Source: an uncultured Alphaproteobacteria bacterium (GTDB taxonomy: Bacteria > Pseudomonadota > Alphaproteobacteria > Bin95). From it: 64,000 nt of DNA. The notes beneath the pieces were generated by a model. That model worked only from the letters and a program-made list of their open reading frames with translations. It did not search any database and had not been told where the DNA came from. This document shows, piece after piece, positions 1 to 64,000 of this stretch. How positions within the stretch are numbered: position 1 is the first letter of the stretch; each line of letters begins with the position of its first letter. The DNA lies in contig CAWEBB010000032.1 in NCBI GenBank assembly GCA_963807085.1, positions 38,146-102,145 of the forward strand, written 5' to 3'. Both the position numbers and the translations under genes were made by a program.

Positions 1-1995
1 AGGATTCTTCAGCGGCAGCGCGGGCAAGCGCGATCCGTTCGCCTACCGGCTGCGCCTGCGCGCGGGCAATATGGAATGGGAGCGGGAGGATCCCTATGCC
101 TTCGGCCCGGTGCTGGGCGAGTTGGACGAATACCTGCTGGCCGAGGGACGGCATGAAGAGCTTTACCGCCGCCTCGGCGCACACCCGCTCACCCATGGCG
201 GCGTTGAAGGCACCGCCTTTGCTGTCTGGGCGCCCAATGCGCGGCGCGTCAGCGTCGTTGGCGACTTCAACGCCTGGGATGGGCGCCGCCATCCGATGCG
301 CCGCCGCTTTGCGCGCAGGGGTGTGGGAGCTGTTCGTGCCCGGTCTGGGCGAGGGCGCGCTTTACAAGTATGAAATCTTCGGCGTGCACGGCGACGTGCT
401 CCCGCTCAAGGCCGATCCGGTGGGGTTCGCGGCAGAGAAGCCGCCGGCCACCGCGTCCGTCGTCACCGGATTGCCCCGTCATGACTGGCAGGACGGGGAA
501 TGGATGCAGGCGCTGCCGACCCGTGCGCCAGTGCAGGAGCCCATCTCGATCTACGAGGTCCACCTGGGCAGTTGGCGGCGCGGCGAAGACGACCGAGTAC
601 TGTCTTACGAAGAACTGGCCGAGCAGCTGGTCGACTACGTGACCGAAATGGGCTTTACCCATGTCGAGTTTCTGCCGGTCAGCGAACATCCCGTTCACCG
701 GCTCGTGGGGCTATCAGCCGATCGGCATGTTCGCTCCGACATCGCGGCACGGCTCTCCGGCAGATTTCGCGCGGCTGGTGGACCGGCTGCACGGCGCGGG
801 CGTGGGGGTGATCGTGGATTGGGTGCCCGCGCATTTCCCCTCGGATGCGCATGGGCTGGTGCGGTTCGACGGCACCGCGCTTTACGAACACGACGATCCG
901 CGCCTTGGGTTCCACAAGGATTGGAACACGCTGATCTACAATTTCGGGCGAATCGAGGTCGCCAATTTCCTGCGCGCCAGCGCGCTTTACTGGCTGCGCG
1001 AATTCCACGTGGATGCGTTGCGCGTGGATGCGGTGGCCTCGATGCTTTACCTCGACTATTCGCGCAATCCCGGCGAATGGGTGCCCAATCGCTTTGGCGG
1101 GCGCGAGAATCTGGATGCCATCGACTTCCTGCGCCGCACCAACGTCACGGTGTCCGAACGTGCGCCCGGCGCGCTGACCATGGCCGAGGAATCCACCGCC
1201 TGGCCGGGCGTCAGCCGTCCGGTCGACCAGGACGGACTGGGTTTCGATTTCAAGTGGAACATGGGCTGGATGCACGACACGCTGGAATACATTGCCACGG
1301 ACCCGGTCTACCGCAAATACGACCACGGCAAGATGACCTTCGGCCTGCATTACGCGTTCTCCGAAAACTTCATCCTGCCGCTCAGCCATGACGAGGTGGT
1401 GCATGGCAAGGGGTCGCTGCTGGGCAAGATGCCGGGCGACCGCTGGCAAAAATTCGCGAACCTGCGCGCCTATTTCGCTTTCATGTGGACGCATCCGGGC
1501 AAGAAGCTGCTGTTCATGGGCTGTGAATTCGGGCAGCAGCGCGAATGGAACCATGACGCGAGCCTCGACTGGCACCTGCTGGACGATCCCGCCCATGACG
1601 GGCTGCAACGGCTTGTGCGCGACCTTAACCGGCTCTACCGCGCCATGCCGGCGCTCCATGCCGGCGACTGCGCGCCCGCGGGCTTTGAATGGATCGACGG
1701 CGGGGACAGCGAAAACAATGTCTTCAGCTATTTGCGCAAGGGCGGCGAGGGCGAACCGCCGGTGGCGGTGATTGCCAACATGGCGCCCGTGCTGCGCGAG
1801 GGGTTCCGCGTCGGCTTGCCGTCTGAGGGGCGCTGGCGTGAGCTAATGAATACCGATGCGGAGGACTACGGTGGCTCGGGCGCGGGCAATGGCGGCGGTG
1901 TGCTCGCCACCGGGCCCGGCACGCATGGCCGACCGGCCGCCGCAACGATCACGCTGCCGCCGCTCGCGGTACTCCTCTTCACGCCGGACGCCTGA
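1..1995 (+). pseudogene. glgB: 1,4-alpha-glucan branching enzyme GlgB; 5' end lies outside the window. The frame is broken twice (about nt 300 and about nt 690), each repairable by a 1-nt indel in a G or C run.
   Basis: GlgB motifs are spread over three frames: ...[25 protein letters not shown] (frame 2), GVWELFVPG...YKYEI...[12 protein letters not shown]...[14 protein letters not shown] (frame 3), then [16 protein letters not shown]...[11 protein letters not shown]...C-terminus (frame 1). Stop at 1993-1995. Confidence 0.85.
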
Positions 1996-1996
1996 C

Positions 1997-4080
1997 ATGC
2001 CCTTCAGAAGATTCCGCTGGCCGGATCGGAATCCCCGCTTGGCGCCACCTGGGATGGCTCGGGCGTCAATTTCGCCTTGTTTTCGGCCCATGCCACCAAG
2101 GTGGAACTGTGCCTCTTCGATCCGGCGGGCCGGCGCGAGACCGACCGCATCGAACTGCCGGAGAACACCCACCAGGTCTGGCACGGCTATCTGCCCTGGG
2201 TGCGCCCCGGCCAGTTGTACGGCTATCGCGTACACGGGCCTTACGCGCCAGAAGAGGGCCACCGATTCAACCCGAACAAGCTGGTGCTCGACCCCTATGC
2301 GATGGCAATGAGCGGGCGGCTGCACTGGCATGACGCGCTGTTCGGCTATCGCATCGGCCACAGGAGGGGCGATCTGAGTTTCGACCGGCGCGACAGCGCC
2401 TTCGTCATGCCCAAATGCGTGGTGGTCGATCCGGCGCATACCTGGGGCGACGACGTCCTCCCGCGGCATCCCTGGCATAAAACCATCATCTACGAGGCTC
2501 ATGTGAAGGGCATCAGCGCGCGCAACCAGGCGTTGCCGGAACAGGTGCGCGGCAAATTCGAGGGGCTGGCGCATCCGTCCACGATCGACCATCTGTCGCG
2601 CCTGGGCGTCACTGCCATCGAATTGCTGCCGGTGCAGGCTTTTGTCGATGACCGCTATCTGATTGAAAAGGGGCTGAGTAACTACTGGGGTTACAACACG
2701 CTGGGCTTCTTCGCGCCGGCGCCGCGCTACCTGACCCGTACCGGGGCGATCAACGAGTTCAAGCTGATGGTGCGTCGTCTGCACGAAGCCGGGATCGAGG
2801 TCATTATGGACGTGGTCTATAACCACACGGCCGAGGGCAACGAAATGGGGCCGACCCTGTCGTTCCGCGGTATCGACAATGCCAGCTATTATATCTTGGG
2901 CGACAACCCGCGCCATTACTACGACACCACCGGTTGCGGCAATTCCCTGGACATGCGCCACGGTCGGGTGTTGCAGATGGTAATGGACAGCCTGCGCTAC
3001 TGGGTTGAGGAATGTCACGTGGACGGCTTCCGCTTCGATCTGGCCACGACGCTGGGGCGCGAGCGCGAGGCGTTTAACATGCACGCGGTGTTCCTCGAAG
3101 CGACCCGGCAGGACCCGGTGCTGAGCCGCGTAAAGCTGATCGCCGAGCCGTGGGATACCGGGCCGAACGGCTATCAATTGGGCAGTTTCCCCCCCGGTTG
3201 GGCGGAATGGAACGACCGCTGGCGCGACACCGCGCGCGGCTTCTGGCGGGGCGACGCGGATACGGCGCGTGAACTGGCCGACGGATTGCTCGGCTCCTCG
3301 CGCCTGTTCGAAAATCTGGGTCAGCGCCCCTGGACCAGCGTCAATCTCGTCACCGCCCACGACGGCTTCACCCTGATGGACTTGGTCAGCTACAACGACA
3401 AGCATAACGAGGCCAACGGCGAGGACAACCGGGACGGCCACAACCACAACCTTTCATGGAATTGTGGCGTCGAGGGGCCGACCGACGATTCGGACATCCT
3501 CGCCCTCCGCGACCGGCAGCGGCGCAACCTGATGACGACGCTACTGATCTCGCAGGGAACGCCGATGCTGCTGATGGGGGACGAGCGCGGGCGCAGCCAG
3601 GATGGCAACAACAACGCCTATTGCCAGGACGTTGATTTCAACTGGCTCGACTGGAACCCGGAGGGACCGAGCGATGCCGCGTTCGAGCATTTCGTCGCCG
3701 GGCTGATCGCGATCCGGCGCTCGCGCGGCCTGCTGCAGTCGGACAAGTTCTATCACGAGGAACCCTATGGCCGCTTTCCTGCCCGGGCGCGGTGGCTGCG
3801 CCCGGACGGGGAGCAGATGGGCCCCGAGGACTGGGAAAACCCACAAACCCGAGCCATTGGCATGCATCTGTCGCAAGCGGGCGAGCAACTGCTGGCCTTG
3901 CTGAATGCCTCCGAGGACCAGGTGGATTTCGTCCTGCCGCAGGCCTCGGCGGCGGGTTGGCGGGTTCTGGTGGATACCGTGCACGGGCGGGCGTTGCCGC
4001 ATCCGGAGGAACTGGCGGTACCCGATCGGGTCGAACTCCCCGGCAAGGCGGTTGTGTTGCTGGAAAGTGTGGGACCATGA
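1997..4080 (+). CDS. glgX: Glycogen debranching enzyme GlgX. The track start is TTG 2077, but the conserved N-terminal motif KIPLAGSESPLGATWDGSGVNFALFS lies upstream in frame with no canonical start. ATG 1997 is one frame off, so a 1-nt indel in the 'cccc' run right after the ATG is likely.
   Basis: GlgX/isoamylase GH13 motifs (LGATWDG.GVNFALFS, VYNHT, GFRFDLA, EPWD) are present. Stop overlaps the treZ start (ATGA). Confidence 0.8.
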
Positions 4081-5859
4081 CCCGCGAGCGAGAACCCGGC
4101 TGGGGCGCGACGCTGACGCAAGACGGGGCGCGGTTCGGCCTCTGGGCGCCAGCGCAGGGAGCGGTAACGCTGCATGTGGATGGGCGCGATGTGCCGATGA
4201 CGCGCGACGTGACGCGCGACAGGGGCGGCTGGTTTACCTGCACCGTTGCCGGCCTTGGCGCTGGCGCTTCCTACGCCTTCGTGCTGGAGGACGGGCGCGC
4301 GGTGCCCGACCCGGCCGCCCGCGCGCAGGAGGGCGACGTGCACGGAGCGTCGCTTTTGGTCGACCCTTCGGCCTATCGCTGGCGGCATGACTGGGCCGGG
4401 CGGCCCTGGGAAGAGGCAGTAATCTACGAGCTGCATGTAGGCACCTTCACCGAACAGGGCACATTCGGCGCGGTGATCGACCGCCTGGCTGCGCTGGCCG
4501 ACCTCGGCGTCACCGCGATCGAGTTGATGCCCGTTGCCCAGTTCGCCGGCAATCGCGGCTGGGGCTATGACGGCGTGCTGCCCTATGCGGTGCATCCCGC
4601 TTATGGGCGGCCCGACGACCTGCGCGCGCTCGTGGATGCGGCGCATGGGGCGGGGCTGATGGTGCTGCTCGACGTGGTCTACAACCATTTCGGCCCCGAG
4701 GGGAATTACCTGAACCTCTACGCGCCCGATTTCTTCGATTCCGCCCGCCAGACCCCCTGGGGCGCGGCCATCGCGTATGACCGTGCGCCGGTGCGGCGGT
4801 TTTTCGTGGAAAACGCGCTTTACTGGCTGCGCGAATACCGGCTGGACGGGTTGCGGCTGGACGCCATCGACCATGTGCACGACCGCTCCGATCCGGAAAT
4901 CCTGATCGAGATCGCGCAAGCGGTGCGGCGGGAATTCCCGGCCCGGGCGATACACCTGACCACCGAGGACAACCGCAACGTCACCCATCTGCACGAACGC
5001 GACGGGGAAGGCGTATGCCTCTATACCGCCGAATGGAATGATGATTGGCACAACACCGCCCACGTGATCGCCACCGGCGAGAGTGCGGATTATTACGGCG
5101 ATTTCGCCGATACCCCGCATGCCCATCTGGCGCGCGCGCTGGCCGAAGGGTTCGCGTTTCAGGGTGAGCTTTCGCAACTGACTGACCGGCCGCGCGGCGA
5201 ACCGAGCGCCTACCTGCCGCCCGCGGCTTTCGTCGATTTCCTCCAGAACCACGACCAGATCGGCAATCGGGCCTTTGGCGAGCGTATCGACCGGATGGCG
5301 GACGAGAACATCGTGCAGGCGCTGCACGCTATCCTGCTGCTGTCGCCGCATGTGCCGCTGCTGTTCATGGGCGAGGAATATGGCGAGACCCGCCCCTTCC
5401 TGTTCTTCACCGATTTCCACGGCGAGCTGGCCGACGCGGTGCGCGAAGGGCGGCGGCGCGAATTCGCCGGGTTCGAGGCGTTCAGCGGAGAGTTGGCCCC
5501 AATCCCCGACCCGAACGCCTGGGACACCTTTGCCGCTTCTCGGCTTGACTGGTCAGAGCGCGAGGGTTCCGGCTTTGTGCGGCCTGGCGGAAACCCGCAA
5601 GATGCTGGAACTGCGCGCGCGGGAAATCGTGCCGCATCTGGCGGGAGTGGGCGGCCATAGCGGCCATATTGTCGAGAGCGAAGCGGAAGTGGTGGCGGTG
5701 GACTGGCACCTGAACGGCGCCAATCTGCATCTACGCGCCAACCTCTGTGACGACGTGAACGCCATGCCGCCCGCGCCCGGCCGCGTGATCTGGGGCGAGC
5801 ATCGGGAGCGGGACGCGTTCGCTCCCTGGCAGGTTCGTGTCACCAAGGCCGCGCCATGA
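4077..5859 (+). pseudogene. treZ: Malto-oligosyltrehalose trehalohydrolase TreZ, with one frameshift at about nt 5560 (extra G in a ggg run).
   Basis: ATG at 4077 overlaps the glgX stop. GH13 TreZ motifs are present (GWGYDGVLPYAVHPAYG, VLLDVVYNHFGPEGNY, LRLDAIDHV). C-terminal ...LDWSEREG continues in the next frame as ALCGLAETRKMLELRAREIVPHL...VTKAAP*, with the stop overlapping the malQ ATG. Confidence 0.8.
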
Positions 5860-7673
5860 ACCGGCGGCTCGACCGGCTGGCGCGCTGGCACGGCATCCCC
5901 CCCGCCTATACTGACGCCCACGGCATGCGGCGGCGGGTTCCGTCGGCCAGCCGCAAGGCCTTGCTGGCCGTTCTTGGGGTCGATCCGGCGGCCGATCCGC
6001 CCGGGACGCCCGCGCCAGACCTTGCGCTGACGGCGGGCGATGCGCGGTGTTTCGTGCCGCAATGGCTGGATGACGCGCCCGCATGGGGACTGTTCTGCCA
6101 GCTTTACGAACTGCGCTCGGGGCGCAACTGGGGCATCGGCGATTTCCGTGACCTGGCGGATCTGGCGCGTATCGCGGGTGAGGCGGGGGCGGATTTTCTG
6201 GGCGTCAATCCGCTGCACGCGCTGTTCCTGGCCGCGCCCGAGCGGTGCAGCCCGTTCGCACCCTCGAACCGCGCCTTTCTGAACCCGCTTTACATCGCGG
6301 TCGACGATGTGCCAGGCGCAGGGCCGCCGCCCGATCTGACCGCCCTGCGAGCCTCGGACCGGGTGGATTACTGCCGCGTCGCCGCCCTGAAAATAGACGC
6401 GCTGCGCGAGATTTTCAGCCGCGCGCCCTTTGCCGACGCCGCCGCGCGCGAACAGCACGACCGGTTCGTCCGCGAACGTGGCACCGCGCTTTACCACCAC
6501 GCGCTGTTCGAGGCGCTCTCGAGCGCCATGGTGCATACCGGTCATGCCGCGGGCTGGCGGGGCTGGCCCGAGGACTGCCGCGGGCCTGATACCCCGGCCG
6601 TGCGCGCCTTTGCCGAAGCGAACGGCGCCGACATCGCCTTTCACCTGTGGCTGCAATGGATCGCCGACCGTCAGCTTGCCGCCGCCCAGGACGTGGCGCG
6701 CGCGGCGGGGATGCGCATCGGCCTCTATCTCGATCTGGCGGTAGGTGCCGCGCCGGACGGCTCTTCGGCGTGGAGCGGGCAGACGATGCTGCGCGGCGTG
6801 CGCATCGGCGCGCCGCCCGACCTCTTCCAAGCCGGCGGGCAGGATTGGGGTCTCGCCGCGCCTTCGCCCGAGGTGCTGGTGGAACAGGATTTCGCTCCGT
6901 TCCGCGACATGATCCGCGCACAACTTTCCCATGCGGGGGCGCTCAGGATCGACCACGCGATGGCCTTATGGCAGCTGTTCCTGATCCCCGACGGCGTCTC
7001 GGCACGCGAGGGGGGTTATCTGCGCTATCCGATCCGCGACATGCTGCGCGTGCTGGCCGAGGAATTGCACCAAGCCCGCGCCATCATTGTGGGCGAGGAT
7101 CTGGGCTCGGTCCCACGCGGGTTTCGCGCGGCAATGCGGGAGGCTCGCATCCTGTCCTACCGGTTGCTCTATTTCGAGCAGAACAAGCGCGGCTTCCTGC
7201 CCCCGCGCCGCTATTCCGCATCGGCGCTGGCCTGTCTTTCCACCCACGATCTGCCGACGCTGGCCGATTGGTGGCAGGGACGCGATATCGAGCAGCGCGA
7301 AGAGTTCAGGCTGGTTGATGCGGAAACCTCGGCGCAGCAACGCACCCACCGGCGGCGCGAGCGCGACGATCTGGTCGCGGCGCTGAAGGACGCCGGCGTT
7401 CTGGAAACCGCGCCCGCCGATGCCCCCGATTTGCCCCCGGAAATCCTGCGTGCGGCGCATCTTTTTATCGCCCGCACGCCCGCGCTGTTGGCGGCGGCGC
7501 GGCTGGCGGATCTGGCGGGGCCGCAGGCGGCCACCAACGTCCCCGGCACCTCGGAAGAGGAATATCCCAACTGGCAGTTGCGCAGCCCGACCGCCATCGA
7601 GGACCTGCCCGGCCACTTGGCCTTTCGGGAAATTGCCGCACTGTTGTCGGGCGCGCGTCCGCGCCAAAGGTGA
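5856..7673 (+). CDS. malQ: 4-alpha-glucanotransferase (amylomaltase) MalQ
   Basis: GH77 features are present (GIGDFRDL..., LGVNPLHA, DHAMALWQLFLIP, VGEDLG). ATGA overlap with treZ. The ORF is intact. Confidence 0.8.
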   Translation: MNRRLDRLARWHGIPPAYTDAHGMRRRVPSASRKALLAVLGVDPAADPPGTPAPDLALTAGDARCFVPQWLDDAPAWGLFCQLYELRSGRNWGIGDFRDLADLARIAGEAGADFLGVNPLHALFLAAPERCSPFAPSNRAFLNPLYIAVDDVPGAGPPPDLTALRASDRVDYCRVAALKIDALREIFSRAPFADAAAREQHDRFVRERGTALYHHALFEALSSAMVHTGHAAGWRGWPEDCRGPDTPAVRAFAEANGADIAFHLWLQWIADRQLAAAQDVARAAGMRIGLYLDLAVGAAPDGSSAWSGQTMLRGVRIGAPPDLFQAGGQDWGLAAPSPEVLVEQDFAPFRDMIRAQLSHAGALRIDHAMALWQLFLIPDGVSAREGGYLRYPIRDMLRVLAEELHQARAIIVGEDLGSVPRGFRAAMREARILSYRLLYFEQNKRGFLPPRRYSASALACLSTHDLPTLADWWQGRDIEQREEFRLVDAETSAQQRTHRRRERDDLVAALKDAGVLETAPADAPDLPPEILRAAHLFIARTPALLAAARLADLAGPQAATNVPGTSEEEYPNWQLRSPTAIEDLPGHLAFREIAALLSGARPRQR

Positions 7674-7898
7674 GCGCGAGATAAAGCGCGGCGTCGCGGG
7701 CAGTTCCCCGGGAACTATAGTGCCATCCCCCCGTTCTGTTGGTAACATGGAGGCACGAGCGCATCGCCCGGTCAAATCGAATCGCTATCGCAGTCAATTT
7801 GTCGGGGTAAGGTGCTCTAAGTATCAAATTTAGAGCAAATTCACCCGATCCAACCGGATCGGGATCTTCTCTAGGCATCCAGCAACCGGGGAGCGACG

Positions 7899-10236
7899 AT
7901 GCAGCGCCTGCCGTCTTCCTGTTATCGACTGCAACTGCGCAACGGCGTGGATTTCGCCGCCGCCGAACGGCTACTGCCCTACTTGATGCGGCTGGGAATC
8001 AGCCATCTCTACCTGTCGCCGGTCTTCGCCGCCCAGCCCGGATCAACCCATGGCTATGACGTGATCGACCCCACCCGCATCGAGCCGGGGCTAGGCGGAC
8101 GGGCGGGATTCGACCGGCTGGCGGAGGCAGCGCAGGCGCAAGGTATCGGCATCGTTCTGGACATCGTGCCGAATCACGTGGCCTTCACCCTGGAAAACCC
8201 GTGGCTGCGGGACCTACTGGCGCAGGGGCGCGCCAGCCGCTACGTGCGCCATTTCGACATTCTGCCGGATCGGCCCCTGGCGCTACCGATGCTGGAAGCG
8301 CCGTTCGAGGAGGTGCTGGAAAAGGACGGTTTCTCCGTCGAGACGAGCCCGGACGGGCCGGTTCTGGTGCGCGGGGCGCTGCGCGTGCCGCTCGACCCGG
8401 CGACGCTGCCACCCGATCCGCCGAAGCTCCACGACCGCGCCGCGATCCGCGCTCTGCACGACCGCCAGTTCTGGCGGCTCTGCCACTGGCGGGCCGAGCG
8501 TGACGCGATCACGCATCGGCGATTCTTCAACATCACCGGCCTGATCGGCGTGCGTGTCGAGGACGAGGAGGTGTTCGAGGACACCCATCGCCTGATCTTC
8601 GATCTGGTCGATACGGGCGCGGTGGCGGGATTGCGCATCGACCATATCGACGGGCTGGCCGGTCCCGGCGTCTATCTGCGCCGCCTGCGCGCGCGTCTTC
8701 CCGAAATTCCGATCTGGTTGGAAAAGATTCTAGCGCCGGACGAGAGCCTGCCGGACTGGCCGGTAGAAGGCACCACCGGCTATGTGCTGGCCCGCGATAT
8801 CGGGCAGGTGCTGACCGATGGCGACGGGGTGCGACGGCTCGATGCGCTCTACCGATGCCAAACCGGGCGGCAGGAGGGGTTCGGGCGGCTACGTCACCGC
8901 GGCGAAGCGCGCCGTTCTGGAGACCGAGCTTTCAGCCGAACTGTGGCGCTTGCAGGGCCTGATCGGCGCGATCGCGGCGGCGGACCGGACCGCCTGCGAA
9001 TACGGCCCCGAGACCTGGCGGCAGACGATCTTGAGCCTGATCGCGCATTTGGGACGGTATCGGACATACCTGGACGGCGACAGCCCGCGCGCTGAGGATG
9101 TCGCGGCGTTGAATGCCGCCACCGACGCTGCGGCGGGGGCACAGCCCGACCGCCGGCCGCTGGATTTCATGCTGCGCGCGCTGCTGGACCCTGGCGCGGC
9201 GGCCGGCCCGTTGCGCCTGCGATTTCAGCAGGTGGCCGGCGCGGTGATGGCAAAGGGGCAGGAGGACACCGCCTTTTATCGCTACAATCGCCTGCTGTCG
9301 GCAAACGAGGTCGGTGCGGAGCCGGACCTGCCCGCCATCGATGCCGCCACGTTCCACCGCCGGATGCAGACCCGCGCGCTGAAGATGCCCCACGGGCTGA
9401 GCCTGACATCGAGCCATGACACCAAGCGTTCCGAAGATGCCCGCATGCGGATTGCGGCGTTGACTCACCATCCCCCGTCCATCGCTGCGCTGATCGACGC
9501 GGCGCAAAAGGTCGAAGGGGCGGAGGCCGTCGATCCCAACCTGCGCTGGTATCTGGTCCAGTCGCTCTGGGCGATGCAGCCCGGTGCCGGATCAGCCGCG
9601 GAACTGGCCGACCGGCTGTGCGACCATGCCACCAAGGCGATGCGCGAGGCCAAGGAAGGCACCACCTGGCAGGACCCGGACGAGGGCTATGAGAGCGCGG
9701 CGCTCGCTTACGCCCGCGCACTGGCCCGCGCCTTCGCGCCGCCGCCCGGTGAAACCGCCGAAGCCGCCCGCACCGCCGAACGGCTGTCGCTGGTGCAGCT
9801 GGCGCTGAAACTGACGCTGCCGGGAATTCCCGACATCTATCAGGGATGCGAGATCAGTAACTATCGGCTGACCGACCCCGACAATCGCGCTGCCGTCGAT
9901 TTCGACCGGCTGGCGGCCGCGCTGGACGATGCCGGCCCGCTGCGCCCGCTGGATCGTCATAAGCTCTGCCTCACGCGCACGGTCCTGCACCTGCGCCGCG
10001 ACGAACCGGCGCTGTTCGCCGACGGAAGCTATGAGCCGCTGGACGCACCTTTTGGAGCGTTGGCGTTCCGGCGTCGCCTCGACCGACGGTCCGTGCGCGC
10101 GGTGGTGACACTTGGCCAGGCGCTCTCCCCCAAAGGCAGCCGGCCCGACAGCGGCGAGACACGGCTTTGGCCGCCGGAGGGTCTGTCGGGGGAGGGGCTC
10201 CCGGGGGAGGCGGTCGCCCTGTTCTCAGCAGGTTAA
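7899..10236 (+). pseudogene. treY: Malto-oligosyltrehalose synthase TreY, with one frameshift at about nt 8895 (extra G in ttcgggcgg). The track splits it into 7899..9095 and 8818..10236.
   Basis: N-terminal part has YRLQL...GISHLYLSP...GSTHGYDV.DP...IVLDIVPNH. C-terminal part has ...EGTTGY...AAKRAVLETELSAEL...SSHDTKRSEDARMRI... and ends 10236. Confidence 0.8.
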
Positions 10237-10251
10237 ATCGCTCCCGCCTCC

Positions 10252-10270
10252 TCTCCCGCGAACGCGGGAG
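10252..10270 (+). terminator. Candidate terminator hairpin after treY
   Basis: tctcccgcgaacgcgggag; only a weak U tract follows. Confidence 0.35.
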
Positions 10271-10566
10271 CCAAGTTCTTCGGCCGGCCCTGCCGAGCGT
10301 CGAGGGCGGCCCAGGGCGGCATGAAGGCGCTTGCCAATAACGCGTTAACAGGTGAAATGGAGCCGCGCGACGCGGCGCAGTCGGGGCGGCACGATCCTCG
10401 TCACCGCGAAATTGATGTCGCAGCGCCGGAACGGGGCAGCGCCGGCCATGCCCGGCGCCCGCATCGTCGCGAGGGAACCGGCGGCGCGTGCCGTTCGTTT
10501 GCCTGATGGTTTGAAAGGGTTGCGCCCAGGCCGGCGCGCCCGGCACGGTTGCGAAGGGACAGACGA

Positions 10567-12669
<2,103 letters not shown>

Positions 12670-13021
12670 GGGGAACTCGAACCTGCATGGTGGAAAATCA
12701 GGGATATTATCTTAAATCTGTGGGGTCACGGCGCTGAACAGGGTGCAACATTACCCGCGAGGGAAGGACCGTTCGTAGATACGAGATTAACCTCCGCTAA
12801 ACGTTGGCCAGGCTCGCCGTCAACGAAACCTGAACCGGCGAGCGGCCGGAATGATCGGTTTCGAGCAGAGATGCATAGGCTTGTTTAGCGAAGAATGTAA
12901 TCCGGTAACTTAATAGCGTCAACGGCAGTCCAGCGTCTCTCGTTGCCGCGCGGTCCTTGCCATCGAACGGCGGTTCGGGGCATGCTCGTGGCCTTCCCAT
13001 GTCGACGCGGAGGCGGCTCCC

Positions 13022-13909
13022 ATGCCCACCATCACCACCGACGACGGCGTCAGGCTCGCCTACGAGGAGGCCGGCAGCGGCACGCCGGTCATCTTCGTGC
13101 ACGAGTTTGCGGGCGACATGGCAAGCTGGGAGCCGCAGCTTCGCACCTTCGGCCGGCGCTATCGGGCCATCGCCTTTAACGCGCGCGGCTACCCGCCCTC
13201 CGACGTGCCGCCGACGCCGGCCAGCTATTCCCAGGACCGGGCGCGGCAGGACATTCTGGCGGTGCTCGACGGGCTGGGGCTGGAGAAGGCGCATATTGTC
13301 GGCCTCTCGATGGGCGGTTTCGCGACGCTGCATTTCGGCATCCACCATGGCGACCGCGCGCTCTCGCTGACCGTGGCGGGCTGCGGCTATGGCGCGGAAC
13401 CGGACAAGCGCGACCAGTTCCGGAAAGAGGCGAACGCCACTGCCGACCTGATCGAGCGCGAGGGCATCGAAGCGTTTGCCGACACGTACTCGCTCGGGCC
13501 GACCCGGGTGCAGTTCCAGAACAAGAACCCGCGCGGTTGGCAGGAATTCCGGGAGCAACTGGCCGGGCACTCGGCCAAGGGCTCGGCCAACACCATGCGC
13601 GGCCTTCAGGCGGAGCGGCCTTCTCTGTTCGACCTGAAGGACGCCATGGCGGGCATCGCAGCACCCACCCTGGTGCTGACCGGCGACGAGGACTGGCCCT
13701 GCCTGCTGCCGGGCGTGATGATGAAGGAGACCATCCCGTCGGCGGCGCTGGTGGTCATGGCGAATTGCGGCCACACCATCAATATCGAGGAGCCGGACGC
13801 CTTCAACGCCATCGTCCTGGACTTCCTGGCCCAGGTGGATGCGGGCCGCTGGCAGCACCGCGACCCGCGGGCGATAAGCACCTCGATCCTGGGCGTGCAG
13901 GAGAAATAG
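13022..13909 (+). CDS. Alpha/beta-fold hydrolase
   Basis: HEFAGDM...GLSMGG nucleophile-elbow motif. GGAGG RBS upstream of the ATG. Confidence 0.75.
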   Translation: MPTITTDDGVRLAYEEAGSGTPVIFVHEFAGDMASWEPQLRTFGRRYRAIAFNARGYPPSDVPPTPASYSQDRARQDILAVLDGLGLEKAHIVGLSMGGFATLHFGIHHGDRALSLTVAGCGYGAEPDKRDQFRKEANATADLIEREGIEAFADTYSLGPTRVQFQNKNPRGWQEFREQLAGHSAKGSANTMRGLQAERPSLFDLKDAMAGIAAPTLVLTGDEDWPCLLPGVMMKETIPSAALVVMANCGHTINIEEPDAFNAIVLDFLAQVDAGRWQHRDPRAISTSILGVQEK

Positions 13910-13922
13910 GCGCGATCGGCGG

Positions 13923-14561
13923 TCAGGCCGCTGGCTTCCACCGGTCGCCCCAGACCGCCGCGATCTTCGGCCGGGCGGCGACGGCCTCGAACAGGCGCTC
14001 CAGCTTGGGCGTGTTCGCCGCGGTCCAGCCGGGCTGAGAGCCCCAGCGGGAGGCCACGGCCCAATAGATGTCAGTCAGGCAAAAGGTCTTGCCCAGCAGA
14101 TAGGGGCCGGGGTCGGTTAGCTGCGCCTCCATCCGCCGAAGCCGCTCCCGCCAGATCTCCCGCGCGACCCCGCGCGTCGCCTCGGCCTGATCGGGCGATG
14201 GCGCGAACCGCACCGGATAGTCCACGATTTCGATGATGGGATACAGCTCGGTCGCGGCAAAAGCCAGCCATCGGAGTGCCTTCTCCCGCGCGGGCGTGAC
14301 CCGGGGCGGCAGCAAGCCCGCCGCCGGGTGGCGGTCATCCAGGGAGAGCAGGATCGCCAGCGTCTCGGTTAGGGTGTCGCCTTCGGGGGTGATCAGCGCG
14401 GGCAGCTTGCCGTGCGGATTGACGGCCAAATAGGCCGGGTCGCGCTGGGCGTTCGCGCGCAGATCAACGGCGCGGACCTCAAATGGCGCGCCGCACTCCG
14501 CCAGCGTTGCTTCCACCATGGCGCCGCCCGAACGGATGAAGGTGTAAAGCGTATAGGCCAT
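13923..14561 (-). CDS. Glutathione S-transferase family protein
   Basis: GST N- and C-terminal domain pattern (MAYTLYTFIRSGGAMVEATL...NPHGKLPAL...). Confidence 0.7.
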   Translation of the reverse strand: MAYTLYTFIRSGGAMVEATLAECGAPFEVRAVDLRANAQRDPAYLAVNPHGKLPALITPEGDTLTETLAILLSLDDRHPAAGLLPPRVTPAREKALRWLAFAATELYPIIEIVDYPVRFAPSPDQAEATRGVAREIWRERLRRMEAQLTDPGPYLLGKTFCLTDIYWAVASRWGSQPGWTAANTPKLERLFEAVAARPKIAAVWGDRWKPAA

Positions 14562-14589
14562 GGCGCGTCCTCCGGATTACCAGCAGCAA

Positions 14590-15108
14590 CTATGCTCCCT
14601 CGGCCGGCGGAAAGCCTATGGGTACTGCCGTGTGCCCGGCCGCCTCGACGAACTTGGCAAAGTCCGCGGCGCTGATGGCCGTGGTGGCGTTGTTCACCAA
14701 TGGGTGGAAGTTCAGGGGCTCCATGGCGGCGAGCCGCTGGTCCAAGACAAAGGTCACGCGGTGGTCCGCGTCGTTGATCAGGCCGAAGGGCGAGACCGCG
14801 CCCGGCTCCACCCCCAGCACGGCCATCAGCAGGTCGGGCTTGCCGAACGAGAGGCGGCCCGCCGCCAGCGTCTTGGTCAGGGCCTTGAGATCGACGGCCG
14901 CGTCTTCCGCCGCCGTCACCAGCCAGAGGTCGCCTTTTTTGTTTTTCAGGAACAGGTTCTTGGAATGCCCGCCGGGCAGCGCGCCGCGCAGTTCCCGGCT
15001 TTCCGCGACGGTGAACACGGGCTCGTGCCAACGGGTTTCGTGCGCGATGCCCAGGTCATCCAAGCGGCGGAAAAGATCGTCTGGCGTCGCGGGGGGAGCC
15101 GCCGGCAC
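14590..15108 (-). CDS. YbaK/ProX-type prolyl-tRNA editing (aminoacyl-tRNA deacylase) domain protein
   Basis: ...HSKNLFLKNKKGDLWLVTAAEDAAVDLKAL...SPFGLIND... The probable start is GTG at 15108; the longer track ORF to 15450 runs into the next gene. Confidence 0.65.
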   Translation of the reverse strand: MPAAPPATPDDLFRRLDDLGIAHETRWHEPVFTVAESRELRGALPGGHSKNLFLKNKKGDLWLVTAAEDAAVDLKALTKTLAAGRLSFGKPDLLMAVLGVEPGAVSPFGLINDADHRVTFVLDQRLAAMEPLNFHPLVNNATTAISAADFAKFVEAAGHTAVPIGFPPAEGA

Positions 15109-15119
15109 CCGGGCGCCCT

Positions 15120-15680
15120 CTAAGAGCCCCAGGACCGGACCGGTCCGGTATCCACATGGATGAATTGGGATCTGGTGTAGAGACCCACGCCGCCATATTG
15201 CCGCGTCAACACCGCCTTGTGCGTGTCCTTGATGGAGCGGTCGAGCAGGCGGAAGTCGATGGCCTTGCCGTACATGTGATAGGAGTTTTTTGCGACCTTT
15301 GACGAGTTCGAGCGCAGCATCTCGTTGGTTTTGCGGGTGCGGTAGCCGCTGATGATCTCCGCCTTGCCCGATGATCCCATCCGATGGGACGTCCAGTAGA
15401 TGATATCTAGCGTCAAGGGGTCGATGAAGTGGGTCCGGTTGGCGCGCCAATCCCGCAGGAACCAGTTCAAGTCCTTCAGCGCTTCGCGGTCATACTGCCC
15501 ATCGCGCCAATAGTTGGCGTTGATCTTGTCGCCCGTATGGGTGCAGTGAAAGCGGACAAATCTGCTCTGAGACCAGGCGCCGGCCGGCCTGACGATAAAC
15601 GGCGCCGCCAGCAGGCCGCCTAAAACGGAGCGTCGTGCAATTTTTTCGTAGGATCCGGTCATCACTCTTTCTGTTGCCAT
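15120..15680 (-). CDS. DUF882 (YcbK-like, peptidase M15-type) protein with a Tat signal
   Basis: RRSVLGGLLAAP Tat-like signal; ISGYRT...NSYHMYGKAIDF...GGVGLY..FIHVDTGPVRSW closely resembles E. coli YcbK. Confidence 0.8.
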   Translation of the reverse strand: MATERVMTGSYEKIARRSVLGGLLAAPFIVRPAGAWSQSRFVRFHCTHTGDKINANYWRDGQYDREALKDLNWFLRDWRANRTHFIDPLTLDIIYWTSHRMGSSGKAEIISGYRTRKTNEMLRSNSSKVAKNSYHMYGKAIDFRLLDRSIKDTHKAVLTRQYGGVGLYTRSQFIHVDTGPVRSWGS

Positions 15681-15856
15681 TTGCTGCCATCATCGGGTGA
15701 AAGGCGTGTTCTTTCCCCCGCCCGCAGACGGCATATTTCCCAGCCTTTAAGCGACATTCTTATATCATCGCTGGCAAGCCGAGTCAGTATATAAGTTTAT
15801 ACTCTTAACAAGAGCCGACACCTGTCGGGTGCCTGCACCGCCGGCCCAACTGGTCG

Positions 15857-17059
<1,203 letters not shown>

Positions 17060-17191
17060 GGATTTGGTCCTTTGCAGGGTATCGAAACAAAAACGCGCGT
17101 AACCTATGCTTATGCTTCGGGCAGGGCAATGCGGTGTCAATGAATTGAGCCGCGGTGTGGCGAAGAGCGACAAGCCCGGCAGAATACGGGC

Positions 17192-18378
17192 CTAAGCGGC
17201 GTGCGGCCGTGTGAGCAGTGCAGGCGGATCCATGCCGATGCGCTCGCGCGCCCAGGTGCCGGCGAGCGATCCGAGGAAGCCCCAGATGAGCCACCACCAG
17301 CCGTGCAGGCTGCCGGAGACAAGCCCGCCCAGATAGGCGCCAATATTGCAGCCGTAGGCGAGGCGCGCGCCATACCCCATGAGCAGGCCGCCGAACACCG
17401 CGGTCGCCACGTCGCGGAGCGAAAGCTTCAGGTTGGGAGAGAACTTACCCGCTAGCGCCGCCGCCGCCATGGCGCCGAAGACGATGCCGAAATTCATGAC
17501 CGAGGTGCGGTCGGCGAAAATGCTTTCTCTTAATTGCGCCTGCCGCCAGTCCGGCGCCCAGTAGGTCCAGGTCTCCACCGGCGCGCCGGCGGCTGCCGCG
17601 GCCTTACCGCCCCACAGCGCGAAGCCGGAGGTGATGCCCCAGGGGCTGCCCAGCACGGCCATGGTGGCGATACTGACGGCCGCCAAGCACAGCGCCCCGG
17701 CGGTGAGCGACCAGGGGCCTTTGAGGAGGGATACGAGTCGGCCTGCGCGGCTCCAGCGAGCCGTGCCGCCGTTTCTCGATTATAACGCTTGCCGCGGCGA
17801 GCGCTGCCAGCACCAGCAGCATCACCAACAGGCCGGGGAAGGTGCCTGAATTCGCCCGGGATCCAGACGCCGGATGTGGTGCGGGGCAGGCCGGTCCAGA
17901 AATCCCAATGTGCCGTCGCCCAGACCGACCCGGCGACGAAAAACACCAGCGTCACCATCATGCGCGTGCTGCCGCCGCCGGAGGTGAACAGGGTCCCGGA
18001 GGCGCAGCCGCCGCCGAGTTGCATGCCGATGCCGAAGGTGAAGGCGCCGATGGCAGACGCCACGCCCATCGGCAGAATATAGCCGTTTGCAGGCAGGGCC
18101 ATCTCCCCGCCCCAAGCCATGAGCGGGAAGGTGAACAGGCAGGCGGCCGCGATCAGCAGCATTTGCGCGCGCAGGCCTGCCCCCCGCCGTTCGCGCACGA
18201 TGCGCCGCCAGGCGGCGGTGAAGCCGAACGAGGCATGGTAGAGGCCGGCACCCGCCACGCCGCCGATCAGCGCCGCCACGGCCAAGCGCCAGCCGCGCTC
18301 CCCGAGGCCGAGAACGGCGACGGCGGCAAGGCAGGTGAGCGCAATGGCGAGAACGATACGGTTCATGTTCTGCGTCAT
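17192..18378 (-). pseudogene. YeeE/YedE family (thiosulfate/sulfur-compound transporter) membrane protein, with at least two frameshifts near 17770-17850
   Basis: N-terminal half has MTQNMNRIVLAIAL...GGGCASGTLFTSGGG; C-terminal half has ...AVLGSPWGITSGFALWG...YGCNIGAYLGG. The middle is LVLAALAAASVIIEKRRHGSLE in a third frame. Confidence 0.75.
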
Positions 18379-18560
18379 CTGGTCGTTCTCCAATCTTGCC
18401 CTTAGATACGCGCCGGCTTTCGGCCCCGGCTGCTCAGGCTGAAATTGAAATTGGGCCGGTGGAACTCCTGAGGCGACAACATACCCTCGCCCCTGGGCTG
18501 GGGCGGTCACTTTCGGTAAAAGAGTCGCGACCCCTCCCTCGACAGACAGGAGCCATCGCC

Positions 18561-20265
18561 ATGGCCAACAACGCCGACCGCCCCAACCAGCTTTCCGGCG
18601 CGGAGGCGATGGTCAGCCTGCTGCGCTGCCATGGCGTCGATACGGTGTTCGGGCTCTGCGGCGATACCTCGTTGCCGTTCTACGATGCGCTCTACCGGAC
18701 AGGCCAGGATATCCGCCACGTGCTTGCCCGCGACGAGCGCTCCGCCGCCTATATGGCGGACGGCTATGCGCGCGTGACCGGCAAGGTCGGTATCTGCGAG
18801 GGGCCGAGCGGCGGCGGTGCCACCTACATCCTGCCGGGCGTGGTGGAGGCAAACGAAAGCTCTGTGCCGGTGTTCGCGATCACATCGGACATCTCCACGA
18901 CGGGTCGGGGCAAGTTCACGCTGACCGAACTGGACCAGCAGGCGCTGTTCAAGCCGCTGACCAAGTTCAACGCTACGGCGCATTCGGCGGCGATACCTGC
19001 CGGGCCAGGTTCGGGAGGCGTTCCGGCAGATGACGACCGGCCGGCCGGGCGCGGCGCATCTCTGCCTGCCGCTGGACGTGCAGTATCAGCCGGTTGACGC
19101 CGATCAGGTCTGGGGCGACGCCTCGTTCGGCGTCTGTCCGGCCCGCCCGCAGGGGTCGGACCCGGCGGCGATCCGCGAAGCGGCGGCGATGCTGAAGGGC
19201 GCCCGCTTCCCCCTGTTTGTCTGCGGCGGCGGCGTGGTGATCGCAGGCGGGGAGGCGGCGCTCGCCCGCTGTGCCGAGGCGCTTGACGCGCCGGTCGCGT
19301 CCACGATCTCCGGCCAGGGCTCGATCGGCGACGATCATCCGCTGGCGGTGGGCGTGGTGGGCTCGAACGGCGGCACCATGCCGACGCGGGGATTGATCTC
19401 ACAGGCGGATTGTGTGGTGTTCGTCGGCTGCCGGGCGGGTTCGGTCACCACCGAGCGCTGGCGCTATCCGAAGCCGGGCCAGGCAAAGATCGTCCATATC
19501 GACAGCGATCCGGCCACCATCGGCGCGATTTATCCGACCGATGTGGCGATCGCCGGCGACGCGCGCCTGGCGCTGGAGGCGCTGGCGGGGGCGGTGCAGG
19601 GGCCGGTGCAGGATCGCGGCGCGGCAGCCCTCGTTACCAAGGCGAAGGAGGAGAAATTCGCGGCCTTCGCCAGCCTGGCCATCAGCGACGACACGCCCAT
19701 CAAGCCGGAGCGGCTGGTGGCGACGCTGAACCGGGTGCTGGATTCGGACGCGGTGCTGGTCTGCGACCCTGGCACGCCCTGCCCCTATTTCAGCGCCTAT
19801 TACCAGAACCCGCTCACGGGCCGGCACTTCATCTCGAACCGGGCGCACGGAGCGCTTGGCTACGCGATGTCGGCAGCGGTGGGCGCGCATATCGGGCGGC
19901 CGGGCGTGAAGACGGTGGCGGTGATGGGCGACGGCTCGTTCGGCTTTACCTGCGGCGAGCTGGAGACGGTGACCCGGCTCAACCTGCCGATCACCTTCGT
20001 CGTGGTCTCGAATAGCGCGTTCGGCTGGATCAAGGCCGGGCAGCGGCACGGCTTCGACCGGCGCTTCTATTCCGTGGACTTCTCCCGCACGAACCATGCC
20101 GCGGTGGCAAGCGCGTTCGGCGTGAAGTCCTGGCGCGTGGAGGATCCGGCGGACCTGGAAGGCGCGTTGAAGCAGGCCGTGGCCCATGATGGGCCGTCTC
20201 TGGTCGACGTGATCTGCCAACCGCTGGACGAGGCAAAGGCGCCGGTCAGCGAATGGGTGGCGTGA
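18561..20265 (+). pseudogene. Thiamine-diphosphate-dependent enzyme (acetolactate-synthase-like large subunit family), with a frameshift at about nt 19010
   Basis: ThDP N-domain (GVDTVFGLCGDTS...GPSGGGATYILPG) then, in another frame, the central and ThDP-binding domains (GDGSFGF...). Confidence 0.75.
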
Positions 20266-20270
20266 GCGCC

Positions 20271-21032
20271 ATGGCCAACACCACCTGCCTGATCACGGGC
20301 TCGGCCTCCGGCATCGGGCGCGCGCTGGCCTTGCGCCTGGCGGGGCCGGGCGTGCGGCTGGTCCTGCACACCCGCCAAAACCGGAAGGGACTGGAAACAG
20401 TCGCCGCGGAAGCGCAGGCGAAGGGCGCGGAAACGGCTCTGGTTCTGGGCGACCTCTCGGATCCTGCGGCCTGCGACGGCCGCCGTCGACGCATGCGGCG
20501 GGCGAGCTCGATCTGGCTGGTCAGCAATGCGGGCTTTGCCGACAAGCGGCGGGTGGCCGAATTGCCGGCGGACGCCGTGCGCACGAGCCATGCCGGCATC
20601 ACCGACGCCTTCTTCCACCTGATCCGCGCGGCGCAACCCCTGCTCGCTGCTAGCAACCAGGGCCGGGTGGTGGCGGTCAGCTCCTTCGTTGCCCACCGCT
20701 TTCCGCCGAAAGGCACGCTATTTCCGGCTTCCGCCCAGGCCAAGGCGGGCCTGGAGGCGCTGGCGCTGGCGTTCGCGGCGGAAATGGCCGGGCATCGGGT
20801 GAGCGTGAACGTGGTTTCGCCCGGCTATATCCAGAAAGACACGGGCGCGCATTCGGCGCTCTCCGCCGGGCAGTTCCGGGAAATGGCAGATCGAATTCCC
20901 TTCGCCCGCCTTGGCGCGCCGGACGAGGTGGCGGCCACCATCGCCTTTCTGCTGCAACCGGAGGCCGCCTACATCACGGGGCAGGTGATCCACGTGGATG
21001 GGGGTTCGGGCCTCGCGCTGAGCGGAGTCTAG
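20271..21032 (+). CDS. SDR family oxidoreductase
   Basis: TGSASGIGRALA Rossmann motif; ...S..Y...K... catalytic pattern. Confidence 0.75.
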   Translation: MANTTCLITGSASGIGRALALRLAGPGVRLVLHTRQNRKGLETVAAEAQAKGAETALVLGDLSDPAACDGRRRRMRRASSIWLVSNAGFADKRRVAELPADAVRTSHAGITDAFFHLIRAAQPLLAASNQGRVVAVSSFVAHRFPPKGTLFPASAQAKAGLEALALAFAAEMAGHRVSVNVVSPGYIQKDTGAHSALSAGQFREMADRIPFARLGAPDEVAATIAFLLQPEAAYITGQVIHVDGGSGLALSGV

Positions 21033-21839
21033 CGATAGACCGGCCCCTCCCGCCAGCGGCGCTTGCTGCTGCCGCAAAGCCGGAACGGGTTCGGCAACCG
21101 GTCGGCGATCTTGCCGAGGCCGCCCGCCGCCTGCCCGTACGCGCAGGATCTCGCCGATGCGTGCGCGCATGAATTCGCCAGTCTTGTACTGGTCTTCGGA
21201 ATTGTCATTCAGCCAGTATAGCAACGTCGCCGAATACACGCCGGCGAGCAGCCCACGCTTGGTATAAAAATTAAAGTCGGTGGAGGTGTCGCCCGCAATC
21301 CGCCAGATCGCATCCACGGTATCCGCCAGGCTTTTCGCTGCCTCCGGCGCGTAACGGGGATCGGCCAGGACACGCAGACCCCTGCGCACCGCCTCCCGGT
21401 TCCCGGTCTGGCTCTCCAGCCGGACCTGGATGGCGATGGCGATTTTTTCGCGCGTGCGCATGTTTTCATAGACCGCCGGTTCGGTCTGCTCCAGGTCCGC
21501 CATTTCGGCGGCCATGTCCTCGTCAACGAACCGGATATAAGCGAGCACCGCGTCGATCGCGCCGCGGGGGAAGGCGCGTTCCGCGTCACCCTCGGCGAAG
21601 CCCGCTCGGGTTGCTGCCATGGCCAGCGTCTCGCGGCTCCATCCGTCGATGCTGACATCCGGCAGGGCAGCATCCAGGATATCCCGTTGCAGCGTCACGT
21701 TCGGGTCTTTCTCCGGCGTCTCGCCTTCACCGGCAGCGGAACCACCCGCTGCCGGACCCTCCCCTGCACCGCCGGCGGCCTCGCCGTGTTTTGGCTCACC
21801 CGTCTCTTCGGGGGCTGGGGTGTCATCTTCGTCTGCCAT
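21029..21839 (-). pseudogene. COQ9 family (ubiquinone biosynthesis accessory) protein, with a frameshift near its 3' end (about nt 21085)
   Basis: COQ9-like body (...RETLAMAATRAGF...AVLAYIRFVDEDM...RGLRVLADPRYAPEA...). GGAGG RBS before ATG 21839. Convergent with the SDR gene; their stops overlap by 4 nt. Confidence 0.6.
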
Positions 21840-21887
21840 CGAAGCATCCTCCGTTTTTCGGTACTTAGTCGGCTGAGTCACGAACCA

Positions 21888-22412
21888 TTAGGCGTTAGAT
21901 AGGGCGTATCGCGCGATTTCCTCATCAAATCCGATTTTGGACAGATCTTCCATGCGCATCGGGTAAAGAATGCCGTCCAGATGATCGACCTCGTGTTGCA
22001 GCACGCGCGCCATCATACCGCGCGCCTCGCCCTCGAAGGGCCGGCCATCGGCGCTCAGCGCCCGGAAGCGGACGGCAGTCCAGCGTGGCACTTGACCCCG
22101 CAGGCCGGGGATGGAGAGGCAGCCTTCCCAGCCCGAGACCTTTTCGTCGCCGATCGGCTCCAGTTCCGGGTTGATCATGGCGGTGACCTGGACCGCAGGC
22201 TCTTCACCCTCGCGCCGCTGTTCCGGTACGGAGACGAGTATGATCCGCCGGCTCTCATGCACCTGGGGCGCGGCCAGGCCGATCCCGCCGCGCATCGACC
22301 AGCGTCTCGTGCATGTCCCGGATCAGATCCTGAACGGCGGCGGCGTCGGCGACGGGCGCCGCCTTTGTCAGCAGGACCGGGTGGCCCATACGGGCGATTT
22401 TCCGGATGGTCA
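21888..22412 (-). pseudogene. def: Peptide deformylase, with a frameshift at about nt 22295
   Basis: Motifs GIGLAAPQV, EGCLSIPG and QHEVDHLDG. The N-terminal roughly 40 aa (MTIRKIARMGHPVLL...) are in another frame. Confidence 0.8.
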
Positions 22413-22557
22413 TCCCTTTCTCCTTTCGACAAATTTCGCTCTCATATCATCAAATGGATTGAATCGCTGCCAAAAACTGGTTAGATACCTGCAAATTCTG
22501 GCGGTTCACCGCCTGTGTTTCTGTGCCCTTCCAACTGAGACGGAGTGATTTCCCCTC

Positions 22558-22761
22558 GTGCAAGTGACTGTTCGCGACAACAATGTCGATCAAGCCCTAC
22601 GCGCCCTGAAGAAGAAACTGCAGCGTGAGGGCGTGTTCCGCGAAATGAAGCTACGCCGTTCCTACGAAAAGCCGTCGGAGCGCCGCGCACGGGAAAAGGC
22701 CGAGGCCGTCCGCCGCCACCGCAAGCTGCTGCGCAAGCGTCTGGAGCGCGAGGGCTACTAG
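22558..22761 (+). CDS. rpsU: 30S ribosomal protein S21
   Basis: [43 protein letters not shown]... GTG start. Confidence 0.9.
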
Positions 22762-22799
22762 GTTTCGCTCCCCAGTAGGGTCTGCCTCATAGAAGTTAC

Positions 22800-22835
22800 G
22801 AACCCCGGTCGTTGCGCCGGGGTTTTCTGTTGCTG
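22800..22835. terminator. Rho-independent terminator for rpsU (and the convergent HAD gene)
   Basis: aaccccggtcgttgcgccggggtt hairpin followed by ttctgttgc. Confidence 0.6.
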
Positions 22836-23528
22836 CTATCTCAACAGGCGTGCTCGCAGCTCCCGCTCCAGTTCTTGCCAGCTTTCGGCCTGATGGTGGG
22901 CGGTGGGGATATGTCCTTGTAGCGCCCTCAGGCGCGGATGGCTGGAGAAGTGCAGGCGATGCACCGCCGCTGCATGCTGGGCGACGCTTTCGTGATGGTG
23001 GCCGATATCATCCACAAACGCCGCGGCAGCCTGGACCTGCTGAGCCAGCGCGCGCACGGTCGGGCCTTTCAGCCCGGCATTGGCGATGATCGGATAATCC
23101 ATTCCATGCTTTACCAGCGCCCGCGCCCTGTTCTCGCGCTGGGCCAGGGGCAAGTTAGAGAGCACCAGCACCTGCACGCCCTCCTTGCTGAGAGCTGCCA
23201 GCGAGGCGGCTGCGCCCTCAACCGCGGGAATGGTCTCGGTCTGCTCGGCAAAGAAGGTGCCGATCAGGAGGCGAACTTCCTCCGGCGACAATGCCGTATG
23301 ATCGCTCGGGCGGCGGATATTGCCGGTGAGCGCAAAGGTCTTCCAGTCATAATAATGGCCTTGTGTCTCCACAAAGCCGACAAAGGCGAGCATGAAATCG
23401 AACAGCACCTCGTCCGCGTCCGAAATCAACAACGGGCGGCCGGGGTCCAGCTTCAGGTCGGCAAGTTGCGGCCCGACATCCTTGTGCAGGTCGCTCAGTG
23501 GGTTCTGTTTTCCGAGCCAATTGGCCAT
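22836..23528 (-). CDS. HAD-superfamily hydrolase
   Basis: LISDADEVLFDF motif I; otherwise weak. Confidence 0.55.
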   Translation of the reverse strand: MANWLGKQNPLSDLHKDVGPQLADLKLDPGRPLLISDADEVLFDFMLAFVGFVETQGHYYDWKTFALTGNIRRPSDHTALSPEEVRLLIGTFFAEQTETIPAVEGAAASLAALSKEGVQVLVLSNLPLAQRENRARALVKHGMDYPIIANAGLKGPTVRALAQQVQAAAAFVDDIGHHHESVAQHAAAVHRLHFSSHPRLRALQGHIPTAHHQAESWQELERELRARLLR

Positions 23529-23691
23529 CCGTCGATCCTTAACACGTGGGGCCTCAGTCTAACCGGCGCGATCAATCCGGCGGCCTGTCAATATTACCCA
23601 ATTCGGCACTGCCGGTCACGCCGGCCGCTGGCGAAAACGGTAAGGCTTGTTATTCTGTGGCTCGAACCATTGCCATCAGGAAACTCTGCTC

Positions 23692-24708
23692 ATGACCACC
23701 ATTCCCGCCACCCACCGCCGCATTGTGCTCGCCTCCCGCCCGCAGGGCATGGTGAGCCTGGACAATTTCCGGCTGGAAGAGGTGCCGGTGCCGCAACCCG
23801 GCCCCGGCCAGATCCTGGTGCGCCAGATCTACCAATCTCTCGACCCCTATATGCGCGGACGCATGAATGACGGCCCCAGTTATGCGCCGCCGGTGCAGAT
23901 CAATGAAGTGATGGAGGCGGGCGGCGTCGGCGAGGTGGTCGCCTCCCAGCATCCCGACTGGCAGGTCGGCGACGTGGTCGAGGGCAGGCTTGGCTGGCAG
24001 GAATATTGCGTGCCGCCCTATACGCGCCTGCGCAAGATCGACCCCGGTCTGGCGCCGATTTCCACGGCGAATGGGGTGCTGGGCATGCCGGGCATGACCG
24101 CCTATTTCGGCTTTCTGGAGGTGGGCCGGCCACAGCCGGGCGACACGGTGGTGGTTGCGGCCGCATCGGGCGCGGTCGGCGCCGTTGTCGGTCAGATCGC
24201 GCGGATCATGGGCTGCCGGGTGGTTGGCATCGTCGGCAGCCAGGCCAAGGCTGACTATATCGTGAACGAGTTGGGTTTCGACGCCGCCATCAACTACCGC
24301 ACAGACGACCTGATGCAGGCGCTGGGCCGGGAGTGCCCTAACGGCATCGACGTCTATTTCGAGAATGTCGGCGGCGCGGTCTGGGATGCCGTGGTCGAGC
24401 ATCTGGCCATCGGCGCGCGGGTGGCCGTCTGCGGGCGGATCGCCGAATACAATCTGGACGAGCCGGAACTGGTGCCGCGCAATTTGCGCTTCTTCATCCC
24501 GAAGCGCGTGCGCATGCAAGGCTTTCTTGTCTTCGACTTCGCGGGCCGCTGGCCGGAGGCGCTGGAGCGCATGGCGCGCTGGATCGAGTCGGGAGAGATA
24601 AAATACCGGGAGGACGTGGTCGAAGGGATCGAGAACGCGCCCGCCGCATTCCTGCGCCTGTTCAGCGGCGAGAATTTCGGCAAGCTCCTGGTGAAAATGG
24701 GCGATTGA
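23692..24708 (+). CDS. NADP-dependent oxidoreductase of the MDR/zinc-ADH superfamily (YncB / prostaglandin-reductase-like)
   Basis: ...AAASGAVGAVVGQIAR... Rossmann motif; overall MDR layout. Confidence 0.75.
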   Translation: MTTIPATHRRIVLASRPQGMVSLDNFRLEEVPVPQPGPGQILVRQIYQSLDPYMRGRMNDGPSYAPPVQINEVMEAGGVGEVVASQHPDWQVGDVVEGRLGWQEYCVPPYTRLRKIDPGLAPISTANGVLGMPGMTAYFGFLEVGRPQPGDTVVVAAASGAVGAVVGQIARIMGCRVVGIVGSQAKADYIVNELGFDAAINYRTDDLMQALGRECPNGIDVYFENVGGAVWDAVVEHLAIGARVAVCGRIAEYNLDEPELVPRNLRFFIPKRVRMQGFLVFDFAGRWPEALERMARWIESGEIKYREDVVEGIENAPAAFLRLFSGENFGKLLVKMGD

Positions 24709-24743
24709 GCCGTTGTCGGCAGCCGCTCGCGGTCCGCCCGCGC

Positions 24744-25664
24744 CTACCGCCGCTCGCGCCGGTCTTCCGGCACGACGGTGCGCGCGACCGAGGCATCCAA
24801 TGCCTCAAAGTCGTGATAGCCGATGGTTTCGTATAGCTCGGCCCGGGTCTGCATCTGGTCCAGGTGGCCGAACAGCGTGTCTTTCTCGGCCAGTTCCGCG
24901 TAGCAGCGTTCCATCGCCTTGGCCGCAACGCGCATGGAGGACACCGGCCAGATCACCAGCTTGCAGCCCATTTCCTCGAACTCGCTGGCGGTGAAATAGG
25001 GCGTTTTGCCGAATTCCGTCATGTTCGCCATGAACGGTGCGCCGCACTCCGCCGCGAAACGTCGGAAGTCCTCCGCATCCGTCACGCCGTCGGCAAAGGC
25101 AATGTCTGCGCCTGCCTCGATATAAGCTTTGGCGCGGGCGATGCCGCCGTCGAGCCCTTCGTTCGCCACCGCGTCGGTGCGGGCGACGATGCGCAGGTGG
25201 GTGCGTGCCTTGCGGGCTGCCGCTACTTTTTCGCACATCTCCTCGGTCGAGACGAGCTGTTTGCCGTTCAGGTGGCCGCATTTCTTGGGCAGTACCTGAT
25301 CTTCCATCTGCATGGCGGCAGCGCCCGCTGTCTCCAGCTCACGCACCGTGCGCATGACGTTCATGACCTCGCCATAACCGGTGTCGGCATCCACCAGAAT
25401 GGGCAGGCGGGTTGCACGGTAGATCGTGCGGGTGAAGAAGCAGAGTTCTTCCAGGCTGAGGATACCCACGTCGGGAATGCCCAGCGAAGCCGTCACCGCC
25501 GCACCGCTCACATAAAGACAGTCGAATCCGGCCCTTTTCGCCAACAGCCCAGCCATGGCGTTGTGCGCGCCCGGGATGCGGACGATGCCGGGCCGTTCGA
25601 CCAATGCGGCAAAACGGTCGCCGGGGCGTTGTTTCGGCCAGTCGGCGGCTTCCAACCAGGTCAT
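24744..25664 (-). CDS. Isocitrate lyase/PEP mutase family protein (methylisocitrate lyase PrpB-like / carboxyvinyl-carboxyphosphonate phosphorylmutase-like)
   Basis: ...VDADTGYG... and KKCGH motifs. Confidence 0.75.
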   Translation of the reverse strand: MTWLEAADWPKQRPGDRFAALVERPGIVRIPGAHNAMAGLLAKRAGFDCLYVSGAAVTASLGIPDVGILSLEELCFFTRTIYRATRLPILVDADTGYGEVMNVMRTVRELETAGAAAMQMEDQVLPKKCGHLNGKQLVSTEEMCEKVAAARKARTHLRIVARTDAVANEGLDGGIARAKAYIEAGADIAFADGVTDAEDFRRFAAECGAPFMANMTEFGKTPYFTASEFEEMGCKLVIWPVSSMRVAAKAMERCYAELAEKDTLFGHLDQMQTRAELYETIGYHDFEALDASVARTVVPEDRRERR

Positions 25665-25739
25665 TGCGTGGGTGCTCCGTTGCGTTTGGTAGGATTTGGC
25701 GCGACAGTGCCCGGCAATATGTCACGAGGGAACCCCAGA

Positions 25740-26924
25740 ATGCGTCAGTTCCGCATCCCCGCCACTTTCATGCGCGGCGGCACCAGCAAGGCGCTGGTGT
25801 TCCACGCTCGCGATCTGCCCGCCGACCGCTCGGCCTGGGCTGACCTGTTCCGCTCCGCCATCGGCGGCAACGATCCGAACGGGCGGCAGTTGGACGGCAT
25901 GGGCGGCGGCATTTCCTCGCTCAGCAAGGTCTGTGTGATCGCGCCCAGCCAGCGCAACGATGCCGATATCGACTATACGTTCTTCCAGGTATCCCCGACC
26001 GCCGAAGCTGTGGACGACAGCAGCAATTGCGGCAACATGTCGAGCGCCATGGCTCCCTTCGCCGTGGATGAAGGCATCGTGCGGGTCGAGGGCGACCAAG
26101 CCGTGGTCCGAATCTACAACACCAACACGGACAAGATTATCGTCAGCCGCTTTGCGCTCGACGATGGCCTGGCTGCGGTGGATGGTGACTTTGCTTTGCC
26201 GGGCGTGGCGGGTTCGGGCGCTGCGGTGAGGCTGGATTTCCTTTCGCCCGGCGGCGCGCGCACCGGCAAGCTGCTGCCGACGGGCAATGCGGTGGATCGG
26301 CTGACGCTCGCCGATGGCTCGACCGTCGAAGCCTCCATGGTCGACGCCGCCAATCCCTGCGTTTTCGTGCGCGCCACCGACCTCGGCATGAGCGGCGCGG
26401 AATCGCCGCTGGCGCTGGACAATGACGTGGCGCTGCTGGCCAGGCTTGAAGAGGTGCGACGTGCCGCGAGCGTCGCCATGGGCATTACCGCGAGCCTGGA
26501 CGAAGCCGCCAGGGTGCCAAGCGCGCCCAAGGTCGCCTATGTCGCTCCGCCGGCCGAGAGCCGGACGCTGGACGGCATGACGATGGCGGCGGACGAGGTC
26601 GACCTGCTCGCCCGGATGATCTCCATCGGCGCACCACACCGGGCCATTCCGCTGACCGGCGCGCTCTGCACCTCCGTCGCGGCCAAGATCGAGGGTACCA
26701 TCGTGCAGCAGGTGACGCGGGCGGGCGATGCCGTACGCGTCGGCCAGCCGTCGGGAACGACGGTCGTAGACGCAACCGTCAGCCGCCACGCCGTTGGCTC
26801 CTGGCATGCAGAGGCCGCCAGCGTTTTCCGCACCCAGCGCCGCCTGATGGACGGCTATGTCTATGTCTCCGCTGCCAAGAACCCCAAGCTGGCGGCGTCT
26901 CCAATGTCTCAAGCCGCGGAGTAA
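25740..26924 (+). CDS. PrpF family protein (2-methylaconitate cis-trans isomerase-like)
   Basis: IPATFMRGGTSKALVF...GMGGGISSLSKVCVI...NCGNMSSA... Confidence 0.75.
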   Translation: MRQFRIPATFMRGGTSKALVFHARDLPADRSAWADLFRSAIGGNDPNGRQLDGMGGGISSLSKVCVIAPSQRNDADIDYTFFQVSPTAEAVDDSSNCGNMSSAMAPFAVDEGIVRVEGDQAVVRIYNTNTDKIIVSRFALDDGLAAVDGDFALPGVAGSGAAVRLDFLSPGGARTGKLLPTGNAVDRLTLADGSTVEASMVDAANPCVFVRATDLGMSGAESPLALDNDVALLARLEEVRRAASVAMGITASLDEAARVPSAPKVAYVAPPAESRTLDGMTMAADEVDLLARMISIGAPHRAIPLTGALCTSVAAKIEGTIVQQVTRAGDAVRVGQPSGTTVVDATVSRHAVGSWHAEAASVFRTQRRLMDGYVYVSAAKNPKLAASPMSQAAE

Positions 26925-26930
26925 CTCCCC

Positions 26931-28319
26931 ATGCCCGACACCGTCTCCAGCCGGCAAGACACTCTGCCCGCTAACCTGACCATGGACCTTGCCGCCTGGA
27001 TTGCTGGCTTTGACCAAGGCGCGCTGCCGGCGAATATCGACAAAGCCGTCCGCATGGCGCTGCTTGATACCCTGGGCGTCGGCCTGCAGGGGCAGGGCGA
27101 GGACTGGACCGGCATCGCCCGCGACTGGGCCTATGGCGCGACTTCGCCCGACAGCGACGACGCCGCCACCGTCTGGGGCGAGGACGAAGCCCTGCTGCGC
27201 ACCAGCGACGCTGCCTTCGTGAACGGCATCGCCGCGCACGCCTTCGAACTGGATGATTTCTGTCAGAAGCTGCATCCGGGCGCGGTTGTGATCCCGGCGG
27301 CGTTGGCGGTGGCGGAGGCACGCAAGCGCAGCCTGGGTCAGCTCATCACCGCGGTGGCGCTCGGCTACGAAACCATGATCCGCACGTCCATGGCCCTGAA
27401 CCCGAACCAGGCGCGCCTGCGCGGCTGGCACCTGACCGGCGTTTGCGGACCGATGGGCGCGGCGGCGGCGGCAAGTTGGCTGCTGTGGCTGGACACCGAG
27501 CAGACGGCCTGGGCGCTGGGCCTGGCCGCGACCCAGGGCTCCGGCCTGTTCGCCTTCAACGCCGATGGCGCCATGAGCAAGCGCTTTCACCCCGGGCGGG
27601 CGGCGCAGTCCGGCGTGATGGCGGCGGAGTTGGCGGCCCGCGGCTTCTCCGGCCCGACCAAGGTGCTGGAGACTGCGGATGGCAGCTTCCTCGCCGCCTT
27701 CAGCGATCATGCCGACGGCCGCAAGCTGGTGGATGGCCTCGGCGAGCGCTGGGAGATGCTGACGACGAACTTCAAGCCCTATGCCTGTTGCGGCTCGGTG
27801 CATGCCTATAACGACTGCGCTATTGCCATCCGTGAGCAATTGGGACGCGCACCCGCCGATAACGAGCGCGTGGTCGTTGCCCTGCCCAAGGTGGTGGACG
27901 TGCAGTGCGGCTATCCCTATGCGCCCGGCACCGCACTGAACGCGCAGATGTCGGCCCGGTATTGCGTGGCCGCGGCGTTGGTTGATGGTGCCGTGCTGCC
28001 GGACCAGTTCACGGACGAGCGTATGGCCGCGCCGGAAGTGGTTTCGCTCGCCCAGCGAATAGAGATTATGGGCTCCGAGAAGTTCGATCAAATCTATCCG
28101 GAGAAATACCCGGGCCGGGTGGAGGTGCACACGGCGGACGGCGTCGTGGCCGAGGAACGCGACAACCCCTCCGGCGCCCACGACTCGCCGAGCTTCCAGT
28201 CGGGCTTGTTGGCCAAGTACGAGGCGCTGACGGGCCGGAAGGGCGCCGCGCTAAAGACGCTGGTGCTGGAGGGCGCGGCGGAGACGCCGGTCAGCAAACT
28301 GATCGCGGCGATGCGGTGA
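26931..28319 (+). CDS. MmgE/PrpD family protein (2-methylcitrate dehydratase-like)
   Basis: Family layout; 462 aa; immediately downstream of the prpF-like gene. Confidence 0.75.
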   Translation: MPDTVSSRQDTLPANLTMDLAAWIAGFDQGALPANIDKAVRMALLDTLGVGLQGQGEDWTGIARDWAYGATSPDSDDAATVWGEDEALLRTSDAAFVNGIAAHAFELDDFCQKLHPGAVVIPAALAVAEARKRSLGQLITAVALGYETMIRTSMALNPNQARLRGWHLTGVCGPMGAAAAASWLLWLDTEQTAWALGLAATQGSGLFAFNADGAMSKRFHPGRAAQSGVMAAELAARGFSGPTKVLETADGSFLAAFSDHADGRKLVDGLGERWEMLTTNFKPYACCGSVHAYNDCAIAIREQLGRAPADNERVVVALPKVVDVQCGYPYAPGTALNAQMSARYCVAAALVDGAVLPDQFTDERMAAPEVVSLAQRIEIMGSEKFDQIYPEKYPGRVEVHTADGVVAEERDNPSGAHDSPSFQSGLLAKYEALTGRKGAALKTLVLEGAAETPVSKLIAAMR

Positions 28320-28420
28320 GGCGTTCGCCCCGCGCCGTCATTGCGAAGCCGTTTGCCGGGGCGGAGTAGAAGCCATTCACACGCAGCGGCATGATTGTCA
28401 GGTAAGAGGCGTTTTTGGCG

Positions 28421-28870
28421 TCAGGTCTCGATCTGCTTTTCTTCCTCATTTTTCCGTTTGTCGAATTCGGCAGCAAGGTCGGTTGCTTCTTTTTCTGACA
28501 ACAACTTGCGTGCGCGCGCGAAGACTTCTTTTTCTTCCTCATCAACATGATGTTCGGTTTGGTGGCGAAGCTCTTTGAATTTTGTAAGCCAAGCGCCGGA
28601 CGCCATATCCATTTCTTCCAGTTCGGCAATCAGATCATTGATCTCGTCATGCTCGACGATACTGTGGCGTGCTTTTTCCTGGCTGTCCGGTTCGGCCAGA
28701 AGTACCGCGTAAAATACCTGCTCCTCCGCATTGGCATGGGCCTCGAGTTCTTTCTTGAGAAGGCCGAAGAGGCGCCGGCGCTCTTTCGTGTCGCCGCTCG
28801 TCTCACCGATGCCACCGAGCAGGCCGCGCTGCTTGTCGTGGTCTGTTGTCAGTCGTTCATAGATGTCCAT
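28421..28870 (-). CDS. Hemerythrin-like (HHE cation-binding) domain protein
   Basis: ...HANAEEQVFYAVL...HSIVEHDEINDLIAELEEMD...HQTEHHVDEEEKEVFARA... The gene is markedly lower in GC than its surroundings. The track ORF is over-extended 5'. Confidence 0.65.
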   Translation of the reverse strand: MDIYERLTTDHDKQRGLLGGIGETSGDTKERRRLFGLLKKELEAHANAEEQVFYAVLLAEPDSQEKARHSIVEHDEINDLIAELEEMDMASGAWLTKFKELRHQTEHHVDEEEKEVFARARKLLSEKEATDLAAEFDKRKNEEEKQIET

Positions 28871-28998
28871 CGAAATACCTTTCACAGAATGCAGAAACGC
28901 GCGTCTTTCGGCAGAACCGGCGCCCGCTCCAACCAATAAAGTCCGAGGGGTGGAAAGGTTCCGCGCACGGCCCAAGCCGCTGAAGTCCAGGCGGTGCC

Positions 28999-29946
28999 TC
29001 AATCCTCCGGCGGCGGTGTCGCGCCCGCCTGGGCCGTGATGATGGTGTAGGCCTCCGGCCGGCGGTGCGCCGCGAAATTGAAGATCGTCGTCTTGTTGAA
29101 GGTGCACTCGTCCAGATCGGCGTCCGCCACGATCAACTCGTCGTCCAGCGTGCGCGCCATCGAGACGATCTCGCCCGAGGGCGCGCAGATCACGCTGCCG
29201 CCCATCATGTCGAAGCCATCCTCTGCGCCCGCCTTGGCGACGCCGACCACCCAGCATCCGTTCTGATAGGCGCCCATCTGCATGGTCATGTGGTTGTGCA
29301 TCATGCGCAGATGTGGCGGCTCAATGGTGTTGCTCTCGCGGTTCTGCGTCGGTGTGTTGTAGCCCAGCATGATCACTTCCGCCCCCTGTAAGGCCATCAC
29401 GCGGTAGGTCTCTGGCCAGCGCCGGTCGTTGCAGAGGCACATGCCCATGATCCCATTCATGGTGCGCCAGACCGGGAAGCCCAGATCGCCGACCTCGAAA
29501 TAGCGCTTCTCCAGGTGCTGCCAGGGATAACTCGGCACGTGTTCGGCATGGCCGGGCAGGTGCACCTTGCGGTACTTGCCGACGGTTTTGCCGTCGCGGT
29601 CGACCAGAATGGCGGTGTTGTAGCGATGGGTCTCGCCGCCCTCCACGCACTTCTCTGCATACCCCAGATAGAAGCCGATCTTCAGTTCGGCGGCGAGATC
29701 GAACAGCGGCTTGGTCGCCGCATTCGGCATTTCGGTTTCGAAATACGAGTCGACCTCAACCTGATCCTCCAGGTACCAGCGCGGAAAGAATGTGGTGAGC
29801 GCCAGTTCCGGGAACACGACTAGGTGCGCGCCCTTCGCGTGCGCCCGGCGCATCAGGTCGCAAAGCCGCCTGACGACGCTTTCGCGGCTGTCGGCCTTGT
29901 GAATCGGGCCGAGTTGGCCGCCGGCAAGGGTGATGGGGCGAGGCAT
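28999..29946 (-). CDS. N-carbamoyl-D-amino-acid hydrolase (nitrilase superfamily)
   Basis: Near-collinear with Agrobacterium D-carbamoylase: VVFPELALTTFFPRW...GYAE...YRKIHLPGH...MCNDRRWPE... Confidence 0.85.
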   Translation of the reverse strand: MPRPITLAGGQLGPIHKADSRESVVRRLCDLMRRAHAKGAHLVVFPELALTTFFPRWYLEDQVEVDSYFETEMPNAATKPLFDLAAELKIGFYLGYAEKCVEGGETHRYNTAILVDRDGKTVGKYRKVHLPGHAEHVPSYPWQHLEKRYFEVGDLGFPVWRTMNGIMGMCLCNDRRWPETYRVMALQGAEVIMLGYNTPTQNRESNTIEPPHLRMMHNHMTMQMGAYQNGCWVVGVAKAGAEDGFDMMGGSVICAPSGEIVSMARTLDDELIVADADLDECTFNKTTIFNFAAHRRPEAYTIITAQAGATPPPED

Positions 29947-30028
29947 CGCAGAAAGTCTCCCGGATTGAGTTTTGGCCGAACCGCCGAAATACTGATGGTA
30001 ATCGCATCCTTTCGGGAGGCTTTCCGCG

Positions 30029-31312
30029 ATGCAAGACCCCTGTTCCGCAAGCGCCCGGGCTCTAGCCGCCGCGATAGAGGCCGGCGACTTAAGCTGTGAG
30101 TCCGTCGTTCTCGCTCATCTGGAGCGCATCGGCGCGCGGGAAGGCGAGGTACAGGCCTGGGCGCACCTCTCCCGCGAGCAGGCGCTGGCCGAGGCTCGCT
30201 TGCGCGATGCAGGACCGCGGCAAGGCGCGCTGCACGGCGTGCCTTTCGGTGCAAAGGACATCATCGACAGCCACGACCTGCCGACCGAGCACGGCTCTCC
30301 CATCCATTCCGGCCGGCGCCCGACGGCAGATGCGGCCTGCATCGCCTATGCCCGCGCCAATGGCGGGGTGCTGCTGGGCAAGACTGTGACGACCGAATTC
30401 GCCCACCTCCACCCAAACCAAACCCGCAATCCCCACGATTCGGCCCACACGCCCGGCGGCTCGTCCAGTGGTTCCGCCGCGGCTGTCGGCGCGGGCATGG
30501 TGCCGTGGGCCATCGGCACGCAGACGGCGGGCAGCGTCATCCGCCCGGCGGCCTATTGCGGGGTGGTCGGCTACAAGCCCTCTTATGGCGAGATCAACAC
30601 GGAAGGCGTGCGCGGCAATGTCCGCAGTTTTGATACGGTCGGCGTGATGGCGCGCGCCGTCGAGGACCTTCCCTTGATCCGGTCCGCCTGCACAACCGAG
30701 CCCCTGACGGAACTTGCGCCGCCTGACCTGAATACGCTTAAGGTCGGCCTCTGCCGCACGCCTTATTGGGAGCAGGCCTGCCCTGCGACACACGCGCACA
30801 TCGAAGATGCGGCTGGTGCGGTCGCGAAAGCGGGTGCGACAGTCGAGGACTTTCCGCTTCCGAAGGGGTTCGAGGCGTTCGAGCACGCCATGCGCATCGT
30901 TGCGGGTTACGAATTCGCGGGGGCGATGGCCTGGGAGCGGCTGAACCACCGCGACAAGCTCTCCGCCGCGCTGTTGAACGGCCGGGTGAACGATGGGCTC
31001 GGCGTGACGCTGGAGCAATACCGCCGCGCGCTTGCGGGTCTCGGCGTCTACCGGGCACAAACCGCGTTGGCGATGCGGGAATACGATCTGCTGCTCTGCC
31101 CGAGCGCGCCCGGCGAAGCCCCGGAAGGGCTGGCGTTGACCGGGCCGGCGACGTTCAATGGCCTCTGGACCTCGCTCTATCTGCCCTGCATTACGCTGCC
31201 ACTGTTCCAAAGCGAGAAGGGTCTGCCCATTGGCCTGCAACTGGTGGGCCACTACGGCCACGATCCCAGGCTGATCGCGGCGGCGGCGTCAGTGCAGATG
31301 GCGCTGTCTTGA
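30029..31312 (+). CDS. Amidase-signature (AS) family amidase
   Basis: GGSSSGSAAAV... motif and the Ser-cisSer-Lys region. Confidence 0.8.
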   Translation: MQDPCSASARALAAAIEAGDLSCESVVLAHLERIGAREGEVQAWAHLSREQALAEARLRDAGPRQGALHGVPFGAKDIIDSHDLPTEHGSPIHSGRRPTADAACIAYARANGGVLLGKTVTTEFAHLHPNQTRNPHDSAHTPGGSSSGSAAAVGAGMVPWAIGTQTAGSVIRPAAYCGVVGYKPSYGEINTEGVRGNVRSFDTVGVMARAVEDLPLIRSACTTEPLTELAPPDLNTLKVGLCRTPYWEQACPATHAHIEDAAGAVAKAGATVEDFPLPKGFEAFEHAMRIVAGYEFAGAMAWERLNHRDKLSAALLNGRVNDGLGVTLEQYRRALAGLGVYRAQTALAMREYDLLLCPSAPGEAPEGLALTGPATFNGLWTSLYLPCITLPLFQSEKGLPIGLQLVGHYGHDPRLIAAAASVQMALS

Positions 31313-31338
31313 AGCGATGACACCGAAAGGAAACACCC

Positions 31339-32235
31339 ATGCCCCACTTCCAACGCCAGCGCCGCTATGCCTATTCCAGCATCGATTCCCGCAAGACCTA
31401 TGAGTGGCCGAACGATACGCGCCTTGCCGTCTATATCGCCAACAATGTGGAGGTGTTTCGCTATGGCGTCGGGAAGGGCGCTGCCATCGCGCCGCCCGAC
31501 CAAGCGGTGAGCGACAGCGTCTATTCCTGGCGGGACTACGGCAACCGGGTCGGCTTCTGGAGGCTGATGGATGCGCTCGACCAGTATGAGTTGCCGGCCG
31601 AAGTCCAGCTCAACACCGCCATTTATGAGGAATGTCCGGACATTCCGCTGCGCCACCGGGCCCGCGGCGACGAGTTCCTAGGCCACGGCCATACCAATTC
31701 CGACGAGCAGGGCGGCATGGCCGAGAGCGAGGAGCATGCCTTTATCCGCTCGTGCAGCCACATCATCGAAAACCACGAAGGCAAACGCCCGATCGGCTGG
31801 ATGAGCCCCTGGCTTTCCAACTCGCACCTGACGCTCGATCTGTTGCAGGAGGAAGGTTATCTCTATCACATGGATTGGACCATGGACGATCAGCCGATCT
31901 GGATGGCGACCCGTGGCGGCAAGATCCTCTCCATGCCGTACCCGATCGAGTGTAACGACAACCGCGGCATTGTCTGGTTTCGCTACACGAGCGCAGAATT
32001 CGCGCAGATGCTGATCGACCAGTTCGACGAGATGCTGGAGCAGTCGGACAAACACCCGCTGGTCTGCCCGATCAGCCTGCATCCGTTCGTGGTCGGCAGG
32101 CCCTACCGCCTGCGCGCCCTGAAACGGGTATTCGCGCATATCGACAAGCACCGCGACCGGATCTGGCTGAGCCGGCCGGGCGAAATTGCTGAACATATCG
32201 CCAACCTGCCTGCCGGTATCGTGCCGGGCAGCTAG
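31339..32235 (+). CDS. Polysaccharide-deacetylase-fold amidohydrolase, PuuE-allantoinase-like
   Basis: Collinear with PuuE-type enzymes (…GHGHT…RPIGWMSPW…DD.PIW…ISLHPFVVGRPYRLRAL…). Confidence 0.7.
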   Translation: MPHFQRQRRYAYSSIDSRKTYEWPNDTRLAVYIANNVEVFRYGVGKGAAIAPPDQAVSDSVYSWRDYGNRVGFWRLMDALDQYELPAEVQLNTAIYEECPDIPLRHRARGDEFLGHGHTNSDEQGGMAESEEHAFIRSCSHIIENHEGKRPIGWMSPWLSNSHLTLDLLQEEGYLYHMDWTMDDQPIWMATRGGKILSMPYPIECNDNRGIVWFRYTSAEFAQMLIDQFDEMLEQSDKHPLVCPISLHPFVVGRPYRLRALKRVFAHIDKHRDRIWLSRPGEIAEHIANLPAGIVPGS

Positions 32236-32399
32236 CTCGACCCGCTGCCGCTAAGCCGCGGCCAAGCATCCCGGCTGCAGTGATCGATTTTTCCCGCGCT
32301 TTCTGATAGCCTTTCGGGCTTTGTTGACTGACATCCGGCCCGGAGGCCCGCACTATTTCTAGCCGCCTGTCCCCTAAAGAGCGGGAACGCTTTCATAAT

Positions 32400-32879
32400 T
32401 TGCTGAAGCTCGCCGCGAACAGCCCCTACCAGGGTGAACGCGACGCTGCGCTGGCCGCGGCTGAGCGGCTGGTGACCAGGCACGGGATGACCTTGGACGA
32501 AGCCGCTCAGCGGGCGGTCGAGGACAACAAGGCAGAAGCTGCGGCAAAAGAACGGGCACAGACACACGCAGAGCAGGACGCTGCCCGGCGTTTTCGGGAA
32601 GCGGAAGCGCGCCGCGCAGCCGACAAGTCCAACTGGGAGCAGGCATGGCGCGAAGCCCGGGCCCGCGGCCTGGATGACGGGCCTGAAGAAAAGCCGAAGG
32701 GCCCGCCGCCGAACTTCACCCGTCCGCGCAGCAACCGCCGCCGCAATCCCGTCACCTTTGCCAAGGTGCTGTTGCAGGAAACGGCATTGCCGCTGGACGA
32801 AATCGCGTCAATCACGGACCTGGACATTTACCAGGTTGCTGGGCTGAAGTTGAAACTGCGGGACGCCGAAGCGGCATAG
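32400..32879 (+). CDS. DUF2786-like hypothetical protein with a basic C-terminal region
   Basis: LLKLAANSPYQGERDAALAAAERLVTRHGMTLDEAA matches the DUF2786 N-terminal pattern. TTG start; the frame is open upstream to 32331 without a canonical start. Confidence 0.45.
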   Translation: MLKLAANSPYQGERDAALAAAERLVTRHGMTLDEAAQRAVEDNKAEAAAKERAQTHAEQDAARRFREAEARRAADKSNWEQAWREARARGLDDGPEEKPKGPPPNFTRPRSNRRRNPVTFAKVLLQETALPLDEIASITDLDIYQVAGLKLKLRDAEAA

Positions 32880-32903
32880 CCCGATTGATGGAGGAGCCTA
32901 ACC

Positions 32904-33398
32904 ATGGCGGATTGGAACGACCTGCGCTCTCTGGCGGAAACTGTCGGAGCAAAGTTGAAAGAGCGCGGCGATACCGTCGCGGTTTGTGAAACATCCGGCG
33001 GCGGCTTGATTTCCGCCGCGTTGTTGAGCGTGAGCGGTGCTTCTGCCTATTACCGGGGCGGCGTGGTGCCGTATTCCCGCTGGGGCCGCGATGGCCTGCT
33101 GGATATCCCGCTCGACGAACTGGAAGGCATTCGATCGTCCTCGGAGCCTTACGCGGCTATTCTGGCGAAGACCGTCAGGGAGCGCGTACAGACCGATTGG
33201 GGCCTATCGGAAACCGGCGCCGCCGGCCCGACCGGCAACCGCTACGGTGATGCGGCGGGTCATACCTGCATCGGGATTTCCGGCGCCGTCTCCATTACCC
33301 GCACGCTGGAAACCGCAAGCGGCGACCGCGAAGCCAACATGTTCGCATTCGGGATAGAGGCGCTGTTACTGCTGAACCAGGCGCTGGACGCGATCTGA
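32904..33398 (+). CDS. CinA C-terminal domain / nicotinamide-nucleotide amidohydrolase (PncC-like) protein
   Basis: ...VAVCETSGGGLISAALLSVSGASAYYRGGVVPYS... Confidence 0.8.
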   Translation: MADWNDLRSLAETVGAKLKERGDTVAVCETSGGGLISAALLSVSGASAYYRGGVVPYSRWGRDGLLDIPLDELEGIRSSSEPYAAILAKTVRERVQTDWGLSETGAAGPTGNRYGDAAGHTCIGISGAVSITRTLETASGDREANMFAFGIEALLLLNQALDAI

Positions 33399-33433
33399 CG
33401 CCGGGTCGTTGATCGGGGTGCCGTTCGGCTGTA

Positions 33434-33940
33434 TCAAATCTTAATGTGGACGGTCGCGAACATGTAGGCGAACGCCGCCAAGGCAAGCAAAATAACGATG
33501 TGCGGGATAAAGTCTTTCACCGTCGTCCGCCGCTCCGTGATCTGTGCCCGCTTCACCAATGTCTGACGCTCCTGCTGTTGCAGGTCACGGATTTCAGTTG
33601 CAATCCCCGGCAGATGCCGCTTGACCCAGTCCCCGAAGTCGGCATCGGCATATTCCCACGCGACGGAAGACGATCGGTCCTGAACGTCGACGCTCGCCCG
33701 GAACTGCTGCACTCCCGCTGTTGTGTCGTCGAGAGAAACCGGGCGCTTGGTGAGGCATAGCCGCCATTCACTCGTGCGCTTGCCGGGTTGCCATTGCACA
33801 AGGCATTCCTGGCCCTCCTGCAGCGGCAGCCGGCGGGGCGGCAGCGCGACACACTGATCGCTATCCAGTGACGCCAGGGCGCTGAGCGGGTCCGTCAGGT
33901 CGTTGTCAAAGTGCTCAGCGTCCAACTGCTCATTTGCCAT
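33434..33940 (-). CDS. Hypothetical protein with a C-terminal transmembrane helix
   Basis: ...FIPHIVILLALAAFAYMFATV hydrophobic tail. The start choice (ATG 33940) is uncertain. Confidence 0.35.
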   Translation of the reverse strand: MANEQLDAEHFDNDLTDPLSALASLDSDQCVALPPRRLPLQEGQECLVQWQPGKRTSEWRLCLTKRPVSLDDTTAGVQQFRASVDVQDRSSSVAWEYADADFGDWVKRHLPGIATEIRDLQQQERQTLVKRAQITERRTTVKDFIPHIVILLALAAFAYMFATVHIKI

Positions 33941-34073
33941 TATTTGTTCCGGTGGCTGCGCGACATTTGGGCAGATTCCGCGCGAAGGGCCGCATTGCCC
34001 GCTTGGAGAATATAGCGTTGCTGCTATACCGCCTACCAATCCGCGTGGCCAGAGGTTCGATACGCGCCCGTCC

Positions 34074-35033
34074 TTGTCTGTGTTGCTCATCACATCAAAC
34101 CGCCTTGGCGATGCTGTTCTCACCACCGGGGCGGTTCCCTATTTGGCTCAGCGTTACCCGCAAAGCCACATCGCCGTGGCGTGCGGTGCGCTTCCGGCGC
34201 CCCTGTTCGAGGCCATGCCGGAGGTATCCGAGGTGTGGCTGGTGGAAAAACAACCGCGCGGCGGCCACTGGTGGCGGCTTTGGCGCAGGGCGATCGGCCG
34301 GCGATGGCGGCATGTGGTGGACCTGCGCGGCTCGGCCTTTGCCTATACGGTATGGGCCGGGCGGCGCACGGTTCTCCATACCGATCGGACGCTTCGTCAT
34401 CGGGTCGCCCATCTGACGGAGGTGCTGGGCGCAAGCGAGCCCGTGGCACCGCGTATATGTTGGCGGCCGGAACACGCACGGGAGGCGGACCGCCTGCTCG
34501 TCACGCAATGCCCGGTACTCGCGATCGGGCCGACCGCGAACTGGCGCGGCAAGCAGTGGCCCGCGGCGAAGTTCGGTGAGCTGGCGGCGCGGCTTACCGG
34601 CCCCGACGGGCCGTTGCCAGGCGCCCGTGTCTTGGTGGCGGGTGCGCCCAATGAGGCGCCTATGGCGCAAACCGCTATAGCGGCTTTGCCGCCGGAACGC
34701 ACCATTGCCGCCTTCGGATGGCCGCTCCCGGTGCTGGCCGCGGCTTTTTCCAAAGCGTCGCTTTATGTAGGCAACGACTCTGGCCTGATGCATTTGGCAG
34801 CGGCGGTGGGCGTTCCGGCGCTCGGCTTGTTCGGTCCGTCGCGGGACGAGCACTACGCGCCCTGGGGAGCCGGCAACCGCGTCGTCCGCACGCCGACCTC
34901 CTATGGGGATTATCTGATCGCGGGGCGTCTGGACACGGCTGTTGCCGCGCGGCTGATGGACGATATTCCGGTCGAGGAAGTTTACTGCGCCGCCGTTGGT
35001 CTTTTGGAAGCTTCCGAGCGGAGGAAAGAATAG
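34074..35033 (+). CDS. Glycosyltransferase family 9 (LPS heptosyltransferase-like)
   Basis: VLLITSNRLGDAVLTTGA...GNDSGLMHLAAAVGVPALGLFGPS... Confidence 0.7.
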   Translation: MSVLLITSNRLGDAVLTTGAVPYLAQRYPQSHIAVACGALPAPLFEAMPEVSEVWLVEKQPRGGHWWRLWRRAIGRRWRHVVDLRGSAFAYTVWAGRRTVLHTDRTLRHRVAHLTEVLGASEPVAPRICWRPEHAREADRLLVTQCPVLAIGPTANWRGKQWPAAKFGELAARLTGPDGPLPGARVLVAGAPNEAPMAQTAIAALPPERTIAAFGWPLPVLAAAFSKASLYVGNDSGLMHLAAAVGVPALGLFGPSRDEHYAPWGAGNRVVRTPTSYGDYLIAGRLDTAVAARLMDDIPVEEVYCAAVGLLEASERRKE

Positions 35034-35063
35034 CGTGCTTTCGCCGTGTTGGCGCCCCACGTC

Positions 35064-35075
35064 ACATTGACGGTG
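35064..35075 (+). repeat. 12-mer acattgacggtg, copy 1 (upstream of secA; next to a second GTCAC-N-ATTGAC half-copy)
   Basis: An exact 12-mer is found again at 38260..38271. Confidence 0.5.
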
Positions 35076-35235
35076 CGGGCCGTCACGATTGACTTGACAG
35101 TGTGCCCTGCCTATTTCACGTGCAGCCCTAGCCGCGCTCTCTGGCGCGTTAAGGGACGATTTTCGGTGAAGTCCGAGCGGGACATGCTGGTTCGTTTCCA
35201 GCCGATAGCCATACCCTAAGTTTACGAGGACCGCC

Positions 35236-37983
35236 ATGATCGGCGCGCTTGCCAAGCGAATCTTTGGAACTGCCAATGACCGGACGCTGAAGCGCCTGGA
35301 CACGAATATCGCCGCAATCAACGCATTGGAGCCGGAGACCGAGGCGCTGGACGATGCGGCGCTGCGGGCGCGCACTGACACGTTCCGCAAACGGCTGGCG
35401 GATGGCGAGACGGTCGACGATCTGCTGGTTGAAGCCTTTGCGACGGTTCGGGAAGCCGCCAAGCGCACGCTCGGGCAGCGTCATTTCGACGTGCAGTTGA
35501 GCGGCGGCATGGTGCTGCATCAGGGCAAGATCGCCGAGATGAAAACCGGCGAAGGCAAGACCCTGGTTGCCACACTGGCGGTCTACCTGAACGCACTTTC
35601 CGGGCGCGGCGTCCATGTGGTGACCGTCAATGACTACCTGGCCAAGCGCGATGCCGCCTGGATGGGACAGATTTACGAATTTTTGGGCCTGTCGGTCGGC
35701 TGCATCGTGCATGGCCTCGACGACACTGCCCGCCGGCAGCAATACGCGTGCGATGTCACGTATGGCACCAACAACGAATTCGGCTTCGACTATCTGCGCG
35801 ACAACATGAAGTTCCAACTGGAGGAAATGGTTCAGCGGGAATTCAACTTCGCCATTGTCGATGAAGTGGATTCGATCCTGATCGACGAAGCGCGGACGCC
35901 GCTGATTATCTCCGGCCCCGCGGAAACCTCGTCGGACCTTTATGTCCGCATCGACGCCTTCATGCCCAGCCTCCAGCCGGAGCACTATGAGAAAGACGAG
36001 AAAGCCCGCGCCACTACCCTGACCGATGCGGGCGTCGAGCATATGGAGCAGGTGATGCAGGACGCGGGCCTGATCACCGACGGCACGCTCTACGACATCA
36101 CGAACATTTCCATTCTGCACCACATCAACCAGGCCTTGCGGGCGCACGTGCTGTTCGAACGCGACCGGGACTACATGGTGCGGGACGGCAAGGTGATCAT
36201 CATCGACGAGTTCACCGGCCGGGCAATGGAAGGCCGCCGCTATTCCGAGGGTCTGCACCAGGCGCTGGAGGCGAAGGAGGGCGTCGAGGTTCAGCTTGAA
36301 AACCAGACGCTCGCGTCGATTACCTTCCAGAATTATTTCCGCGCCTATAAAAAACTGGCCGGCATGACTGGAACCGCCATGACGGAGGCGGGCGAGTTCG
36401 ACGAAATCTACGGTCTGGAAGTGGTCGACATTCCCACCAACGTCCCGGTCTCCCGCAAGGACCAGGACGACGAAGTCTACCGCACCTTCCGGGAAAAGAA
36501 CGAAGCGATCCTGGACGAGATCGCCGCTTGTCACGAGCGCCGGCAGCCGGTGCTGGTGGGGACGATCTCAATCGAGAAGTCGGAAGAGCTCTCCACCCTG
36601 CTCAAGGCGAAAAAGGTTCCGCACCAGGTGCTGAACGCCCGTTACCACGAACAGGAAGCGATGATCATCGCCCAGGCGGGCAAGCCGGGCGGAGTGACCA
36701 TCGCCACCAACATGGCCGGCCGCGGCACCGATATTCAGCTTGGCGGCAACGCCGAAATGATGGCGGCGGAACGCTGCCAGTCGATCACGGACGAAAGCGA
36801 GCGCGAGCGTGTCTTCGCCGAAGTACAGGCCGAAGTGGACCGGGACAAGGAGATCGTGAAGCAGGCAGGCGGCCTTTACGTCATCGGTACGGAACGCCAC
36901 GAAAGCCGGCGCATCGACAACCAGCTGCGCGGCCGTTCCGGCCGCCAGGGCGATCCGGGCGGCTCGAAGTTCTTTGTCTCCCTCGAAGACGACCTGATGC
37001 GCATTTTCGGGTCGGAGCGCATGGACGGCGTGTTGCGTCGCCTCGGCCTGAAGGAAGGCGAGGCCATAGTCCATTCCTGGATCAACAAGGCGCTAGAAAA
37101 AGCCCAGCAGAAGGTCGAAGCCCGCAACTTCGAAATCCGCAAGAACCTGTTGCGTTATGACGACGTGATGAACGACCAGCGCCGGGTAATCTACGATCAG
37201 CGGCGCGAGATCATGCGCGCGGAGGACGTGCAGGAAACTGTCGTCGACATGCGTGAGCAGGTGCTGGACGGTCTCGTCGCCACCCATATGCCCGAAAAAG
37301 CGCTGCCGGATCAGTGGAATACCACCGGGTTGCACGAAGAAATGCTGCGGATTTTCGGGCTGGACCTGCCCGTTCAAGCGTGGGCCGAGGAAGAGGGCAT
37401 CGCCGACGAGGAAATGCACGCCCGTCTTTCCAAGGCCGTTGAGCAGAAGATGGCGGAAAAGGCTGCCAACTGGGGTCCGGAACTGATGCGGATGGCGGAA
37501 AAAAGCGTCCTGCTTCAGTTGCTCGACCAGTTCTGGAAAGACCACCTGTTGCAGCTCGACCATCTGCGCCAGGGCATCGGCCTTCGGGCATATGCGCAGC
37601 GTGATCCGCTGAACGAGTACAAGTCGGAGGCCTTTGGCCTGTTCGAATCGATGCTGACACGGCTGCGCGAGTCGGTGACGGGGGCGCTGTCCCATCTGGA
37701 ACTGCGGATGGAGGCGCCGGTCGGCATGCCGCAAACCCCGGATGACAGCCAGTGGCAGGAACAGCACGACGAGATGTCGGCATTGGCTGCCGACGAAGGC
37801 GAACTGACGGATGCAGAGGCCGGCGCGGCCACCGCGTCGCTGCCGCGGCCGGTTCGCACGGCGGCAGCGGCCGCCACCATCGATCCGGCCGATCGCTCCA
37901 CCTGGGGCAAGGTTCCGCGCAATGCGCCTTGCCCGTGCGGTTCGGGGAAAAAGTACAAGCACTGTCACGGCGCCCATGTTTGA
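35236..37983 (+). CDS. secA: Preprotein translocase ATPase SecA
   Basis: Full 915 aa, including the C-terminal [14 protein letters not shown] zinc motif. The ORF is intact. Confidence 0.95.
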
Positions 37984-38072
37984 GCACGGACAACCGCGCG
38001 CGAAATGTGTTTGCGCAAACAGTCGCGGCATGTGTAGACTTTTCGTCTCAACACTGACCGGAGGATCAGCGC

Positions 38073-38249
38073 ATGAAAACCATTGCAACTCTCGCCGCGG
38101 CGGCCTTTGTCTTCGCGGTCGGCAGCGCGTCGGCCTGTGAGTGGAACAAGACGGCAGAACAGTCGGTGCAGTCGCCGGACAATTCGAAAATGGCCTCGGT
38201 GACCGGGCCTCAGACAACCGGATCTCAAACGACACCGGTCAAGAAATAG
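38073..38249 (+). CDS. Small (58 aa) secreted hypothetical protein, not in the ORF track
   Basis: GGAGGA RBS; MKTIATLAAAAFVFAVGSASA signal peptide then CEWNKTAEQS...QTTPVKK*. A strong terminator follows directly. Confidence 0.5.
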   Translation: MKTIATLAAAAFVFAVGSASACEWNKTAEQSVQSPDNSKMASVTGPQTTGSQTTPVKK

Positions 38250-38259
38250 GTCGTACCTA

Positions 38260-38271
38260 ACATTGACGGTG
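38260..38271 (+). repeat. 12-mer acattgacggtg, copy 2 (just after the small secreted-protein gene)
   Basis: Exact match to 35064..35075, same orientation. Confidence 0.5.
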
Positions 38272-38274
38272 AAA

Positions 38275-38313
38275 GGGCCGCTGCGCTGCATGCGCGGCGG
38301 CCCTTTTCTTTTT
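38275..38313. terminator. Rho-independent terminator
   Basis: gggccgctgcgctgcatgcgcggcggccc hairpin followed by ttttcttttt. Confidence 0.7.
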
Positions 38314-38332
38314 GAGCGGCTCGCGTGGCCAC

Positions 38333-39823
38333 TCAGGTCATGTTGAACATCATCGTCTTCTTGCGCGTGAAATGCTCCAGCATGGCTTCGAGTGAGGCCT
38401 CCTTGCCGAGGCCGGAGGATTTCACGCCGCCATAGGAGATGTTCGGCTGTACCACCAGGTTCTGGTTGACCTGCACCAGCCCCGCCTCCAGCCGCCTTGT
38501 CGCGTCCAGCGCCTTTTTCATGTCGTTGGTCCAGACGCTCGCCGCCAGGCCGTATTCCGTGTCATTTGCCTGGGCGATCACGTCCTCATAGTCGGACCAT
38601 TCAATGATGCACGTCACCGGGCCGAATATCTCTTCGCGGCATAGGGTGGCCTCGTTCGGAATGCCGGTAAAGATAATCGGCTGGACGAACAGACCCTCCT
38701 TGGTCTCGGCCTCGGCCAACTGCCCGACCGGATGCGCCTTGGCGCCCGGCATTTTCAGGCCGATATCGATATAGCCCTTCACCTTCTCGTACTGCTCCGG
38801 CGAAATGATGGAGCCGATGTCTGTTTCCTCGCGCATGGGATCGCCGATGCGCATGGCATCAACCTTCGCCTTGAGCTTGTCGACGAAGCTGTCGTGCAGC
38901 TTCTCGTGCACGAAGATCCGGCTGGCGGCGGTGCAGGACTGGCCCTGGCGGGTGAAGCGCATGCCGGTGATTGCGCCGTCCACGGCCTTCTCCAGGTTCG
39001 CGTCCTCCAGCACGATCATTGGTGACTTGCCGCCCAGCTCGAGGGTGACGGGGATTAGCTTCTCCGCCGCGGTCTTATAGACGATGCGTCCGGTCTCGAC
39101 CGAGCCGGTGAAGGTCACCTTGCCCACGTCCCTGTGCGCGACCAGCGGCCCGCCGCATTCCGGGCCGAAGCCGGAAAGGATGTTAAAGATACCTGCCGGC
39201 AGCACCTCACCCAATATCTGAGCGACCCGCATGGCCGTGAACGGCGCTTCTTCAGCCGACTTCACCACCACGCCGTTGCCGGCGACCAGCGCCGGGGCGA
39301 CCTTCAGCGCCATCAGCAGCAGCGGCACGTTCCACGGGATGATGGCGCCGACGACGCCGATGGGCTCGCGGATCGTGACGGTCAGCGAGTCCTGGTTGAA
39401 CGGCACGGTTTCGCCCTTCAATTCGGGCGCGAGGCCGCCAAAGAAGGTGAACACGTCCGCCAGCACGCCGCATTCCACCCGGCATTCCGTGCGGATCGCC
39501 TTGCCGGTCTCCAGCGTCATCAGCCGGGCCAGTTCCTCCACGTGGTCTTGCAGCCGGCGGCCGCATTCGGTGACGAGCTTGCCGCGATCCCTGGCATTCA
39601 TCGCACCCCAGGCCGTTTGCGCTTTTTTGGCGGCGGTGACGGCCTCGTCCACGTCCTGCCTGTCGCCGTTCGCCGCCTGGGCGATGACCTTGCCGTTCGC
39701 AGGGTTGATGACGTCGAACGTGGTGTTGGAGAGCGCCGGCGTCAGGCGGCCGTCGATGAAGTGGTTGGCGGCCAGTTTCTTCAGCAGGGCTTCCGGGTTG
39801 GTGTTGGGGGTGATCGTGGTCAT
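38333..39823 (-). CDS. NAD(P)-dependent aldehyde dehydrogenase
   Basis: ELGGKSP, catalytic ...GQSCTA..., and FTGS..TG motifs. Confidence 0.85.
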   Translation of the reverse strand: MTTITPNTNPEALLKKLAANHFIDGRLTPALSNTTFDVINPANGKVIAQAANGDRQDVDEAVTAAKKAQTAWGAMNARDRGKLVTECGRRLQDHVEELARLMTLETGKAIRTECRVECGVLADVFTFFGGLAPELKGETVPFNQDSLTVTIREPIGVVGAIIPWNVPLLLMALKVAPALVAGNGVVVKSAEEAPFTAMRVAQILGEVLPAGIFNILSGFGPECGGPLVAHRDVGKVTFTGSVETGRIVYKTAAEKLIPVTLELGGKSPMIVLEDANLEKAVDGAITGMRFTRQGQSCTAASRIFVHEKLHDSFVDKLKAKVDAMRIGDPMREETDIGSIISPEQYEKVKGYIDIGLKMPGAKAHPVGQLAEAETKEGLFVQPIIFTGIPNEATLCREEIFGPVTCIIEWSDYEDVIAQANDTEYGLAASVWTNDMKKALDATRRLEAGLVQVNQNLVVQPNISYGGVKSSGLGKEASLEAMLEHFTRKKTMMFNMT

Positions 39824-39886
39824 GAAAGATTTCCTGCTTCGCGCTTCGCCCTCATCCTCCGACCGGATCAAGGTGAAGCAATTGGT

Positions 39887-41260
39887 CTAAGCATACCGCT
39901 GCCGCAGCATCGTGAAGACACCGCGCACCGCCTGTGCCTCGCCGCCTTTCGGGCGTCCTGGCTTCGCGCTGTTGTTCCAGGCCATCATATCGAAATGAGC
40001 CCAGGGAGTGGTCGGGCTGACGAAGTGCTCCATATAGAGCGCCGCGGTGATTGCCCCGGCGAAGCCGCCTTCCGAGACGTTGTTCACGTCGGCCACATCG
40101 CTCTTCAGCAGCTCCTTATAGGGCTGATGCAGCGGCAACCGCCAGACGGGGTCCAAGGTAACCTCGCCCGCGCTCAACATATCGGCGGCAAGGGCGTCAT
40201 CGTTGCAGAAAAGCGCGGGCAGGTCCGTGCCCAGCGCAACGCGGGCGGCACCGGTCAGGGTTGCGCAATCCAACAGGATTTCCGGTCTTTCGGAATCCGC
40301 TTCCGCCAGTGCATCGCAGAGGACTAGGCGGCCTTCCGCATCCGTGTTACCGACCTCGACCGTCAAGCCCTTGCGCGTGCGAATCACATCCAGCGGCCGC
40401 ATGGCGTTGCCGCTGACGCTGTTTTCGACCGCCGGGATCAGCACGCGCAGCCGAACGGGCAGGCCGGTAGCCATGATCATGTGGGCCAGCCCCAGCACGT
40501 TGGCAGCCCCGCCCATATCCTTCTTCATGCGCAGCATGCCGCTTGCCGGTTTCAGGTCCAGGCCGCCCGTATCGAAGCAGACGCCCTTGCCGACCAACGT
40601 GACCTTGGGTGCGCGCTCGTCGCCCCAGCGCAGATCGATCAGCCGGGGCGCGCGTGCGGCGGCCCGGCCGACGGCGTGGATGGTCGGGTAGTTGTTGGCG
40701 AGCAGTTCGTCGCCGACCAGCTCGATCACCTCCGCGCCGAACTGTCTGCCCAGCGCGTGGACCGCGGCGCAAAGTTCTTCCGGACCCATATCGTTGGCCG
40801 GTGTGTTGATCAAATCCCTGGCGAGGCACACGCCGTTGGCGACCGCTTCGGCCACACTACGGTTGGCTGCACCCGGCCACATCAGCCGTGCGGCGGGCGC
40901 TTTGACTTCCTTATACTTCCCAAACGTATAGCCGCCGAGCAGGAAGCCGGTCGCGACGGCCGTCGCCGCCTCTGCGTCCCAGTCGCCCGCCAGCCGGTAA
41001 TCGGCATTTGGCAGCTTCGCCGGCAGGCCGCCCGCGCTCCACAGCGGCTCTTCCATGCCGGCCAGCACGGCCGCGATGGCGCCGTCCCTGCCCGGCAGCA
41101 CGCAGATCTGGCCCGGCTTGGCGGCAAAGTCGGTCGCCTTGGCCCATGCTCGTTCCGTCTCCGGCCGGGCGGCGATCCAGGCTTCCCACTCCTCCGCTTT
41201 CAACAGGTGCAGTGGCACCGCCTGTGGCGCGGAATCGATCAGAAGTGGGTTTATCGGCAT
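39887..41260 (-). CDS. pepA: Leucyl aminopeptidase (M17)
   Basis: NTDAEGRL, VGKGVCFDTGG. Confidence 0.85.
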   Translation of the reverse strand: MPINPLLIDSAPQAVPLHLLKAEEWEAWIAARPETERAWAKATDFAAKPGQICVLPGRDGAIAAVLAGMEEPLWSAGGLPAKLPNADYRLAGDWDAEAATAVATGFLLGGYTFGKYKEVKAPAARLMWPGAANRSVAEAVANGVCLARDLINTPANDMGPEELCAAVHALGRQFGAEVIELVGDELLANNYPTIHAVGRAAARAPRLIDLRWGDERAPKVTLVGKGVCFDTGGLDLKPASGMLRMKKDMGGAANVLGLAHMIMATGLPVRLRVLIPAVENSVSGNAMRPLDVIRTRKGLTVEVGNTDAEGRLVLCDALAEADSERPEILLDCATLTGAARVALGTDLPALFCNDDALAADMLSAGEVTLDPVWRLPLHQPYKELLKSDVADVNNVSEGGFAGAITAALYMEHFVSPTTPWAHFDMMAWNNSAKPGRPKGGEAQAVRGVFTMLRQRYA

Positions 41261-41280
41261 CGGTTTCGTTGCTTCCTGCT

Positions 41281-42051
41281 TTAGGCTACCAGCCGCGAGA
41301 CTTCCAAGACCGCGGCATCGAGCATCGCCAGTTGATCCGGCTCCGAAAGGCGATGGTCACCGCCTTTAACATACGTAATCCGCACATCCGTGCTGGCCAG
41401 CTTTTCCGCCAGCACCAGCGAGTCTTTCCACGGTACTGCATCGTCCTCCAGCCCGTGCAGAATGCGAACCGGCCCGGTGAACGGGTGCCCGTCTCCGCTC
41501 AACACCAGATTGTTCTTGCCGTCGTCCAGCAGCCTTTTCGTGATGATCTGGGGATCGTCGGCGTAGGGCGTCGGCCGGCCCGTATGGCCCTGCGCGGCCA
41601 GTTCCGCGTGCTGCTCGGCTGAAAGCGATTCTTCCATCCGCAGCACGAAATCCGGCGCGGGCGCGATGCCGACCAGGCCCCGCACCCGCTCCGGCAGCAT
41701 TTTTGCCAGCAACAGCATGATCCAGCCGCCCATGGACGAGCCGACCAGCACGTGCGGACCGGTGGTTCGGGCTCCAATGACGGCGGCGGCATCGCCCGCC
41801 CAGTCGGAAAGGCAGGCTTCGGCAAAAACGCCACCCGATTGGCCATGGCCGCGGTAGTCCAGTCTGGTGTATTGCTGGCCCCGTTCCTTGCACGTCGCCT
41901 CCAGATGCAGCGCCTTGCCGCCTTCCATGTCCGACATGAACCCGCCCAGAAACACGACGCCGGGCAGCCGCGCGCCCGCGCCGCGGGGGGCGGTATAATG
42001 AAACGCGATCGGAACGCCGTCGCGGTCCAGAAAATCGGGTTGCCGGTTCAT
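41281..42051 (-). CDS. Alpha/beta-fold hydrolase
   Basis: GSSMGG nucleophile elbow. The start MNRQPDFL was chosen to avoid overlap with the divergent glycosyltransferase. Confidence 0.65.
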   Translation of the reverse strand: MNRQPDFLDRDGVPIAFHYTAPRGAGARLPGVVFLGGFMSDMEGGKALHLEATCKERGQQYTRLDYRGHGQSGGVFAEACLSDWAGDAAAVIGARTTGPHVLVGSSMGGWIMLLLAKMLPERVRGLVGIAPAPDFVLRMEESLSAEQHAELAAQGHTGRPTPYADDPQIITKRLLDDGKNNLVLSGDGHPFTGPVRILHGLEDDAVPWKDSLVLAEKLASTDVRITYVKGGDHRLSEPDQLAMLDAAVLEVSRLVA

Positions 42052-42091
42052 CGGTCTATCCAGAATGGCGGAATGTGCAGCAGAGGACATT

Positions 42092-43289
42092 ATGCCGGAC
42101 CAGTCTAACACCGTCCCCGCGGAGGAAGCCACCGCCCGCTTGCCGCCCGGCGCGACGATCCTGCAGGTGCTGCCGGCCATGGGAAACGGCGGCGTCGAGC
42201 GCGGCACGATCGAGGTGGCCCGGGCAATCGTCCAGGCGGGCGGGCGGGCGCTGGTCGCCTCTGCCGGCGGTCCGAACGTCGCCCGGATCGAGAGGGTGGG
42301 CGCTGAGCACGTCATGTTGCCGCTCGCGAGCAAGAACCCCGCGCGCATCATTGCAAACCGCCGGCGATTGCGACGGCTGATTGCAGAGCGGGACGTGTCG
42401 CTGGTGCACGCCCGCAGCCGTGCGCCGGCGTGGGCCGCCGGGCCGGCGGCGCGACGGGCCGGCGTTCCGTTCGTCACGACCTTTCACGGCACCTACAACG
42501 AAGGCTTCTGGCTCAAAAAGCGGTACAACCGGATCATGGCCTCGGGTGATCGGGTCGTTGCCATTTCCGAGTTTATCGCTGGCCTGATCCGAGAACGCTA
42601 TGGCACGCCGGACGAGCGCTTGCGAGGTGATCCACCGCGGCGCGGACCTGGATGTTTTCCGCCCGTCCGCCGTGGGGCCCGGCCGGTTGCTGGGGCTGCA
42701 GAACGCATGGGGCATTCATGAGTACACACGGGTGATCCTGCTTCCCGGCCGTCTGACCCGCTGGAAGGGGCAGGGGGTGCTGATCGCGGCCTTGCCGGAA
42801 TTGCGGCGGCGGCAGGACATTTCCGACGTGGCGGTGGTGCTTGCGGGCGATGCGGAGGGGCGGACCGACTACGTGGCCGAACTCCGGCGCCAGTGCTGCA
42901 AGCTCGGCCTGTCCGGCGGGCAGGTGGTCTTTGCCGGCCAATGCAACGACATGCCGGCCGCCATCATGCTGGCAGACGTGGTGGTCTCCGCCTCGATCGA
43001 GCCGGAGGCGTTCGGCCGGGTGATGGCGGAGGCCGGGGCTATGGGCAAGCCGGTTGTGGCTTCCGCTATCGGTGCGGCGCACGAAATCGTCGTGGCCGGT
43101 GAAACCGGCTGGCTCGTGCCGCCGGGCGAGCCCAAGGCAATGGCCGATGCGCTGGGCGCCGCCCTCAATTTGCCCGAGGCAAAGCGGGAAATCTTGGCTG
43201 CGCGGGCGATCGAGCGGGTGGCCTCCTCCTTTTCGGTCGAAGCGATGTGCGACAAGACCCTGGCCGTCTACCGCGAACTGATCGGGTAG
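42092..43289 (+). pseudogene. Glycosyltransferase family 1 (LPS-core-type), with a frameshift at about nt 42610
   Basis: N-terminal ...GTPDERL is in one frame and ...VIHRGADLDVF...EAFGRVMAEAGAMGKPVVAS... continues in the next (EX7E region). Confidence 0.7.
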
Positions 43290-43299
43290 GGGCTGGCCG

Positions 43300-44238
43300 G
43301 TGCAGCGCATCCTCATCATCAAGCATTCGGCGCTTGGCGACATGGCGCTGGCGTTCGGGCCGATGCAGGCCATCCGCCGCGCCCATGCCGGCGCTCATCT
43401 CACCTTGCTGACCACCCGCGCGTTTGCCGGCCTCGCCCAGGCATCAGGCATTTTTGACGATGTGTGGATCGACGAGCGGCCAAAGATATGGAGGGTCGCT
43501 GAGGTGCTCTCCCTGCGCCACCGCCTGCGCGAAGGGCGGTTCGAGCGGGTCTATGACCTGCAAACATCGAGCCGGACTGGCTGGTACTTCCGCCTGTTCT
43601 GGCCAGGACCATGGCCCGAGTGGTCCGGCATCGCCAAAGGCTGCTCGCACCCGCATCGCGATCCCGCGCGCGACACCAGGCACGTGGTGGAGGCGCGGGC
43701 CGGCCAGCTCGCCGATACGGGCATCGAGGCAACGCCGCTCTCCGACCTCTCATGGTGGCGGTCGGATATCGCGCATCTGGGCCTGCCTCTGCGCTATGCG
43801 GTGTTGTTGCCAGGCGGGGCGGCGCACCGGCCGGAAAAGCGCTGGCCTGCTGCGTCCTTTGCGGAGACCGCGGTGCGGTTGGCGGCGGCCGGCGTGACGC
43901 CCGTCGTCGTGGGCGCGACGCCCGAGGCCGCCGAAGCCCGCACCATCCAAAACGCATGCGCGGAAGCGATCGGCCTGATCGGCCGGACCTCTTTGTTGGA
44001 GCTTGGCTCCGTCATGCGCGGTGCGGCGCTGGTCGTCGGCAACGACACCGGCCCGATGCACATCGCGGCGCTGGTCGGCACGCCGGTCGTCGTGCTGTTC
44101 GGCAGCGACTCCGATCCCGCCCTGAACCGCCCGCGCGCGCCCGCATCGGCTTGGCCGCCGCGCATATTAAGAGAAAAGAGCTTGACGGACCTGCCTGTGA
44201 GCGCTGTTTGGCGGGAAATCAGCGACATTCTGGGCTGA
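43300..44238 (+). CDS. Glycosyltransferase family 9 (heptosyltransferase-like)
   Basis: [15 protein letters not shown]...[22 protein letters not shown]... Confidence 0.75.
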
Positions 44239-44320
44239 TTTTGGTCGTTTTCCTTGCCCTCCATGCCGCGCTGCACCAAATTACACCTTTTCCTTACCCA
44301 ACCGAAACGGAGCCACTTCA

Positions 44321-46279
44321 ATGCCGGATTCCGCATTGCATCAGGTCACGATTACGCTGCCGGATGGCGCGACTCGCGCCTATGCGGCCGGCACCACCGT
44401 GGCTGATGTTGCCGCGTCTATCTCCAAGAGCCTGGCCAAAAAGGCGATCGCCGCCAAAATCAATGGCAAGGTCCGCGATCTCGCGACGCCGCTCGACCAT
44501 GACGCGAACGTCGCGATTTTGACCCGCGACGACGAGGACGCGCTCGAACTGATCCGGCACGACGCCGCGCATGTGATGGCGGAGGCGGTGCAGGAACTTT
44601 ACCCCGGCACCCAAGTTACGATCGGCCCGGCGATCGAGCACGGCTTCTATTACGACTTCGCCCGCGACGAGCCGTTCACGCCCGAAGACCTCGAAAAGAT
44701 CGAGGCCAAGATGCACGATATCATCAAGCGGGATGAGGCCATAGAGCGCGAGGTTTGGGACCGGGACGAGGCGATCAAGCATTTCGAGGCCATGGGCGAA
44801 GCTTTAAGGCCGAATTGATCCGCGATCTGCCAGAGAGCGAGGACATTTCGATCTATCGCCAGGGCGAGTGGCACGACCTGTGCCGCGGCCCGCACATGCC
44901 GTCCACCGGCCATGTCGGCACGGCGTTCAAGCTGCAGCGGTTGGCGGGCGCCTACTGGCGCGGCGATTCGCAACCGCGCGCAGCTACAGCGCATCTACGG
45001 CACGGCCTGGCGCAACGAAAAGGAACTGAAGGCTTATCTGACCCAGTTGGAGGAGGCCGCGAGGCGCGACCATCGCCGCCTGGGCCGCGAAATGGACCTG
45101 TTCCACCTGCAGGAGGAAGCGGTCGGCAGCGTGTTCTGGCACCCGAAGGGCTGGACGGTGTACCGGCTGTGCGAAGAATACATGCGCCGGCGCCTGGAAG
45201 ACGGCGGCTATGTCGAGGTAAAGACGCCGCAGCTGATCGACCGCGTGCTCTGGGAGCGCTCCGGCCACTGGGAAAAATTCCGCGAGCACATGTTCATCGC
45301 CGAGACCGAGGACGAGCGTGTGCTTGCCGTGAAGCCAATGAATTGCCCCGGCCATGTCCAGATCTTCAATCAGGGCGTGAAGAGTTACCGCGACCTGCCC
45401 CTGCGCATGGCGGAGTTCGGCTCGTGCCACCGCAACGAGTCCTCTGGCTCCATGCACGGCATCATGCGCGTGCGGGCGTTTACCCAGGACGACGCGCATA
45501 TCTTCGCGACGGAAGACCAGATTACGGACGAAACCCGCATCTTTTGCGAGTTGCTGCTGTCGGTCTACAAGGATTTCGGCTTTGAGGACGTGGTGGTCAA
45601 ATTCTCGGACCGGCCGGAAATCCGCGTCGGCGAGGATGCCGTCTGGGACAAGGCCGAAGGCGCGCTGCGCGACGCGATCGAGGCGGTTGGCCTGTCGTAT
45701 ACGATGAACCCGGGCGAAGGCGCCTTCTATGGCCCCAAGCTGGAATTCGTGCTGAAGGATGCCATCGGCCGCGACTGGCAGTGCGGCACGTTCCAGGTGG
45801 ACTTCGTGCTGCCGGAGCGGCTTGATGCCAGCTATGTGGGCGAGGACGGCGAGAAGCATCGCCCGGTCATGCTGCACCGCGCGATCCTCGGCTCGTTCGA
45901 GCGGTTCCTCGGCATCCTGATCGAGAACTATGCCGGCCGCTTCCCGCTCTGGCTGGCGCCGGTGCAGACGGTGGTGGCGACCATCACCAGCGACGCCGAC
46001 GCCTATGCCGGGCAGGTGGCCGCCGCTTGCACCAGGGCCGGCCTGCGCGTTGAGACCGATCTGCGCAACGAAAAGATCAACTACAAAGTGCGCGAGCATT
46101 CGGTGACGAAGGTGCCGACCATGCTGGTCGTCGGCCGGCGGGAGGCCGAGCAGGGAACCGTGGCGCTGCGGCGACTGGGTGGCAAGGACCAGGAAGTGTT
46201 GCCGCTAGACCAGGCGATCGCGTCCCTGGTGGACGAGGGACGCATGCCCGATGGCGGGAAGCCAGACGGAGAAGGTTAG
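44321..46279 (+). pseudogene. thrS: Threonyl-tRNA synthetase, with two frameshifts (about nt 44805 in a T run and about nt 44960)
   Basis: TGS/editing N-terminus, then LIRDLPE...[18 protein letters not shown] in a second frame, then the class-II core and anticodon-binding domain in a third. Confidence 0.9.
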
Positions 46280-46283
46280 GCTG

Positions 46284-46730
46284 ATGGTTGTTAGACGAAC
46301 TGGTACGCCCTGGAAGCCTCCCCGCGAGTATTCGAAGGAGCTGTCCGGGCTGACGGTCAATCTACTGGTGCGGGATATCCCGCGGGCAACCGCGTTCGCG
46401 CGCGAGGTGTTGCGGGCGCGCGTGATCTATGAAGACCCGGACTTTGCGGCCTTGGAGGCGCCGAGGGAAACACGCGGGGCCAAATGGTGCCTGCATGCCG
46501 ACCACACCTATGGCGACCACCCGCTATTCGGGTCGTTGGAGGCCACAGGGGTCCGAGGTATCGGCGCCGAGTTCCGCCTGATGGGACTCAATCCGGATGC
46601 GGCGGAAGCGCGGGCCCGCGCGGGCGGGTATGATGTTCTAGCCGGCTGTCTGGACAAGCCGCACGGGATGCGAGAAGCCTATCTGCTCGACCCGGACGGC
46701 TATTGCTGGGTTCCAGCCGTTGTGTCCTGA
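46284..46730 (+). CDS. VOC (glyoxalase/bleomycin-resistance) family protein
   Basis: Weak family-level resemblance only. Confidence 0.5.
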   Translation: MVVRRTGTPWKPPREYSKELSGLTVNLLVRDIPRATAFAREVLRARVIYEDPDFAALEAPRETRGAKWCLHADHTYGDHPLFGSLEATGVRGIGAEFRLMGLNPDAAEARARAGGYDVLAGCLDKPHGMREAYLLDPDGYCWVPAVVS

Positions 46731-46928
46731 GTCGTGGAAACGGAGCGGTGGAAACGCCCCTTGCGCGGTTTTTATTCTGCGCTAATTTTAGACAGGTAGG
46801 TTTGAGGAGGTTTGCCGCCGGCGCTGAAGGCGGCGGTAGGCTTGGGTTACAACAGAGTCCCGAAGCGGCTTCAGCTTGAAGCGGCAGGACCTAACAAGTG
46901 GAGATGCCTCATAGCAAGAGGAACGAAC

Positions 46929-47447
46929 ATGGCGCCGCCGGTGAAGGACGGGCCGAAAGTGAACAGCGACATTGTGGCGCGCTTGGTCCGCCTGGTCGGT
47001 GCTGACGGTGAAATGATGGGCGTGTTCAAGCTGGATGACGCCCTGCGTGAAGCGGATCGGTCGGGCCTTGATTTGGTCGAGGTTTCACCGAACGCCGAAC
47101 CGCCGGTTTGCAAAATTTTGGACTATGGTCGCTATAAGTACGAGGCTCAAAAGAAAAAGAACGAGGCTCGGAAAAAGCAAAAAGTGATCGAAGTCAAAGA
47201 GATCAAGCTGCGGCCGGCGATCGAGCAGCACGACTACGACGTGAAAATGAAGGCGGTGCGCAAGTTCTTGGGCGAGGGCGACAAGGTGAAAGTCACCCTG
47301 CGCTTCCGTGGCCGTGAGATGGCCCACCAGGACTTGGGGATGAAGGTGCTGGAACGGGTTCGGGATGAGTTGGGCGACGAAGTGAAGGTCGAGCAGAATC
47401 CCAAAATGGAAGGGCGCCAGATGACCATGGTGATGGCGCCGCGTTAG
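46929..47447 (+). CDS. infC: Translation initiation factor IF-3
   Basis: ...[26 protein letters not shown]... A start upstream of ATG 46929 is possible (IF-3 genes often use atypical start codons). Confidence 0.85.
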
Positions 47448-47499
47448 CGTTTCCACGTTTCTGCCCCGCGCGGTTGTCCACACGCGAGGCGGCGAAACA

Positions 47500-47545
47500 A
47501 AAGACGCCCTGCACCAGAGAAGGTTGCAGGGCGTCTTTTTGATTT
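47500..47545. terminator. Bidirectional rho-independent terminator (infC / IOR)
   Basis: aaaagacgccctgcaccagagaaggttgcagggcgtcttttt. Confidence 0.7.
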
Positions 47546-50500
47546 ACTCCGCCGCCATTGCGGTTGCGGCGCCTGGGTTGCGGAAGTTCTGCCACAGCGC
47601 CGTCTCATTCGCCTTGGCGTCTTCGATATGGCGGAGCTTGACGTGGCCGTAGCCGCGGATGTGCTCTGGGATGTTGGCAATCTCCACCGCGTAGCGAAGG
47701 TTGTCCCTCGACAGCGAAGCCAGCAGGTTGTCGACCGATTTTTCGTACTCAGCGATCAGTTGGCGTTCCGTTTTGCGCTCTTCCGTTCGCCCGAAAACGT
47801 CCAGAGGCGTGCCGCGCAGGAAGCGCATTTTGGCCAGCAGGCCGAACGTCTTCAGCATTCTCGGCCCGTATTTCTTCTTCTGCGGCTCGCCCGTGACCGG
47901 ATCGGTCTTGGAAAGCAGCGGCGGCGCCAGGTGGAATTCCAGCTCGTAGTCGCCTTCGAATTGGGCCGCCACCGACTCCAGGAACTCCGGCCGGGAATAA
48001 AGGCGCGCAACCTCGTATTCGTCTTTGTAGGCCAGCAGCTTGAAATAATATTTGGCAACAGCCTTACTGAGCTCGTCGCCAAGCCCTTTCGCCCGCTCCG
48101 CTTCCCGAACTTTTTCGACCAGCCGCTTGTACCGCTTGGCGTAGCCTGCGTTTTGGTAGTCGGTCAGGAATGCGACTCGGCGGGCAACGATCTCGTCCAG
48201 GCTTTGATGGAGGGTTTCGGCAATATCCGGCTGGTCCGGAGCCTTCTCGCCACCCAACACACCCATGACCATGCCAAGATTGGCGGCGGCGGCACGGCCC
48301 CAGTTGAACGCCTTCTTGTTCGCGTCGATGGCGATTTCGTTCAACTCGATCGCCCGCATGATGGACTCGACGGACAGCGGAATCATGCCCTTCTGAAAGG
48401 CAAAGCCCATCATGAACATGTTGGTCGCGATGCTGTCGCCCATCAGGCGCGTGGCGATGTCGGTCGCGTCCATAAAATCGACTTGGTCCTCGCCGGCGGC
48501 GCTGGTGATCCGGCCCTTGATCTCGTCGGTAGGGAAGCGGAAATCGGGATTGCGGGTGAAGTCGCCGGTAAAGGTGCGGTGACTGTTCACCACCGCCTTG
48601 CTCTCGCGCGTCAGCTTAGAGACCGTATCCGCCTGCCCGGAGACGACCAGGTCGCAGCCGATCAACGCGTCCGCGCCGCCGCTCGCGATCCGGACCGCGT
48701 GCAGGTCCTCCGGCCTGTTGCCGATGCGCAGATGGCTCCATACCGCGCCGCCCTTCTGGGCGAGCCCGGTCATGTCCATGGCGGTAGAGGCCTTGCCTTC
48801 CAGGTGCGCCGCCATAGAGATCAGGGCGCCGATGGTAATAACACCCGTGCCGCCGATCCCCGTGACGACGATGCCGTACGGCTTATCCAGGGACGGAATG
48901 TCGGGTACCGGCAGCAGATGCGGCGGCTCGGCGTTCTGCACGCCCATGGACTTGCGCGGCTGGCCGCCTTTCACCGTCACGAAGGACGGGCAGAAGCCGT
49001 TGACGCAGGAATAATCCTTGTTGCAGGAGGACTGATCGATCATCCGCTTGCGGCCGAATTCCGTTTCGACCGGCACGACCGAAACGCAATTCGATTTGAC
49101 GCCACAATCGCCGCAGCCTTCACAAACGGCCTCATTGATGAAGATGCGCTGGTCCGGATCGGGGAACTGGCCCCGTTTGCGGCGGCGGCGTTTCTCGGCG
49201 GCGCAGGTCTGCACATAGACAATTGCGGTGACGCCTTCGATGTCACGCAACTCCCGCTGCACCTGGTCCAGCTCTGCCCGCTCGTGAACCTTTGTTCCTG
49301 GAGGCCAATTGGCATTCGCGGGCAACTCTTCCTTCTCATCGGCAACGATGGTGACGCGTTTCGCCCCTTCCGCCCAAACCTGGTGAGCGATAGCGACAGG
49401 GTCCAGCGGGCCGTCATGGCTCTGCCCGCCGGTCATGGCGACCGCGTCGTTGTAGAGGATCTTGTAGGTAATGTTGGTTCCGGCCGCGACCGCCGCCCGG
49501 ATGGCCAGCAAGCCGGAGTGATAGTAGGTGCCATCGCCCAGGTTCTGGAACAGGTGCTTGGTGGTGACAAAGGGCGCCTGACCGGTCCAGTTGGCCCCCT
49601 CGGCGCCCATATGGGTGAAGCCCAGCGTCTCCCGGTCCATCCACATGGCCATGTAGTGGCAGCCGATACCCGCGCCGGCGCGCGAGCCCTCCGGTACCTT
49701 GGTTGAGGTATTGTGCGGGCAGCCCGAGCAGAAATAGGGCGTGCGAACCATGCTGGGCGGCTGGTTGCCGCCGGTGGCGCTCGCGACCGCTTCCAGCCTG
49801 GAGAGCCGCTCGCCGATACGCGCGCGGATAGCGCCCGGCACCGCGTCCGTATCCAGCAGTTGCGCGATGGCCCGGGCGACCATGCTCGGGGTCAGTTCGC
49901 CATTGCTTGGAAATAACGGCGCGCCCTGTGCGTCAGTCTTGCCCAAAATGTCGGGCCGACGGTCGGCGGGCATGCTGTAAAGGGCGTCTTTCAACTGCCA
50001 TTCCATCAAAGAGCGCTTCTCTTCGACGACCAGCAAGGTCTCAAGGCCCGAGGCAAACGCCCGCGCGCCCTCCGTCTCCAGCGGCCAGGTCATGGCCACT
50101 TTATAAATGCTGAGGCCGATTTCCGCCGCGGTGGCTTCGTCGATGCCCAGTTCATCCAACGCCTGCCGAACATCCAGATAGGATTTGCCCGTGGTGACGA
50201 TGCCGATGCGGCGGCGCGGCCCGCTCCAAATCACCCGGTCCAGTCGGTTGGCGCGGGCATAGGCGAGCGCGGCCGGCAATTTGTATTTGTGCAGCAGTTC
50301 TTCGAGCGCCAGGAACTCGGCCACGATCAGCTTCGAGTTCAGGCCGCCTTCCGGCATTTCGAAATCCGCCGGGATGATCGGCCGGATGCGGTCCGGGTCG
50401 ATACTGACCGTCGCCGCGCTGTCGACCGTTTCGCCGATGCACTTGAAGCCGGCCCAGAGACCGGAGAACCGGCTCATGGCGAAGCCGTGCAGGCCCATAT

Positions 50501-51068
50501 CCAGGAATTCCTGCACCCCTGCGGGCGCCAGCACCGGAATATGGGCATCTATGAAGGCGAACTCGCTTTGGTGGGCGGTGGTGGAGGACTTGGCCATATG
50601 GTCGTCCCCCGCAAACGCGAGCACGCCGCCGTGCTGCAGAGTGCCGGCGGCATTGGCGTGCTTCAGGGCATCGCCGGACCGGTCCACGCCCGGCCCCTTG
50701 CCGTACCAAATGCCGAACACGCCGTCATATTTGCCGTCGCCCCAAAGGCCCGCTTGCTGCGAGCCCCAGACGGCGGTCGCGGCCAGGTCCTCGTTGACGC
50801 CCGGTCGGAACAGGATCTGGTGCTCTTTCAGATGCTTTTGCGCCCGCGTCAGTTGCTGATCGTAGCCGCCAAGCGGAGAGCCGCGGTAGCCGGTGATGAA
50901 GCCGGCGGTGTTGAGGCCGGTCTTCACATCCCGTCGATGCTGATCGAGCGGCAGCCGTACCAGCGCCTGGGTGCCGGTCATGAAAACATGGCCGCTCTCG
51001 GCGGTGTATTTATCGTCCAGGGAAACGTTCGATAGCTTGGTAGCAAGCGCGGCGGTGCCGTTTGCCAT
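47544..51068 (-). CDS. Indolepyruvate:ferredoxin oxidoreductase family protein (fused alpha/beta, 1174 aa)
   Basis: ThDP and 4Fe-4S motifs (CxxCxxCxxxC) and a PFOR-type gamma domain. One uninterrupted ORF. Confidence 0.85.
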   Translation of the reverse strand: MANGTAALATKLSNVSLDDKYTAESGHVFMTGTQALVRLPLDQHRRDVKTGLNTAGFITGYRGSPLGGYDQQLTRAQKHLKEHQILFRPGVNEDLAATAVWGSQQAGLWGDGKYDGVFGIWYGKGPGVDRSGDALKHANAAGTLQHGGVLAFAGDDHMAKSSTTAHQSEFAFIDAHIPVLAPAGVQEFLDMGLHGFAMSRFSGLWAGFKCIGETVDSAATVSIDPDRIRPIIPADFEMPEGGLNSKLIVAEFLALEELLHKYKLPAALAYARANRLDRVIWSGPRRRIGIVTTGKSYLDVRQALDELGIDEATAAEIGLSIYKVAMTWPLETEGARAFASGLETLLVVEEKRSLMEWQLKDALYSMPADRRPDILGKTDAQGAPLFPSNGELTPSMVARAIAQLLDTDAVPGAIRARIGERLSRLEAVASATGGNQPPSMVRTPYFCSGCPHNTSTKVPEGSRAGAGIGCHYMAMWMDRETLGFTHMGAEGANWTGQAPFVTTKHLFQNLGDGTYYHSGLLAIRAAVAAGTNITYKILYNDAVAMTGGQSHDGPLDPVAIAHQVWAEGAKRVTIVADEKEELPANANWPPGTKVHERAELDQVQRELRDIEGVTAIVYVQTCAAEKRRRRKRGQFPDPDQRIFINEAVCEGCGDCGVKSNCVSVVPVETEFGRKRMIDQSSCNKDYSCVNGFCPSFVTVKGGQPRKSMGVQNAEPPHLLPVPDIPSLDKPYGIVVTGIGGTGVITIGALISMAAHLEGKASTAMDMTGLAQKGGAVWSHLRIGNRPEDLHAVRIASGGADALIGCDLVVSGQADTVSKLTRESKAVVNSHRTFTGDFTRNPDFRFPTDEIKGRITSAAGEDQVDFMDATDIATRLMGDSIATNMFMMGFAFQKGMIPLSVESIMRAIELNEIAIDANKKAFNWGRAAAANLGMVMGVLGGEKAPDQPDIAETLHQSLDEIVARRVAFLTDYQNAGYAKRYKRLVEKVREAERAKGLGDELSKAVAKYYFKLLAYKDEYEVARLYSRPEFLESVAAQFEGDYELEFHLAPPLLSKTDPVTGEPQKKKYGPRMLKTFGLLAKMRFLRGTPLDVFGRTEERKTERQLIAEYEKSVDNLLASLSRDNLRYAVEIANIPEHIRGYGHVKLRHIEDAKANETALWQNFRNPGAATAMAAE

Positions 51069-51171
51069 AGCGTGGCTCTCGTCCGGTTAGGTCAGGAATT
51101 GGTTTTCAATATAGGCATTTTGACCCGAGGAGGGTACCGTTCATTCAACATCAAATCAAAGGAAGCCTCGA

Positions 51172-52041
51172 ATGAAGTTTGGCTTACGGTACTGCAACAC
51201 CGGCAAATATACCCACACCGCGAAGGCGGTCGAACTCGTCCAGGCCGGCGAGGCGGCGGGCTTCGAAAGCGCCTGGACCGTCGAGCACACGGTTATTCCT
51301 GAAGGCTACGAGTCGAGGTACCCGTACGCGGAATCGGGAAAAATGCCGGGCATCAACGAGCAGACCAACCTGCCGGATCCGTTGATCTGGATGAGTTACG
51401 TAGCGGCGCAGACCTCTTCCATCAAGCTTGCCACCGGAATCCTGATCCTGTCGCAGCACTCGCCGGTGGTCTGCGCCAAGCAGGTTGCGACGCTGGACGC
51501 CATGAGCGGCGGCCGCGTTCTGCTCGGCATTGGCGTCGGCTGGCTGCGCGAGGAGTTCGAGATCATCGGCGCGAATTTCGAGGAGCGGGGGCCGCGCTGC
51601 GATGACTATATGAAAGCGATGCGCGCACTCTGGCAGATGGAGCGGCCAAGCTATGACGGCCGGTTCGTGCAATTCGACGGCGCCTACTGCCGGCCCAAGC
51701 CTGCGAATGGTACCGTGCCGCTGATTGTCGGCGGGCACTCGAAGGCGGCGGCGCGGCGGGCGGGGCGGCTGGGTGACGGCTTTTTCCCGGCCCGCGGCTC
51801 GCCCGGTGAATTGTTCCAGCTTGCGCGCGAGACCGCGATTGAAAGCGGCCGTGACCCGGACGAGATCGAATTTACGGCCAGCCTGCCCGACGACCTGGAC
51901 GAAATCCCGGCCCTGGCCGCCATGGGCGTCAAGCGCATATTGGTGCCGGTCACCGGCGCGGCCGGTCTTTCGCGCCGCATTGGCGGGCCGGAAGACTTGG
52001 CGGGATGGAGGGACGTGATCGAAAAGTATGCCGATACCTAG
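51172..52041 (+). CDS. LLM-class (luciferase-like) flavin/F420-dependent oxidoreductase
   Basis: MKFGL...AAGF.SAW..EH... TIM-barrel LLM pattern. Confidence 0.75.
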   Translation: MKFGLRYCNTGKYTHTAKAVELVQAGEAAGFESAWTVEHTVIPEGYESRYPYAESGKMPGINEQTNLPDPLIWMSYVAAQTSSIKLATGILILSQHSPVVCAKQVATLDAMSGGRVLLGIGVGWLREEFEIIGANFEERGPRCDDYMKAMRALWQMERPSYDGRFVQFDGAYCRPKPANGTVPLIVGGHSKAAARRAGRLGDGFFPARGSPGELFQLARETAIESGRDPDEIEFTASLPDDLDEIPALAAMGVKRILVPVTGAAGLSRRIGGPEDLAGWRDVIEKYADT

Positions 52042-52119
52042 GTTTGAGAATTGGATGGTTGGTGCTGAACCAAATCCGCAGTCTCACGCGAAACCGCTGA
52101 TCCACACACGGGAGTTCCC

Positions 52120-52401
52120 ATGACCGAGCAGTTGCTGCATCTCGTATTCGGCGGCCGATTGAAGGATCCGCACCGCCGGATTTTCTATAACACCGACGAT
52201 CTGGACATTGTCGGCCTGTTCCCGAATTACCGCGAGGCCTATCACGCCTGGCGCGGCAAGGCGCAAAGCACCATCGACGACGCCGAAATCCGGTATTTCA
52301 TCGTCCACATTCACAAGGTTTTCGATCCGGACGAGGAGGCGCACCCCGCCGGCCATTCTGAAGACGCCCATTCGGAAAGTGGGCACAAGGAAACCGAATG
52401 A
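52120..52401 (+). CDS. DUF4170 domain protein
   Basis: LLHLVFGG...DIVGLFPNY.EA..AWRG.AQ.T.D.A..RYFIVH.H...DP. Confidence 0.6.
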   Translation: MTEQLLHLVFGGRLKDPHRRIFYNTDDLDIVGLFPNYREAYHAWRGKAQSTIDDAEIRYFIVHIHKVFDPDEEAHPAGHSEDAHSESGHKETE

Positions 52402-53099
52402 GCGAGGCGGTGCGCGAACTGGATTGGAGCGAGATCGCTGACGGAATCGCGCAAGACGGATACGCCGTCACGCCGCCAATACTCTCCGACAGCGACTGCA
52501 ACTGCCTTATCGCGCTCTATGGCGACGATAGCCTGTTCCGCCGCCGCATCGTGATGGAGCGGCACGCGTTTGGCGCCGGCAGCTATGCCTATTTCGCCGA
52601 GCCGGTACCGCCGCTCGTTGCGGAATTGCGCACCGCTTTTTATGCCGGCCTCAGCCCGATAGCGAACCGGGCAATGGAGCTGATGCGGTCCGCTATTCGC
52701 TATCCGGCGACTTTGTCGGAATACCGTGCTGAATGTGCGGCGGCAGGGCAAACGAAGCCGACGCCGCTGCTGTTGCAGTACGAGTCGGGCGGGTATAACC
52801 GCCTGCATCGCGATCTCTATGGTGAATTGGCCTTTCCGTTCCAGGCGACTGCGATGCTAAGCCGGCCCGGCGCCGATTTCACCGGCGGACAGTTCCTGCT
52901 GGTGGAAAACCGGCCCCGGCAACAGGCGATCGGCGCGGCCGTCGATATCCCGCGCGGGTGTTTCATTCTGTTCCCGACCAACGAGCGCCCGGTTCAGGGC
53001 GCGCGCGGCTATATGAAGGCCAGCATGCGCCATGGCGTCAGCAAGGTGCATTCGGGAGAGCGCCATACGCTCGGCCTGATCTTTCACGACGCCGCCTGA
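52398..53099 (+). CDS. 2OG-Fe(II) oxygenase family protein
   Basis: H.D...(59 aa)...H motif region. ATGA-coupled to the DUF4170 gene. Confidence 0.55.
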   Translation: MSEAVRELDWSEIADGIAQDGYAVTPPILSDSDCNCLIALYGDDSLFRRRIVMERHAFGAGSYAYFAEPVPPLVAELRTAFYAGLSPIANRAMELMRSAIRYPATLSEYRAECAAAGQTKPTPLLLQYESGGYNRLHRDLYGELAFPFQATAMLSRPGADFTGGQFLLVENRPRQQAIGAAVDIPRGCFILFPTNERPVQGARGYMKASMRHGVSKVHSGERHTLGLIFHDAA

Positions 53100-53110
53100 A
53101 CCGCCGCCCA

Positions 53111-53740
53111 TCACTGGCTCGCCCATAAAATCCGGGCGATCCATTCCACCTCGGCGGTCGGCAGGACCGGGTTGTCGTATTCGGGATTGAGGCTGCGCAG
53201 TTCGATTCGCTGCGCCGTTCGCCGTACCAGTTCCTTGGCCATTACCTCGCCTTCGCTGGTTTTCACCACGACCCGATCTCCGACGCGGATATTGGCGACG
53301 GGTGAAACGATGATGCGGTCGCCGCCCCGATAGAGGGGTTCCATCGAGTCGCCGCTGACCATCAGGGCATAGGCATTGGGGTCGCCGATATCCGGAAAAA
53401 CAATCTCGTCCCAGCCCGATCCGGTCGGATAGCCGGCATCGTCGAAATAGCCGCTGTCGCCAGCCTGCGCGAAGCCGATCACGGGAATCCGCTGGGTAGC
53501 CGTGGCTGTCGAGTTTGGAAGTTCGTTCAGCAGGTCCGACAGGCTGGCGCCTGTAGCCGTCAGAATTTTCGCGATGCTCTCAGTGCTTGGCCATCGCAGC
53601 TTGCCGTCACGGGTTGCCCGCTTGCTTTTGTTGAAGGTCGTCGCATCCAGGCCGGCGCGCTTCGCCAGTCCGGAGGGAGAAAGATCGTGCTTTGCCGCCA
53701 GGCGGTCGATCGCTTCCCAGATGTCAGCGTGCTTTAACAT
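53111..53740 (-). CDS. XRE-family HTH + peptidase S24 (CI/LexA-fold) repressor, prophage-repressor type
   Basis: N-terminal HTH (LSPSGLAKRAGLDATTFNKSKR), C-terminal S24 (ALMVSGDSMEP...K). It is not the alphaproteobacterial LexA architecture. Confidence 0.8.
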   Translation of the reverse strand: MLKHADIWEAIDRLAAKHDLSPSGLAKRAGLDATTFNKSKRATRDGKLRWPSTESIAKILTATGASLSDLLNELPNSTATATQRIPVIGFAQAGDSGYFDDAGYPTGSGWDEIVFPDIGDPNAYALMVSGDSMEPLYRGGDRIIVSPVANIRVGDRVVVKTSEGEVMAKELVRRTAQRIELRSLNPEYDNPVLPTAEVEWIARILWASQ

Positions 53741-53749
53741 GATGCCTCG

Positions 53750-53774
53750 CCCTGTTGTTGGGCCTGTTGTTGGG
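53750..53774. repeat. Tandem 12/13-mer direct repeat (cctgttgttggg ×2) in the repressor's upstream region; candidate operator
   Basis: cctgttgttgggcctgttgttggg, 10-35 bp upstream of the repressor start codon. Confidence 0.5.
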
Positions 53775-53795
53775 AACACAGTCTCATACTATCGC

Positions 53796-53824
53796 TTGAC
53801 ATTCACTAGGAAAAAGTTCATATA
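53796..53824 (+). promoter_or_regulatory. Near-consensus sigma70 promoter (TTGACA-17-CATATA) facing the + strand small genes; contains two TAGGAA hexamers
   Basis: cgcTTGACAttcacTAGGAAaaagttCATATAGGAAtc. AT-rich island in a 65% GC background. Confidence 0.55.
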
Positions 53825-53858
53825 GGAATCAAAGCCGATAAATTGTTTGGAGAGAGCG

Positions 53859-54251
53859 ATGTACGATGATCCGATTGCGGGGTCGGAATCCGATGAAGGA
53901 GAGAGCCCGTTCTCCAGCGCCGACGAAGCATGGATCTGGGCCGTGCAGGGGATGCAAAGCCGCCTGTCCGGGGCAAACATCAAGGCCGGCATGGGCAAAT
54001 TTACAAGGCCTTGCGAGGCATCCGATGTTTTAGGCTGCGCCGACGCGCTGCATCGGCAGGGGGCGCTAAGCAACGTGGAGTTGCGGGTGCTGTTGCTCTA
54101 CGGCGGCTACGCGGCGGCCCCGATGATGCTGGGCTGTTCCCATGCCCCGGCGGTGCCTTTTTGGCAGCGCGGCATGGATGCGCTGACGCCATTAATGGAA
54201 CAAAAAGGGATCATTCTTCCGCGCGCAAGGGCGCGTTTCCGTGCGGACTAA
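53859..54251 (+). CDS. Hypothetical protein (130 aa)
   Basis: GGAGAG RBS and good GC3 bias; no recognisable family. Confidence 0.45.
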   Translation: MYDDPIAGSESDEGESPFSSADEAWIWAVQGMQSRLSGANIKAGMGKFTRPCEASDVLGCADALHRQGALSNVELRVLLLYGGYAAAPMMLGCSHAPAVPFWQRGMDALTPLMEQKGIILPRARARFRAD

Positions 54252-54618
54252 CGCGATCGTCGTCTTCAGCGGCCAGACCGATTTCTGGTGGCAGCGCCTG
54301 CTAAGGCCCGGCTACCGCCATTGCGGCGTCATGATCGAGTGTGGCGACCACTGGGTGGTTCTGGAGCCGCTTGCGGCGCGTTTGGAGGTGCGGATTTTCA
54401 CCGTATCCAGCCCCGACGCCCTCAAGCGGGCCCTGCGCCGCCGGCAGTTGCTGGCGGTCGAGACCGAGGTGCAAGTCGATGCGGCCCCCGCATTGTTTCC
54501 GGGCCTGTTCACCTGTGTGGAGGCCGTGAAGCGCGCCCTCGGCATTCGCGCCGTCTGGGTGCAGACCCCGTGGCAGCTCCATAAAAATCTCAAATTAGGA
54601 AAAAAAACCTTGACATGA
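54241..54618 (+). CDS. Hypothetical protein (125 aa)
   Basis: GTG start overlapping the previous stop. Its stop codon lies inside the -35 of the downstream promoter. Confidence 0.4.
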   Translation: MRTNAIVVFSGQTDFWWQRLLRPGYRHCGVMIECGDHWVVLEPLAARLEVRIFTVSSPDALKRALRRRQLLAVETEVQVDAAPALFPGLFTCVEAVKRALGIRAVWVQTPWQLHKNLKLGKKTLT

Positions 54619-54638
54619 ACACGTAATAGGAATATATA
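54610..54638 (+). promoter_or_regulatory. Near-consensus sigma70 promoter (TTGACA-17-TATATA) with an upstream A-tract, preceding the virion gene block
   Basis: attAGGAAaaaaaaccTTGACAtgaacacgtaaTAGGAAtaTATATAc. Confidence 0.55.
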
Positions 54639-54743
54639 CATCCTCAAGACGGCCCCACTGCGCCCAGCGCCCGGGGCCGTTCCTGTTTCCGACAACCGCA
54701 TGGAACGGCGCCAGACGCATGGCCGGTTCCAAAAGGAGGATGG

Positions 54744-54980
54744 ATGGGCGCCATTATCAGTCCACTGACGCGGGAGGCTCCGGCTCCCAAGCCGACGCCG
54801 ACCGTCGTCGAACCCGCGGTCGATCCGGCCGTGGCGGAGCGCGAAGCCGCATCGGCGGCCCGGCGCGCGTTCCTGGCCCGCCAACAGAAAGGGCGGCTCG
54901 GAACGATCGCCACCACCGCCCGGGGTGTTTTGAGCCCTGGCCAGTTGTCGGTCGTCCGCCGCTCATTGCTCGGAGAATAA
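54744..54980 (+). CDS. Small Pro/Ala-rich hypothetical protein (78 aa) immediately upstream of the portal gene
   Basis: AAGGAGG RBS. The stop is 1 nt before the portal ATG. Confidence 0.5.
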   Translation: MGAIISPLTREAPAPKPTPTVVEPAVDPAVAEREAASAARRAFLARQQKGRLGTIATTARGVLSPGQLSVVRRSLLGE

Positions 54981-54981
54981 G

Positions 54982-56523
54982 ATGAAGGCAGCCGAAATCC
55001 TCCGGCAGGAGTTCACGCAGGCGTTCCGTGGTCGCATGGCCTGGGAAGAGCATTGGCGCGATTGCTATGCCTACGCCATGCCGCAGCGCGAGGCCGGTGC
55101 TCCGGCGGGCGCCCGCCGCTCCGACCGTCTGTTCGACGGAACCGCGGCCGACGCGGTCGAGCAACTGGCGGCCAGCCTGCTCTCCGAACTGACGCCGCCC
55201 TGGGTGCGTTGGGTGGAACTGAAGCCGGGGCCCGAAGCCACGGTTGACGAAGCGGCGGCGATATCGCCGGCGCTCGACCGGGTGAGCGCCACGTTGCAGT
55301 CTCATTTCGACCGCTCCAACTTCGCGGTCGAAATCCACCAATGCTATCTGGACCTGGTGACGGCCGGTACCGCCTGTCTGCTGTTCGAAGAGGCGCCGGT
55401 CGGCGAGGCCAGCGCCTTTCGCTTTACCGCGGTGCCGATCCACGACGTCCTCATGCAGGAGGGCGCAACCGGCCGGTTGGACCGTGTGTGGCGCCGCGTG
55501 CAGCTGACCCCAGAGCAGTTCGTGGAACGCTACGGGCACCCGCCCACGGCCGAGCCCGGTGCGGAGGCGCCGAAAAAGATCGGCGTGCTGGAAGCCGTGC
55601 GCCCGACACCGAATGGTCACAAATACGTGGCAGTGCGCGAACAGGGGGAAGGCGACGACGGAACCCTGGCGGAAGGCGAGTTCGCCTCCAACCCCTTTAT
55701 CGGCTTCCGCTGGCTGAAAGCGCCGGGCGAGTCCTATGGACGTTCGCCGGTGATGACCGCCTTGCCGGATATCAAGACCGCTAACAAGGTCGTGGAGCTG
55801 ATTCTTAAGAACGCCTCCATCGCCGTCACCGGCATCTGGCAAGCGGACGACGACGGCGTCCTGAACCCCGGCACGGTCAAGCTGGTACCCGGCACCATCA
55901 TTCCGAAGGCCGTCGGCTCGGCGGGCCTGGCGCCGCTGCAGGCGCCCGGCCGGTTCGATGTTTCCGAATTGGTCCTCAGCGATCTGCGCGCCCGCATTCG
56001 TCACGCCCTGCTGGTGGACCGGTTGGGTACGGTGCAAAGTCCGCGCATGACCGCGACCGAGGTGTTGGAGCGCTCGGCGGAGATGGCCCGCATCCTGGGG
56101 GCGACCTATGGCCGGCTTCAGGCGGAGCTGTTGTCGCCCTTGCTTTCGCGGGGGCTCAGCATTCTGCGTCGGCGCGGCGAGGTTCCGGATGTTCAGGTCG
56201 ATGGGCGCACGGTTGACCTGCACTACCGCTCGCCGCTGGCGGAAGCGCAGAACCGGGCGGAGGCGCAATCGGCGCTGGGCTGGGTCAAGACCGTCGCCGA
56301 GATGGGGCCGGAGGGTCTCTCGGTCGTCGATCTGCCCGCCTTCGCGCGCTGGCTGGCGGGCAAGATGTCGGTGCCGGGAGAACTGCTGCGCCCGCCGCCC
56401 TTGGCGCCGATCACCGACGTTTCCGGCGATGACGCGCTCGCCCAGTTGTCGGACGCGCTGCTGCCCGCTCTTGGAGAAGGCGCCGGAGTGAATACCGGGG
56501 AGGGCGACGGCGATGCTGAATGA
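54982..56523 (+). CDS. T7-type portal (head-to-tail connector) protein
   Basis: Collinear with T7 gp8, including LKAPGESYGRSPV versus T7 RLDGESYGRSYIE, plus SNFAVEIHQCYLDLVTAGTACLLFEE. Confidence 0.8.
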   Translation: MKAAEILRQEFTQAFRGRMAWEEHWRDCYAYAMPQREAGAPAGARRSDRLFDGTAADAVEQLAASLLSELTPPWVRWVELKPGPEATVDEAAAISPALDRVSATLQSHFDRSNFAVEIHQCYLDLVTAGTACLLFEEAPVGEASAFRFTAVPIHDVLMQEGATGRLDRVWRRVQLTPEQFVERYGHPPTAEPGAEAPKKIGVLEAVRPTPNGHKYVAVREQGEGDDGTLAEGEFASNPFIGFRWLKAPGESYGRSPVMTALPDIKTANKVVELILKNASIAVTGIWQADDDGVLNPGTVKLVPGTIIPKAVGSAGLAPLQAPGRFDVSELVLSDLRARIRHALLVDRLGTVQSPRMTATEVLERSAEMARILGATYGRLQAELLSPLLSRGLSILRRRGEVPDVQVDGRTVDLHYRSPLAEAQNRAEAQSALGWVKTVAEMGPEGLSVVDLPAFARWLAGKMSVPGELLRPPPLAPITDVSGDDALAQLSDALLPALGEGAGVNTGEGDGDAE

Positions 56524-56776
56524 TCTTCAGGACGGATGGGCGTGGTTTGACGACCCGTCGGAACGGCAGGCGGACAGTGAGCTGCGGCAGTATTTCGTCC
56601 GCGCCTTTCATTCGGACGCGGGGCGGCAGGTGTTGGCGCATTTGCGCGCCGCAACGGTGGAACGGCGCACGCCGCCCGACGCGCCGGACAGCGTCCTCCG
56701 CCATCTGGAGGGCCAACGCTACCTGTTTCAACTGATCGAACGGCTGGCGAATGCCGAGCTGCAGGAGTCTGCGTAG
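56513..56776 (+). CDS. Hypothetical protein (87 aa), overlapping the portal 3' end
   Basis: Coding-like GC3; unknown function. Confidence 0.35.
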   Translation: MLNDLQDGWAWFDDPSERQADSELRQYFVRAFHSDAGRQVLAHLRAATVERRTPPDAPDSVLRHLEGQRYLFQLIERLANAELQESA

Positions 56777-56777
56777 A

Positions 56778-57578
56778 ATGAACGAACCTCTCAACACACC
56801 CACCGAGAGCGGCGATAGCGCGATTTCGGCCGGCACCGCGCAGGGCCTGCCGGAGCGGTCAATGGAGCGGCCCGGCGAGGGAGCCGTTACGCGGCCCGCA
56901 TCGGTTCCGGACAAATTCTGGGACACGGCGACGAACTCCGTCCGTGTGGACGACCTCGCCAAATCCTATTGCGAGCTGGAGCGCCATTTGGGCGGCTCCG
57001 TAAAGATTCCGGACGAAAGCGCGGACGATGCGGAGATCGCCCGTTTCCGCCAGGCCCTGGGCGTGCCGGAAAACCCCGATGGCTATGAACTTCAACTGGA
57101 CGAAGAAAGCCTGGAAGCCGACCCGGAGGTCAACCGCCGGCTGCACGAAGCGGGCTTCAGCCAAAGCCAGGCCCAGCTCGTCTATGACTTGGCCAGGGAA
57201 TATATCGGCCCCATGGTTCAGCAGACCGCCGCCGATTTCGAGGCAGAGCGCCAGACCGAGCGCCTGCAACAGCATTTCGGCGGTGCGGAGGCCTGGACGG
57301 GCATCTCGCGCCAGCTTCAGGAATGGGGCAAGGCCAACATGGCGCCGGAGGCTCTTAGCGCACTGTCGACTACCTATGAGGGATGTTTGGCGCTGCACAA
57401 AATGATGCAAAGCCAGGAGCCCGGCCTCGTCCGCAGCAACGGCCCCGCCGAGCGGGATGGCACCGACGAGTTGAAGGCGATGATGCGCGACCCGCGTTAT
57501 TGGCGCGACCGCGACCCTGCCTTCATCCGACAAGTCACCGATGGTTTCAGCCGCCTGTACGCCGACGGCGACGGCTAG
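56778..57578 (+). CDS. Putative scaffolding protein (acidic; 266 aa)
   Basis: Position between portal and capsid; acidic, coiled-coil-like composition. Confidence 0.45.
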   Translation: MNEPLNTPTESGDSAISAGTAQGLPERSMERPGEGAVTRPASVPDKFWDTATNSVRVDDLAKSYCELERHLGGSVKIPDESADDAEIARFRQALGVPENPDGYELQLDEESLEADPEVNRRLHEAGFSQSQAQLVYDLAREYIGPMVQQTAADFEAERQTERLQQHFGGAEAWTGISRQLQEWGKANMAPEALSALSTTYEGCLALHKMMQSQEPGLVRSNGPAERDGTDELKAMMRDPRYWRDRDPAFIRQVTDGFSRLYADGDG

Positions 57579-57843
57579 GCGGAGCCATCTGGAGCAGATA
57601 CCGATCCAGTCGGATTGGATGCTCAAGGAATCGCTAGGGCGCGCACGATCGCGCGCCCTAGCGGTGGCGGGCCCGCCGGAGAACTGGAGATTTCCCCGCC
57701 CGAGAGGGCGTGTTTGGGAAAAGTCGCCAGCCCGGCGGGCCTTCAGGCAGAACGACGGCCGTTCCGCAGGTGCAAACCTACGGGGCGGGAACCGGATGGA
57801 AGCTGCTTCCCCACCAACAGAAAAATCAAAGGGTTAATTGCAG

Positions 57844-58662
57844 ATGTCGACCACCATCGACCAATCGTTCATCCGCCAGTTCGAGGCCGAAGTTCACGAG
57901 GCCTATCAGCGGATGGGATCCAAGCTCCGTCAGACTGTCCGCTCCAAGGGCAATGTACAAGGTTCCTCGACCACCTTCCAAAGGGTCGGCCAGGGCGCGG
58001 CTTCCACCAAGTCGCGGCATGGCCTGGTCCCCGTCATGACTATCGATCACAGCGCCATCGAGTGCGTGCTGACCGACTATTATGCCGGTGACTGGGTCGA
58101 CAAGCTCGACGAGATGAAAATCAACATCGACGAGCGGCACGTGATCGCCAACGCCGGCGCCTATGCGCTGGGCCGCAAGACGGACGAGTTGATCATCGCC
58201 GGCCTGAACACGTCCACTAACTACGCCGGTCTCGCGACCGACGGCCTGACGAAGGCCAAGGTTCTGACCGCCTTTGAGAAGATGGGGGCGGCGGATATTC
58301 CCGACGATGGCCAGCGCTTCGCGGTCATCGGCTGGAAACAGTGGGCGGAGTTGCTTAGCATTCCGGAGTTCGCCAACGCGGAATATGTCGGGGCGGACGC
58401 GCTGCCCTGGCGCGACACACAGGCGAAGCGCTGGCTCGGAACCACCTGGATCCCGCATTCCGGCCTGTCTCTTTCCGGCTCGGCGCGCCTGTGTCACTGG
58501 TACCATCGGACGGCGATCGGTCATGCGGCCGCCGCAGAGGTCCAGACCGACATCACCTGGCACGGCGACCGGGCGGCCTACTTTGTCGCCAACATGATGA
58601 GCCAGGGTGCGGTGAGGATCGACGGCGCCGGTGTCGTGACCATGCGTTGCTTCGAGAGCTAA
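57844..58662 (+). CDS. T7-type major capsid protein
   Basis: FIRQFEAEVHEAYQRMGSKLRQTVRSKGNVQGSSTTFQRVGQ parallels T7 gp10 LFLKVFGGEVLTAFARTSVTTSRHMVRSISSGKSAQFPVLGR. Confidence 0.7.
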   Translation: MSTTIDQSFIRQFEAEVHEAYQRMGSKLRQTVRSKGNVQGSSTTFQRVGQGAASTKSRHGLVPVMTIDHSAIECVLTDYYAGDWVDKLDEMKINIDERHVIANAGAYALGRKTDELIIAGLNTSTNYAGLATDGLTKAKVLTAFEKMGAADIPDDGQRFAVIGWKQWAELLSIPEFANAEYVGADALPWRDTQAKRWLGTTWIPHSGLSLSGSARLCHWYHRTAIGHAAAAEVQTDITWHGDRAAYFVANMMSQGAVRIDGAGVVTMRCFES

Positions 58663-58689
58663 ACCGCCAAGCTGAAGAAGGGACGCCAC

Positions 58690-58929
58690 ATGGCATTCGA
58701 CCCCCAAAACATGGGCGTGCTGGGCTACTGCAATGGCTTTACTCTCTGGTATTATCGGTCGGCGACGGACAATTACCCGACCGTTACCGCAGACGGCTAT
58801 TTCACCCCGTTCTATGAGTCTCTCAGTCTGGAAGATGTCATCTTCTTTACCGAGTCGAATGGACGGACCGGCCGGCGGCGTATCAACCAACTGTCCAAGT
58901 CGTTGGTGACGATAACGCACCTGCTTTAG
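58690..58929 (+). CDS. Hypothetical protein (79 aa)
   Basis: ORF with an ATG start between the capsid and tubular A genes. Confidence 0.3.
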   Translation: MAFDPQNMGVLGYCNGFTLWYYRSATDNYPTVTADGYFTPFYESLSLEDVIFFTESNGRTGRRRINQLSKSLVTITHLL

Positions 58930-59019
58930 CTCCCTAGCAACTCAGCAACCACTCATATCAGCCGCGGCCTCGCTCTCGATCGGGAGCGGGGCCGTTTCCT
59001 TATCAAGGGAGTTTTCTCG

Positions 59020-59592
59020 ATGGCTCTTAGCGCTATCGCGCTCTGCTCGCGCGCGCTGTTGAAGCTCGGCGCCCGGCCGATCGCCGGGTTCGACGAAGGC
59101 ACTGCCGAAGCGGAGGTCGCGGTCAATCTGTTTCCCTCCATCCGCGATGCGTTGCTTTCGGCGCATGGCTGGTCGTTCGCCACGGCCCAGAGCCGGCTGC
59201 CCCAGCTGGAAGAAGCGCCGGTGGCGGATTTCGACCGGGCTTTTCAACTGCCCGTGGATTTCCTGCGGGCCTTGTCGGCCGGTGCGGGTGCGCGCGGCCG
59301 CGGCCTGGTCTACCGGATTGTGGATGATCGGCTGCATACCTCCTCAAGCGAAGTTTATCTGACCTACATTTTCCGGCCAGCCGAGGTCGATTTCCCGCCA
59401 TTTTTCGACCAGCTTCTGATCGCCCGGCTTGCCGCGGAGTTTTGCATTCCGGTCACGGAAAGCACCAGCCGCGCCGAGATGCTGTACCGGATCGCCGAAA
59501 CCGAGTTCCGCCGCGCGCGCCTGGTCGATGCACAGCAGGACACGCCGCTCGCGATCGAAGACTTCCCGCTGGTTGCGGTGCGCGGCCGATGA
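59020..59592 (+). CDS. T7-type tail tubular protein A (gp11-like)
   Basis: Size and position match; ALLKLGARPIAGFDEG...LLSAHGWSFA parallels T7 gp11 ILASIGEPPVSTLEGD...IQSRGWTFN. GGGAG RBS. Confidence 0.6.
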   Translation: MALSAIALCSRALLKLGARPIAGFDEGTAEAEVAVNLFPSIRDALLSAHGWSFATAQSRLPQLEEAPVADFDRAFQLPVDFLRALSAGAGARGRGLVYRIVDDRLHTSSSEVYLTYIFRPAEVDFPPFFDQLLIARLAAEFCIPVTESTSRAEMLYRIAETEFRRARLVDAQQDTPLAIEDFPLVAVRGR

Positions 59593-61493
59593 CGGTCGTC
59601 AACCTGTTGAAGACCAACTTCACGGCGGGCGAGATCTCGCCGCTGCTGTATGGCCGCGGGGATTTGCGCGCGTACGACAACGGCGCGGCAAAGCTTCAAA
59701 ACGTCTTCATTCACCCGACCGGCGGCGTCTATCGCCGGCCTGGCCTCCGCTATATCGGGCCTGCGCGCGGGCGCGGGCGCCTTATGACGTTCGAGTTCAA
59801 TACCGAACAGGTGTACCTGCTCGCCTTCAGCGACCGGATGCTGGACATCTATGAAGGGGACAACCTGGTCGTCTCGGTCGCGACGCCCTGGACCGAAGCG
59901 CAACTGGCGCAGATCGCCTGGACCCAAAGCGCCGACACATTGCTCGTGACCCATCCGGACGTGCCGCCCCGGCGGATCACCCGGACGGGCCCCGCCACCT
60001 GGACCGTCAGCGAGTGGGTTTTCGCCGAAAAGGACGGCGTGTGGTACGCGCCATTTTTCCGGTTCGGCCACACGGGCGTGACGCTGACGCCGAGCGCCGT
60101 GACCGGCGCCATCACCATCACCGCGTCTGCGGCGGTGTTCGATGCAAACCATGTCGGCACCCGCCTGCGGTTGGCGACCAAGCAGGTGGCGATCACCGGC
60201 TTCACCTCGCCGACGCAAGTGAGCGCCGACGTTCTGCAAGACCTGGCTGGCCTGGAGCCGACCGAAGATTGGGACGAACCGGCCTTTTCCCCGCGGCGCG
60301 GCTGGCCGGTCACGGTGGCCTTTCATCAGGATCGGCTGGTCATTGGCGGCTCCCGCGATCTGCCGAACCGGCTTTGGTTCTCCAAGTCGGGCGACCTGTT
60401 CAACTTCGATCAGGGCGAGGGCCTGGACGACGAAGCGATCGAGTTTCCGATCCTCTCCGATCAGGTCAACGCCATCCGTGCCCTGTTCTCAGGCCGGCAC
60501 CTGCAGGTCTTTACCTCGGGCGCCGAATGGATGGTGACGGGCGACCCGTTGGCGCCGACCACCGTGCAGCTGCGCCGGCAGACCCGCATCGGCTCGCTGA
60601 TCAGCCGAACAATTCCCCCGAAAGACGTGGATGGCGCGACCATGTTCGTCGGGCGCACCGGTCACGAGCTGCGGGAGTTCCTGTTCTCGGATATCGAGCA
60701 GGCCTATCAGGCGGGCGACCTGGCGCTGCTGGTCGCGCACTTCTTCCGTGATCCGCTCATGCAGGATTTCGACCCGGCCCACCGGCTGCTGCATCTGGTG
60801 CTGGCGGATGGGACGCTGGCGACGCTGACAATCTACCGCAACGAGCAGGTTACCGCCTGGACGCGGCAGATCACGGAAGGTTCCTTCCGCGACTTGGCGG
60901 TCGTCGGCGATACCACGTACGTGCTGGTGCAGCGTGCGCACGGCCTGTTCGTCGAAGTCTTCGACGAAACATTTGGCGTCGATAGCGGCGTCCATACCCA
61001 GGTGTTTACCCTGGAGGACTCCGCGACCGGTCTGGACCACCTGGAAGGGCAGACCGTTGCCATTGTCGCCGATGGCACCCTGCGCCAGTCCCAGACGGTA
61101 CAGGGTGGGCGAGTTGCGGTCGGTGCTGCCGCCTACCAGGCAGCGATCGGGCTGCCCTTTCAGCACATTATCGAGGCGCTGCCGGTCGCCGGATCGATGC
61201 CGGGCGGCTCGGCCCAGGGCCGTTCTTACCGGGTGGTCGAGGCAACCTTCCGCCTGCACGAGACGGGGGCGCTCGTCTGCGACCTGGGTTCCGGCCTGAC
61301 GCCGGTGCCGTTTCGGCAGGTGGGCGGGACCACCAGCTTCGGCAGTCCCGCCCCGAACTTTTCCGGGGACAAGCATATCCGCGCGCTCGGCTGGCGGCGC
61401 TCCGGCATCGATGCGCCATGGCGCATCGATCAGGACGCGCCGCTGCCGTGCACCGTTCTTTCCGTAACAACTGAAATCAAGGTGACCAACTGA
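59589..61493 (+). CDS. T7-type tail tubular protein B (gp12-like)
   Basis: N-terminal NFTAGEISPLLYGRGDLRAY...VYRRPGLRYI parallels T7 gp12 NLKGGISQQPDILRYPDQ...KRPPLVFL. ATGA overlap with the gp11-like gene. Confidence 0.65.
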   Translation: MTVVNLLKTNFTAGEISPLLYGRGDLRAYDNGAAKLQNVFIHPTGGVYRRPGLRYIGPARGRGRLMTFEFNTEQVYLLAFSDRMLDIYEGDNLVVSVATPWTEAQLAQIAWTQSADTLLVTHPDVPPRRITRTGPATWTVSEWVFAEKDGVWYAPFFRFGHTGVTLTPSAVTGAITITASAAVFDANHVGTRLRLATKQVAITGFTSPTQVSADVLQDLAGLEPTEDWDEPAFSPRRGWPVTVAFHQDRLVIGGSRDLPNRLWFSKSGDLFNFDQGEGLDDEAIEFPILSDQVNAIRALFSGRHLQVFTSGAEWMVTGDPLAPTTVQLRRQTRIGSLISRTIPPKDVDGATMFVGRTGHELREFLFSDIEQAYQAGDLALLVAHFFRDPLMQDFDPAHRLLHLVLADGTLATLTIYRNEQVTAWTRQITEGSFRDLAVVGDTTYVLVQRAHGLFVEVFDETFGVDSGVHTQVFTLEDSATGLDHLEGQTVAIVADGTLRQSQTVQGGRVAVGAAAYQAAIGLPFQHIIEALPVAGSMPGGSAQGRSYRVVEATFRLHETGALVCDLGSGLTPVPFRQVGGTTSFGSPAPNFSGDKHIRALGWRRSGIDAPWRIDQDAPLPCTVLSVTTEIKVTN

Positions 61494-61948
61494 TGGGCGC
61501 AGTAGCTCCTGTAATCGCGGCAGGCTCGCTGATGGGATTGAGCCTGCTCGACAACGCCAACTCCGCGCGCACGGCCCAGCAACGGGCGGCGCAATCCTCC
61601 GAGGCGGCCCGGGCCAATGCCGACCTGCAACTGGCGAAGCTCCAGTCCGACCAGGAAGAGAGCCAGGCCAAGCGGCAGTCGGCGTTGCGGCGCGCGCAGG
61701 CACGCACGCGGGCCCTGCTGGCCAGCCGCGGCGTCGGCGGCTCCGGCCGTGCCGTGCTGCAGGGCCTGGCGGTCGAAGCCGCCCGGGACCAAGCGTTTGC
61801 GGACAGCGATGCCGACTTGCAGCGCCAGAGTATCGAGCTGGGCGTGGACACCACGCGCCGGCGCAACCTGCTGGCCGCCGACGATGCGCGACGCCGCGCC
61901 CAGTTGGACCTGCTGCGCACCGGCACCCGCACGATCAACAGCCTATAG
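61493..61948 (+). CDS. Hypothetical coiled-coil virion protein (151 aa; possibly gp13/gp14-like)
   Basis: ATG overlaps the gp12-like stop (cTGATGg). Gln/Arg/Ala-rich. Confidence 0.4.
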   Translation: MGAVAPVIAAGSLMGLSLLDNANSARTAQQRAAQSSEAARANADLQLAKLQSDQEESQAKRQSALRRAQARTRALLASRGVGGSGRAVLQGLAVEAARDQAFADSDADLQRQSIELGVDTTRRRNLLAADDARRRAQLDLLRTGTRTINSL

Positions 61949-61967
61949 CGCCGACGGAGAACGACCG

Positions 61968-64000
61968 ATGGTTCAGTCCAAACATATAAGAATACAAGCA
62001 AAAAGCCCGCGCGTGCAGTACATTGCCGACGGCACGCAAACCTTCTTCACGTTCACTTTTCCCGTCTTTCATGCCGGCAATCTGCACGTCTATGTCGATG
62101 AGGTTCTGCAGGTCGGCACCTATACGGCGAACGGTGTCGGCGCGAGCCATGGCGGCGCGATCGTATTCGAGAACCCGCCGCCCGCGGGCGCCCGCATCAC
62201 GCTGCGGCGGCTGCTGCCGGTCGAGCGGGTCACTGACTTTCAGGAAGGGGGCGATTTTCGCGCCGCGACCCTGAATGACGAACTCGACTACCAGACCGCG
62301 GCCATGCAGCAGATCCAGTCGGACATGGAGCGGGGCCTTCGCCTGGCGCCGACCGATACGGAAGCGACGACCACCCTGCCGGGCAAGGGGGACCGCGCCG
62401 GCAAGTTCCTGGCGTTCGACACCGCTGGGCAGCCGGTGGCGCTGCCGCCGACCACGGATATGCCCGGCGACGCCAGTACCGCCTATGTGATCGGCTCCGG
62501 CCAGGTGACACCGCGCACGCTCGCAGACCGCTTTTCGGCGATCCCGACCGTGCTGGACCAGGGAGCGAAGGGCGATGGCGGCACCGACGATGGCCCGGTC
62601 CTTGCAACGCTTGCTTCGCCTCACTTGCTGCCGGCCGGCAGTTATGCGGTCAGTGCCGACGATCTGCCGGCGGTCCGCCCCTATAACGTTTACGGTGGCG
62701 GCGAACTGGTGGACCCGAACGCGACCGAAACCTCGCTCCGTGCCCGTCAGCGCCTGCTGAACGATCGCGGCATGGGGTATTCGCTGGGCATGATGGCCAG
62801 CCTGTTGCCGGATCTCTCCGGGCCGCGGATGGATATGGCGGCGCTTGCCGATGCGATTGCAATGGGGGCCGCCAAAGTGGTCCTGGTCGGCGACAGCATT
62901 ACCGAAGGGGCGGACGTCGAGGAGGAAAACAGTTGGGGCGCGCTGCTCCAGCAGAGCCTCGAGCGCACCTTTCCGGAGGTCACCTGGACCTTCGCCAACC
63001 TATCGCTCGCCTCGCGCCATGCCGAGCATCTGGCGGACCCGGCCTATTTGGGCTTGCCCAGCGAGCCGGCGGACAAGGAGCAGGGCTTCTTTCGCCCACC
63101 CGCCACCGCCTTTCCCCGTGAGAACTGGCAGGCCGGCTCCGTCACCGGCAAGTCCTGGCGCAACCATGTGCGGGACGAGGCGCCGGATCTGATCGTCTGG
63201 GCGCACGGGATGAACAATTTTCACCTCTCCGGCCAGCAATATTTCGCCGCGCTGATCAGCTTTCTGGACTATGCGAAGACCTGGGCAAAGGTGCCGGCGA
63301 TCGCGCTGGCCACGACATTTCTGCCGACACGCCTGAACCCGATCTATCGGGCGCGTCAGGGGGCGCATGACGGGCACTACCGCATCCTGCGGGAGATTGC
63401 CGTGATCCGCCGCACGGGTCTGATCGATGCGAACCGGGTCTATCACTTCCTGCGCGATGGTGTGGACGAAGGGCGCCGCCACTGGTTCCGCGAAGACAAT
63501 TTCCGCGGGTGGAACACAGCCTGGTGGGATTTCCTCGAAGGCGGCACCGGTCAGGTGGCCACCGCCTCCGGCCGGCTGCGCTTTTCCGGCATCGCCCGGC
63601 CCCGGCGCAAGCTGATGGCCGCCGACTTCCAGGCGGACATTACCTGGAAGCCGGCGAATGCTGCAGATGTGCTGGGGTTCAATTACCGTGTCGACCCGGA
63701 CAATGGCGCCGATCGGTACGAGTTCCAGTGGTCCGGCCCGAACCTGAAGATCTACTGGAAGAACACGGTCAAGCTTGCCGCTATTGATGCGGCGGCGGCG
63801 GCCGGCACCGACAATTTCGTGCGCATCCGCTGCGACGGCGCCCGGCATCGCGTCTGGATCAATGGCGTCCTGAAGCTGGATGGCAATGACTTTGCCAACC
63901 TGGCCGAAGGTTCGTGCGCATATCGCGCCTATCTGGGCAGTGCGGCCGCCGCGGAAATCGGCTGCCGGCTGAAGATCGGTTACCCGGCCCGGCATGCCCG
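61968..64000 (+). CDS. Tail fibre protein: T7 gp17-type N-terminal domain fused to an SGNH/GDSL hydrolase-like domain; 3' end lies beyond the window
   Basis: GGAG RBS and ATG 61968. Frame 0 stays open to nt 64000 by manual translation. QYIADGTQTFFTFTFPVF..NLHVYVDEV....ARITLRRLLPVERVTDFQEGGDFRAATLNDELDYQTAAMQQIQ matches the T7 fibre N-domain pattern. Later VVLVGDSITEG and WAHGMNNF resemble SGNH blocks I and III. Confidence 0.75.
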   Translation, partial: MVQSKHIRIQAKSPRVQYIADGTQTFFTFTFPVFHAGNLHVYVDEVLQVGTYTANGVGASHGGAIVFENPPPAGARITLRRLLPVERVTDFQEGGDFRAATLNDELDYQTAAMQQIQSDMERGLRLAPTDTEATTTLPGKGDRAGKFLAFDTAGQPVALPPTTDMPGDASTAYVIGSGQVTPRTLADRFSAIPTVLDQGAKGDGGTDDGPVLATLASPHLLPAGSYAVSADDLPAVRPYNVYGGGELVDPNATETSLRARQRLLNDRGMGYSLGMMASLLPDLSGPRMDMAALADAIAMGAAKVVLVGDSITEGADVEEENSWGALLQQSLERTFPEVTWTFANLSLASRHAEHLADPAYLGLPSEPADKEQGFFRPPATAFPRENWQAGSVTGKSWRNHVRDEAPDLIVWAHGMNNFHLSGQQYFAALISFLDYAKTWAKVPAIALATTFLPTRLNPIYRARQGAHDGHYRILREIAVIRRTGLIDANRVYHFLRDGVDEGRRHWFREDNFRGWNTAWWDFLEGGTGQVATASGRLRFSGIARPRRKLMAADFQADITWKPANAADVLGFNYRVDPDNGADRYEFQWSGPNLKIYWKNTVKLAAIDAAAAAGTDNFVRIRCDGARHRVWINGVLKLDGNDFANLAEGSCAYRAYLGSAAAAEIGCRLKIGYPARHA

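Follow-up and report, generated by a model that had tools for sequence, protein, structure and literature searches.

Genomes rich in pseudogenes are known from recently host-restricted bacteria such as Mycobacterium leprae and Sodalis. Their lesions are mixed (nonsense mutations, larger deletions and IS insertions), the interrupted genes decay once hit, and essential genes are spared. The pseudogenes of bacteria usually show a deletion bias. As for assemblies, the residual errors of well-covered Nanopore and PacBio data occur in homopolymers (PMC9262707, PMC8574707), those of high-GC PacBio genomes being mainly G/C deletions (PMC9262707; PMC8574707), and low-coverage long-read metagenome bins need polishing against frameshifted gene calls (PMC9262707). 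Allele-specific assembly is reported to have removed apparent frameshifts (PMC8445201). The window analysed here, a stretch of 64,000 nucleotides from an uncultured alphaproteobacterium, contains 15 insertions and 2 deletions of one base each, all 17 proven by frameshift-aware comparison with intact orthologues, together with one probable deletion at the start of glgX, which corresponds to a density of about 28 indels per 100 kb (Table 1). These frame breaks are very probably single-base consensus errors in the deposited assembly, a metagenome-assembled genome, and the genes would be intact in the organism.

The window was split into coding frames by a codon-usage Viterbi segmentation, used in place of a GC3 frame plot that was dropped as too noisy, and the coding pieces were scanned against Pfam. 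Intact orthologues from syntenic relatives were then aligned to the DNA of the window by protein-to-DNA dynamic programming with frameshifts allowed, the alignments spanning 54.7 kb of the window and the break positions being placed from orthologues of 60 to 90% identity. Relatives found via prpB were set aside, since they lack synteny with the interrupted genes. In control alignments of intact relatives with each other (around 76 kb aligned when all pairings are added up), frameshift calls fell only at ORF edges, around or upstream of gene starts, and mostly had weakly matching flanks. The original prediction had listed 15 breaks, 14 of which were verified by the orthologue comparison, while the one at the glgX start is only probable. 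Three breaks come in addition to that list, all within the SDR gene, where they cancel one another.

Table 1. Interrupted genes of the window and blocks with no frameshift detected (listed as frameshift-free; inserted bases in square brackets, the missing base as an underscore).
Feature	Positions	Strand	Lesion or content
glgB	1..1995	+	5' end cut by window; two +1 insertions, ~308 (CGC[T]TTG) and 690 (CAT[C]CCG)
glgX	1997..4080	+	sole ATG (1997) one base out of frame with conserved N-terminus/body
treZ	4077..5859	+	+1 insertion ~5583 (CGG[C]CTG)
treY	7899..10236	+	+1 insertion ~8892 (CTA[C]GTC), by frameshift-aware alignment
aspC-type aminotransferase	15857..17059	-	+1 insertion 16570, -1 deletion 16388
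yeeE/Sulf_transp	17192..18378	-	+1 insertions 17847 and 17741, by frameshift-aware alignment to L172
ThDP enzyme (acetolactate-synthase-like)	18561..20265	+	+1 insertion 18996 (ATA[C]CTG)
SDR gene	20271..21032	+	three +1 insertions: 20475, 20506, 20513
COQ9-family gene	21029..21839	-	+1 insertion ~21137 (GTA[C]GGG), from L090 and L172 orthologues and Pfam COQ9 domain
def (peptide deformylase)	21888..22413	-	+1 insertion 22290 (GCG[C]GGC)
frameshift-free block	22301..42600		rpsU, prp genes, amidase, cinA, heptosyltransferase, secA, ALDH, pepA, hydrolase
GT4-family glycosyltransferase	42092..43289	+	+1 insertion 42626 (CGA[G]GTG)
thrS	44321..46279	+	-1 deletion ~44802 (GCT TT_ AAG), +1 insertion 44971 (TCG[C]AAC)
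frameshift-free block	45001..64000		3' part of thrS, infC, IOR gene, luciferase-like gene, T7-like virion module

In most of the interrupted genes, the pieces of a single conserved protein were found in different frames. The glgB ORFs of Paracoccus and Lichenihabitans gave three tblastn HSPs in three frames, and frameshift-aware alignment with three references placed the first break of this gene within 308-311 and confirmed the second. For treZ, the orthologue residues are contiguous across the frame change both in L001 (588/589) and in L008 (501/502). The treY insertion could also be placed, with less support, in a G run at 8883-8885. The aspC-type gene is out of frame for 60 codons between its two lesions, and positions 2-140, 145-200 and 208-357 of the Pfam Aminotran_1_2 profile fall on three pieces in two frames; the L172 orthologue is intact with 400 aa, which is also the length of the repaired window protein. 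Similarly, positions 1-117 and 171-309 of the Sulf_transp profile lie in different frames of yeeE, and the ThDP enzyme has its TPP_enzyme_N domain in one frame and its M and C domains in another. The break in the latter was placed by L090 and L172, with exact residue matches on both sides, and its repaired product (567 aa) has the length of the orthologues. In def, positions 42-154 of the Pep_deformylase profile are on one piece and the N-terminus is on another; three relatives (L082, L090 and L172) match exactly on either side, reading LVDA/GGIGLAAPQ, and the repaired protein has 174 aa, compared with 172 aa for the called orthologue. The Glyco_transf_4 and Glycos_transf_1 domains of the GT4-family gene are in different frames, and its syntenic orthologues in L170 and L171 are intact (402 and 397 aa), the repaired protein having 398 aa. 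Finally, the TGS, tRNA_SAD and core domains of ThrS are spread over three pieces, and the repaired protein (652 aa) is 90 to 91% identical, over its full length, to ThrS proteins of 647 to 650 aa.

Two genes differ from this pattern. The SDR gene has a net shift of +3, and its ORF stays open with about 12 garbled codons. Its translation as it stands reads ...ACDGRRRRMRRASSIWLV..., and the shifted frames read AC/TAAVDACGGR/LD/WLV, to be compared with ...C/LAAVDACGGR/LD/WLV in L090 and ...C/IEAVEACGGK/LD/WLV in L172. These insertions had been overlooked by the original prediction. In glgX, no in-frame start was found ahead of the TTG at 2077, and 9 to 18 residues precede the PLGA motif in the orthologues. 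A one-base deletion near 1999-2016 is probable from this comparison, its position being approximate.

The case for consensus error rests on the quality of the repairs and on which genes are struck. At every break, the match to the orthologues extends to the junction from either side (flank identity of 0.5-0.98 over 45 residues), and at most sites the junction residues are identical to those of some reference. Deleting 15 bases and adding 2 yields ORFs close to the orthologue length, whose products are 60 to 91% identical to orthologues. None of the genes has an internal stop codon, all stops in the alignments falling in upstream or edge sequence, and L170, L171 and L172 carry intact genes at syntenic positions. 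Among the genes struck are essential single-copy ones, thrS twice and def once. Public records include the truncated products of treZ (527 aa), treY (398 aa) and thrS (165 aa), and each of them comes solely from the 762,095-bp contig of the window, which also carries the window's intact proteins. An exact look-up of the repaired proteins found them in none of the other public assemblies, and so gave no independent copy of the intact alleles. Because the repairs are clean, stops are absent, thrS and def are struck, and the truncated products come from a single contig, consensus error is far likelier than pseudogenisation, in agreement with the original prediction, which had favoured errors over true pseudogenes. 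The indels sit in the deposited record; that they are missing from the DNA of the organism, and which assembly step produced them, is what we infer.

The indels are clustered. Fourteen of the proven events (15 with the glgX start) lie in the first 22.3 kb and three between 42.6 and 45.0 kb, and no indel was found in the approximately 33 kb of orthologue-checked sequence elsewhere, the phage-like block included. Orthologue alignments cover 78% of the first frameshift-free block and 90% of the second (from L170, L171 and L174) with zero interior events, and the Pfam domains of the first block are complete. The earlier reading of secA, pepA, the IOR gene (1,174 aa), ALDH and the virion block as clean holds, with no interior frameshift in any of them, ALDH being judged by a complete Pfam match only. 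The non-uniform rate proposed there is also borne out by the sum of the two largest gaps (P = 3e-4) and by an excess of close pairs (P = 0.002), the clustering being weaker when the events are merged into 11 clusters (P = 0.022). We preferred the gap statistic to a comparison of blocks (25.5 events expected in the clean blocks, 0 observed) because the latter is post hoc, its blocks having been defined from the data.

Neither composition nor run density accounts for this patchiness. The GC content of indel-bearing and indel-free blocks differs by only about 2.5 points, and indel sites are about 2 points richer in GC than average (nominal P of 0.002-0.02, for events that are not independent). 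GC content was ruled out as the cause, since GC-rich clean stretches exist (26-28 kb, at 0.68). The density of homopolymers was rejected as well: all four blocks have 7.1 to 9.6 runs of at least 4 bases per kb, a spread far too small to explain 17 events in two blocks and 0 in the two others. Methylation motifs and palindromes were not retained either. Six-base palindromes occur at 5 of the 17 sites, against an expected fraction of 0.136 (P = 0.07), four-base palindromes gave P = 0.21, and inspection of the site contexts by eye found GANTC adjoining only 2 sites and no motif common to them.

Patchiness is seen both over a few hundred bases and over about 20 kb, which would be expected if the quality of the consensus tracks local read support. 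Two routes to such errors may be considered. In the one that we favour, to which we give somewhat less than an even chance, the patches would be the places where reads of two co-assembled strains disagree. Most such disagreements would concern third codon positions that are synonymous, and there the consensus building or the polishing may have retained both alleles in a row, giving a +1, or neither, giving a -1. At 12 of the 15 insertions the sequence is compatible with a pair of unlike neighbouring bases at one third codon position, either of which can be removed without changing the protein, and this pattern hints at two strain alleles written in tandem. The insertions at 17847, 17741 and 20475 fall outside it, and a third codon position is a possible placement for each of the two proven deletions. 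Random insertions fit the pattern at a fraction of 0.36-0.46 (binomial P = 0.0006-0.0085), a signal that is only moderately significant for a small sample (n = 15) of orthologue-placed positions. In the other route, ordinary random read noise would have survived at very low depth, and we regard this as a serious candidate of slightly lower probability.

Genuine mutation fares much worse. The indels could be real if rapid pseudogenisation, through a mutator state or reductive evolution, had left essential functions to other copies or to a partner, and they are indeed present in the deposited sequence; moreover, an in-frame TAG that appears to be real interrupts the yeeE of a related genome, showing that gene inactivation occurs in the group. 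Against this, only 1-base events are seen and larger ones are absent, the 15 insertions and 2 deletions run opposite to the usual bias of bacterial pseudogenes, and the roughly 55 kb of coding sequence covered by alignments contain no nonsense substitution. Conservation downstream of every break equals that upstream, the two lesions of thrS lie 169 nt from each other, and a stretch of 38 nt contains all three of the SDR gene. The 762,095-bp contig is absent among the best 120 ThrS matches, so that no second thrS was seen there. Altogether, we consider decay of this kind quite unlikely. A recent burst of real +1 insertions confined to certain chromosomal segments, from a localised mutator or repair defect, would be a shade less probable still; it would imply that some ten further conserved genes besides thrS and def are inactivated and that the cell survives via second copies or a partner.

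Homopolymer-biased platform error, in the style of Nanopore R9, 454 or Ion Torrent, where miscounted runs create frameshifts, is similarly improbable here. This was the cause suggested by the original prediction, in which most breaks were resolved in G/C or T runs, and frameshifted gene calls in Nanopore assemblies are usually put down to homopolymer miscounting (PMC9262707). Some sites can be read as a run changed by one (T2 growing to T3 at 308, C2 growing to C3 at 690 and, should the lost base be a T, T4 shrinking to T3 at 44802). The bias is nevertheless not borne out: none of the 17 indels is at any of the 540 runs of at least 4 bases, and the run lengths near the events (3 at length 1, 10 at length 2, 4 at length 3 and 0 at 4 or more) are those expected at random positions. 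The long runs of the window (C7, C7 and G7) fall within genes that stay in frame at those points; an A8 run is intergenic. Of the 15 inserted bases, 8 or more are unlike the base on either side; six repeat the base that follows and none the base before, which agrees with the 44 to 56% of random insertions expected to duplicate a neighbour. The excess of insertions over deletions, together with the avoidance of homopolymers, is unlike what is published for residual errors in well-covered Nanopore or PacBio data, a point that also counts against the consensus-error reading. As for the five strings given as examples of such runs, catcccgtt and gctttaagg were correctly placed, ttcgggcgg is ambiguous, and caggggtg and gagggttcc are off the break, and a majority of breaks in runs was not confirmed. 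Programmed recoding, by ribosomal frameshifting or transcriptional slippage restoring the frame, has nothing in its favour other than the conservation of both halves of each gene and can practically be dismissed, as orthologues are single-frame at every site (L170, L171, L172, L090, L001 and L008), the 17 sites have neither a common motif nor a slippery run, and +1 and -1 events are both present, sometimes within one gene.

If the breaks are consensus errors, as we think, they are not a real biological feature and do not bear on the biology of the organism. Their consequences would be for annotation and mining of the contig, where thrS, def and other conserved genes, about twelve in all, would appear as fragments or pseudogenes, and one SDR protein will bear 12 wrong residues without a visible frame break. 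Frameshift artefacts in public metagenome-assembled genomes need not occur in homopolymers, and tools that polish or filter homopolymers only would overlook all the indels found here. The third-codon-position pattern, if it holds in other assemblies, could flag strain-collapse errors from sequence alone.

Compared with Mycobacterium leprae and Sodalis, the window likewise has many conserved genes interrupted, but it shows neither mixed lesions nor decay after the lesion, and its essential genes are struck. The window may also be likened to consensus artefacts from collapsed haplotypes or strains (compare PMC8445201): its indels are patchy, and 12 of the 15 insertions resemble tandem alleles, whereas three misfit. 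Long-read errors concentrate in homopolymers, in contrast to the window (0 of 17 indels at runs of at least 4 bases, 15 of 17 being insertions). In other respects the window resembles long-read assemblies and metagenome bins (PMC9262707; PMC8574707; PMC12007338): conserved genes, essential ones among them, are broken by single-base indels into neighbouring ORFs that differ in frame, quality would vary with read support, and the density of indels is far above a plausible biological rate, as in long-read assembly errors.

The frame breaks in the window are best read as errors of the consensus, that is, as an assembly artefact and not as a biological feature. Syntenic relatives carry the affected genes as single ORFs (for example AspC, 400 aa; ThDP enzyme, 567; Def, 172; GT4 glycosyltransferase, 402 or 397; ThrS, 650 or 647). 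A protein-to-DNA alignment permitting one-base skips, run for every orthologue ORF, revealed 17 interior events, each with 35 to 45 well-matching residues on both sides, except for the one at 17741, where the reference ORF stops 9 residues past the break. Every event was of one base, and insertions outnumbered deletions (15:2, or 15:3 counting glgX). When intact relatives were aligned with each other as controls (about 76 kb, summed over pairings), frameshifts were called only at ORF edges, around or upstream of gene starts, with flanks that were mostly weak matches.

Indels, other features and orthologue references of the window (window nucleotides unless stated)
Feature	Position	Source or remark
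Insertions (n = 15)	308, 690, 5583, 8892, 16570, 17847, 17741, 18996, 20475, 20506, 20513, 21137, 22290, 42626, 44971	alignment
Deletions (n = 2)	16388, 44802	alignment
glgX, only ATG	1997	one base out of frame
glgX, first in-frame start (TTG)	2077	loses conserved N-terminus
Aminotran_1_2	profile 2-140, 145-200, 208-357	Pfam; separate pieces
Sulf_transp	profile 1-117, 171-309	Pfam; separate pieces
TPP_enzyme_N		Pfam; different frame from M and C domains
Pep_deformylase	profile 42-154	Pfam; one piece, N-terminus on another
Glyco_transf_4, Glycos_transf_1		Pfam; different frames
ThrS domains TGS, tRNA_SAD, tRNA-synt_2b core		Pfam; split between pieces in different frames
Aldedh	profile 7-460/461	Pfam; one complete piece
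Peptidase_M17		Pfam; complete match, single piece
T7-type portal	profile 4-489/489	Pfam; single piece
Capsid	profile 1-293/293	Pfam; single piece
Operon glgB-glgX-treZ-malQ-treY-treS	1-12669	
Two pieces of treY	7899-10236	
Gene labelled aspC in the original prediction	15857-17059	
yeeE Trp codon (TGG)	17711-17713	in-frame TAG in L172, L173
Virion module	53114-64000	runs past window end
Virion module in relatives	5414-19914 (L174); 18695-21953 (L170)	
L001, L008, L004, L006, L019	glg/tre operon	species-representative genomes
L090	ThDP, SDR, COQ9, def	metagenome contig
L170 (5.16-Mb contig), L171	cinA to portal gene	look-ups of proteins found during analysis
L172, L173	hydrolase gene to prpB	look-ups of proteins found during analysis
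L174	virion module	look-ups of proteins found during analysis

The alignment bore out 14 of the 15 breaks that the original prediction had listed. The fifteenth, at the start of glgX, is probable, since its only ATG is out of frame; orthologues have 9 to 18 residues ahead of PLGA. This brings the count to 17 proven indels and one probable. Three insertions in the SDR gene (20475, 20506 and 20513) were absent from that list; the ORF stays open because they sum to +3. Translated as it stands, this gene reads ACDGRRRRMRRASSIWLV, while the shifted frames give AC/TAAVDACGGR/LD/WLV (slashes mark frame changes), in agreement with both references. Junction residues mostly equalled those of a reference on either side (SEH/PFTG, LVDA/GGIG, RGDS/NR, HSAAI/LPGQ, AAITP/KT). 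Removing the 15 extra bases and restoring the 2 missing ones brought the ORFs near orthologue length, and repaired ThrS was 90 to 91% identical to its relatives over its full length. No gene had an internal stop, the stops in the alignments all being in upstream or edge sequence.

Because the window is 65% GC, raw ORF lists were full of spurious frames. Codon usage trained on long clear ORFs was used in a seven-state Viterbi segmentation (six frames plus non-coding), and each coding segment was then extended to the stops on either side of it (69 pieces in total). The Pfam scan covered 59 of them, those from 12.9 kb onwards, and the first ten (glg/tre operon) were compared with orthologues instead. 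In the scan, successive parts of single profiles fell on adjoining pieces in different frames. The complete single-piece matches of Aldedh, Peptidase_M17, portal and capsid agreed with the earlier naming of clean genes; secA and the IOR gene, outside the scan, were compared with orthologues.

The relatives also provided other observations. The treZ-to-treS region is syntenic with the loci of L001 (an uncultured alphaproteobacterial genome) and L008 (Roseovarius spongiae), both of which start with a partial glgX ahead of treZ. In L172 and L173, the TAG in yeeE leads to two gene calls (217 and 128 aa); a long contig and a short-read Logan contig, possibly from one and the same sample, agree in this sequence. 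The TAG seems to be a true nonsense mutation in the relative, unlike the one-base indels of the window. As for the phage-like block, it is a structural module of T7 type (podovirus-like), made up of an S24/HTH repressor-like gene, small ORFs, genes for portal, Bbp19-like protein, scaffold, capsid, tail tubular A-like and B-like proteins and a gp14-like protein, and a gene for a GDSL-domain tail fibre. It occupies the same locus in L170 and a different one in L174, where it runs on as far as a gene for a large terminase of 491 aa. The whole module, about 14.5 kb long, showed no polymerase, primase or integrase; it may be either a defective prophage that has been conserved or a podoviral-type gene-transfer-agent-like element. 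The capsid cluster (≥90% identity) has 42 members in NCBI, JGI/IMG, ENA, Logan, MGnify and Tara records.

The homopolymer bias suspected earlier did not hold. The window has 540 runs of at least 4 bases (115 of at least 5, 18 of at least 6), and none of the 17 events was at any of these 540. Looking 2 nt to either side of each event, the longest run had 1 base in 3 cases, 2 bases in 10 and 3 bases in 4, the fractions at random positions being 0.14, 0.57 and 0.23, with 0.07 for at least 4 bases. At least 8 inserted bases differed from both neighbours, and 6 of the 15 duplicated one, as expected of random insertion. Among five strings quoted as examples, two (caggggtg and gagggttcc) lie away from the break and ttcgggcgg marks a weaker alternative position. 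Six-base palindromes were found at 5 of the 17 sites (16388, 17847, 20506, 21137 and 44802: GTCGAC, GAATTC, GAGCTC, CGTACG and AAGCTT), an enrichment that is not significant relative to random positions (P = 0.07).

The events are patchy, as had been proposed. The stretch 0-22.3 kb holds 14 of the proven events (10 of these in 16.4-22.3 kb) and 42.6-45.0 kb the other 3, with none in 22.3-42.6 or 45-64 kb across 32.8 kb of orthologue-aligned sequence. Tested against uniform placement, the two largest gaps added together gave P = 3e-4, the count of neighbour distances below 400 nt P = 0.002, and the 11 clusters left after merging close events P = 0.022. The density of runs of at least 4 bases (7.1 to 9.6 per kb) was similar over all four blocks and their GC differed by only about 2.5 points; therefore, sequence composition does not account for the patchiness.

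Regarding the origin of the errors, 12 of the 15 insertions added a base different from the preceding third-codon base, and dropping either gave the same protein (CGC/CGT, CAT/CAC, CGG/CGC, CTA/CTC, CCG/CCC, ATA/ATC, CGA/CGG twice, GAT/GAC, GTA/GTC, GCG/GCC and TCG/TCC). Random insertions into the window's intact genes did so at 0.36 to 0.46 (P = 0.0006 to 0.0085), and both proven deletions are likewise compatible with a third codon position. Sequencing noise takes no account of codon phase, while natural polymorphism does, suggesting that errors arose where the reads of two co-assembled strains differ, which we give close to an even chance. Where such reads disagreed, the consensus step would have kept both alleles or neither, and clean stretches would be those where the strains are identical or one alone is present. 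Plain noise at low read depth, which would be indifferent to this phase, is a serious candidate at somewhat less than an even chance.

Genuine pseudogenisation, by which the genes would have decayed in the organism, is very unlikely, because the lesions are of one base only and mostly insertions, with no nonsense mutation and no decay past any break, and because they affect def and include two events within 169 nt in thrS and three within 38 nt in the SDR gene. The original prediction of errors in place of pseudogenes is upheld. Programmed recoding at the break sites is excluded, since orthologues are encoded in a single frame.

The public protein collection contains window proteins that are intact (secA, pepA, ALDH, portal and others), derived from one 762,095-bp contig (NCBI, ENA). 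Truncated products are also public (ThrS, 165 aa; AspC, 212; ThDP, 178; TreZ, 527; TreY, 398; Def, 52), each known there from this contig only; therefore, the frameshifts belong to the deposited assembly. No second assembly of the species was found: the best ThrS match was 91% identical, and the repaired proteins were absent from the collection. The organism belongs to the Alphaproteobacteria, and the cluster-mates of its S21 carry the names Stellaceae or Reyranella. The nearest TreS in GTDB species-representative genomes has 86% protein identity, so the source genome is not such a representative; one might speculate that its many broken genes made it fail quality filters.

Both the length of the contig and the density of errors, at about 28 per 100 kb, are consistent with a metagenome assembled from long reads with limited read support. 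In low-coverage long-read metagenome bins, polishing is required against frameshifted gene calls (PMC9262707). For residual errors, the published profile is centred on homopolymers and, in PacBio genomes rich in GC, shows G/C deletions (PMC8574707); the indels of the window depart from this profile.

Follow-up and report, generated by a model that had tools for sequence, protein, structure and literature searches.

The 64,000-nucleotide stretch of alphaproteobacterial DNA analysed here (the window) ends in a block of T7-like virion genes next to a CI-type repressor gene. Is this block the remnant of a prophage, a unit that still moves, or a cluster that its host has kept? In the original prediction, an element that produces particles under a repressor's control and is domesticated or maintained was favoured over a fresh prophage. 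Conservation of the locus, its co-divergence with the flanks and purifying selection support that view. The element is probably a domesticated, chromosomally fixed cluster of the GTA/PBSX kind that descends from an HTVC010P/'Hodr'-type podovirus of the T7 supergroup.

The cluster measures ~15.1 kb, from 53111 to ~68194 in window-equivalent coordinates, and the window carries its left three quarters. For the last 4.2 kb the source was not the window's own record but contig L002 of a 99.9%-identical strain (99.89% identity to the window over 3621 nt without gaps), together with relatives. The features are as follows.

53111–53740, minus strand: repressor; XRE/Cro-C1-type HTH (HTH_26, 9.8e-5) and S24 LexA/CI-like peptidase (PF00717, 4.6e-22); phrog_4, 7.3e-31
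53741–53858: divergent control region P1; TTGACA at 53796–53801, TAGGAA at 53807 and 53823; conserved in L003–L005
53859–54251, plus strand: orf134 (130 aa as called), divergent from the repressor; no family match
54241–54618, plus strand: orf125, small, cytoplasmic; no family match
54590–54743, plus strand: late promoter and leader P2, with promoter, box, hairpin and RBS (from alignment)
54744–54980, plus strand: first late gene, 78 aa, conserved MGG(I/L)F N-terminus; phrog_831, 2.4e-4; strong RBS AAAGGAGG
54982–56523, plus strand: portal, T7 gp8-type head-tail connector; PF12236, 4.7e-134; phrog_332, 1.5e-101
56513–56776, plus strand: Bbp19-like small protein; PF25181, 2.3e-13
56778–57578, plus strand: scaffolding protein, T7 gp9 type; PF05396, 1.9e-18; phrog_3742
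57579–57843, plus strand: 265-nt spacer between the scaffold and capsid genes; GC-rich palindromes and a conserved GCSACAACCG-type motif, CGGGAACCG, at 57786–57794
57844–58662, plus strand: major capsid, HK97 fold; PF19821 Phage_capsid_2, 1.4e-77; phrog_3437, 3.8e-71
58690–58929, plus strand: 79-aa ORF after the capsid gene; phrog_18004, 2.7e-7
58964–58995, plus strand: strong terminator-like hairpin, 14 pairs and a T-rich tail, 3' of the capsid/79-aa ORF unit
59020–59592, plus strand: tail tubular A, adaptor, gp11 type; phrog_394, 5e-42; Pfam Tube weak, 0.008
59589–61493, plus strand: tail tubular B, nozzle, gp12 type; phrog_376, 2.5e-147
61493–61948, plus strand: 151-aa coiled-coil protein; weak T7_gp14 match (PF24072, 2.5e-5, below the Pfam cut-off)
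61968 to the window edge at 64000 (ends at 64547, window-equivalent), plus strand: tail fibre/tailspike, 859 aa at full length
On L002, after the fibre: XhlA/holin-like ORF, 92 aa
On L002, next: 219-aa ORF with TM/lipobox
On L002, next: 101-aa secreted ORF
On L002, overlapping the large terminase gene: 119-aa ORF
On L002: large terminase, 500 aa, T7 type; phrog_38, 1.4e-74; NCBIfam termin_lrg_T7, 1.7e-113
On L002, after the terminase and before pyrD: cell-wall-hydrolase-like ORF, 162 aa

HMM searches bore out the predicted portal, scaffold, capsid, tubular A and B and fibre N-terminus, as well as the CI-type repressor. The capsid had been called T7-type; it is a capsid, but of family PF19821, which differs from the T7 gp10 family. 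The small coiled-coil protein was found where expected, and its weak gp14 match makes it the sole candidate for an internal virion protein in the element. The Bbp19-like gene, seen in 69 of the 80 genome loci described below, and the 79-aa ORF, with collinear homologues in 48 of the 80, had been overlooked; both have homologues in pelagiphage Hodr. The first late gene, for a putative virion or assembly protein, is short and fast-diverging, so tblastn found it in only 23/80 loci; many more leaders show the MGG(I/L)F start. The fibre begins with a T7-fibre-like adaptor (phrog_1640, 1e-29; PF03906, 5.5e-4) and continues with an SGNH/GDSL-like esterase (Lipase_GDSL_2, 1.9e-6) and lectin-like parts.

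Terminase had been reported as missing, together with replication, RNA polymerase and integrase genes. The first of these absences was an artefact of the window edge, because the window ends inside the fibre gene. When the sequence was extended downstream, a T7-type large terminase and lysis genes were found just past the edge, and the description 'structural-only' does not hold. The other absences stand across the whole 15.1-kb element, which also lacks an excisionase and a replication initiator. The 119-aa ORF upstream of TerL is a candidate small terminase subunit, and the XhlA-like, TM/lipoprotein and cell-wall hydrolase ORFs form a predicted lysis cassette. The encoded set comprises a complete head (portal, scaffold, capsid, small head proteins), a short tail (tubular A/B, gp14-like protein, esterase-type fibre) and a T7-type TerL preceded by its small candidate partner, along with the lysis genes. 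No genes of gp15/gp16 size follow the 151-aa gene, and the gap from tubular B to fibre/terminase is too short for them in all mapped loci.

Both edges abut host genes. On the left, 11 nt separate the stop codon of the repressor gene from the 2OG-oxygenase gene; on the right, on L002, the hydrolase gene is 41 nt away from pyrD, with a HAD hydrolase gene beyond. The upstream neighbours (Bac_luciferase, DUF4170, Oxygenase-NA) are host genes, as originally read. Neither a tRNA nor att-type flanking direct repeats of ≥12 nt were found at the element. Its GC and GC3 are host-like, and the ATGA overlaps, along with other gene overlaps, are present. Frameshifts had been noted elsewhere in the window and none in the block: all genes of the element are intact. 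The frameshifts outside the block are real at least in thrS.

The repressor carries the residues for self-cleavage, namely Ala-Gly (FAQAG), the GDSM serine and a lysine further downstream, and probably starts at MLKH, which matches a 209-aa gene call on L001. Its dN/dS is 0.00–0.19 over the pairs tested and 0.00–0.08 in close species pairs. At P1, the motif [TC]AGGA[AT] is present in 93 of 107 loci (127 occurrences vs 23 in shuffles), and an exact alphaproteobacterial SOS box (GTTC-N7-GTTC/GAAC-N7-GAAC) in 47 of 107, vs 0.74 in shuffles. The window copy, L003 and L005 have no LexA/SOS box; L004 has a single one-mismatch match, located past the orf134 start codon. The two small ORFs next to the repressor, first listed as unknown, still match no family and can now be given candidate roles. 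The modelled orf134 comes closest to the antiterminators Q21 and AlpA, making it a candidate transcription antiterminator of that type, and orf125 is a candidate permuted papain-like (NlpC/P60/YiiX-like) cysteine hydrolase.

P2 consists of a −35 TTGACA (54610–54615), a −10 TATATAC (54633–54639), TAGGAA sites at 54596 and, between −35 and −10, at 54627–54632, a conserved initially-transcribed box (54644–54665), and a leader GC hairpin (54651–54678) followed in the window copy by a weak T tract. The leader RNA folds at −48 kcal/mol (z −2.8). This promoter-box-terminator arrangement recurs across loci. A strict intrinsic terminator lies 3' of the promoter in 46–50 of 129 loci vs 1–6 in shuffles, and the median distance from −35 to the stem end is 89 nt. 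The association of orf134 with a leader terminator is a trend only (43/95 vs 2/13, p = 0.07). The hairpin after the capsid unit would also need read-through. The control looks like AlpR/AlpA, with a self-cleaving repressor opposite a small antiterminator-like gene.

How widely is this arrangement kept? At least 364 portal relatives were found among 600 stretches of GTDB species genomes. The best 80 of them are nearly all from Rhodospirillales sensu lato, and in these the order rep(−)/orf134/orf125/portal/.../terL/hydrolase is conserved, with the repressor adjoining the portal in 72 of the 80 (median identity 65%). In the proposed comparison of synteny, the cluster lies between housekeeping genes in more than 100 Rhodospirillales loci of many genera, chosen by portal similarity. 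Recurrent neighbours are an IlvE-like aminotransferase (17 loci), class-I LysRS (13), SdhA/B (9), FabI and FolE; no integrase or replication family is among the 25 most frequent neighbour families. Complete copies of 15.4–19.1 kb are present in IMG/VR, and none of 72,556 plasmids carries the capsid.

The spacer between the scaffold and capsid genes is a site of variation. The commonest gap is ~250–310 nt, no Rfam family matches the window's spacer, and in 86 of 118 loci the GCSACAACCG-type motif precedes the capsid start by ~62 nt. Of 116 loci scored, 57 have this gap widened by insertions of 0.7–8 kb that bring in host genes in either orientation; adding capsid-centred loci raises the count to 69. 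A GGDEF/EAL gene occupies it in ~20 loci, and inserted host genes are stably kept across ~20 Azospirillum loci. Some clusters seem split or rearranged, and in ~17 loci the capsid-tail half is absent within 10 kb.

Portal identity follows the identity of flanking genes. Pearson r is 0.95 with ilvE, 0.92 with sdhA, 0.92 with the helicase-like gene and, more weakly, 0.53 with lysS, these values being inflated by clade structure (Spearman 0.35–0.69). The nearest neighbour of a portal is from the same genus or family in 31 of 35 cases. The window and L003 have the left flank in common, and between them dS is saturated (0.9–2.2; 4.0 in one gene) in flank and element genes, with similar dN. Here dN/dS is 0.04–0.21, and up to 0.56 where dS is saturated; the capsids are 93% identical (omega 0.05) and the fibres 80% over 858 codons (omega 0.08). 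Azospirillum pairs (dS 0.03–0.36) give 0.00–0.36, fibre included. All element genes are under purifying selection, with dN/dS summarised as 0.02–0.3. The cluster thus appears to have been vertically inherited and kept intact in Rhodospirillales.

As to its origin, the structural module is closer to that of HTVC010P/'Hodr'-type pelagiphages than to T7 proper. HTVC010P-type phages, EXVC031P 'Hodr' and 33–37 kb IMG/VR contigs (L215, L218, L222, L224) have a collinear homologous module comprising the portal (31–37%), Bbp19-like protein, scaffold, capsid (50–64%; 50% in Hodr), 79-aa ORF, tubular A/B and fibre N-terminus. They differ in being complete viral genomes of ~60 genes, with a Toprim primase and large proteins at the gp15/16 position after the nozzle, both lacking in the element; the 33-kb L218 has the primase and post-nozzle ORFs of 238, 750 and 780 aa. 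They lack the S24 repressor/orf134 module that the element has, and their terminase lies upstream of the portal, whereas it is at the far end in the element. Among cultured phages the nearest portals are only 31–37% identical. The phage collection has one higher match (55%), to a 5-kb unannotated fragment from human faeces, and none of its 50,697 phage records is a free genome of the element's clade.

A recently truncated, decaying prophage, left when an ordinary T7-like temperate phage lost its early and replication genes and integrase at this locus so that its right half remained, would also lack replication, integration and RNA polymerase genes and have virion genes with phage homologues. 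However, the same reduced gene set and repressor-side boundary recur beside housekeeping genes across genera, the genes are intact and constrained, the window and L003 share a flank despite dS >1, and neither att repeats, a tRNA nor foreign base composition marks the site. This alternative, named in the original prediction, is effectively refuted and has hardly any chance of being right. A minimal phage or helper-dependent selfish 15-kb unit that is still mobile would package itself through host replication or a helper phage and spread by homologous recombination at conserved flanks. A T7-size head (~35–40 kb, if T=7) could hold the cluster with its flanks, flanking genes vary between some lineages, the lysS correlation is weak (Spearman 0.35), and IMG/VR lists such regions as viral genomes. 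Such a unit is nevertheless very improbable. The element has no integrase, excisionase or replication initiator, its host-gene inserts, of up to 8 kb, are stably kept, and some clusters, as described above, seem split or rearranged. The portal follows genus and flank divergence (r 0.92–0.95), the fibre is conserved like the core genes, unlike receptor-binding proteins of active phages, and the clade has no free genome among the phage records.

The element may instead be domesticated for an output other than gene transfer: an SOS-triggered killer particle (a PBSX-like 'phibacin') or altruistic lysis and DNA release (Alp-like), with packaged DNA being incidental. SOS/S24 control with an AlpA-like antiterminator recalls the Pseudomonas Alp lysis pathway, the XhlA-like gene recalls PBSX, and, with gp15/gp16-type ejection proteins missing, the DNA might not reach the cytoplasm. 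On the other hand, terminase, candidate small subunit and portal are all under strong purifying selection, which argues that DNA packaging itself is maintained, and the full receptor-binding fibre with its enzymatic domain is conserved. Selection on packaging genes and a conserved fibre are compatible with both killing and transfer; we regard this explanation as unlikely, and it differs from the preferred one in the final output only.

For the preferred reading, a domesticated GTA/PBSX-kind cluster, the following course is proposed. In an undamaged cell, the HTH-S24 repressor would shut the divergent P1, with host LexA assisting through the SOS boxes in many lineages. DNA damage would lead to RecA-stimulated self-cleavage of the repressor and de-repression of orf134 and orf125. 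The orf134 product would load onto RNA polymerase at P2, and the polymerase would then read past the leader and internal terminators (e.g. 58964–58995) into the whole late operon. Procapsids would assemble and be filled by the terminase, presumably with chromosomal DNA because the element can neither excise nor replicate, and the lysis cassette would release the particles. The particles may bring DNA to recipients (GTA-like), or may chiefly kill or serve altruistic lysis (PBSX/Alp-like). With no gp15/gp16-type ejection proteins, delivery might, speculatively, stop at the periplasm and need uptake functions of the recipient, as for RcGTA. The normal substrate of a T7-type terminase is a replicated concatemer with terminal repeats, which counts against this explanation. 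Also counted against it are the window copy's missing LexA box and weak leader T tract, and the absence of orf134 from Tagaea/Ferrovibrio-type loci.

Known systems share parts of this design. Like the element, RcGTA-type clusters (Rhodobacter capsulatus, Caulobacter CcGTA; Rhodogtaviriformidae) are ~15-kb chromosomal head-tail-terminase clusters without replication or integration genes, lying among host genes, vertically inherited across an alphaproteobacterial order, under purifying selection and host-like in composition. Their release depends on lysis, as the lysis genes suggest for the element. RcGTA has no homology to it: RcGTA is an HK97 system of the siphovirus type, long-tailed and equipped with a prohead protease, whereas the element's podovirus module is of the T7 supergroup (portal PF12236, tubular A/B, T7-type TerL) and includes a scaffold but no protease. 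The element, a candidate GTA, is controlled through an S24 repressor and SOS boxes, RcGTA through CtrA/GafA/quorum sensing. The element's control parallels, by analogy, that of the Caulobacter GTA, where RogA/GafYZ form a cascade from repressor to activator/antiterminator and terminators within the cluster are read through (PMC11150451).

In the AlpR-AlpA lysis switch of Pseudomonas aeruginosa, with phage 21 Q, the gene of a self-cleaving HTH-S24 repressor likewise faces that of a small antiterminator, for which orf134 is the candidate here. The AlpA target promoter has a binding element between −35 and −10, where P2 carries a conserved element, and, like P2, a conserved initially-transcribed box and an intrinsic terminator downstream (PMC9371919). 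DNA damage is the input and lysis is among the outputs, as proposed for the element, but there is no sequence similarity, and alpBCDE alone stands against a complete virion, packaging and lysis cluster. PBSX and PBSX-like defective prophages of Bacillus are chromosomal, non-replicating, SOS-inducible and repressor-controlled phage-like particle clusters that include a terminase and a lysis gene of XhlA type, a design that the element's genes predict for it too. PBSX packages random host DNA. It differs in its myovirus-like contractile tail, its Firmicutes host, its unrelated genes and a distribution that is narrow rather than order-wide. T7 (Autographiviridae) genes 8–19 are mirrored in the order portal-scaffold-capsid-tubular A-tubular B-gp14-like-...-fibre-lysis-small ORF-large terminase. 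T-phi after T7 gene 10 matches the terminator position 3' of the element's capsid gene, and both have a T7-type TerL. Unlike T7, the element has no single-subunit RNA polymerase, DNA-metabolism genes or gp15/gp16; its capsid is PF19821 rather than gp10 family, and its repressor control is of temperate style.

No published description of such a cluster was found in the literature. The cluster is a candidate for a new, independently evolved kind of GTA-like particle system, which would be SOS-triggered and of the podovirus type.

A gene map of the window, built from mechanical ORFs and HMM scans, confirmed the T7-like virion block claimed in the original prediction, and the genes upstream of it are of host type (luciferase-like oxidoreductase, DUF4170, Oxygenase-NA), as had also been stated; the observation is therefore real. 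The profile support sought for the portal, scaffold, capsid, tubular and fibre assignments was obtained. The features in the window are as follows.

53111-53740, minus strand: repressor, HTH_26 and Peptidase_S24 (PF00717) by HMM
53859-54251 and 54241-54618, plus strand: orf134 and orf125, small genes without a family match
54744-54980, plus strand: 78-aa gene (orf78), strong RBS upstream
54982-56523, plus strand: portal (PF12236, 4.7e-134)
56513-56776, plus strand: Bbp19-like gene (PF25181), overlooked in the original prediction
56778-57578, plus strand: scaffold, T7 type (PF05396, 1.9e-18), followed by a 265-nt spacer before the capsid gene
57844-58662, plus strand: capsid (PF19821, 1.4e-77)
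58690-58929, plus strand: 79-aa gene (orf79)
58964-58995: strong terminator-like hairpin
59020-59592, plus strand: tubular A (phrog_394)
59589-61493, plus strand: tubular B (phrog_376, 2.5e-147)
61493-61948, plus strand: 151-aa protein, weak gp14 match
61968 onward, plus strand: fibre, cut by the window edge; T7-fibre-type N-terminus (phrog_1640; PF03906 weak) and SGNH-like domain

Exact-sequence look-up retrieved two short-read contigs (L001 and L002) from one metagenome run, 99.85% and 99.89% identical to the window and gap-free; full comparison gave 7 and 4 mismatches respectively. Look-ups with the portal and the 151-aa protein matched short Logan contigs of this 99.9% strain, and no record was returned for tubular B. 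L002 reaches 6 kb beyond the window edge and carries there, in order:

remainder of the fibre gene, full length 859 aa
92-aa XhlA/holin-like protein
219-aa protein with TM segments and a lipobox
101-aa secreted protein
119-aa ORF with an ATGA overlap with the terminase gene, candidate small terminase
500-aa large terminase with Walker A/B (phrog_38, 1.4e-74; NCBIfam termin_lrg_T7, NF033889, 1.7e-113, far over the cut-off)
162-aa SleB-like cell-wall hydrolase
host pyrD, 41 nt after the hydrolase gene, and a HAD hydrolase

Since the window map and the L002 continuation give both ends, the element is about 15.1 kb long (53111 to ~68194). Its host junctions are tight, 11 nt on one side and 41 nt on the other, and the order portal to fibre, lysis genes, small ORF and terminase parallels T7 genes 8-19. 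The reported lack of a terminase was thus an effect of the window edge, and the description 'structural-only' is not supported, as terminase and lysis genes belong to the element. The absence of integrase, replication and RNA-polymerase genes was correctly predicted and extends to the whole 15.1 kb. The downstream extension yielded no gp15 or gp16 gene; no tRNA or att site was detected at the element, nor flanking direct repeats of 12 nt or longer. An Rfam scan of 52.5-64 kb gave only a sub-threshold Mg riboswitch match on the wrong strand. The composition is host-like, as had been noted: GC of the region is ~65%, matching the remainder of the window, and GC3 of the element genes (0.71-0.83) is the same as in the adjacent host genes.

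Elsewhere in the window, the frameshifts mentioned in the original prediction were seen at least in thrS (44300-46300), where the reading frame changes twice (0 to 2 to 0) within ~200 nt; as the gene is essential, faulty assembly or sequencing is the probable cause. At 28291-28939, two ORFs of low GC3 (0.66-0.68) with odd lysine-rich or hydrophobic translations coincide with a local GC dip to ~0.61; this segment may be non-coding or foreign DNA.

Portal relatives were sought in one genome per GTDB species, and at least 364 were found. The best 80 of these share 53-83% identity and are nearly all from Rhodospirillales sensu lato, including Azospirillum, Niveispirillum, Magnetospirillum, Telmatospirillum, Magnetovibrio, Thalassospiraceae, Terasakiella, Rhodovibrio, Caenispirillum, Defluviicoccus, Tagaea, Ferrovibrio and Micavibrio. 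Mapping with tblastn revealed a shared gene order, rep(-), orf134, orf125, [orf78], portal, Bbp19, scaffold, capsid, orf79, tubular A, tubular B, [gp14-like], fibre, ..., terL, hydrolase, at loci beside housekeeping genes. The left-flank genes recurring across genera are those for a class-IV aminotransferase (17 loci), class-I lysyl-tRNA synthetase (13 loci), a helicase-like gene (11 loci), SdhA/B (9 loci), FabI and FolE, and no integrase or replication family is found among the recurrent neighbours. A GcrA-like cell-cycle regulator gene (~121 aa) lies just downstream of the cell-wall hydrolase in three loci (L032, L034, L035). A capsid search of PLSDB (72,556 plasmids) gave no relevant match, which places the element outside the Azospirillum chromids. 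IMG/VR holds at least 294 additional relatives, many of them provirus calls of 15-25 kb from isolate genomes; the calls typically begin exactly at the repressor, and copies with both ends measure 15.4-19.1 kb (L169, L171-L173). As the entries (L083-L162, L164-L214) begin at the repressor or the capsid, it appears that the element is consistently taken for a virus.

Among 50,697 phage records, portal identity to cultured phages is at most 31-37% (HTVC010P-type pelagiphages and a Methylophilales phage); the sole 55% match is a 5-kb fragment. Pelagiphage EXVC031P 'Hodr' (34 kb) carries collinear homologues of the portal, Bbp19, scaffold, capsid (50%), orf79, tubular A and B, fibre N-terminus and hydrolase, and IMG/VR contigs of 33-37 kb show capsid identities of 62-64% with portal and tubular proteins at ~30%. 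One such viral contig, L218, has a Toprim primase upstream, and ORFs of 238, 750 and 780 aa follow the nozzle in the gp14/15/16 position. These shared collinear homologues indicate descent of the element from the HTVC010P/'Hodr' podovirus lineage. The terminase is of T7 type, yet its identity to phage terminases does not exceed 32%. Between nozzle and fibre or terminase, all mapped loci lack large ORFs, and at each of them the element has lost replication functions and the large ejection proteins. Homologues of orf125 (30-37% identity) are located just upstream of the portal in two viral contigs of 24-26 kb that have no repressor (L200, ~4627; L226, ~6576). orf125 is therefore taken to be an ancestral phage gene and not a host addition.

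To follow co-divergence with the host, pairwise portal identity was compared with flank-gene identity among loci having the same flank gene. The Pearson correlation was 0.95 for the ilvE-like gene, 0.92 for sdhA, 0.92 for the helicase-like gene and 0.53 for lysS, with Spearman values of 0.69, 0.68, 0.60 and 0.35 respectively; the rank correlations are lower because of clade structure. Mean conservation of the portal equals that of the flanking housekeeping proteins, and in 31 of the 35 labelled cases the most similar portal comes from the same genus or family. The nearest relative of the window is locus L003, with which it has the LLM/DUF4170/2OG flank in common. Between the two, flank and element genes alike have reached synonymous saturation (dS 0.9-2.2, with a single gene at 4.0). 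The dN values are similar in both sets (host genes 0.08-0.17; capsid 0.045, tubular A 0.06, portal 0.11, fibre 0.14), and omega ranges from 0.04 to 0.21. In closely related Azospirillum species pairs (dS 0.03-0.36), omega is 0.00-0.36 for every gene.

The cluster is interrupted by host genes in many genomes. Insertions between scaffold and capsid were present in 57 of the 116 loci first scored and in 69 after capsid-centred loci were added (L016, L021, L022, L028, L029, L064, L094-L099, L104 and L126 among them), leaving gaps of 0.7 to 8 kb. In ~20 Azospirillum loci the inserted gene encodes a PAS/GGDEF/EAL sensor of 799-833 aa, and in Magnetospirillum-type loci it is an MCP-signalling-like gene. 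At ~17 loci (L064, L065, L071, L015, L023, L019 and ~11 others) the scaffold is followed by host genes only, for cytochromes, aminotransferase and Cys/Met enzymes, over at least 8 kb; portal and scaffold are still under purifying selection there, and such genomes, for example Azospirillum sp. TSH64 and Magnetospirillum sp. LM-5, may carry the cluster as two separate loci. Two loci (L075, L082) carry capsid-orf79-tubular A-tubular B upstream of portal-scaffold, and in L078 terminase and hydrolase lie between orf125 and portal.

A 10-nt motif, GCSACAACCG, was found ~62 nt upstream of the capsid start (IQR 56-67 nt) in 86 of 118 loci; in the window it reads CGGGAACCG (57786-57794). It is preceded by GC-rich palindromes and followed by a G-poor leader, and where insertions of host genes lie upstream, it remains beside the capsid gene in every case. 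The region has no Rfam match, and no structured RNA is claimed because the mean hairpin z is just -0.6. The motif is a candidate signal for expression of the capsid-to-terminase half in interrupted clusters. A second promoter resembling the late promoter, sought upstream of the capsid in loci with insertions, was seen in 1 of 69 and rejected.

Two control regions were analysed: P1, between the divergent rep and orf134, and P2, the late promoter and leader between orf125 and the first late gene. Strict sigma-70 scans returned zero, as the -10 elements end in A or C, and promoters were called by cross-species conservation. The repressor gene is present in 72 of 80 genome loci and divergent to orf134 in 65. 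Its product bears the hallmarks of RecA-stimulated self-cleavage, namely an AQAG linker, a GDSM serine and a lysine downstream. At P1, 47 of 107 loci carry an exact alphaproteobacterial SOS box (GTTC-N7-GTTC or complement), where shuffled sequences gave 0.74; the box usually sits just downstream of a TTGAC -35. A [TC]AGGA[AT] motif is present in 93 of the 107; in the window clade P1 has no SOS box and TAGGAA occurs twice. Control of the element probably lies mainly with its own S24 repressor. At P2 of most loci, TTGAC(A) is followed after ~11-13 nt by TAGGR immediately before a TATA-type -10, then by a conserved box in the initially transcribed region, with consensus ~CAACGCCACAnnTGCGCC, and last by a GC hairpin and its T run. 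A strict terminator was scored in 46-50 of 129 loci, as opposed to 1-6 after shuffling; the median distance between the -35 and the end of its stem is 89 nt. The hairpin of the window (54651-54678) is strong (fold z -2.8) with a weak T tract; that of L003 is canonical.

This arrangement resembles known antitermination switches. In the AlpR/AlpA system, a self-cleaving repressor de-represses AlpA, which binds an element between -35 and -10, and the polymerase then bypasses a downstream terminator (PMC9371919); in Caulobacter, gafYZ is kept off by RogA, and GafZ carries transcription through the GTA cluster by antitermination (PMC11150451). An HTH-S24 repressor divergent to an antiterminator candidate is the layout read at the element too. 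Target promoters of such switches combine a binding element between -35 and -10, a -10-like pause element and a downstream intrinsic terminator; P2 has the conserved TAGGR between -35 and -10, which may correspond to the first, the conserved box in the initially transcribed region, and the terminator in the loci counted for it. These parallels suggest a cascade in which the repressor and LexA control orf134 and orf134 acts by antitermination. The fold match of orf134 to Q21/AlpA antiterminators is modest; profile searches with orf134 and orf125 against PDB sequences, and against Pfam, PHROG and NCBIfam, retrieved nothing. orf134 is absent in Tagaea/Ferrovibrio-type loci (L031, L033, L039, L043, L051, L067, L074, L077), where the rep-orf125 gap is just ~220 nt and the late leader mostly has no terminator (2/13). 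Across loci, the association of orf134 with a leader terminator is a trend only (43/95 vs 2/13, p = 0.07).

Of the parts of a T7-like phage, the element has the gp8-type portal, gp9 scaffold, gp11/gp12 tubular proteins, gp17-type fibre N-terminus and gp19-type terminase. In contrast to Autographiviridae, neither the element nor its flanks encode a single-subunit RNA polymerase or a DNA replication module, and of the ejection proteins gp14, gp15 and gp16 just the weakly gp14-like 151-aa protein is seen; the integrase/excisionase, att sites and contiguous lysogeny and replication module of an integrated prophage are likewise missing. These absences would suit the alternative offered in the original prediction, the right half of a prophage with its early genes deleted, but the insertions, co-divergence and selection do not fit a decaying remnant. 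Together with the rearrangements, this behaviour is unlike that of an infectious phage genome or a remnant, and is a pattern known from gene transfer agents (GTAs).

GTAs, or viriforms, are defined as chromosomal phage-like head-tail-packaging clusters without replication or integration genes of their own, inherited vertically with the host over long periods under purifying selection, whose production is under host regulatory control and whose particles hold essentially random host DNA, shorter than the agent's coding length, and deliver it to recipient cells (PMC9662315). The element sits between host genes with no replication or integration gene, tRNA or att site. Conserved flanks, portal-flank correlations, nearest neighbours and omega values speak for vertical inheritance and purifying selection, and bear out the earlier proposal of a maintained or domesticated element. 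Host control might act through the LexA-type boxes of P1, found in 47 of 107 loci and missing from the window copy. Gene content, boundaries, conservation, co-divergence, selection and cis-element enrichment are observed directly, and we consider it highly probable that the element is a particle gene cluster which does not replicate, is passed on vertically and is maintained by selection.

In the proposed mechanism, DNA damage would lead to cleavage of the repressor, which, with LexA, would act on orf134, and the antiterminator would then be expressed. It would antiterminate at P2 and at internal terminators such as that at 58964-58995, so that the late operon is read through and T7-like heads with short tails assemble. 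The T7-type terminase would package chromosomal DNA, since the element appears able neither to excise nor to replicate, and the XhlA-like, TM-lipoprotein and hydrolase genes could bring about lysis. This scheme as a whole, including SOS/antitermination control and DNA-filled particles, is a likely explanation. A true gene-transfer function is possible, though less likely than not; the particles might instead kill, as in PBSX, or mainly serve lysis linked to the SOS response. Delivery, if any, might be to the periplasm only because gp15/gp16-type proteins are lost, a speculation by analogy with RcGTA. Equally tentative is the fullest reading: an ancient, independently domesticated podovirus (T7-supergroup) GTA of Rhodospirillales (Azospirillum, Magnetospirillum, Defluviicoccus and Thalassospira relatives, among others), with a DNA-damage switch made of the S24 repressor and a new Q21/AlpA-like antiterminator family, a T7-type terminase that packs chromosomal DNA, and a lost gp15/gp16 ejectosome that makes recipient uptake functions necessary.

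Established GTA lineages are few (RcGTA-like, BaGTA, VSH-1, Dd1, VTA), and to our knowledge no lineage whose genes are known goes back to a T7-like podovirus. Mitomycin-inducible particles, reportedly siphovirus-like, are on record for Azospirillum lipoferum/B510. They contain ~10 kb DNA and were attributed by their authors to RcGTA-like genes (PMC3899980, PMC2818188); their genes were never pinned down. In view of that attribution and morphology, the particles are a lead and not evidence. B510PP02 was considered as a copy of the element and rejected, as it has an integrase and is 32 kb long. A full-text literature search turned up neither a podovirus-type or T7-like GTA nor an account of this conserved Rhodospirillales cluster, and a GTA review of 2024 is silent on any podoviral or Rhodospirillales agent.

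The element would thus be a domesticated phage particle system, or GTA type, with independent viral ancestry and an AlpR/AlpA-like switch. It adds two uncharacterised protein families, the antiterminator candidate (orf134, 1061 clusters) and a papain-like hydrolase candidate (orf125, 1841 clusters), nearly all members of which are unnamed or 'hypothetical' with no Pfam domain. Virus databases are affected in practice, since 294 or more of the 'viral genomes' in IMG/VR appear to be a non-viral host locus. If the fullest reading is true, the element would be the first podovirus-derived GTA family for which the genes are known and one more independent phage domestication, an order-wide, selected, SOS-controlled podoviral particle cluster that can be tested directly in the tractable hosts Azospirillum brasilense and Magnetospirillum. 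In plant-associated, magnetotactic and wastewater bacteria, release or exchange of DNA would thereby be tied to the DNA-damage response.

Follow-up and report, generated by a model that had tools for sequence, protein, structure and literature searches.

A T7-like tail module without large core genes

If a particle is built from T7-like tail genes, how would it deliver DNA when the genes for its ejection core are not found at their usual position? This question is raised by the interval 59589-61968 of a 64-kb window, i.e., the whole stretch of DNA analysed here. The first-pass annotation of this DNA described a gp12-like gene, a single 151-aa ORF and a fibre gene, in this order, and reported gp14-gp16 as missing. 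The gene order, the coordinates and the 19-nt gap all agree with our reading of the interval, which we recognize as the tail part of a phage-derived cluster of 15.1 kb. The tail genes are as follows:

59020..59592, + strand: gp11-like adaptor (tail tubular protein A); phrog_394, E 5e-42; weak match to Pfam Tube
59589..61493, + strand: gp12-like nozzle (tail tubular protein B), 634 aa; phrog_376, E 2.5e-147
61493..61948, + strand: helical-hairpin protein of 151 aa, N-terminus hydrophobic; sub-threshold Pfam T7_gp14 match, position, AF2 model
61968..64000, running to ~64547, + strand: tail fibre/spike, 859 aa in full; Pfam and PHROG, full length from contig L001

The gp11-like (59020-59592) and gp12-like (59589-61493) ORFs overlap by ATGA, the gp12 stop shares TGATG with the ATG of the 151-aa ORF (61493-61948), and 19 nt including GGAG separate the TAG of the latter from the fibre ATG at 61968. 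The adaptor is 84-91% identical among relatives. Compared with the tail tubular protein B annotated in pelagiphages and in phage MEP301, the nozzle protein shows 32% identity, and it is also matched by the solved nozzles 8CK1 and 9EFK. In the fibre, a T7-fibre adaptor at the N-terminus is combined with an esterase-like SGNH/GDSL domain and a lectin-like one; identity among relatives is 70-80% and dN/dS 0.06-0.16.

The claim of missing gp14-gp16 genes holds for gp15 and gp16, as no ORF of such size lies between gp12 and the fibre gene, and probably fails for gp14, since the 151-aa protein is likely its counterpart. A profile search of this protein against the gp13/gp14 families, proposed earlier, gave a match to Pfam T7_gp14 (PF24072) with E 2.5e-5 and 24.7 bits, which is under the 27-bit gathering cut-off. 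The same model is matched by 9 of 35 members of the protein family at E<0.01 (best 6.3e-7), and relative P0013 carries a precomputed PF24072 match. The hhalign scores are weak (E 0.0048 against YeP5 phrog_418, 0.03 against phage LME-1 and 0.38 against T7 gp14), and the matches to YeP5 and LME-1 sit on one and the same motif. The AF2 model, with a mean pLDDT of 63.6, is a two-helix hairpin (H8-78 and H85-150). Family members are mostly ~135-190 aa long, except for one subclade of 220-300 aa. Position, size, the hydrophobic N-terminus and the helical hairpin all fit a gp14 counterpart, the scores for this assignment are sub-threshold, and this is probably the sole gene of internal-virion type remaining in the cluster. 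It had also been considered that the 151-aa ORF could be a piece of a larger, frameshifted core gene; this is contradicted by the presence of a same-family ORF directly 3' of gp12 in 123 of 144 related loci.

Absence of gp15/gp16-type genes from the cluster and the relatives examined

The window ends within the fibre gene, and the final 4.2 kb of the cluster were taken from the near-identical contig L001 (99.89% identity across 3,621 shared bases). There, the 859-aa fibre is followed by ORFs of 92, 219, 101 and 119 aa, a 500-aa large terminase (TerL) and a 162-aa ORF, after which the host genes begin with pyrD and one for a HAD hydrolase. The same post-fibre order was found in three diverged relatives (L005, L006 and L007). 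The suggested look beyond 64 kb therefore revealed no gp15/gp16-sized ORF up to pyrD, and the idea that core genes are located 3' of the fibre is refuted: small ORFs, TerL, a hydrolase and then pyrD occupy this place in L001 and in all three relatives. With this, a complete T7-like prophage whose gp15 and gp16 lie 3' of the fibre beyond the window is ruled out, and we give it practically no chance.

A Pfam and PHROG scan of the ORFs from the repressor gene to pyrD found no counterparts of gp13, gp15 or gp16. Among the 23 related loci examined which have TerL downstream of gp12, the distance between these two genes is 0.4-4.6 kb, and therefore too short for ~2,000 aa of core proteins; no gp15/gp16-type genes were found within 10 kb in the related loci examined. 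The large ORFs of one sublineage are fibre-like, with a T7-fibre N-terminus, LamG, SPRY and DUF7483. The core-less state is common to more than 100 loci. As far as gene content shows, the earlier proposal of a different or absent ejection apparatus is thus supported.

The nearest true phages are arranged differently. LME-1, Cobetia phage Carin-1, the HTVC010P-type pelagiphages, MEP301 and the Yersinia phages YeP4-6 are podophages of T7-like morphology which share with the element homologous portal, Bbp19-like, scaffold, capsid and adaptor proteins, the nozzle (with 30-34% identity), TerL and the fibre N-terminus. Their shared genes follow the order of the element, and here, too, the nozzle is directly followed by a small protein of ~160 aa. 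However, between the gp14-like gene and the fibre these phages encode two or three large internal virion proteins, ~1,600-2,100 aa in total, of which the element has none. In the nozzle-to-fibre interval the gp14-like protein of ~160 aa is followed by proteins of 708, 430 and 841 aa in YeP5, of 567, 464 and 586 aa in MEP301, and of 826 and 1316 aa in LME-1. Moreover, they are 30-35 kb in size and carry integrase or replication genes, whereas the element is 15 kb, chromosomally fixed and has neither.

It could be argued that only the canonical position is empty, and that a full ejectosome is completed by gp15/gp16-type genes elsewhere on the chromosome. Both RcGTA and BaGTA need genes outside of their main clusters (PMC9662315, Tables S1-S5), and our reading covered the 64-kb window and 6 kb beyond it, with related loci read within 10-kb flanks, which leaves room for such genes. 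On the other hand, the remaining large ORFs of the window have housekeeping roles (SecA, PrpF, glycogen enzymes, IOR oxidoreductase), the related loci are devoid of gp15/gp16-type genes over those 10 kb, and in every true phage relative the core genes are tightly linked between nozzle and fibre. We consider a multi-locus arrangement unlikely, though with a small real chance.

A compact cluster with its own repressor

The cluster extends from 53111 to ~68194 in window coordinates. First come the gene for an S24 repressor of CI type and two small early ORFs, followed by a promoter and a conserved terminator hairpin. The head part of the late operon follows, with a small ORF, portal, Bbp19-like protein, scaffold, capsid, a 79-aa ORF and a hairpin; then the tail part with adaptor (gp11), nozzle (gp12), the gp14-like 151-aa protein and fibre. 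The operon closes with a holin-like ORF and genes for membrane and periplasmic proteins, for a putative small and the large terminase, and for a cell-wall hydrolase. The features of the regulatory and head part are:

53111..53779, - strand: CI-type repressor, Cro/C1 HTH and S24 autopeptidase; Pfam Peptidase_S24, E 4.6e-22, and HTH_26
53796..53824, + strand: promoter-like site P1, TTGACA-N17-CATATA; sequence, inside a nearly invariant intergenic block
53847..54251, + strand: orf134, conserved early ORF, candidate regulator; homologues at the same position in most related loci
54241..54618, + strand: orf125, conserved early ORF, candidate regulator/antiterminator; position kept across related loci
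54610..54638, + strand: promoter-like site P2, TTGACA-N17-TATATA, 5' of the late operon; sequence, kept in four loci
54648..54690, + strand: GC-rich hairpin and T-rich run directly 3' of P2; RNAalifold, single-sequence fold
54744..54980, + strand: 78-aa ORF just 5' of the portal gene, at the T7 gp6.7/7.3 position; RBS, phrog_831, E 2.4e-4
54982..56523, + strand: portal, T7 gp8 type; Pfam Head-tail_con, E 4.7e-134, dN/dS 0.05-0.09
56513..56776, + strand: Bbp19-like small protein; Pfam PF25181, E 2.3e-13
56751..57578, + strand: scaffolding protein, T7 gp9 type; Pfam Phage_T7_Capsid, E 2.1e-18
57844..58662, + strand: major capsid protein, 272 aa; Pfam Phage_capsid_2, E 1.5e-77
58690..58929, + strand: 79-aa ORF at the position of the LME-1 head-decoration gene; conserved (79-89 aa), LME-1 gene order
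58964..58995, + strand: 13-14-bp hairpin with a T-rich tail at the boundary of capsid block and tail genes; terminator scan

Transcription of the repressor gene diverges from that of the other cluster genes, and the repressor shows the GDSMEP and VVVK motifs and a visible AQ-AG cleavage-type site. It is 83-90% identical among relatives (dN/dS 0.05) and adjoins the cluster in 34 loci that also bear portal and TerL. The block around P1 is near-identical in the window locus, L005 and L007, despite saturated synonymous sites in the coding genes. Neither orf134 nor orf125 has any match in Pfam, PHROG or NCBIfam. The leader hairpin 3' of P2 forms 12 pairs with -22.9 kcal/mol in four loci (RNAalifold), or -24.1 kcal/mol with z = -3.2 as a single sequence, and looks like a terminator or attenuator which would need antitermination. 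The hairpin at 58964..58995 (-31.4 kcal/mol, z = -4.3) is located at the position of Tphi on the T7 map and is kept in four loci, with two pairs retained via changes on both sides.

For the ORF 5' of the portal gene, an 88-aa version (54719-54985) was considered and rejected in favour of the 78-aa one, which is preceded by an RBS and has counterparts of 78-85 aa in L005-L007. The start codon of the scaffold gene is uncertain; relatives are ~250 aa.

The late (class III) region of T7 is collinear with the cluster: an ORF at the gp6.7/7.3 position, gp8, gp9, gp10, terminator, gp11, gp12, gp14, gp17, holin, TerS and TerL. By order and family matches the T7-type structural module gp8-9-10-11-12-17-18-19 is present. 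Compared with T7, however, the element has no gp13, gp15, gp16, RNA polymerase or any of the early and middle genes, neither a gp15- nor a gp16-type gene (>700 aa each) lies between gp14 and gp17, and T7 gp14 and gp7.3 show no significant pairwise similarity to element proteins.

All ORFs between the repressor at 53111 and pyrD were scanned with Pfam and PHROGs, and neither integrase, replication or excision genes nor genes for a single-subunit RNA polymerase or T7-type DNA replication were found. There are no att-type direct repeats of at least 10 bp at the cluster borders and no tRNA genes in the 64-kb window. Both flanks consist of host genes, the gaps to which are only 11 and 41 bp, and the GC3 of the cluster resembles that of the host. 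Since integrase and replication genes, border repeats and tRNA are all lacking, the gaps are that short and GC3 is host-like, the locus is not a prophage.

Conservation and co-divergence with the host

In the genus-level relatives L005, L006 and L007 the same gene content is found at the same site (luciferase-like, DUF4170 and oxygenase genes on one side; pyrD, HAD, HTH and metK on the other). Synonymous sites are saturated in this comparison (dS > 1), and dN/dS is 0.03-0.3 (0.03-0.2 for most genes), reaching ~0.4 in orf219 and orf101. Values of 0.04-0.3 were obtained in other clades, too. Element proteins are conserved as well as or better than the flanking host proteins, e.g., the capsid protein with 90-94% identity (dN/dS 0.03-0.06) against 64-76% for pyrD. 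In 11 loci that have pyrD next to the cluster, the identity values of pyrD correlate with those of gp12 (r = 0.92) and of TerL (r = 0.81), and this co-divergence extends to ~50% pyrD identity. The site is not universal, as pyrD is adjacent in 9 of 46 loci with enough flank. In Azospirillum sp. TSO22-1 the cluster is linked to pyrD, and two host signalling genes are inserted inside it.

Relatives are numerous: more than 3,859 for gp12 at E<1e-30, of which the best 120 listed are 627-640 aa long. Among these are proteins of Rhodospirillales, Azospirillum, Varunaivibrio and Defluviicoccus, and some are encoded on contigs 0.1-3.3 Mb in length. The cluster order is retained in 160 related loci, with a median span of 15.4 kb and a GC content from 0.34 to 0.74. 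The Varunaivibrio copy has a PF11351 GTA_holin_3TM gene attached.

From the shared site in L005-L007, the low dN/dS with saturated dS and the identity correlation with pyrD, on which this claim rests, we infer that the cluster is vertically inherited and under purifying selection. By context and relatives, the locus is no T7-like phage genome but a compact, chromosomally fixed and vertically inherited cluster.

Two further explanations have to be weighed against these data. The first is an ordinary, decaying prophage remnant from which core, replication and integration genes were deleted. Single copies of the element can indeed be lost or decay: the cluster of MAG CBDBCB01 (L004) lies truncated between two IS copies, and gp12 of L111 and L167 is followed or interrupted by ORFs whose N-termini look integrase-like by eye. 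However, its ~20 genes are all intact and of constant length with saturated synonymous sites and dN/dS of 0.03-0.3, and the same deletion state recurs in over 100 loci of 34-74% GC, which makes a remnant highly improbable. The second is a satellite of PICI or capsid-forming type that depends on a helper: an LME-1/HTVC010P-type phage resident in the same cell would provide replication and the large ejection proteins. The absent functions are exactly those that a helper could supply, an own repressor is present, and there are related phages whose portal and nozzle are compatible. Known satellites, though, are mobile and integrase-bearing. Here, no integrase, primase/replicase, replication module or att site was found in the cluster, the site is fixed, divergence follows pyrD down to ~50% identity, and the TSO22-1 cluster contains inserted host genes. 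We regard a satellite as quite improbable.

A proposed domesticated, particle-forming element and how it may work

Head, tail and packaging genes without replication, integration and excision genes are a general feature of gene transfer agents (GTAs) and viriforms, and this is what the cluster contains. With moderate confidence, we propose that it is a domesticated, SOS-inducible, particle-forming element, podovirus-derived and resembling GTAs (viriforms) or PBSX, which is fixed and vertically inherited. It is predicted that the cluster can build a T7-shaped particle lacking the two large proteins for DNA entry. No earlier description of the element was found in the searchable literature.

According to this proposal, DNA damage would trigger self-cleavage of the S24 repressor, and the early ORFs would then permit read-through at the leader terminator. 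Capsids would be assembled and chromosomal DNA packaged by the terminase, because the element has no ability to excise or replicate. After attachment of the short tail and the esterase-bearing fibres, the lysis cassette would free the particles, which may bind to cells of the same lineage. There, the gp14-like protein would at most open the outer membrane; without a gp15/gp16 tunnel, the particle alone would be unable to take DNA over the periplasm and the inner membrane. Delivery of RcGTA relies on DNA-uptake genes of the recipient. DNA entry might likewise proceed via the recipient's own uptake machinery, or there may be no delivery, as for PBSX.

Two observations count against a GTA reading. 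The capsid protein has its nearest solved structure in 9EG4 (E 1.6e-21), the T=7 capsid protein of Legionella phage LME-1, whose head serves a 30-kb genome; if this size holds here, the head could take the whole 15-kb cluster, unlike that of classical RcGTA. Furthermore, an own CI-like repressor means phage-like rather than host-integrated control.

The element could also serve a purpose other than gene delivery, namely as a PBSX-like killer or a device for altruistic lysis, in which adsorption, the esterase fibres or lysis (release of DNA and nutrients, or interference with incoming phages) would be the selected function. Control by an SOS-type repressor, the full lysis cassette and a gene content without means of crossing the inner membrane would suit this, and PBSX is an established particle which packages host DNA without injecting it. 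However, selection on portal, terminase and nozzle is as strong as on the capsid, which suggests that DNA packaging and an exit channel matter. For killing by podovirus tails devoid of ejection proteins we know of no mechanism. A particle selected for such another function is, in our view, improbable. The likeness to PBSX itself would be functional and inferred only (SOS-linked chromosomal repressor, packaging of host DNA, lysis, no productive DNA delivery), as PBSX is a myovirus-like Bacillus element with no homology to the cluster.

Comparison with known gene transfer agents

To our knowledge, the formally classified GTA lineages are RcGTA, BaGTA and BhGTA, each confined to its own host group and none a T7-type podovirus. 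RcGTA (Rhodogtaviriformidae) and the element are both ~15 kb, contain only head, tail and packaging genes without integrase or replication genes, and are inherited vertically, with purifying selection, in Alphaproteobacteria. The HK97 capsid, prohead protease, tail tube and tape measure of RcGTA (PMC9662315, Tables S1-S4) are siphovirus-like, and its control lies with host regulators, whereas the element is podovirus-like, with a T7-type portal and scaffold and its own CI-like repressor. No match to RcGTA-type families (HK97-type capsid and its prohead protease, tail tube of TP901-1 type, tape measure) was found in the cluster. The core cluster of BaGTA (Bartogtaviriformidae), ~14 kb, is near the element in size, and its particles were reported as tail-less or short-tailed (PMC9662315). 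However, its TerL of ~403 aa, MCP of ~373 aa and TerL-first order (PMC9662315) differ from the sizes and the order seen here. As the TerL of Sulfitobacter phage pCB2047-C nests in the BaGTA TerL clade (PMC9662315), this phage was used as a proxy, and neither TerL, portal nor MCP of the element showed similarity to it. The best reading of these comparisons, with BaGTA tested by proxy, is a cluster of podoviral origin unrelated to RcGTA or BaGTA.

We further put forward, as a tentative possibility, that the element represents a third independently domesticated alphaproteobacterial GTA (viriform) lineage, with a podovirus of LME-1/HTVC010P type as its ancestor. This lineage would be ancient and found widely, in Rhodospirillales and other groups with host GC of 34-74%, its ejectosome may have been shed since recipient uptake takes the DNA, and it could also underlie the mitomycin-inducible particles with 10-kb DNA of Azospirillum. 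Such particles, with random host DNA of ~10 kb, are induced by mitomycin C in Azospirillum lipoferum 4B and Azospirillum sp. B510 (PMC3899980, PMC2818188); the particle genes were never identified. The host group is shared, the cluster being present in another strain, Azospirillum sp. TSO22-1, and induction by DNA damage fits the S24 repressor. The cluster is a concrete candidate for these host-DNA-carrying particles.

If the proposal is true, an SOS-controlled, podovirus-derived cluster conserved in much of the Alphaproteobacteria would add to the routes by which phages are known to become domesticated. It would also serve as a natural experiment on the abilities of a podovirus that lacks gp15 and gp16. 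The reliance of GTAs on the uptake machinery of the recipient, and not on phage ejection proteins, would become directly testable. The related loci are currently listed as proviruses by prophage finders and in IMG/VR, and therefore prophage counts are inflated in the carrier taxa.

The gp12-fibre interval holds a single small gene

The element, a phage-derived cluster of 15.1 kb, extends from 53111 to about 68194 on a bacterial chromosome, the GC content of the window being 61-69%. Its genes (gp numbers follow T7) are listed below; the last of them were read in L001, a near-identical Logan contig that continues past the window end.

Genes of the element in order (window coordinates unless L001 is named)
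53111-53779, divergently transcribed: repressor with HTH and S24 peptidase domains
After the repressor: two small conserved ORFs
54744-54980: 78-aa ORF with RBS, weak phrog_831 match
After the 78-aa ORF: portal (Pfam, E 4.7e-134)
After the portal: Bbp19-like protein, then T7-type scaffold
After the scaffold: capsid protein, 272 aa (Phage_capsid_2, E 1.5e-77)
After the capsid gene: 79-aa ORF
59020-59592: gp11-like ORF, 190 aa (phrog_394, E 5e-42)
59589-61493: gp12-like ORF, 634 aa (phrog_376, E 2.5e-147)
61493-61948: 151-aa ORF
61968-64000 (L001 1589-4168): fibre, 859 aa at full length in L001
L001, first after the fibre: holin-like ORF, 92 aa (phrog_1193)
L001 4443-5102 (window-equivalent 64822-65481), second after the fibre: membrane protein, 219 aa
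L001, third after the fibre: secreted protein, 101 aa
L001, fourth after the fibre: putative small terminase, 119 aa, overlapping the TerL start
L001, after the 119-aa ORF: TerL, 500 aa (phrog_38, E 1.4e-74)
L001, after TerL: 162-aa ORF, weak cell-wall-hydrolase match

The gp11-like and gp12-like ORFs are joined by an ATGA overlap, the stop codon of the latter overlaps the ATG of the 151-aa ORF, and the fibre ORF begins 19 nt further on, with GGAG inside the gap, and continues past the window edge. Re-reading of the coordinates, the overlaps and the 19-nt gap thus reproduced exactly the gene order given in the first-pass annotation. The gp12-fibre interval contains no gene of gp15 or gp16 size. 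With annotated tail tubular proteins B of pelagiphages and Methylophilales phage MEP301, the gp12-like protein shares 30-34% identity, and it matches the solved nozzles 8CK1 and 9EFK. The fibre combines a T7 tail-fibre N-terminal domain with SGNH/GDSL esterase-like and lectin-like (3-keto-disaccharide hydrolase/LamG) domains, suggesting that it deacetylates a polysaccharide receptor on the cell surface.

The core genes are not located downstream of the fibre

L001 encodes an identical 151-aa protein and shows 99.89% identity to window 60380-64000. Immediately after its 162-aa ORF come the host genes pyrD and then a HAD hydrolase. It had been proposed that the core genes might lie downstream of the fibre; this is refuted, because the gene order in L001 runs from the fibre straight to pyrD through small ORFs, TerL and the 162-aa ORF. 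That core genes are encoded elsewhere we consider unlikely; the remaining large ORFs of the window are housekeeping genes.

Of all cluster genes the 219-aa ORF varies most (44-61% identity). Near its N-terminus are two hydrophobic helices, and an internal Met stands ahead of a lipobox-like LFLAGC; the ORF could be a holin or a spanin-like pair read as a single ORF. PF07486 is recorded on homologues of the 162-aa ORF in Azospirillum and Varunaivibrio. At the cluster end in Varunaivibrio sulfuroxidans (L172 18769-19152), a Hydrolase_2 endolysin gene is followed by a gene of PF11351 (GTA_holin_3TM), a holin family named after RcGTA.

The 151-aa protein is probably a gp14 counterpart

In the 151-aa protein, a hydrophobic N-terminus leads into two helices, the first of them Q/A/R-rich, that flank a conserved motif (R-A-R-F-G-A-x-G-...-G-S-x-x-A-V-L-x-G-L); the AF2 model is a two-helix hairpin of modest confidence (pLDDT 63.6), for which Foldseek against the PDB gave zero matches and was uninformative. 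It reaches 24.7 bits (E 2.5e-5) with the Pfam model T7_gp14, just missing the cut-off of 27 bits, and the same model is matched by 9 of 35 diverse family members (best 6e-7). Profile comparison of the family with its counterparts in true phages aligned the same motif, weakly (E 0.0048 for YeP5 phrog_418, "internal virion protein", and 0.03 for LME-1 ALK43934). Direct comparison with T7 gp14 by hhalign was not significant (E 0.38), and among PDB sequences the family profile met no gp14 chain, the matches being due to chance. As a low-complexity family, it gained few sequences from a further homologue search. A YeP5 148-aa ORF after the nozzle gene was rejected as a counterpart, being a GNAT acetyltransferase.

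Among 144 related loci, 123 have an ORF of this family directly 3' of gp12; the ORF is therefore a genuine gene rather than a piece of a larger frameshifted core gene. The gene is missing altogether from about 10% of related loci. On profile similarity and position, the protein is probably the gp14 counterpart. The first-pass annotation had gp14-gp16 missing between the gp12-like gene and the fibre; the ejection core is indeed largely absent rather than relocated, while gp14 itself has probably been retained.

The element is chromosomal and carries no genes for mobility

Neither an integrase, nor a replication gene, nor an RNA polymerase is found among the element genes, its borders show no att-like repeat of at least 10 bp, and searches for tRNAs and Rfam families found none. 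The gaps to the neighbouring host genes are 11 bp and 41 bp, and element GC3 matches that of the host. The element is thus devoid of large core proteins and of means to replicate, excise or integrate. As no close copy was found in the plasmid collection, we regard it as chromosomal; a helper-dependent satellite appears quite improbable.

Upstream of the portal, the longest ORF (88 aa, 54719-54985) was rejected as a true gene, since it is in the wrong frame and the conserved gene is the 78-aa ORF. The latter did not align with T7 gp7.3 or with the LME-1 76-aa ORF.

The element is inherited with the chromosome under purifying selection

In the diverged relatives L005, L006 and L007 the gene set and the gene lengths are unchanged, and so is the chromosomal site, with a luciferase-like/DUF4170/oxygenase block on one side and pyrD-HAD-HTH-metK on the other. 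Synonymous sites between these genomes are saturated (dS > 1), and element proteins are 70-94% identical, whereas the flanking pyrD, HAD and oxygenase proteins reach only 60-79%. Most element genes have dN/dS values of 0.03-0.2, with maxima of about 0.4 in orf219 and orf101. Pairwise distances follow one pattern in element and host genes alike. Fibre proteins of phages normally evolve fast, yet here the fibre is conserved to the degree of pyrD (dN/dS 0.06-0.16), which is unusual for a receptor-binding protein. Purifying selection also acts in other clades of the cluster. Across 11 pyrD-adjoining loci, pyrD identity correlates with that of gp12 (r = 0.92) and TerL (r = 0.81), down to about 50% pyrD identity. 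Azospirillum sp. TSO22-1 (L171) also has the linkage, with pyrD about 1 kb beyond the downstream end of the cluster. Of 46 loci with sufficient flanking sequence, only 9 show adjacency to pyrD, and in Varunaivibrio the cluster occupies another site. We conclude that this widespread element has been passed on with the chromosome while purifying selection acted on it; plain decay is highly improbable.

The cluster is widespread and compact

More than 3,859 relatives of the gp12-like protein were found at E<1e-30, the best 120 listed being 627-640 aa long, some on contigs of 0.1-3.3 Mb. Judged from names among these 120 and from two loci (L171, L172), the sources include Rhodospirillales, Azospirillum, Varunaivibrio, Defluviicoccus and unclassified alphaproteobacterial MAGs. 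In 80 metagenomic and 80 IMG/VR loci compared with the reference proteins, the order is almost everywhere S24 (reverse strand), orf134, orf125, portal, Bbp19, scaffold, capsid, orf79, gp11, gp12, orf151 (where present), fibre, TerL, hydrolase, with a median span of 15.4 kb and a locus GC of 0.34 to 0.74. The gp12-to-TerL distance is 0.4-4.6 kb (23 loci checked, with TerL downstream of gp12), and the larger ORFs that one sublineage has there are fibre/spike-like (T7-fibre N-terminus, LamG, SPRY, DUF7483).

Several loci depart from this order. The sublineage of L024 (11909-20811), L096, L107, L114, L117, L120, L122 and L163 is without the 151-aa gene and has 3-4 consecutive fibre/spike genes with T7-fibre N-termini and LamG, SPRY and DUF7483 domains. 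TerL is upstream of the portal in L152 and L153 (in L153 with the hydrolase), and the portal-scaffold block is downstream of gp12 in L048 and L064; all four are compact. In L171 (3756-7733), two host signalling genes, for a PAS-GGDEF-EAL protein and a hybrid histidine kinase, have been inserted between scaffold and capsid in an otherwise intact cluster. ORFs of 516 and 410 aa directly follow gp12 in L111 (11987-13537) and L167 (10998-12230, gp12 truncated); by eye their N-termini are integrase-like, and other mobile elements may have inserted there. A scan of genome contigs yielded one locus, a decayed copy (L004 1-21582, MAG CBDBCB010000019.1), in which gp12 and the 151-aa gene are both split, the first ~100 codons of gp12 are gone, about 50 fibre codons are left, and two 441-aa IS-transposase-like ORFs lie just upstream of the remnant. 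Many copies (among L088-L167) are catalogued in IMG/VR as ~17-18 kb proviruses from isolate genomes; prophage-prediction pipelines therefore apparently score a cluster that is not mobile as a prophage.

Conserved regulatory sites

The intergenic DNA between the repressor and orf134 (53780-53846) reads TCTCATAYTWTCKCTTGAYATTCACTAGGAAAAAGTTCATAT. It contains P1, TTGACA-N17-CATATA, is almost invariant among the window copy, L005 and L007, and probably holds operator and promoter. A related CTTGACA...TAGGAA motif recurs at P2, a promoter-like TTGACA-N17-TATATA (54610-54638) upstream of the whole late operon. A consensus promoter scan found nothing; both sites were read by eye, their support being conservation. 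A 12-bp GC hairpin, likewise conserved, stands directly after P2 with a T-rich run behind it (54610-54690 overall; -23 kcal/mol, z = -3.2), and promoter and hairpin are kept together in four loci with saturated synonymous sites. The arrangement is reminiscent of a lambdoid late promoter and its terminator and points to antitermination, with orf134 or orf125 as possible antiterminators. Another strong and conserved hairpin, also with a T-rich tail (58964-58995, z = -4.3), lies between the capsid/79-aa genes and gp11, the position of terminator Tphi in T7; at two of its base pairs both partners have changed among relatives and pairing persists.

Comparison with known systems

The element is collinear with the T7 late region, and the Legionella phage LME-1 is a closer match in order. 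The LME-1 capsid protein is also the closest solved relative of the element capsid (9EG4, E 1.6e-21; T=7). LME-1 has, in turn, genes for a 76-aa protein, the portal, a 91-aa protein, the scaffold, the MCP, the decoration protein, the adaptor, the nozzle and proteins of 167, 826 and 1316 aa, then the fibre, five small ORFs and TerL; the element is this arrangement minus the 826-aa and 1316-aa proteins. In the podophages YeP5 and MEP301, unlike in the element, the gp14-like gene is still followed by genes for large internal virion proteins. RcGTA has an HK97 protease, a tail tube and a tape measure, and the element has none of the three. Kinship with BaGTA, raised by its 14-kb cluster and short-tailed particles, was rejected on gene sizes and the pCB2047-C proxy.

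Judged by its gene content, this compact T7/LME-1-type cluster encodes the full set of parts for a short-tailed particle filled with DNA, together with lysis functions. We lean towards reading it as a GTA-like or viriform-like element that derives from a podovirus and has been domesticated; as far as our full-text literature search goes, which found no description of such an element, a cluster of this origin is previously undescribed. Induction would be of the SOS type, through repressor autocleavage, and chromosomal DNA would be packaged. T7 mutants without gp15 or gp16 produce non-infectious particles, and the released particles would likewise be unable to conduct DNA across the periplasm and inner membrane themselves. 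DNA delivery, if any, would proceed through the uptake machinery of the recipient, on which RcGTA delivery also relies. Instead of delivery, the particles might serve a PBSX-like purpose, and a non-transfer function is, in our estimate, rather unlikely. At least one Azospirillum isolate carries the cluster. In this genus, mitomycin C induces Azospirillum lipoferum 4B and Azospirillum sp. B510 to release particles with random host DNA of ~10 kb, suspected GTAs whose genes were never located (PMC3899980, PMC2818188), and these particles offer a suggestive precedent for the cluster.

Follow-up and report, generated by a model that had tools for sequence, protein, structure and literature searches.

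The tail fibre gp63.1 of phage G7C (PDB: 4QNL) is an SGNH esterase that deacetylates the O-antigen of E. coli, and in the two-domain acetyl-mannan esterase RiCE17/CEX (PDB: 6HFZ/6HH9) the second domain comes after the SGNH domain. Esterase fibres have published precedent (PMC13123978, PMC8471582); a fixed locus, co-divergence, purifying selection, and the absence of replication and integration genes are described properties of gene transfer agents (GTAs) (PMC11841831, PMC9662315). Here we analyzed a stretch of 64,000 nucleotides, referred to below as the window, in which a gene starting at position 61968 adds one example to the already well documented esterase tail fibres. Taken as a whole, our explanation, which we consider likely, is that this gene encodes the esterase fibre of a short-tailed (T7/HTVC010P-type) phage-derived particle, that the fibre has undergone a module swap, and that it resides on a domesticated cluster.

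The fibre gene, its anchor and its shaft

Translation of 61968-64000 disclosed 677 stop-free codons from the ATG at 61968 to the end of the window, in agreement with the earlier note, which had also correctly described this ORF as missing from the ORF track; it is unlisted only because the ORF tool leaves out frames still open where the source sequence stops. The full-length ORF was obtained through an identical protein (P0001, 100% identity, locus L001), which represents the complete fibre of 859 aa and therefore places the end of the gene, if extended, at about 64547 in window coordinates. The ATG lies 19 nt past the TAG of the upstream gene (61946-61948), and the GC content by codon position in this frame (0.65/0.56/0.79) is the coding pattern of the genome. 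Every region of the fibre is under purifying selection (omega 0.03-0.45). The ORF at 61968 genuinely encodes a phage-type tail fibre of 859 residues, with the following features:

61956-61959, + strand: Shine-Dalgarno sequence GGAG of the fibre gene, 8 nt before the ATG, read from the sequence
61968-64000, + strand: tail fibre gene, aa 1-677 of 859, with about 547 nt more beyond the end of the window
61968-62342, + strand: gp17-type N-terminal anchor, aa 1-125 (PHROG 1640, Dpo31/Dpo36, PF03906)
62343-62753, + strand: shaft/linker, aa 126-262, the breakpoint region, with low pLDDT in the monomer model
62562-62597, + strand: putative vestigial start of a pectate-lyase-type beta-helix, GAKGDGGTDDGP, aa 199-210
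62754-63461, + strand: main part of the SGNH fold (beta1-beta5 and helices), aa 263-498
62889-62897, + strand: block I, G308-D309-S310, with Ser310 as the predicted nucleophile (alignments)
62997-63014, + strand: block II-like N344-L-S-L-A-S349 (family consensus N-x-[SAG]-x-[GAS]-[GS])
63207-63218, + strand: block III, G414-M-N416-N417, with Asn416 as the predicted oxyanion-hole residue (alignments)
63462-63992, + strand: concanavalin-like beta-sandwich (CBM66/DUF1080-like), aa 499-675, within the SGNH fold and before the block V loop

The proposal that the first 120 or so residues follow the T7 fibre pattern was borne out. The N-terminus matches the PHROG 1640 tail protein (profile, E = 1e-29) and the N-terminus of the Dpo31/Dpo36 tailspikes in the PDB (E = 1.4e-10), while Pfam Phage_T7_tail (PF03906), which scores 20.1 bits on this fibre alone and thus under its cutoff of 25.2, is matched by 17 of 26 fibres of the family (best 1.4e-7). 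The gene is also located downstream of homologues of tubular A (gp11) and tubular B (gp12), in a podovirus tail module. In the full-length model, the anchor is composed of a beta-rich core (aa 13-83) followed by a helix (aa 102-125), with pLDDT values of 75-90; in the same monomer model, pLDDT falls below 50 in the shaft (aa 84-272). Since the shaft is poorly modeled in the monomer, trimerisation and docking are taken from T7, by analogy with which the gp17-type anchor would attach the fibre, presumably a trimer, to the junction between the adaptor (tubular A) and the nozzle (tubular B).

Similarity to the Acetobacteraceae fibres ends within the shaft. A BLASTP alignment of P0001 with P0034 was confined to aa 3-210, and tblastn coverage of the fibre ended at aa ~210-229 in loci L009-L081. 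The module-swap breakpoint is thus placed at GAKGDGGTDDGP (aa 199-210), where this similarity ends, and the esterase module was probably gained by recombination at about aa 210, displacing the pectate-lyase beta-helix of related elements.

The SGNH esterase domain and its probable substrate

Pfam scans with the lone sequence stayed under the cutoffs for all three domains: Lipase_GDSL_2, with a cutoff of 32.9 bits, scored 28.9 and 27.9, Lipase_GDSL scored 19.4 against 23.6, and 3keto-disac_hyd, too, was below cutoff on this fibre alone. Family-level and structure-based tests were used instead. Word-indexed homologue searches with the C-terminal part returned only about 15 close relatives, whereas exhaustive HMMER searches revealed a wider family, which comprises 763 clusters at 50% identity, has no dedicated Pfam model, and includes 130 diverged modules at 22-34% identity. 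Lipase_GDSL_2 was matched by 67 of 70 homologous modules (E <= 1e-3, best 1.8e-18). A domain-only model built from 105 sequences reached a pLDDT of 95.4 and replaced an earlier full-length AF2 model, which was derived from a 14-sequence alignment and had a mean pLDDT of 61 in the enzymatic region. In the new model, the whole esterase fold spans aa ~263-732 in a three-layer alpha/beta/alpha arrangement. The profile matches and the model therefore both support the SGNH fold that the earlier note had proposed from the motifs VVLVGDSITEG (aa 304-314) and WAHGMNNF (aa 411-418), both of which are present.

Most of the expected catalytic residues were preserved. The GDS of block I is found at the end of strand 301-308, is invariant in alignment A2, and aligns by HMM profile to block I of 7DDY, 3RJT, and 6HFZ; Ser310 occupies its position in all 127 non-gap rows of the wider-family alignment. 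In the same alignment, Asn-344 of block II is found in 123 of 130 rows, and position 349, the Gly position of this block, is Gly in 99 rows and Ser in 25, including Ser here. Block III, in which Asn-416 is conserved in 129 of 130 rows and Gly-414 in 117, aligns to the GxND (GVND) of 7DDY and 3RJT. The catalytic His of block V, His706, is encoded past the end of the window (about 64083-64085) and is present in 129 of 129 rows. It corresponds to residue 444 of the model, in the loop that leads into the long C-terminal helix (447-468), the usual site of block V in SGNH enzymes (PMC9487903).

A Ser/Asp/His triad had been put forward for inspection; its Ser and His are essentially invariant, but the Asp of block V is absent, position 703 being Ala here and Gly or Ala across the family. 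With the canonical Asp replaced in this manner, a Ser-His dyad is likely. Both Ala703 and Ser349 could reduce or alter the esterase activity of the fibre and, together with GDSL scores under the Pfam cutoffs, they would suit a catalytically dead binding module that keeps the esterase fold as a scaffold. We regard this alternative as very unlikely, since the near-invariance of Ser310, Asn416, and His706 in 130 modules is hard to explain without catalysis. Activity of a Ser-His dyad without the Asp is documented for CE2 esterases and for a Streptomyces scabies esterase (PMC9487903), so that the missing Asp, although it departs from the classical triad, is compatible with membership in the SGNH superfamily. 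Ser349 could stand in for Gly because the contribution of block II to the oxyanion hole is a backbone amide.

The domain inserted into the esterase fold (aa 499-675) is a beta-sandwich of the jelly-roll type that resembles the glycan-binding modules CBM66 and DUF1080. A further beta-sandwich (aa 733-859) ends the fibre; it is the fastest-evolving part, and searches of Pfam, PHROGs, and PDB sequences with it gave no match. We infer that the lectin-like insert and the distal sandwich are glycan holders, which would grip a surface polysaccharide bearing O-acetyl groups, be it O-antigen, capsule, or EPS. Acetyl groups would then be stripped at the SGNH site, probably via the Ser310-His706 dyad, and deacetylation would let the particle bind and progress to the outer membrane, as with phage G7C gp63.1. 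A tblastn search with the esterase module against 50,697 phage records gave no match, and the functional transfer from gp63.1 consequently rests on the fold.

The fibre very probably deacetylates a cell-surface sugar polymer. It is highly improbable that the esterase instead targets O-acetylated peptidoglycan (as Ape1 does) or a lipid or lipoprotein ester, aiding envelope penetration and not receptor recognition, because the protein that bears it is an external fibre, in which it lies distal to a gp17-type anchor, rather than one that is internal or ejected. The likeness of the insert to CBM66 and DUF1080 and the best match, a carbohydrate acetyl-esterase, also speak against such a target, as does the fact that the characterised fibre-borne SGNH enzymes all act on O-antigen or capsule (PMC13123978, PMC8471582).

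A surface-polysaccharide receptor had also been proposed on account of nearby LPS glycosyltransferase genes, and such genes are present:

42065-43289: GT4 glycosyltransferase, host gene
43300-44238: GT9 heptosyltransferase, host gene

They carry no weight as evidence for the receptor: both belong to the ordinary gene complement of the host and are separated from the element by about 10 kb that includes housekeeping genes.

The phage-derived cluster and its inheritance

The fibre gene is part of a cluster of about 12.5-14.5 kb that contains genes for a repressor, portal, scaffold, capsid, tubular A and B, a gp14-like protein, the fibre, small ORFs, TerL, and a hydrolase, an inventory taken from the window, L001, and L012. 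The genes that precede the fibre are:

53111-53779, - strand: CI/LexA-type repressor (HTH and S24 peptidase), divergently oriented at the left end of the element
54982-56523, + strand: T7-type portal (head-to-tail connector; Pfam Head-tail_con, 4.7e-134)
56751-57578, + strand: scaffold or head-assembly protein (PHROG 3742 and 1052)
57838-58662, + strand: major capsid protein (Pfam Phage_capsid_2, 1.5e-77; PHROG 3437)
59020-59592, + strand: homologue of tail tubular protein A, the adaptor (PHROG 394, 5e-42)
59442-61493, + strand: homologue of tail tubular protein B, the nozzle, as maximal ORF (PHROG 376, 3.5e-147)
61493-61948, + strand: gp14-like internal virion protein, 151 aa, directly before the fibre (Pfam T7_gp14, 24.7 bits against a cutoff of 27)

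The true start of tubular B is probably near 59.6 kb, its orthologues being about 626 aa long. The repressor matches PHROG 4 (7.3e-31), Pfam Peptidase_S24 (4.6e-22), and HTH_26, and its offset is conserved across about 45 loci.

Integrase, excisionase, replication, and RNA or DNA polymerase genes were not detected in any locus examined, although several small ORFs have no assignment and might hide such a function; att-like direct repeats were absent from the boundaries of the element, and the window contains no tRNA genes. The lack of integration and replication functions and of att-like repeats weighs against an ordinary inducible temperate podophage that integrates repeatedly at one site and uses the same fibre, with its esterase, for productive infection. 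This alternative is unlikely in our view, despite the retention and conservation of a repressor with an S24 autocleavage domain, the full set of head, tail, TerL, and lysis-type genes, and the listing of relatives as viral contigs in IMG/VR. Those relatives are themselves fragments of about 13 kb, and portal identity to the closest genuine phage contigs is only about 34%.

The position of the element argues against repeated integration as well. About 45 loci, drawn from more than 15 genera of Acetobacteraceae, share this layout, and the host neighbours recur across genera: the gene bordering the element on its left is MprF-like in 31 of the 45, and its right side is bordered by DUF952 and pyrD. 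In all, 334 loci are known, and cultured carriers include Elioraea tepidiphila, Roseomonas, and Belnapia. Divergence among the element proteins tracks that of pyrD (Mantel rho 0.66-0.87, p = 0.001). Across six sister pairs, element genes and flanking host genes have approximately equal dS, and the dN/dS of the element genes (0.00-0.28) is in the same range as that of the host flanks. Many related bacteria appear to have inherited the cluster vertically, and it bears little resemblance to an ordinary prophage. The fixed host neighbours, co-divergence, purifying selection, and lack of detected integrase and replication genes suggest, as our inference, a domesticated, gene-transfer-agent-like particle, so that the element bearing the fibre would most likely be a chromosomally fixed particle cluster and not an active prophage. 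A silent relic would be hard to square with the evidence of selection.

A more specific reading of the domesticated cluster, which we put forward tentatively and consider somewhat doubtful, is that it constitutes a previously undescribed GTA-like or PBSX-like system of podovirus type (T7/HTVC010P-like), which would have become fixed between the same host genes before the Acetobacteraceae genera split, would have been kept under purifying selection thereafter, and whose fibre tips would have been swapped, tuning which kin are targeted. Most lineages have a pectate-lyase beta-helix as the tip, whereas this clade has an SGNH esterase carrying the CBM66-like insert; exchange of the tips would tune the targeted surface polysaccharide and hence the kin cells. 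No GTA or domesticated podovirus in these genera was found in the literature, which, given the incomplete coverage, is weak evidence of absence. The context may outweigh the fibre itself: should the cluster truly make particles, we know of no GTA-like system with short tails that was genetically defined before it, and it would offer a tractable case of a domesticated particle retargeted by the swapping of fibre tips.

Comparison with described fibres and particles

The fibre is a further example of a growing class of receptor-binding proteins that recognise and modify acetylated polysaccharides instead of cutting them. Its lectin-like domain inside an SGNH fold and its probable Ser-His dyad could be useful to enzymologists and to engineers of receptor-binding proteins. 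Compared with gp63.1, to which it is only 16% identical and which anchors through gp66 in an N4-like phage, the present fibre is attached by a gp17-type N-domain, and its esterase, whose activity is predicted, differs in the internal CBM66-like insertion and in the absence of the block V Asp. The whole two-domain module matches the predicted structures of a Pectobacterium phage Possum tail spike (A0A7T0LWL4) and an Escherichia phage anhysbys SGNH protein (A0A6B9XI16), with Foldseek E-values of 2.8e-21 and 1.1e-20, respectively, and query TM-scores of 0.58-0.59 over 460-477 columns, at 15-17% identity. To our knowledge, neither of these proteins has been experimentally characterised. RiCE17/CEX (15% identity) is a bacterial gut enzyme and not a virion protein, with the second domain placed after the SGNH domain, in contrast to the sandwich of the present fibre, which is inserted before the block V loop.

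T7 gp17 shares with this fibre the N-terminal anchor and the position of its gene downstream of gp11/gp12 homologues. In contrast, the tip of gp17 is a non-enzymatic receptor-binding domain, while a predicted esterase is found here, and, unlike in T7, the fibre gene directly follows the gp14-like gene, with no core proteins of gp15 or gp16 size. As a whole, the element resembles RcGTA-type GTAs and PBSX-type defective prophages in its compact head-tail-terminase-lysis cluster, fixed position, host co-divergence, and purifying selection. The known sequenced GTAs are, however, siphovirus- or myovirus-like and show no sequence relationship to the element, which is a T7/HTVC010P-type podovirus module and, unlike them, keeps a phage-style CI/S24 repressor.

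The fibre gene, its anchor and its shaft

Translation of 61968-64000 (+) gave 677 codons with zero stops. A GGAG is located 8 nt 5' of the ATG at 61968, 19 nt separate this ATG from the TAG of the upstream gene (61946-61948), and GC at the three codon positions (0.65/0.56/0.79) carries the coding signature of this 65 % GC genome. The gene is absent from the ORF list only because the listing tool leaves out any ORF that extends past the end of its source sequence. P0001, a full-length protein of 859 aa, is identical across all 677 fibre residues, and the contig that carries it, L001, supplies the remainder of the gene together with the downstream genes. These data confirmed the open frame that an earlier note had read from 61968, and provided its complete ORF. 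In a single-sequence scan, the fibre alone fell under the Pfam curated cutoffs for three domains, all of which are settled by family-level and structural evidence.

Regions of the fibre and sub-cutoff Pfam matches
aa 1-125: anchor (PHROG, PDB, PF03906 in relatives, gene context)
aa 126-262: shaft, poorly modelled as a monomer
aa ~263-732: esterase module, SGNH fold
aa 15-104: Phage_T7_tail, 20.1 bits (cutoff 25.2)
aa 307-338: Lipase_GDSL_2, 28.9 bits (cutoff 32.9)
aa 566-644: 3keto-disac_hyd, 22.0 bits (cutoff 26.8)

The T7-type anchor proposed for the first ~120 aa was borne out by PHROG 1640 "tail protein" (1e-29), by the solved Dpo31/Dpo36 tailspike N-terminus (1.4e-10), by PF03906, matched individually by 17 of 26 fibres of related elements, and by the position of the gene directly 3' of tubular protein A and B homologues and a gp14-like gene. 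A dozen other tail-fibre PHROGs also matched, all restricted to residues ~10-125. The shaft closes with GAKGDGGTDDGP, the motif with which fibres of related elements begin their pectate-lyase-type beta-helix. Similarity to those fibres ceases at residue ~210, which marks a recombination breakpoint; distal to it this clade bears a different module.

The C-terminal region (aa 733-859) was confidently modelled as a beta-sandwich (pLDDT 77-93), for which no profile or PDB sequence match was found, and is missing from P0040, a distant relative of the module. All fibre regions are under purifying selection (omega 0.03-0.45, with dS near saturation in some comparisons). The C-terminal domain is the fastest-evolving in three of four pairs (omega 0.26-0.45), with a value of 0.09 in the pair with the related locus L002.

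Family, fold and catalytic residues of the esterase module

A profile of the module alone, used in an exhaustive HMMER search, matched 763 representative clusters at E <= 1e-3, of which 174 reached E <= 1e-30. Most matches cover all 450 residues of the module, which lies at variable offsets within proteins 430-1250 aa long. Among 70 module proteins, 67 matched Lipase_GDSL_2 (best 1.8e-18) and 58 matched Lipase_GDSL. Phage anchors of the Phage_T7_tail, tail-collar and BppU_N types are among those seen at their N-termini, and a single protein has a YadA-type coiled stalk. Anchors this varied mark the module as one that is swapped in receptor-binding proteins. With its inserted lectin domain, the SGNH module represents a large, widespread family behind many different fibre anchors, and no dedicated Pfam or PHROG model spans the whole of it. 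One carrier is P0056 of Ralstonia mannitolilytica (788 aa).

A domain-only AlphaFold2 model built with 105 sequences reached a mean pLDDT of 95.4 and a pTM of 0.94. Foldseek was consistent with its structural matches, and a profile search of PDB sequences placed the family GDSIT and PDLVV..G.N motifs on blocks I and III of 7DDY, 3RJT and 6HFZ. Together with the GDSL_2 matches, the model upheld the SGNH/GDSL-like fold that had been suggested from two short motifs.

Structural matches of the module model, with match scores
6HFZ: SGNH acetyl-mannan esterase, 206 residues at 2.3 A, 20.7
8GLD, 4K3U: peptidoglycan O-acetylesterase Ape1, 18.0 and 17.1
More than 20 entries: GDSL/SGNH esterases, 16-18
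4QNL: phage G7C esterase fibre gp63.1, 16.0
9LNA: phage SFP21A tail fibre, 14.9

Conservation was counted over 130 full-length modules with 22-34 % identity to the fibre. Ser310 occupies 127/127 non-gap rows, Asn416 129/130 rows and His706 129/129, while Gly308 and Asn344 each appear in 123 rows. The fibre departs from the classical pattern in block II, where Ser replaces the usual Gly. In the domain model His706 lies in the loop that leads directly into the long C-terminal helix, the place of block V in SGNH enzymes (PMC9487903). Its codon, at about 64083-64085, falls past the window end, so block V was not visible in the earlier reading. Position 3 before His706 is Ala in the fibre and Gly or Ala family-wide, not the classical Asp; of the anticipated Ser/Asp/His, the Ser and His stood and the Asp did not. 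CE2 esterases provide documented cases of Ser-His dyads that are active without the Asp (PMC9487903), so the active site is probably a Ser-His dyad.

Four metagenomic proteins of about 805 aa (P0016-P0019) share the fibre's anchor but combine a beta-helix of the pectate-lyase type with a classical GDSL domain at the C-terminus, whose block V has the canonical D-x-x-H form (GDNLHPT). This architecture implies that esterase modules were recruited to the fibre family more than once.

The element housing the fibre

Host housekeeping genes extend to about 53.1 kb of the window, where the element begins. It measures ~14.5 kb overall in this clade (window 53111-64000, continuing in L001 1-7815).

Gene content
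Left-side host genes: aminoacyl-tRNA synthetase, IF-3, indolepyruvate oxidoreductase, luciferase-like monooxygenase, oxygenase
Element, in order: divergent CI/LexA-type repressor (S24 peptidase; 53111-53779, -), two small ORFs, T7-type portal, scaffold, capsid, tubular A, tubular B, gp14-like, fibre
L001, 3' of the fibre: small XhlA/hemolysin-like gene, three more small ORFs, TerL, cell-wall hydrolase, then host pyrD

No integrase, replication genes, polymerase or gp15-/gp16-sized core proteins were detected in the element, and the sole candidate internal virion protein is the 151-aa gp14-like gene (61493-61948). In the ORF list tubular B starts at a TTG (59442) and shares 150 nt with tubular A (59442-59592); since orthologues are about 626 aa, its true start is probably near 59.6 kb. 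Between fibre and TerL, L001 4168-5795 holds four small ORFs (92, 219, 101 and 119 aa). The Acetobacteraceae elements lack these and have just one ORF there, about 99 aa long.

When species-representative genomes were scanned with the fibre alignment, 334 related loci emerged, almost all of them in Acetobacteraceae or other Rhodospirillales. Across ~45 complete loci in >15 genera, genes lie at near-identical offsets, with an MprF-like left neighbour in 31 of 45 and DUF952 and pyrD recurring at the right; the Elioraea element is only about 12.5 kb. Within Acetobacteraceae, pairwise identities correlate with those of pyrD (Mantel rho 0.87 for portal, 0.83 for TerL, 0.66 for capsid and 0.67 for tubular B, each p = 0.001). 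In six sister-species pairs, element-gene dS matches that of flanking host genes, with dN/dS of 0.00-0.28 against 0.07-0.30 in the flanks. No att-like repeats bounding the element were found, and related IMG/VR entries, listed as viral contigs, are fragments of about 12-13.7 kb (L085, L087, L097, L101-L103). Taken together, these observations favour a particle cluster that was fixed long ago, has been inherited vertically and is maintained by selection, much like a gene transfer agent or PBSX-type element, over an active temperate phage. The retained phage-style repressor counts against full host control. We regard the element as a candidate for a domesticated particle system of podovirus type that resembles GTAs; no description of it was found in the searchable literature.

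The only larger phage-like contigs (L104 and L107; 33 and 40 kb, GC 52-55 %) share 56-64 % capsid identity and about 30-34 % portal and tubular identity, and among cultured phages the nearest are pelagiphages of the HTVC010P type (capsid identity 30-50 %). In locus L004 (MAG CBDBCB010000018.1), the orthologous fibre P0007 (1009 aa) carries a fused piece of an rve-type transposase at the N-terminus and is scrambled at the C-terminus, and the element genes upstream of it are all missing. This copy appears to have been disrupted by an insertion sequence, thus loss does occur. The conserved podovirus-type element with its lineage-specific fibre-tip swaps is a higher-value lead than the fibre alone.

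Proposed action and related receptor-binding proteins

Computation provided the fold assignments, conserved Ser/Asn/His, insertion topology, anchor and gene context. By analogy with T7, the fibre is probably trimeric and docked on the adaptor-nozzle junction. The SGNH site would strip acetyl groups from an O-acetylated surface polysaccharide that the lectin-like insert and the distal sandwich would keep in place. Such a hold-and-deacetylate mechanism has reportedly been established experimentally for G7C gp63.1. Two fibres of Klebsiella prophages have confirmed esterase activity (PMC13123978), and an Acinetobacter phage is described as having a deacetylase tailspike (PMC8471582).

Nearby LPS glycosyltransferases had also been cited for a polysaccharide receptor. 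The genes are real (GT4, 42065-43289; GT9, 43300-44238), but both are normal genes of the host, lie roughly 10 kb from the element and were rejected as receptor evidence. The GT4 is split into overlapping ORFs in different frames (42065-42721 and 42600-43289, +), one with the N-terminal Glyco_transf_4 domain and the other with the C-terminal Glycos_transf_1 domain, which points to a frameshift, whether the gene is a pseudogene or was misassembled.

Receptor-binding proteins with an SGNH domain form an established, prevalent class (PMC13123978, PMC11058221). The whole two-domain module recurs in structure predictions for the tail spike of Pectobacterium phage Possum and for a protein of Escherichia phage anhysbys (Foldseek E about 1e-21, query TM 0.58-0.59), and no sequence-level relative of the module occurs among the 50,697 phage records searched. 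Because the class is known, structural kin exist and a sequence-level match is absent from those records, the fibre is a divergent newcomer to the known esterase-fibre class, of modest interest alone.
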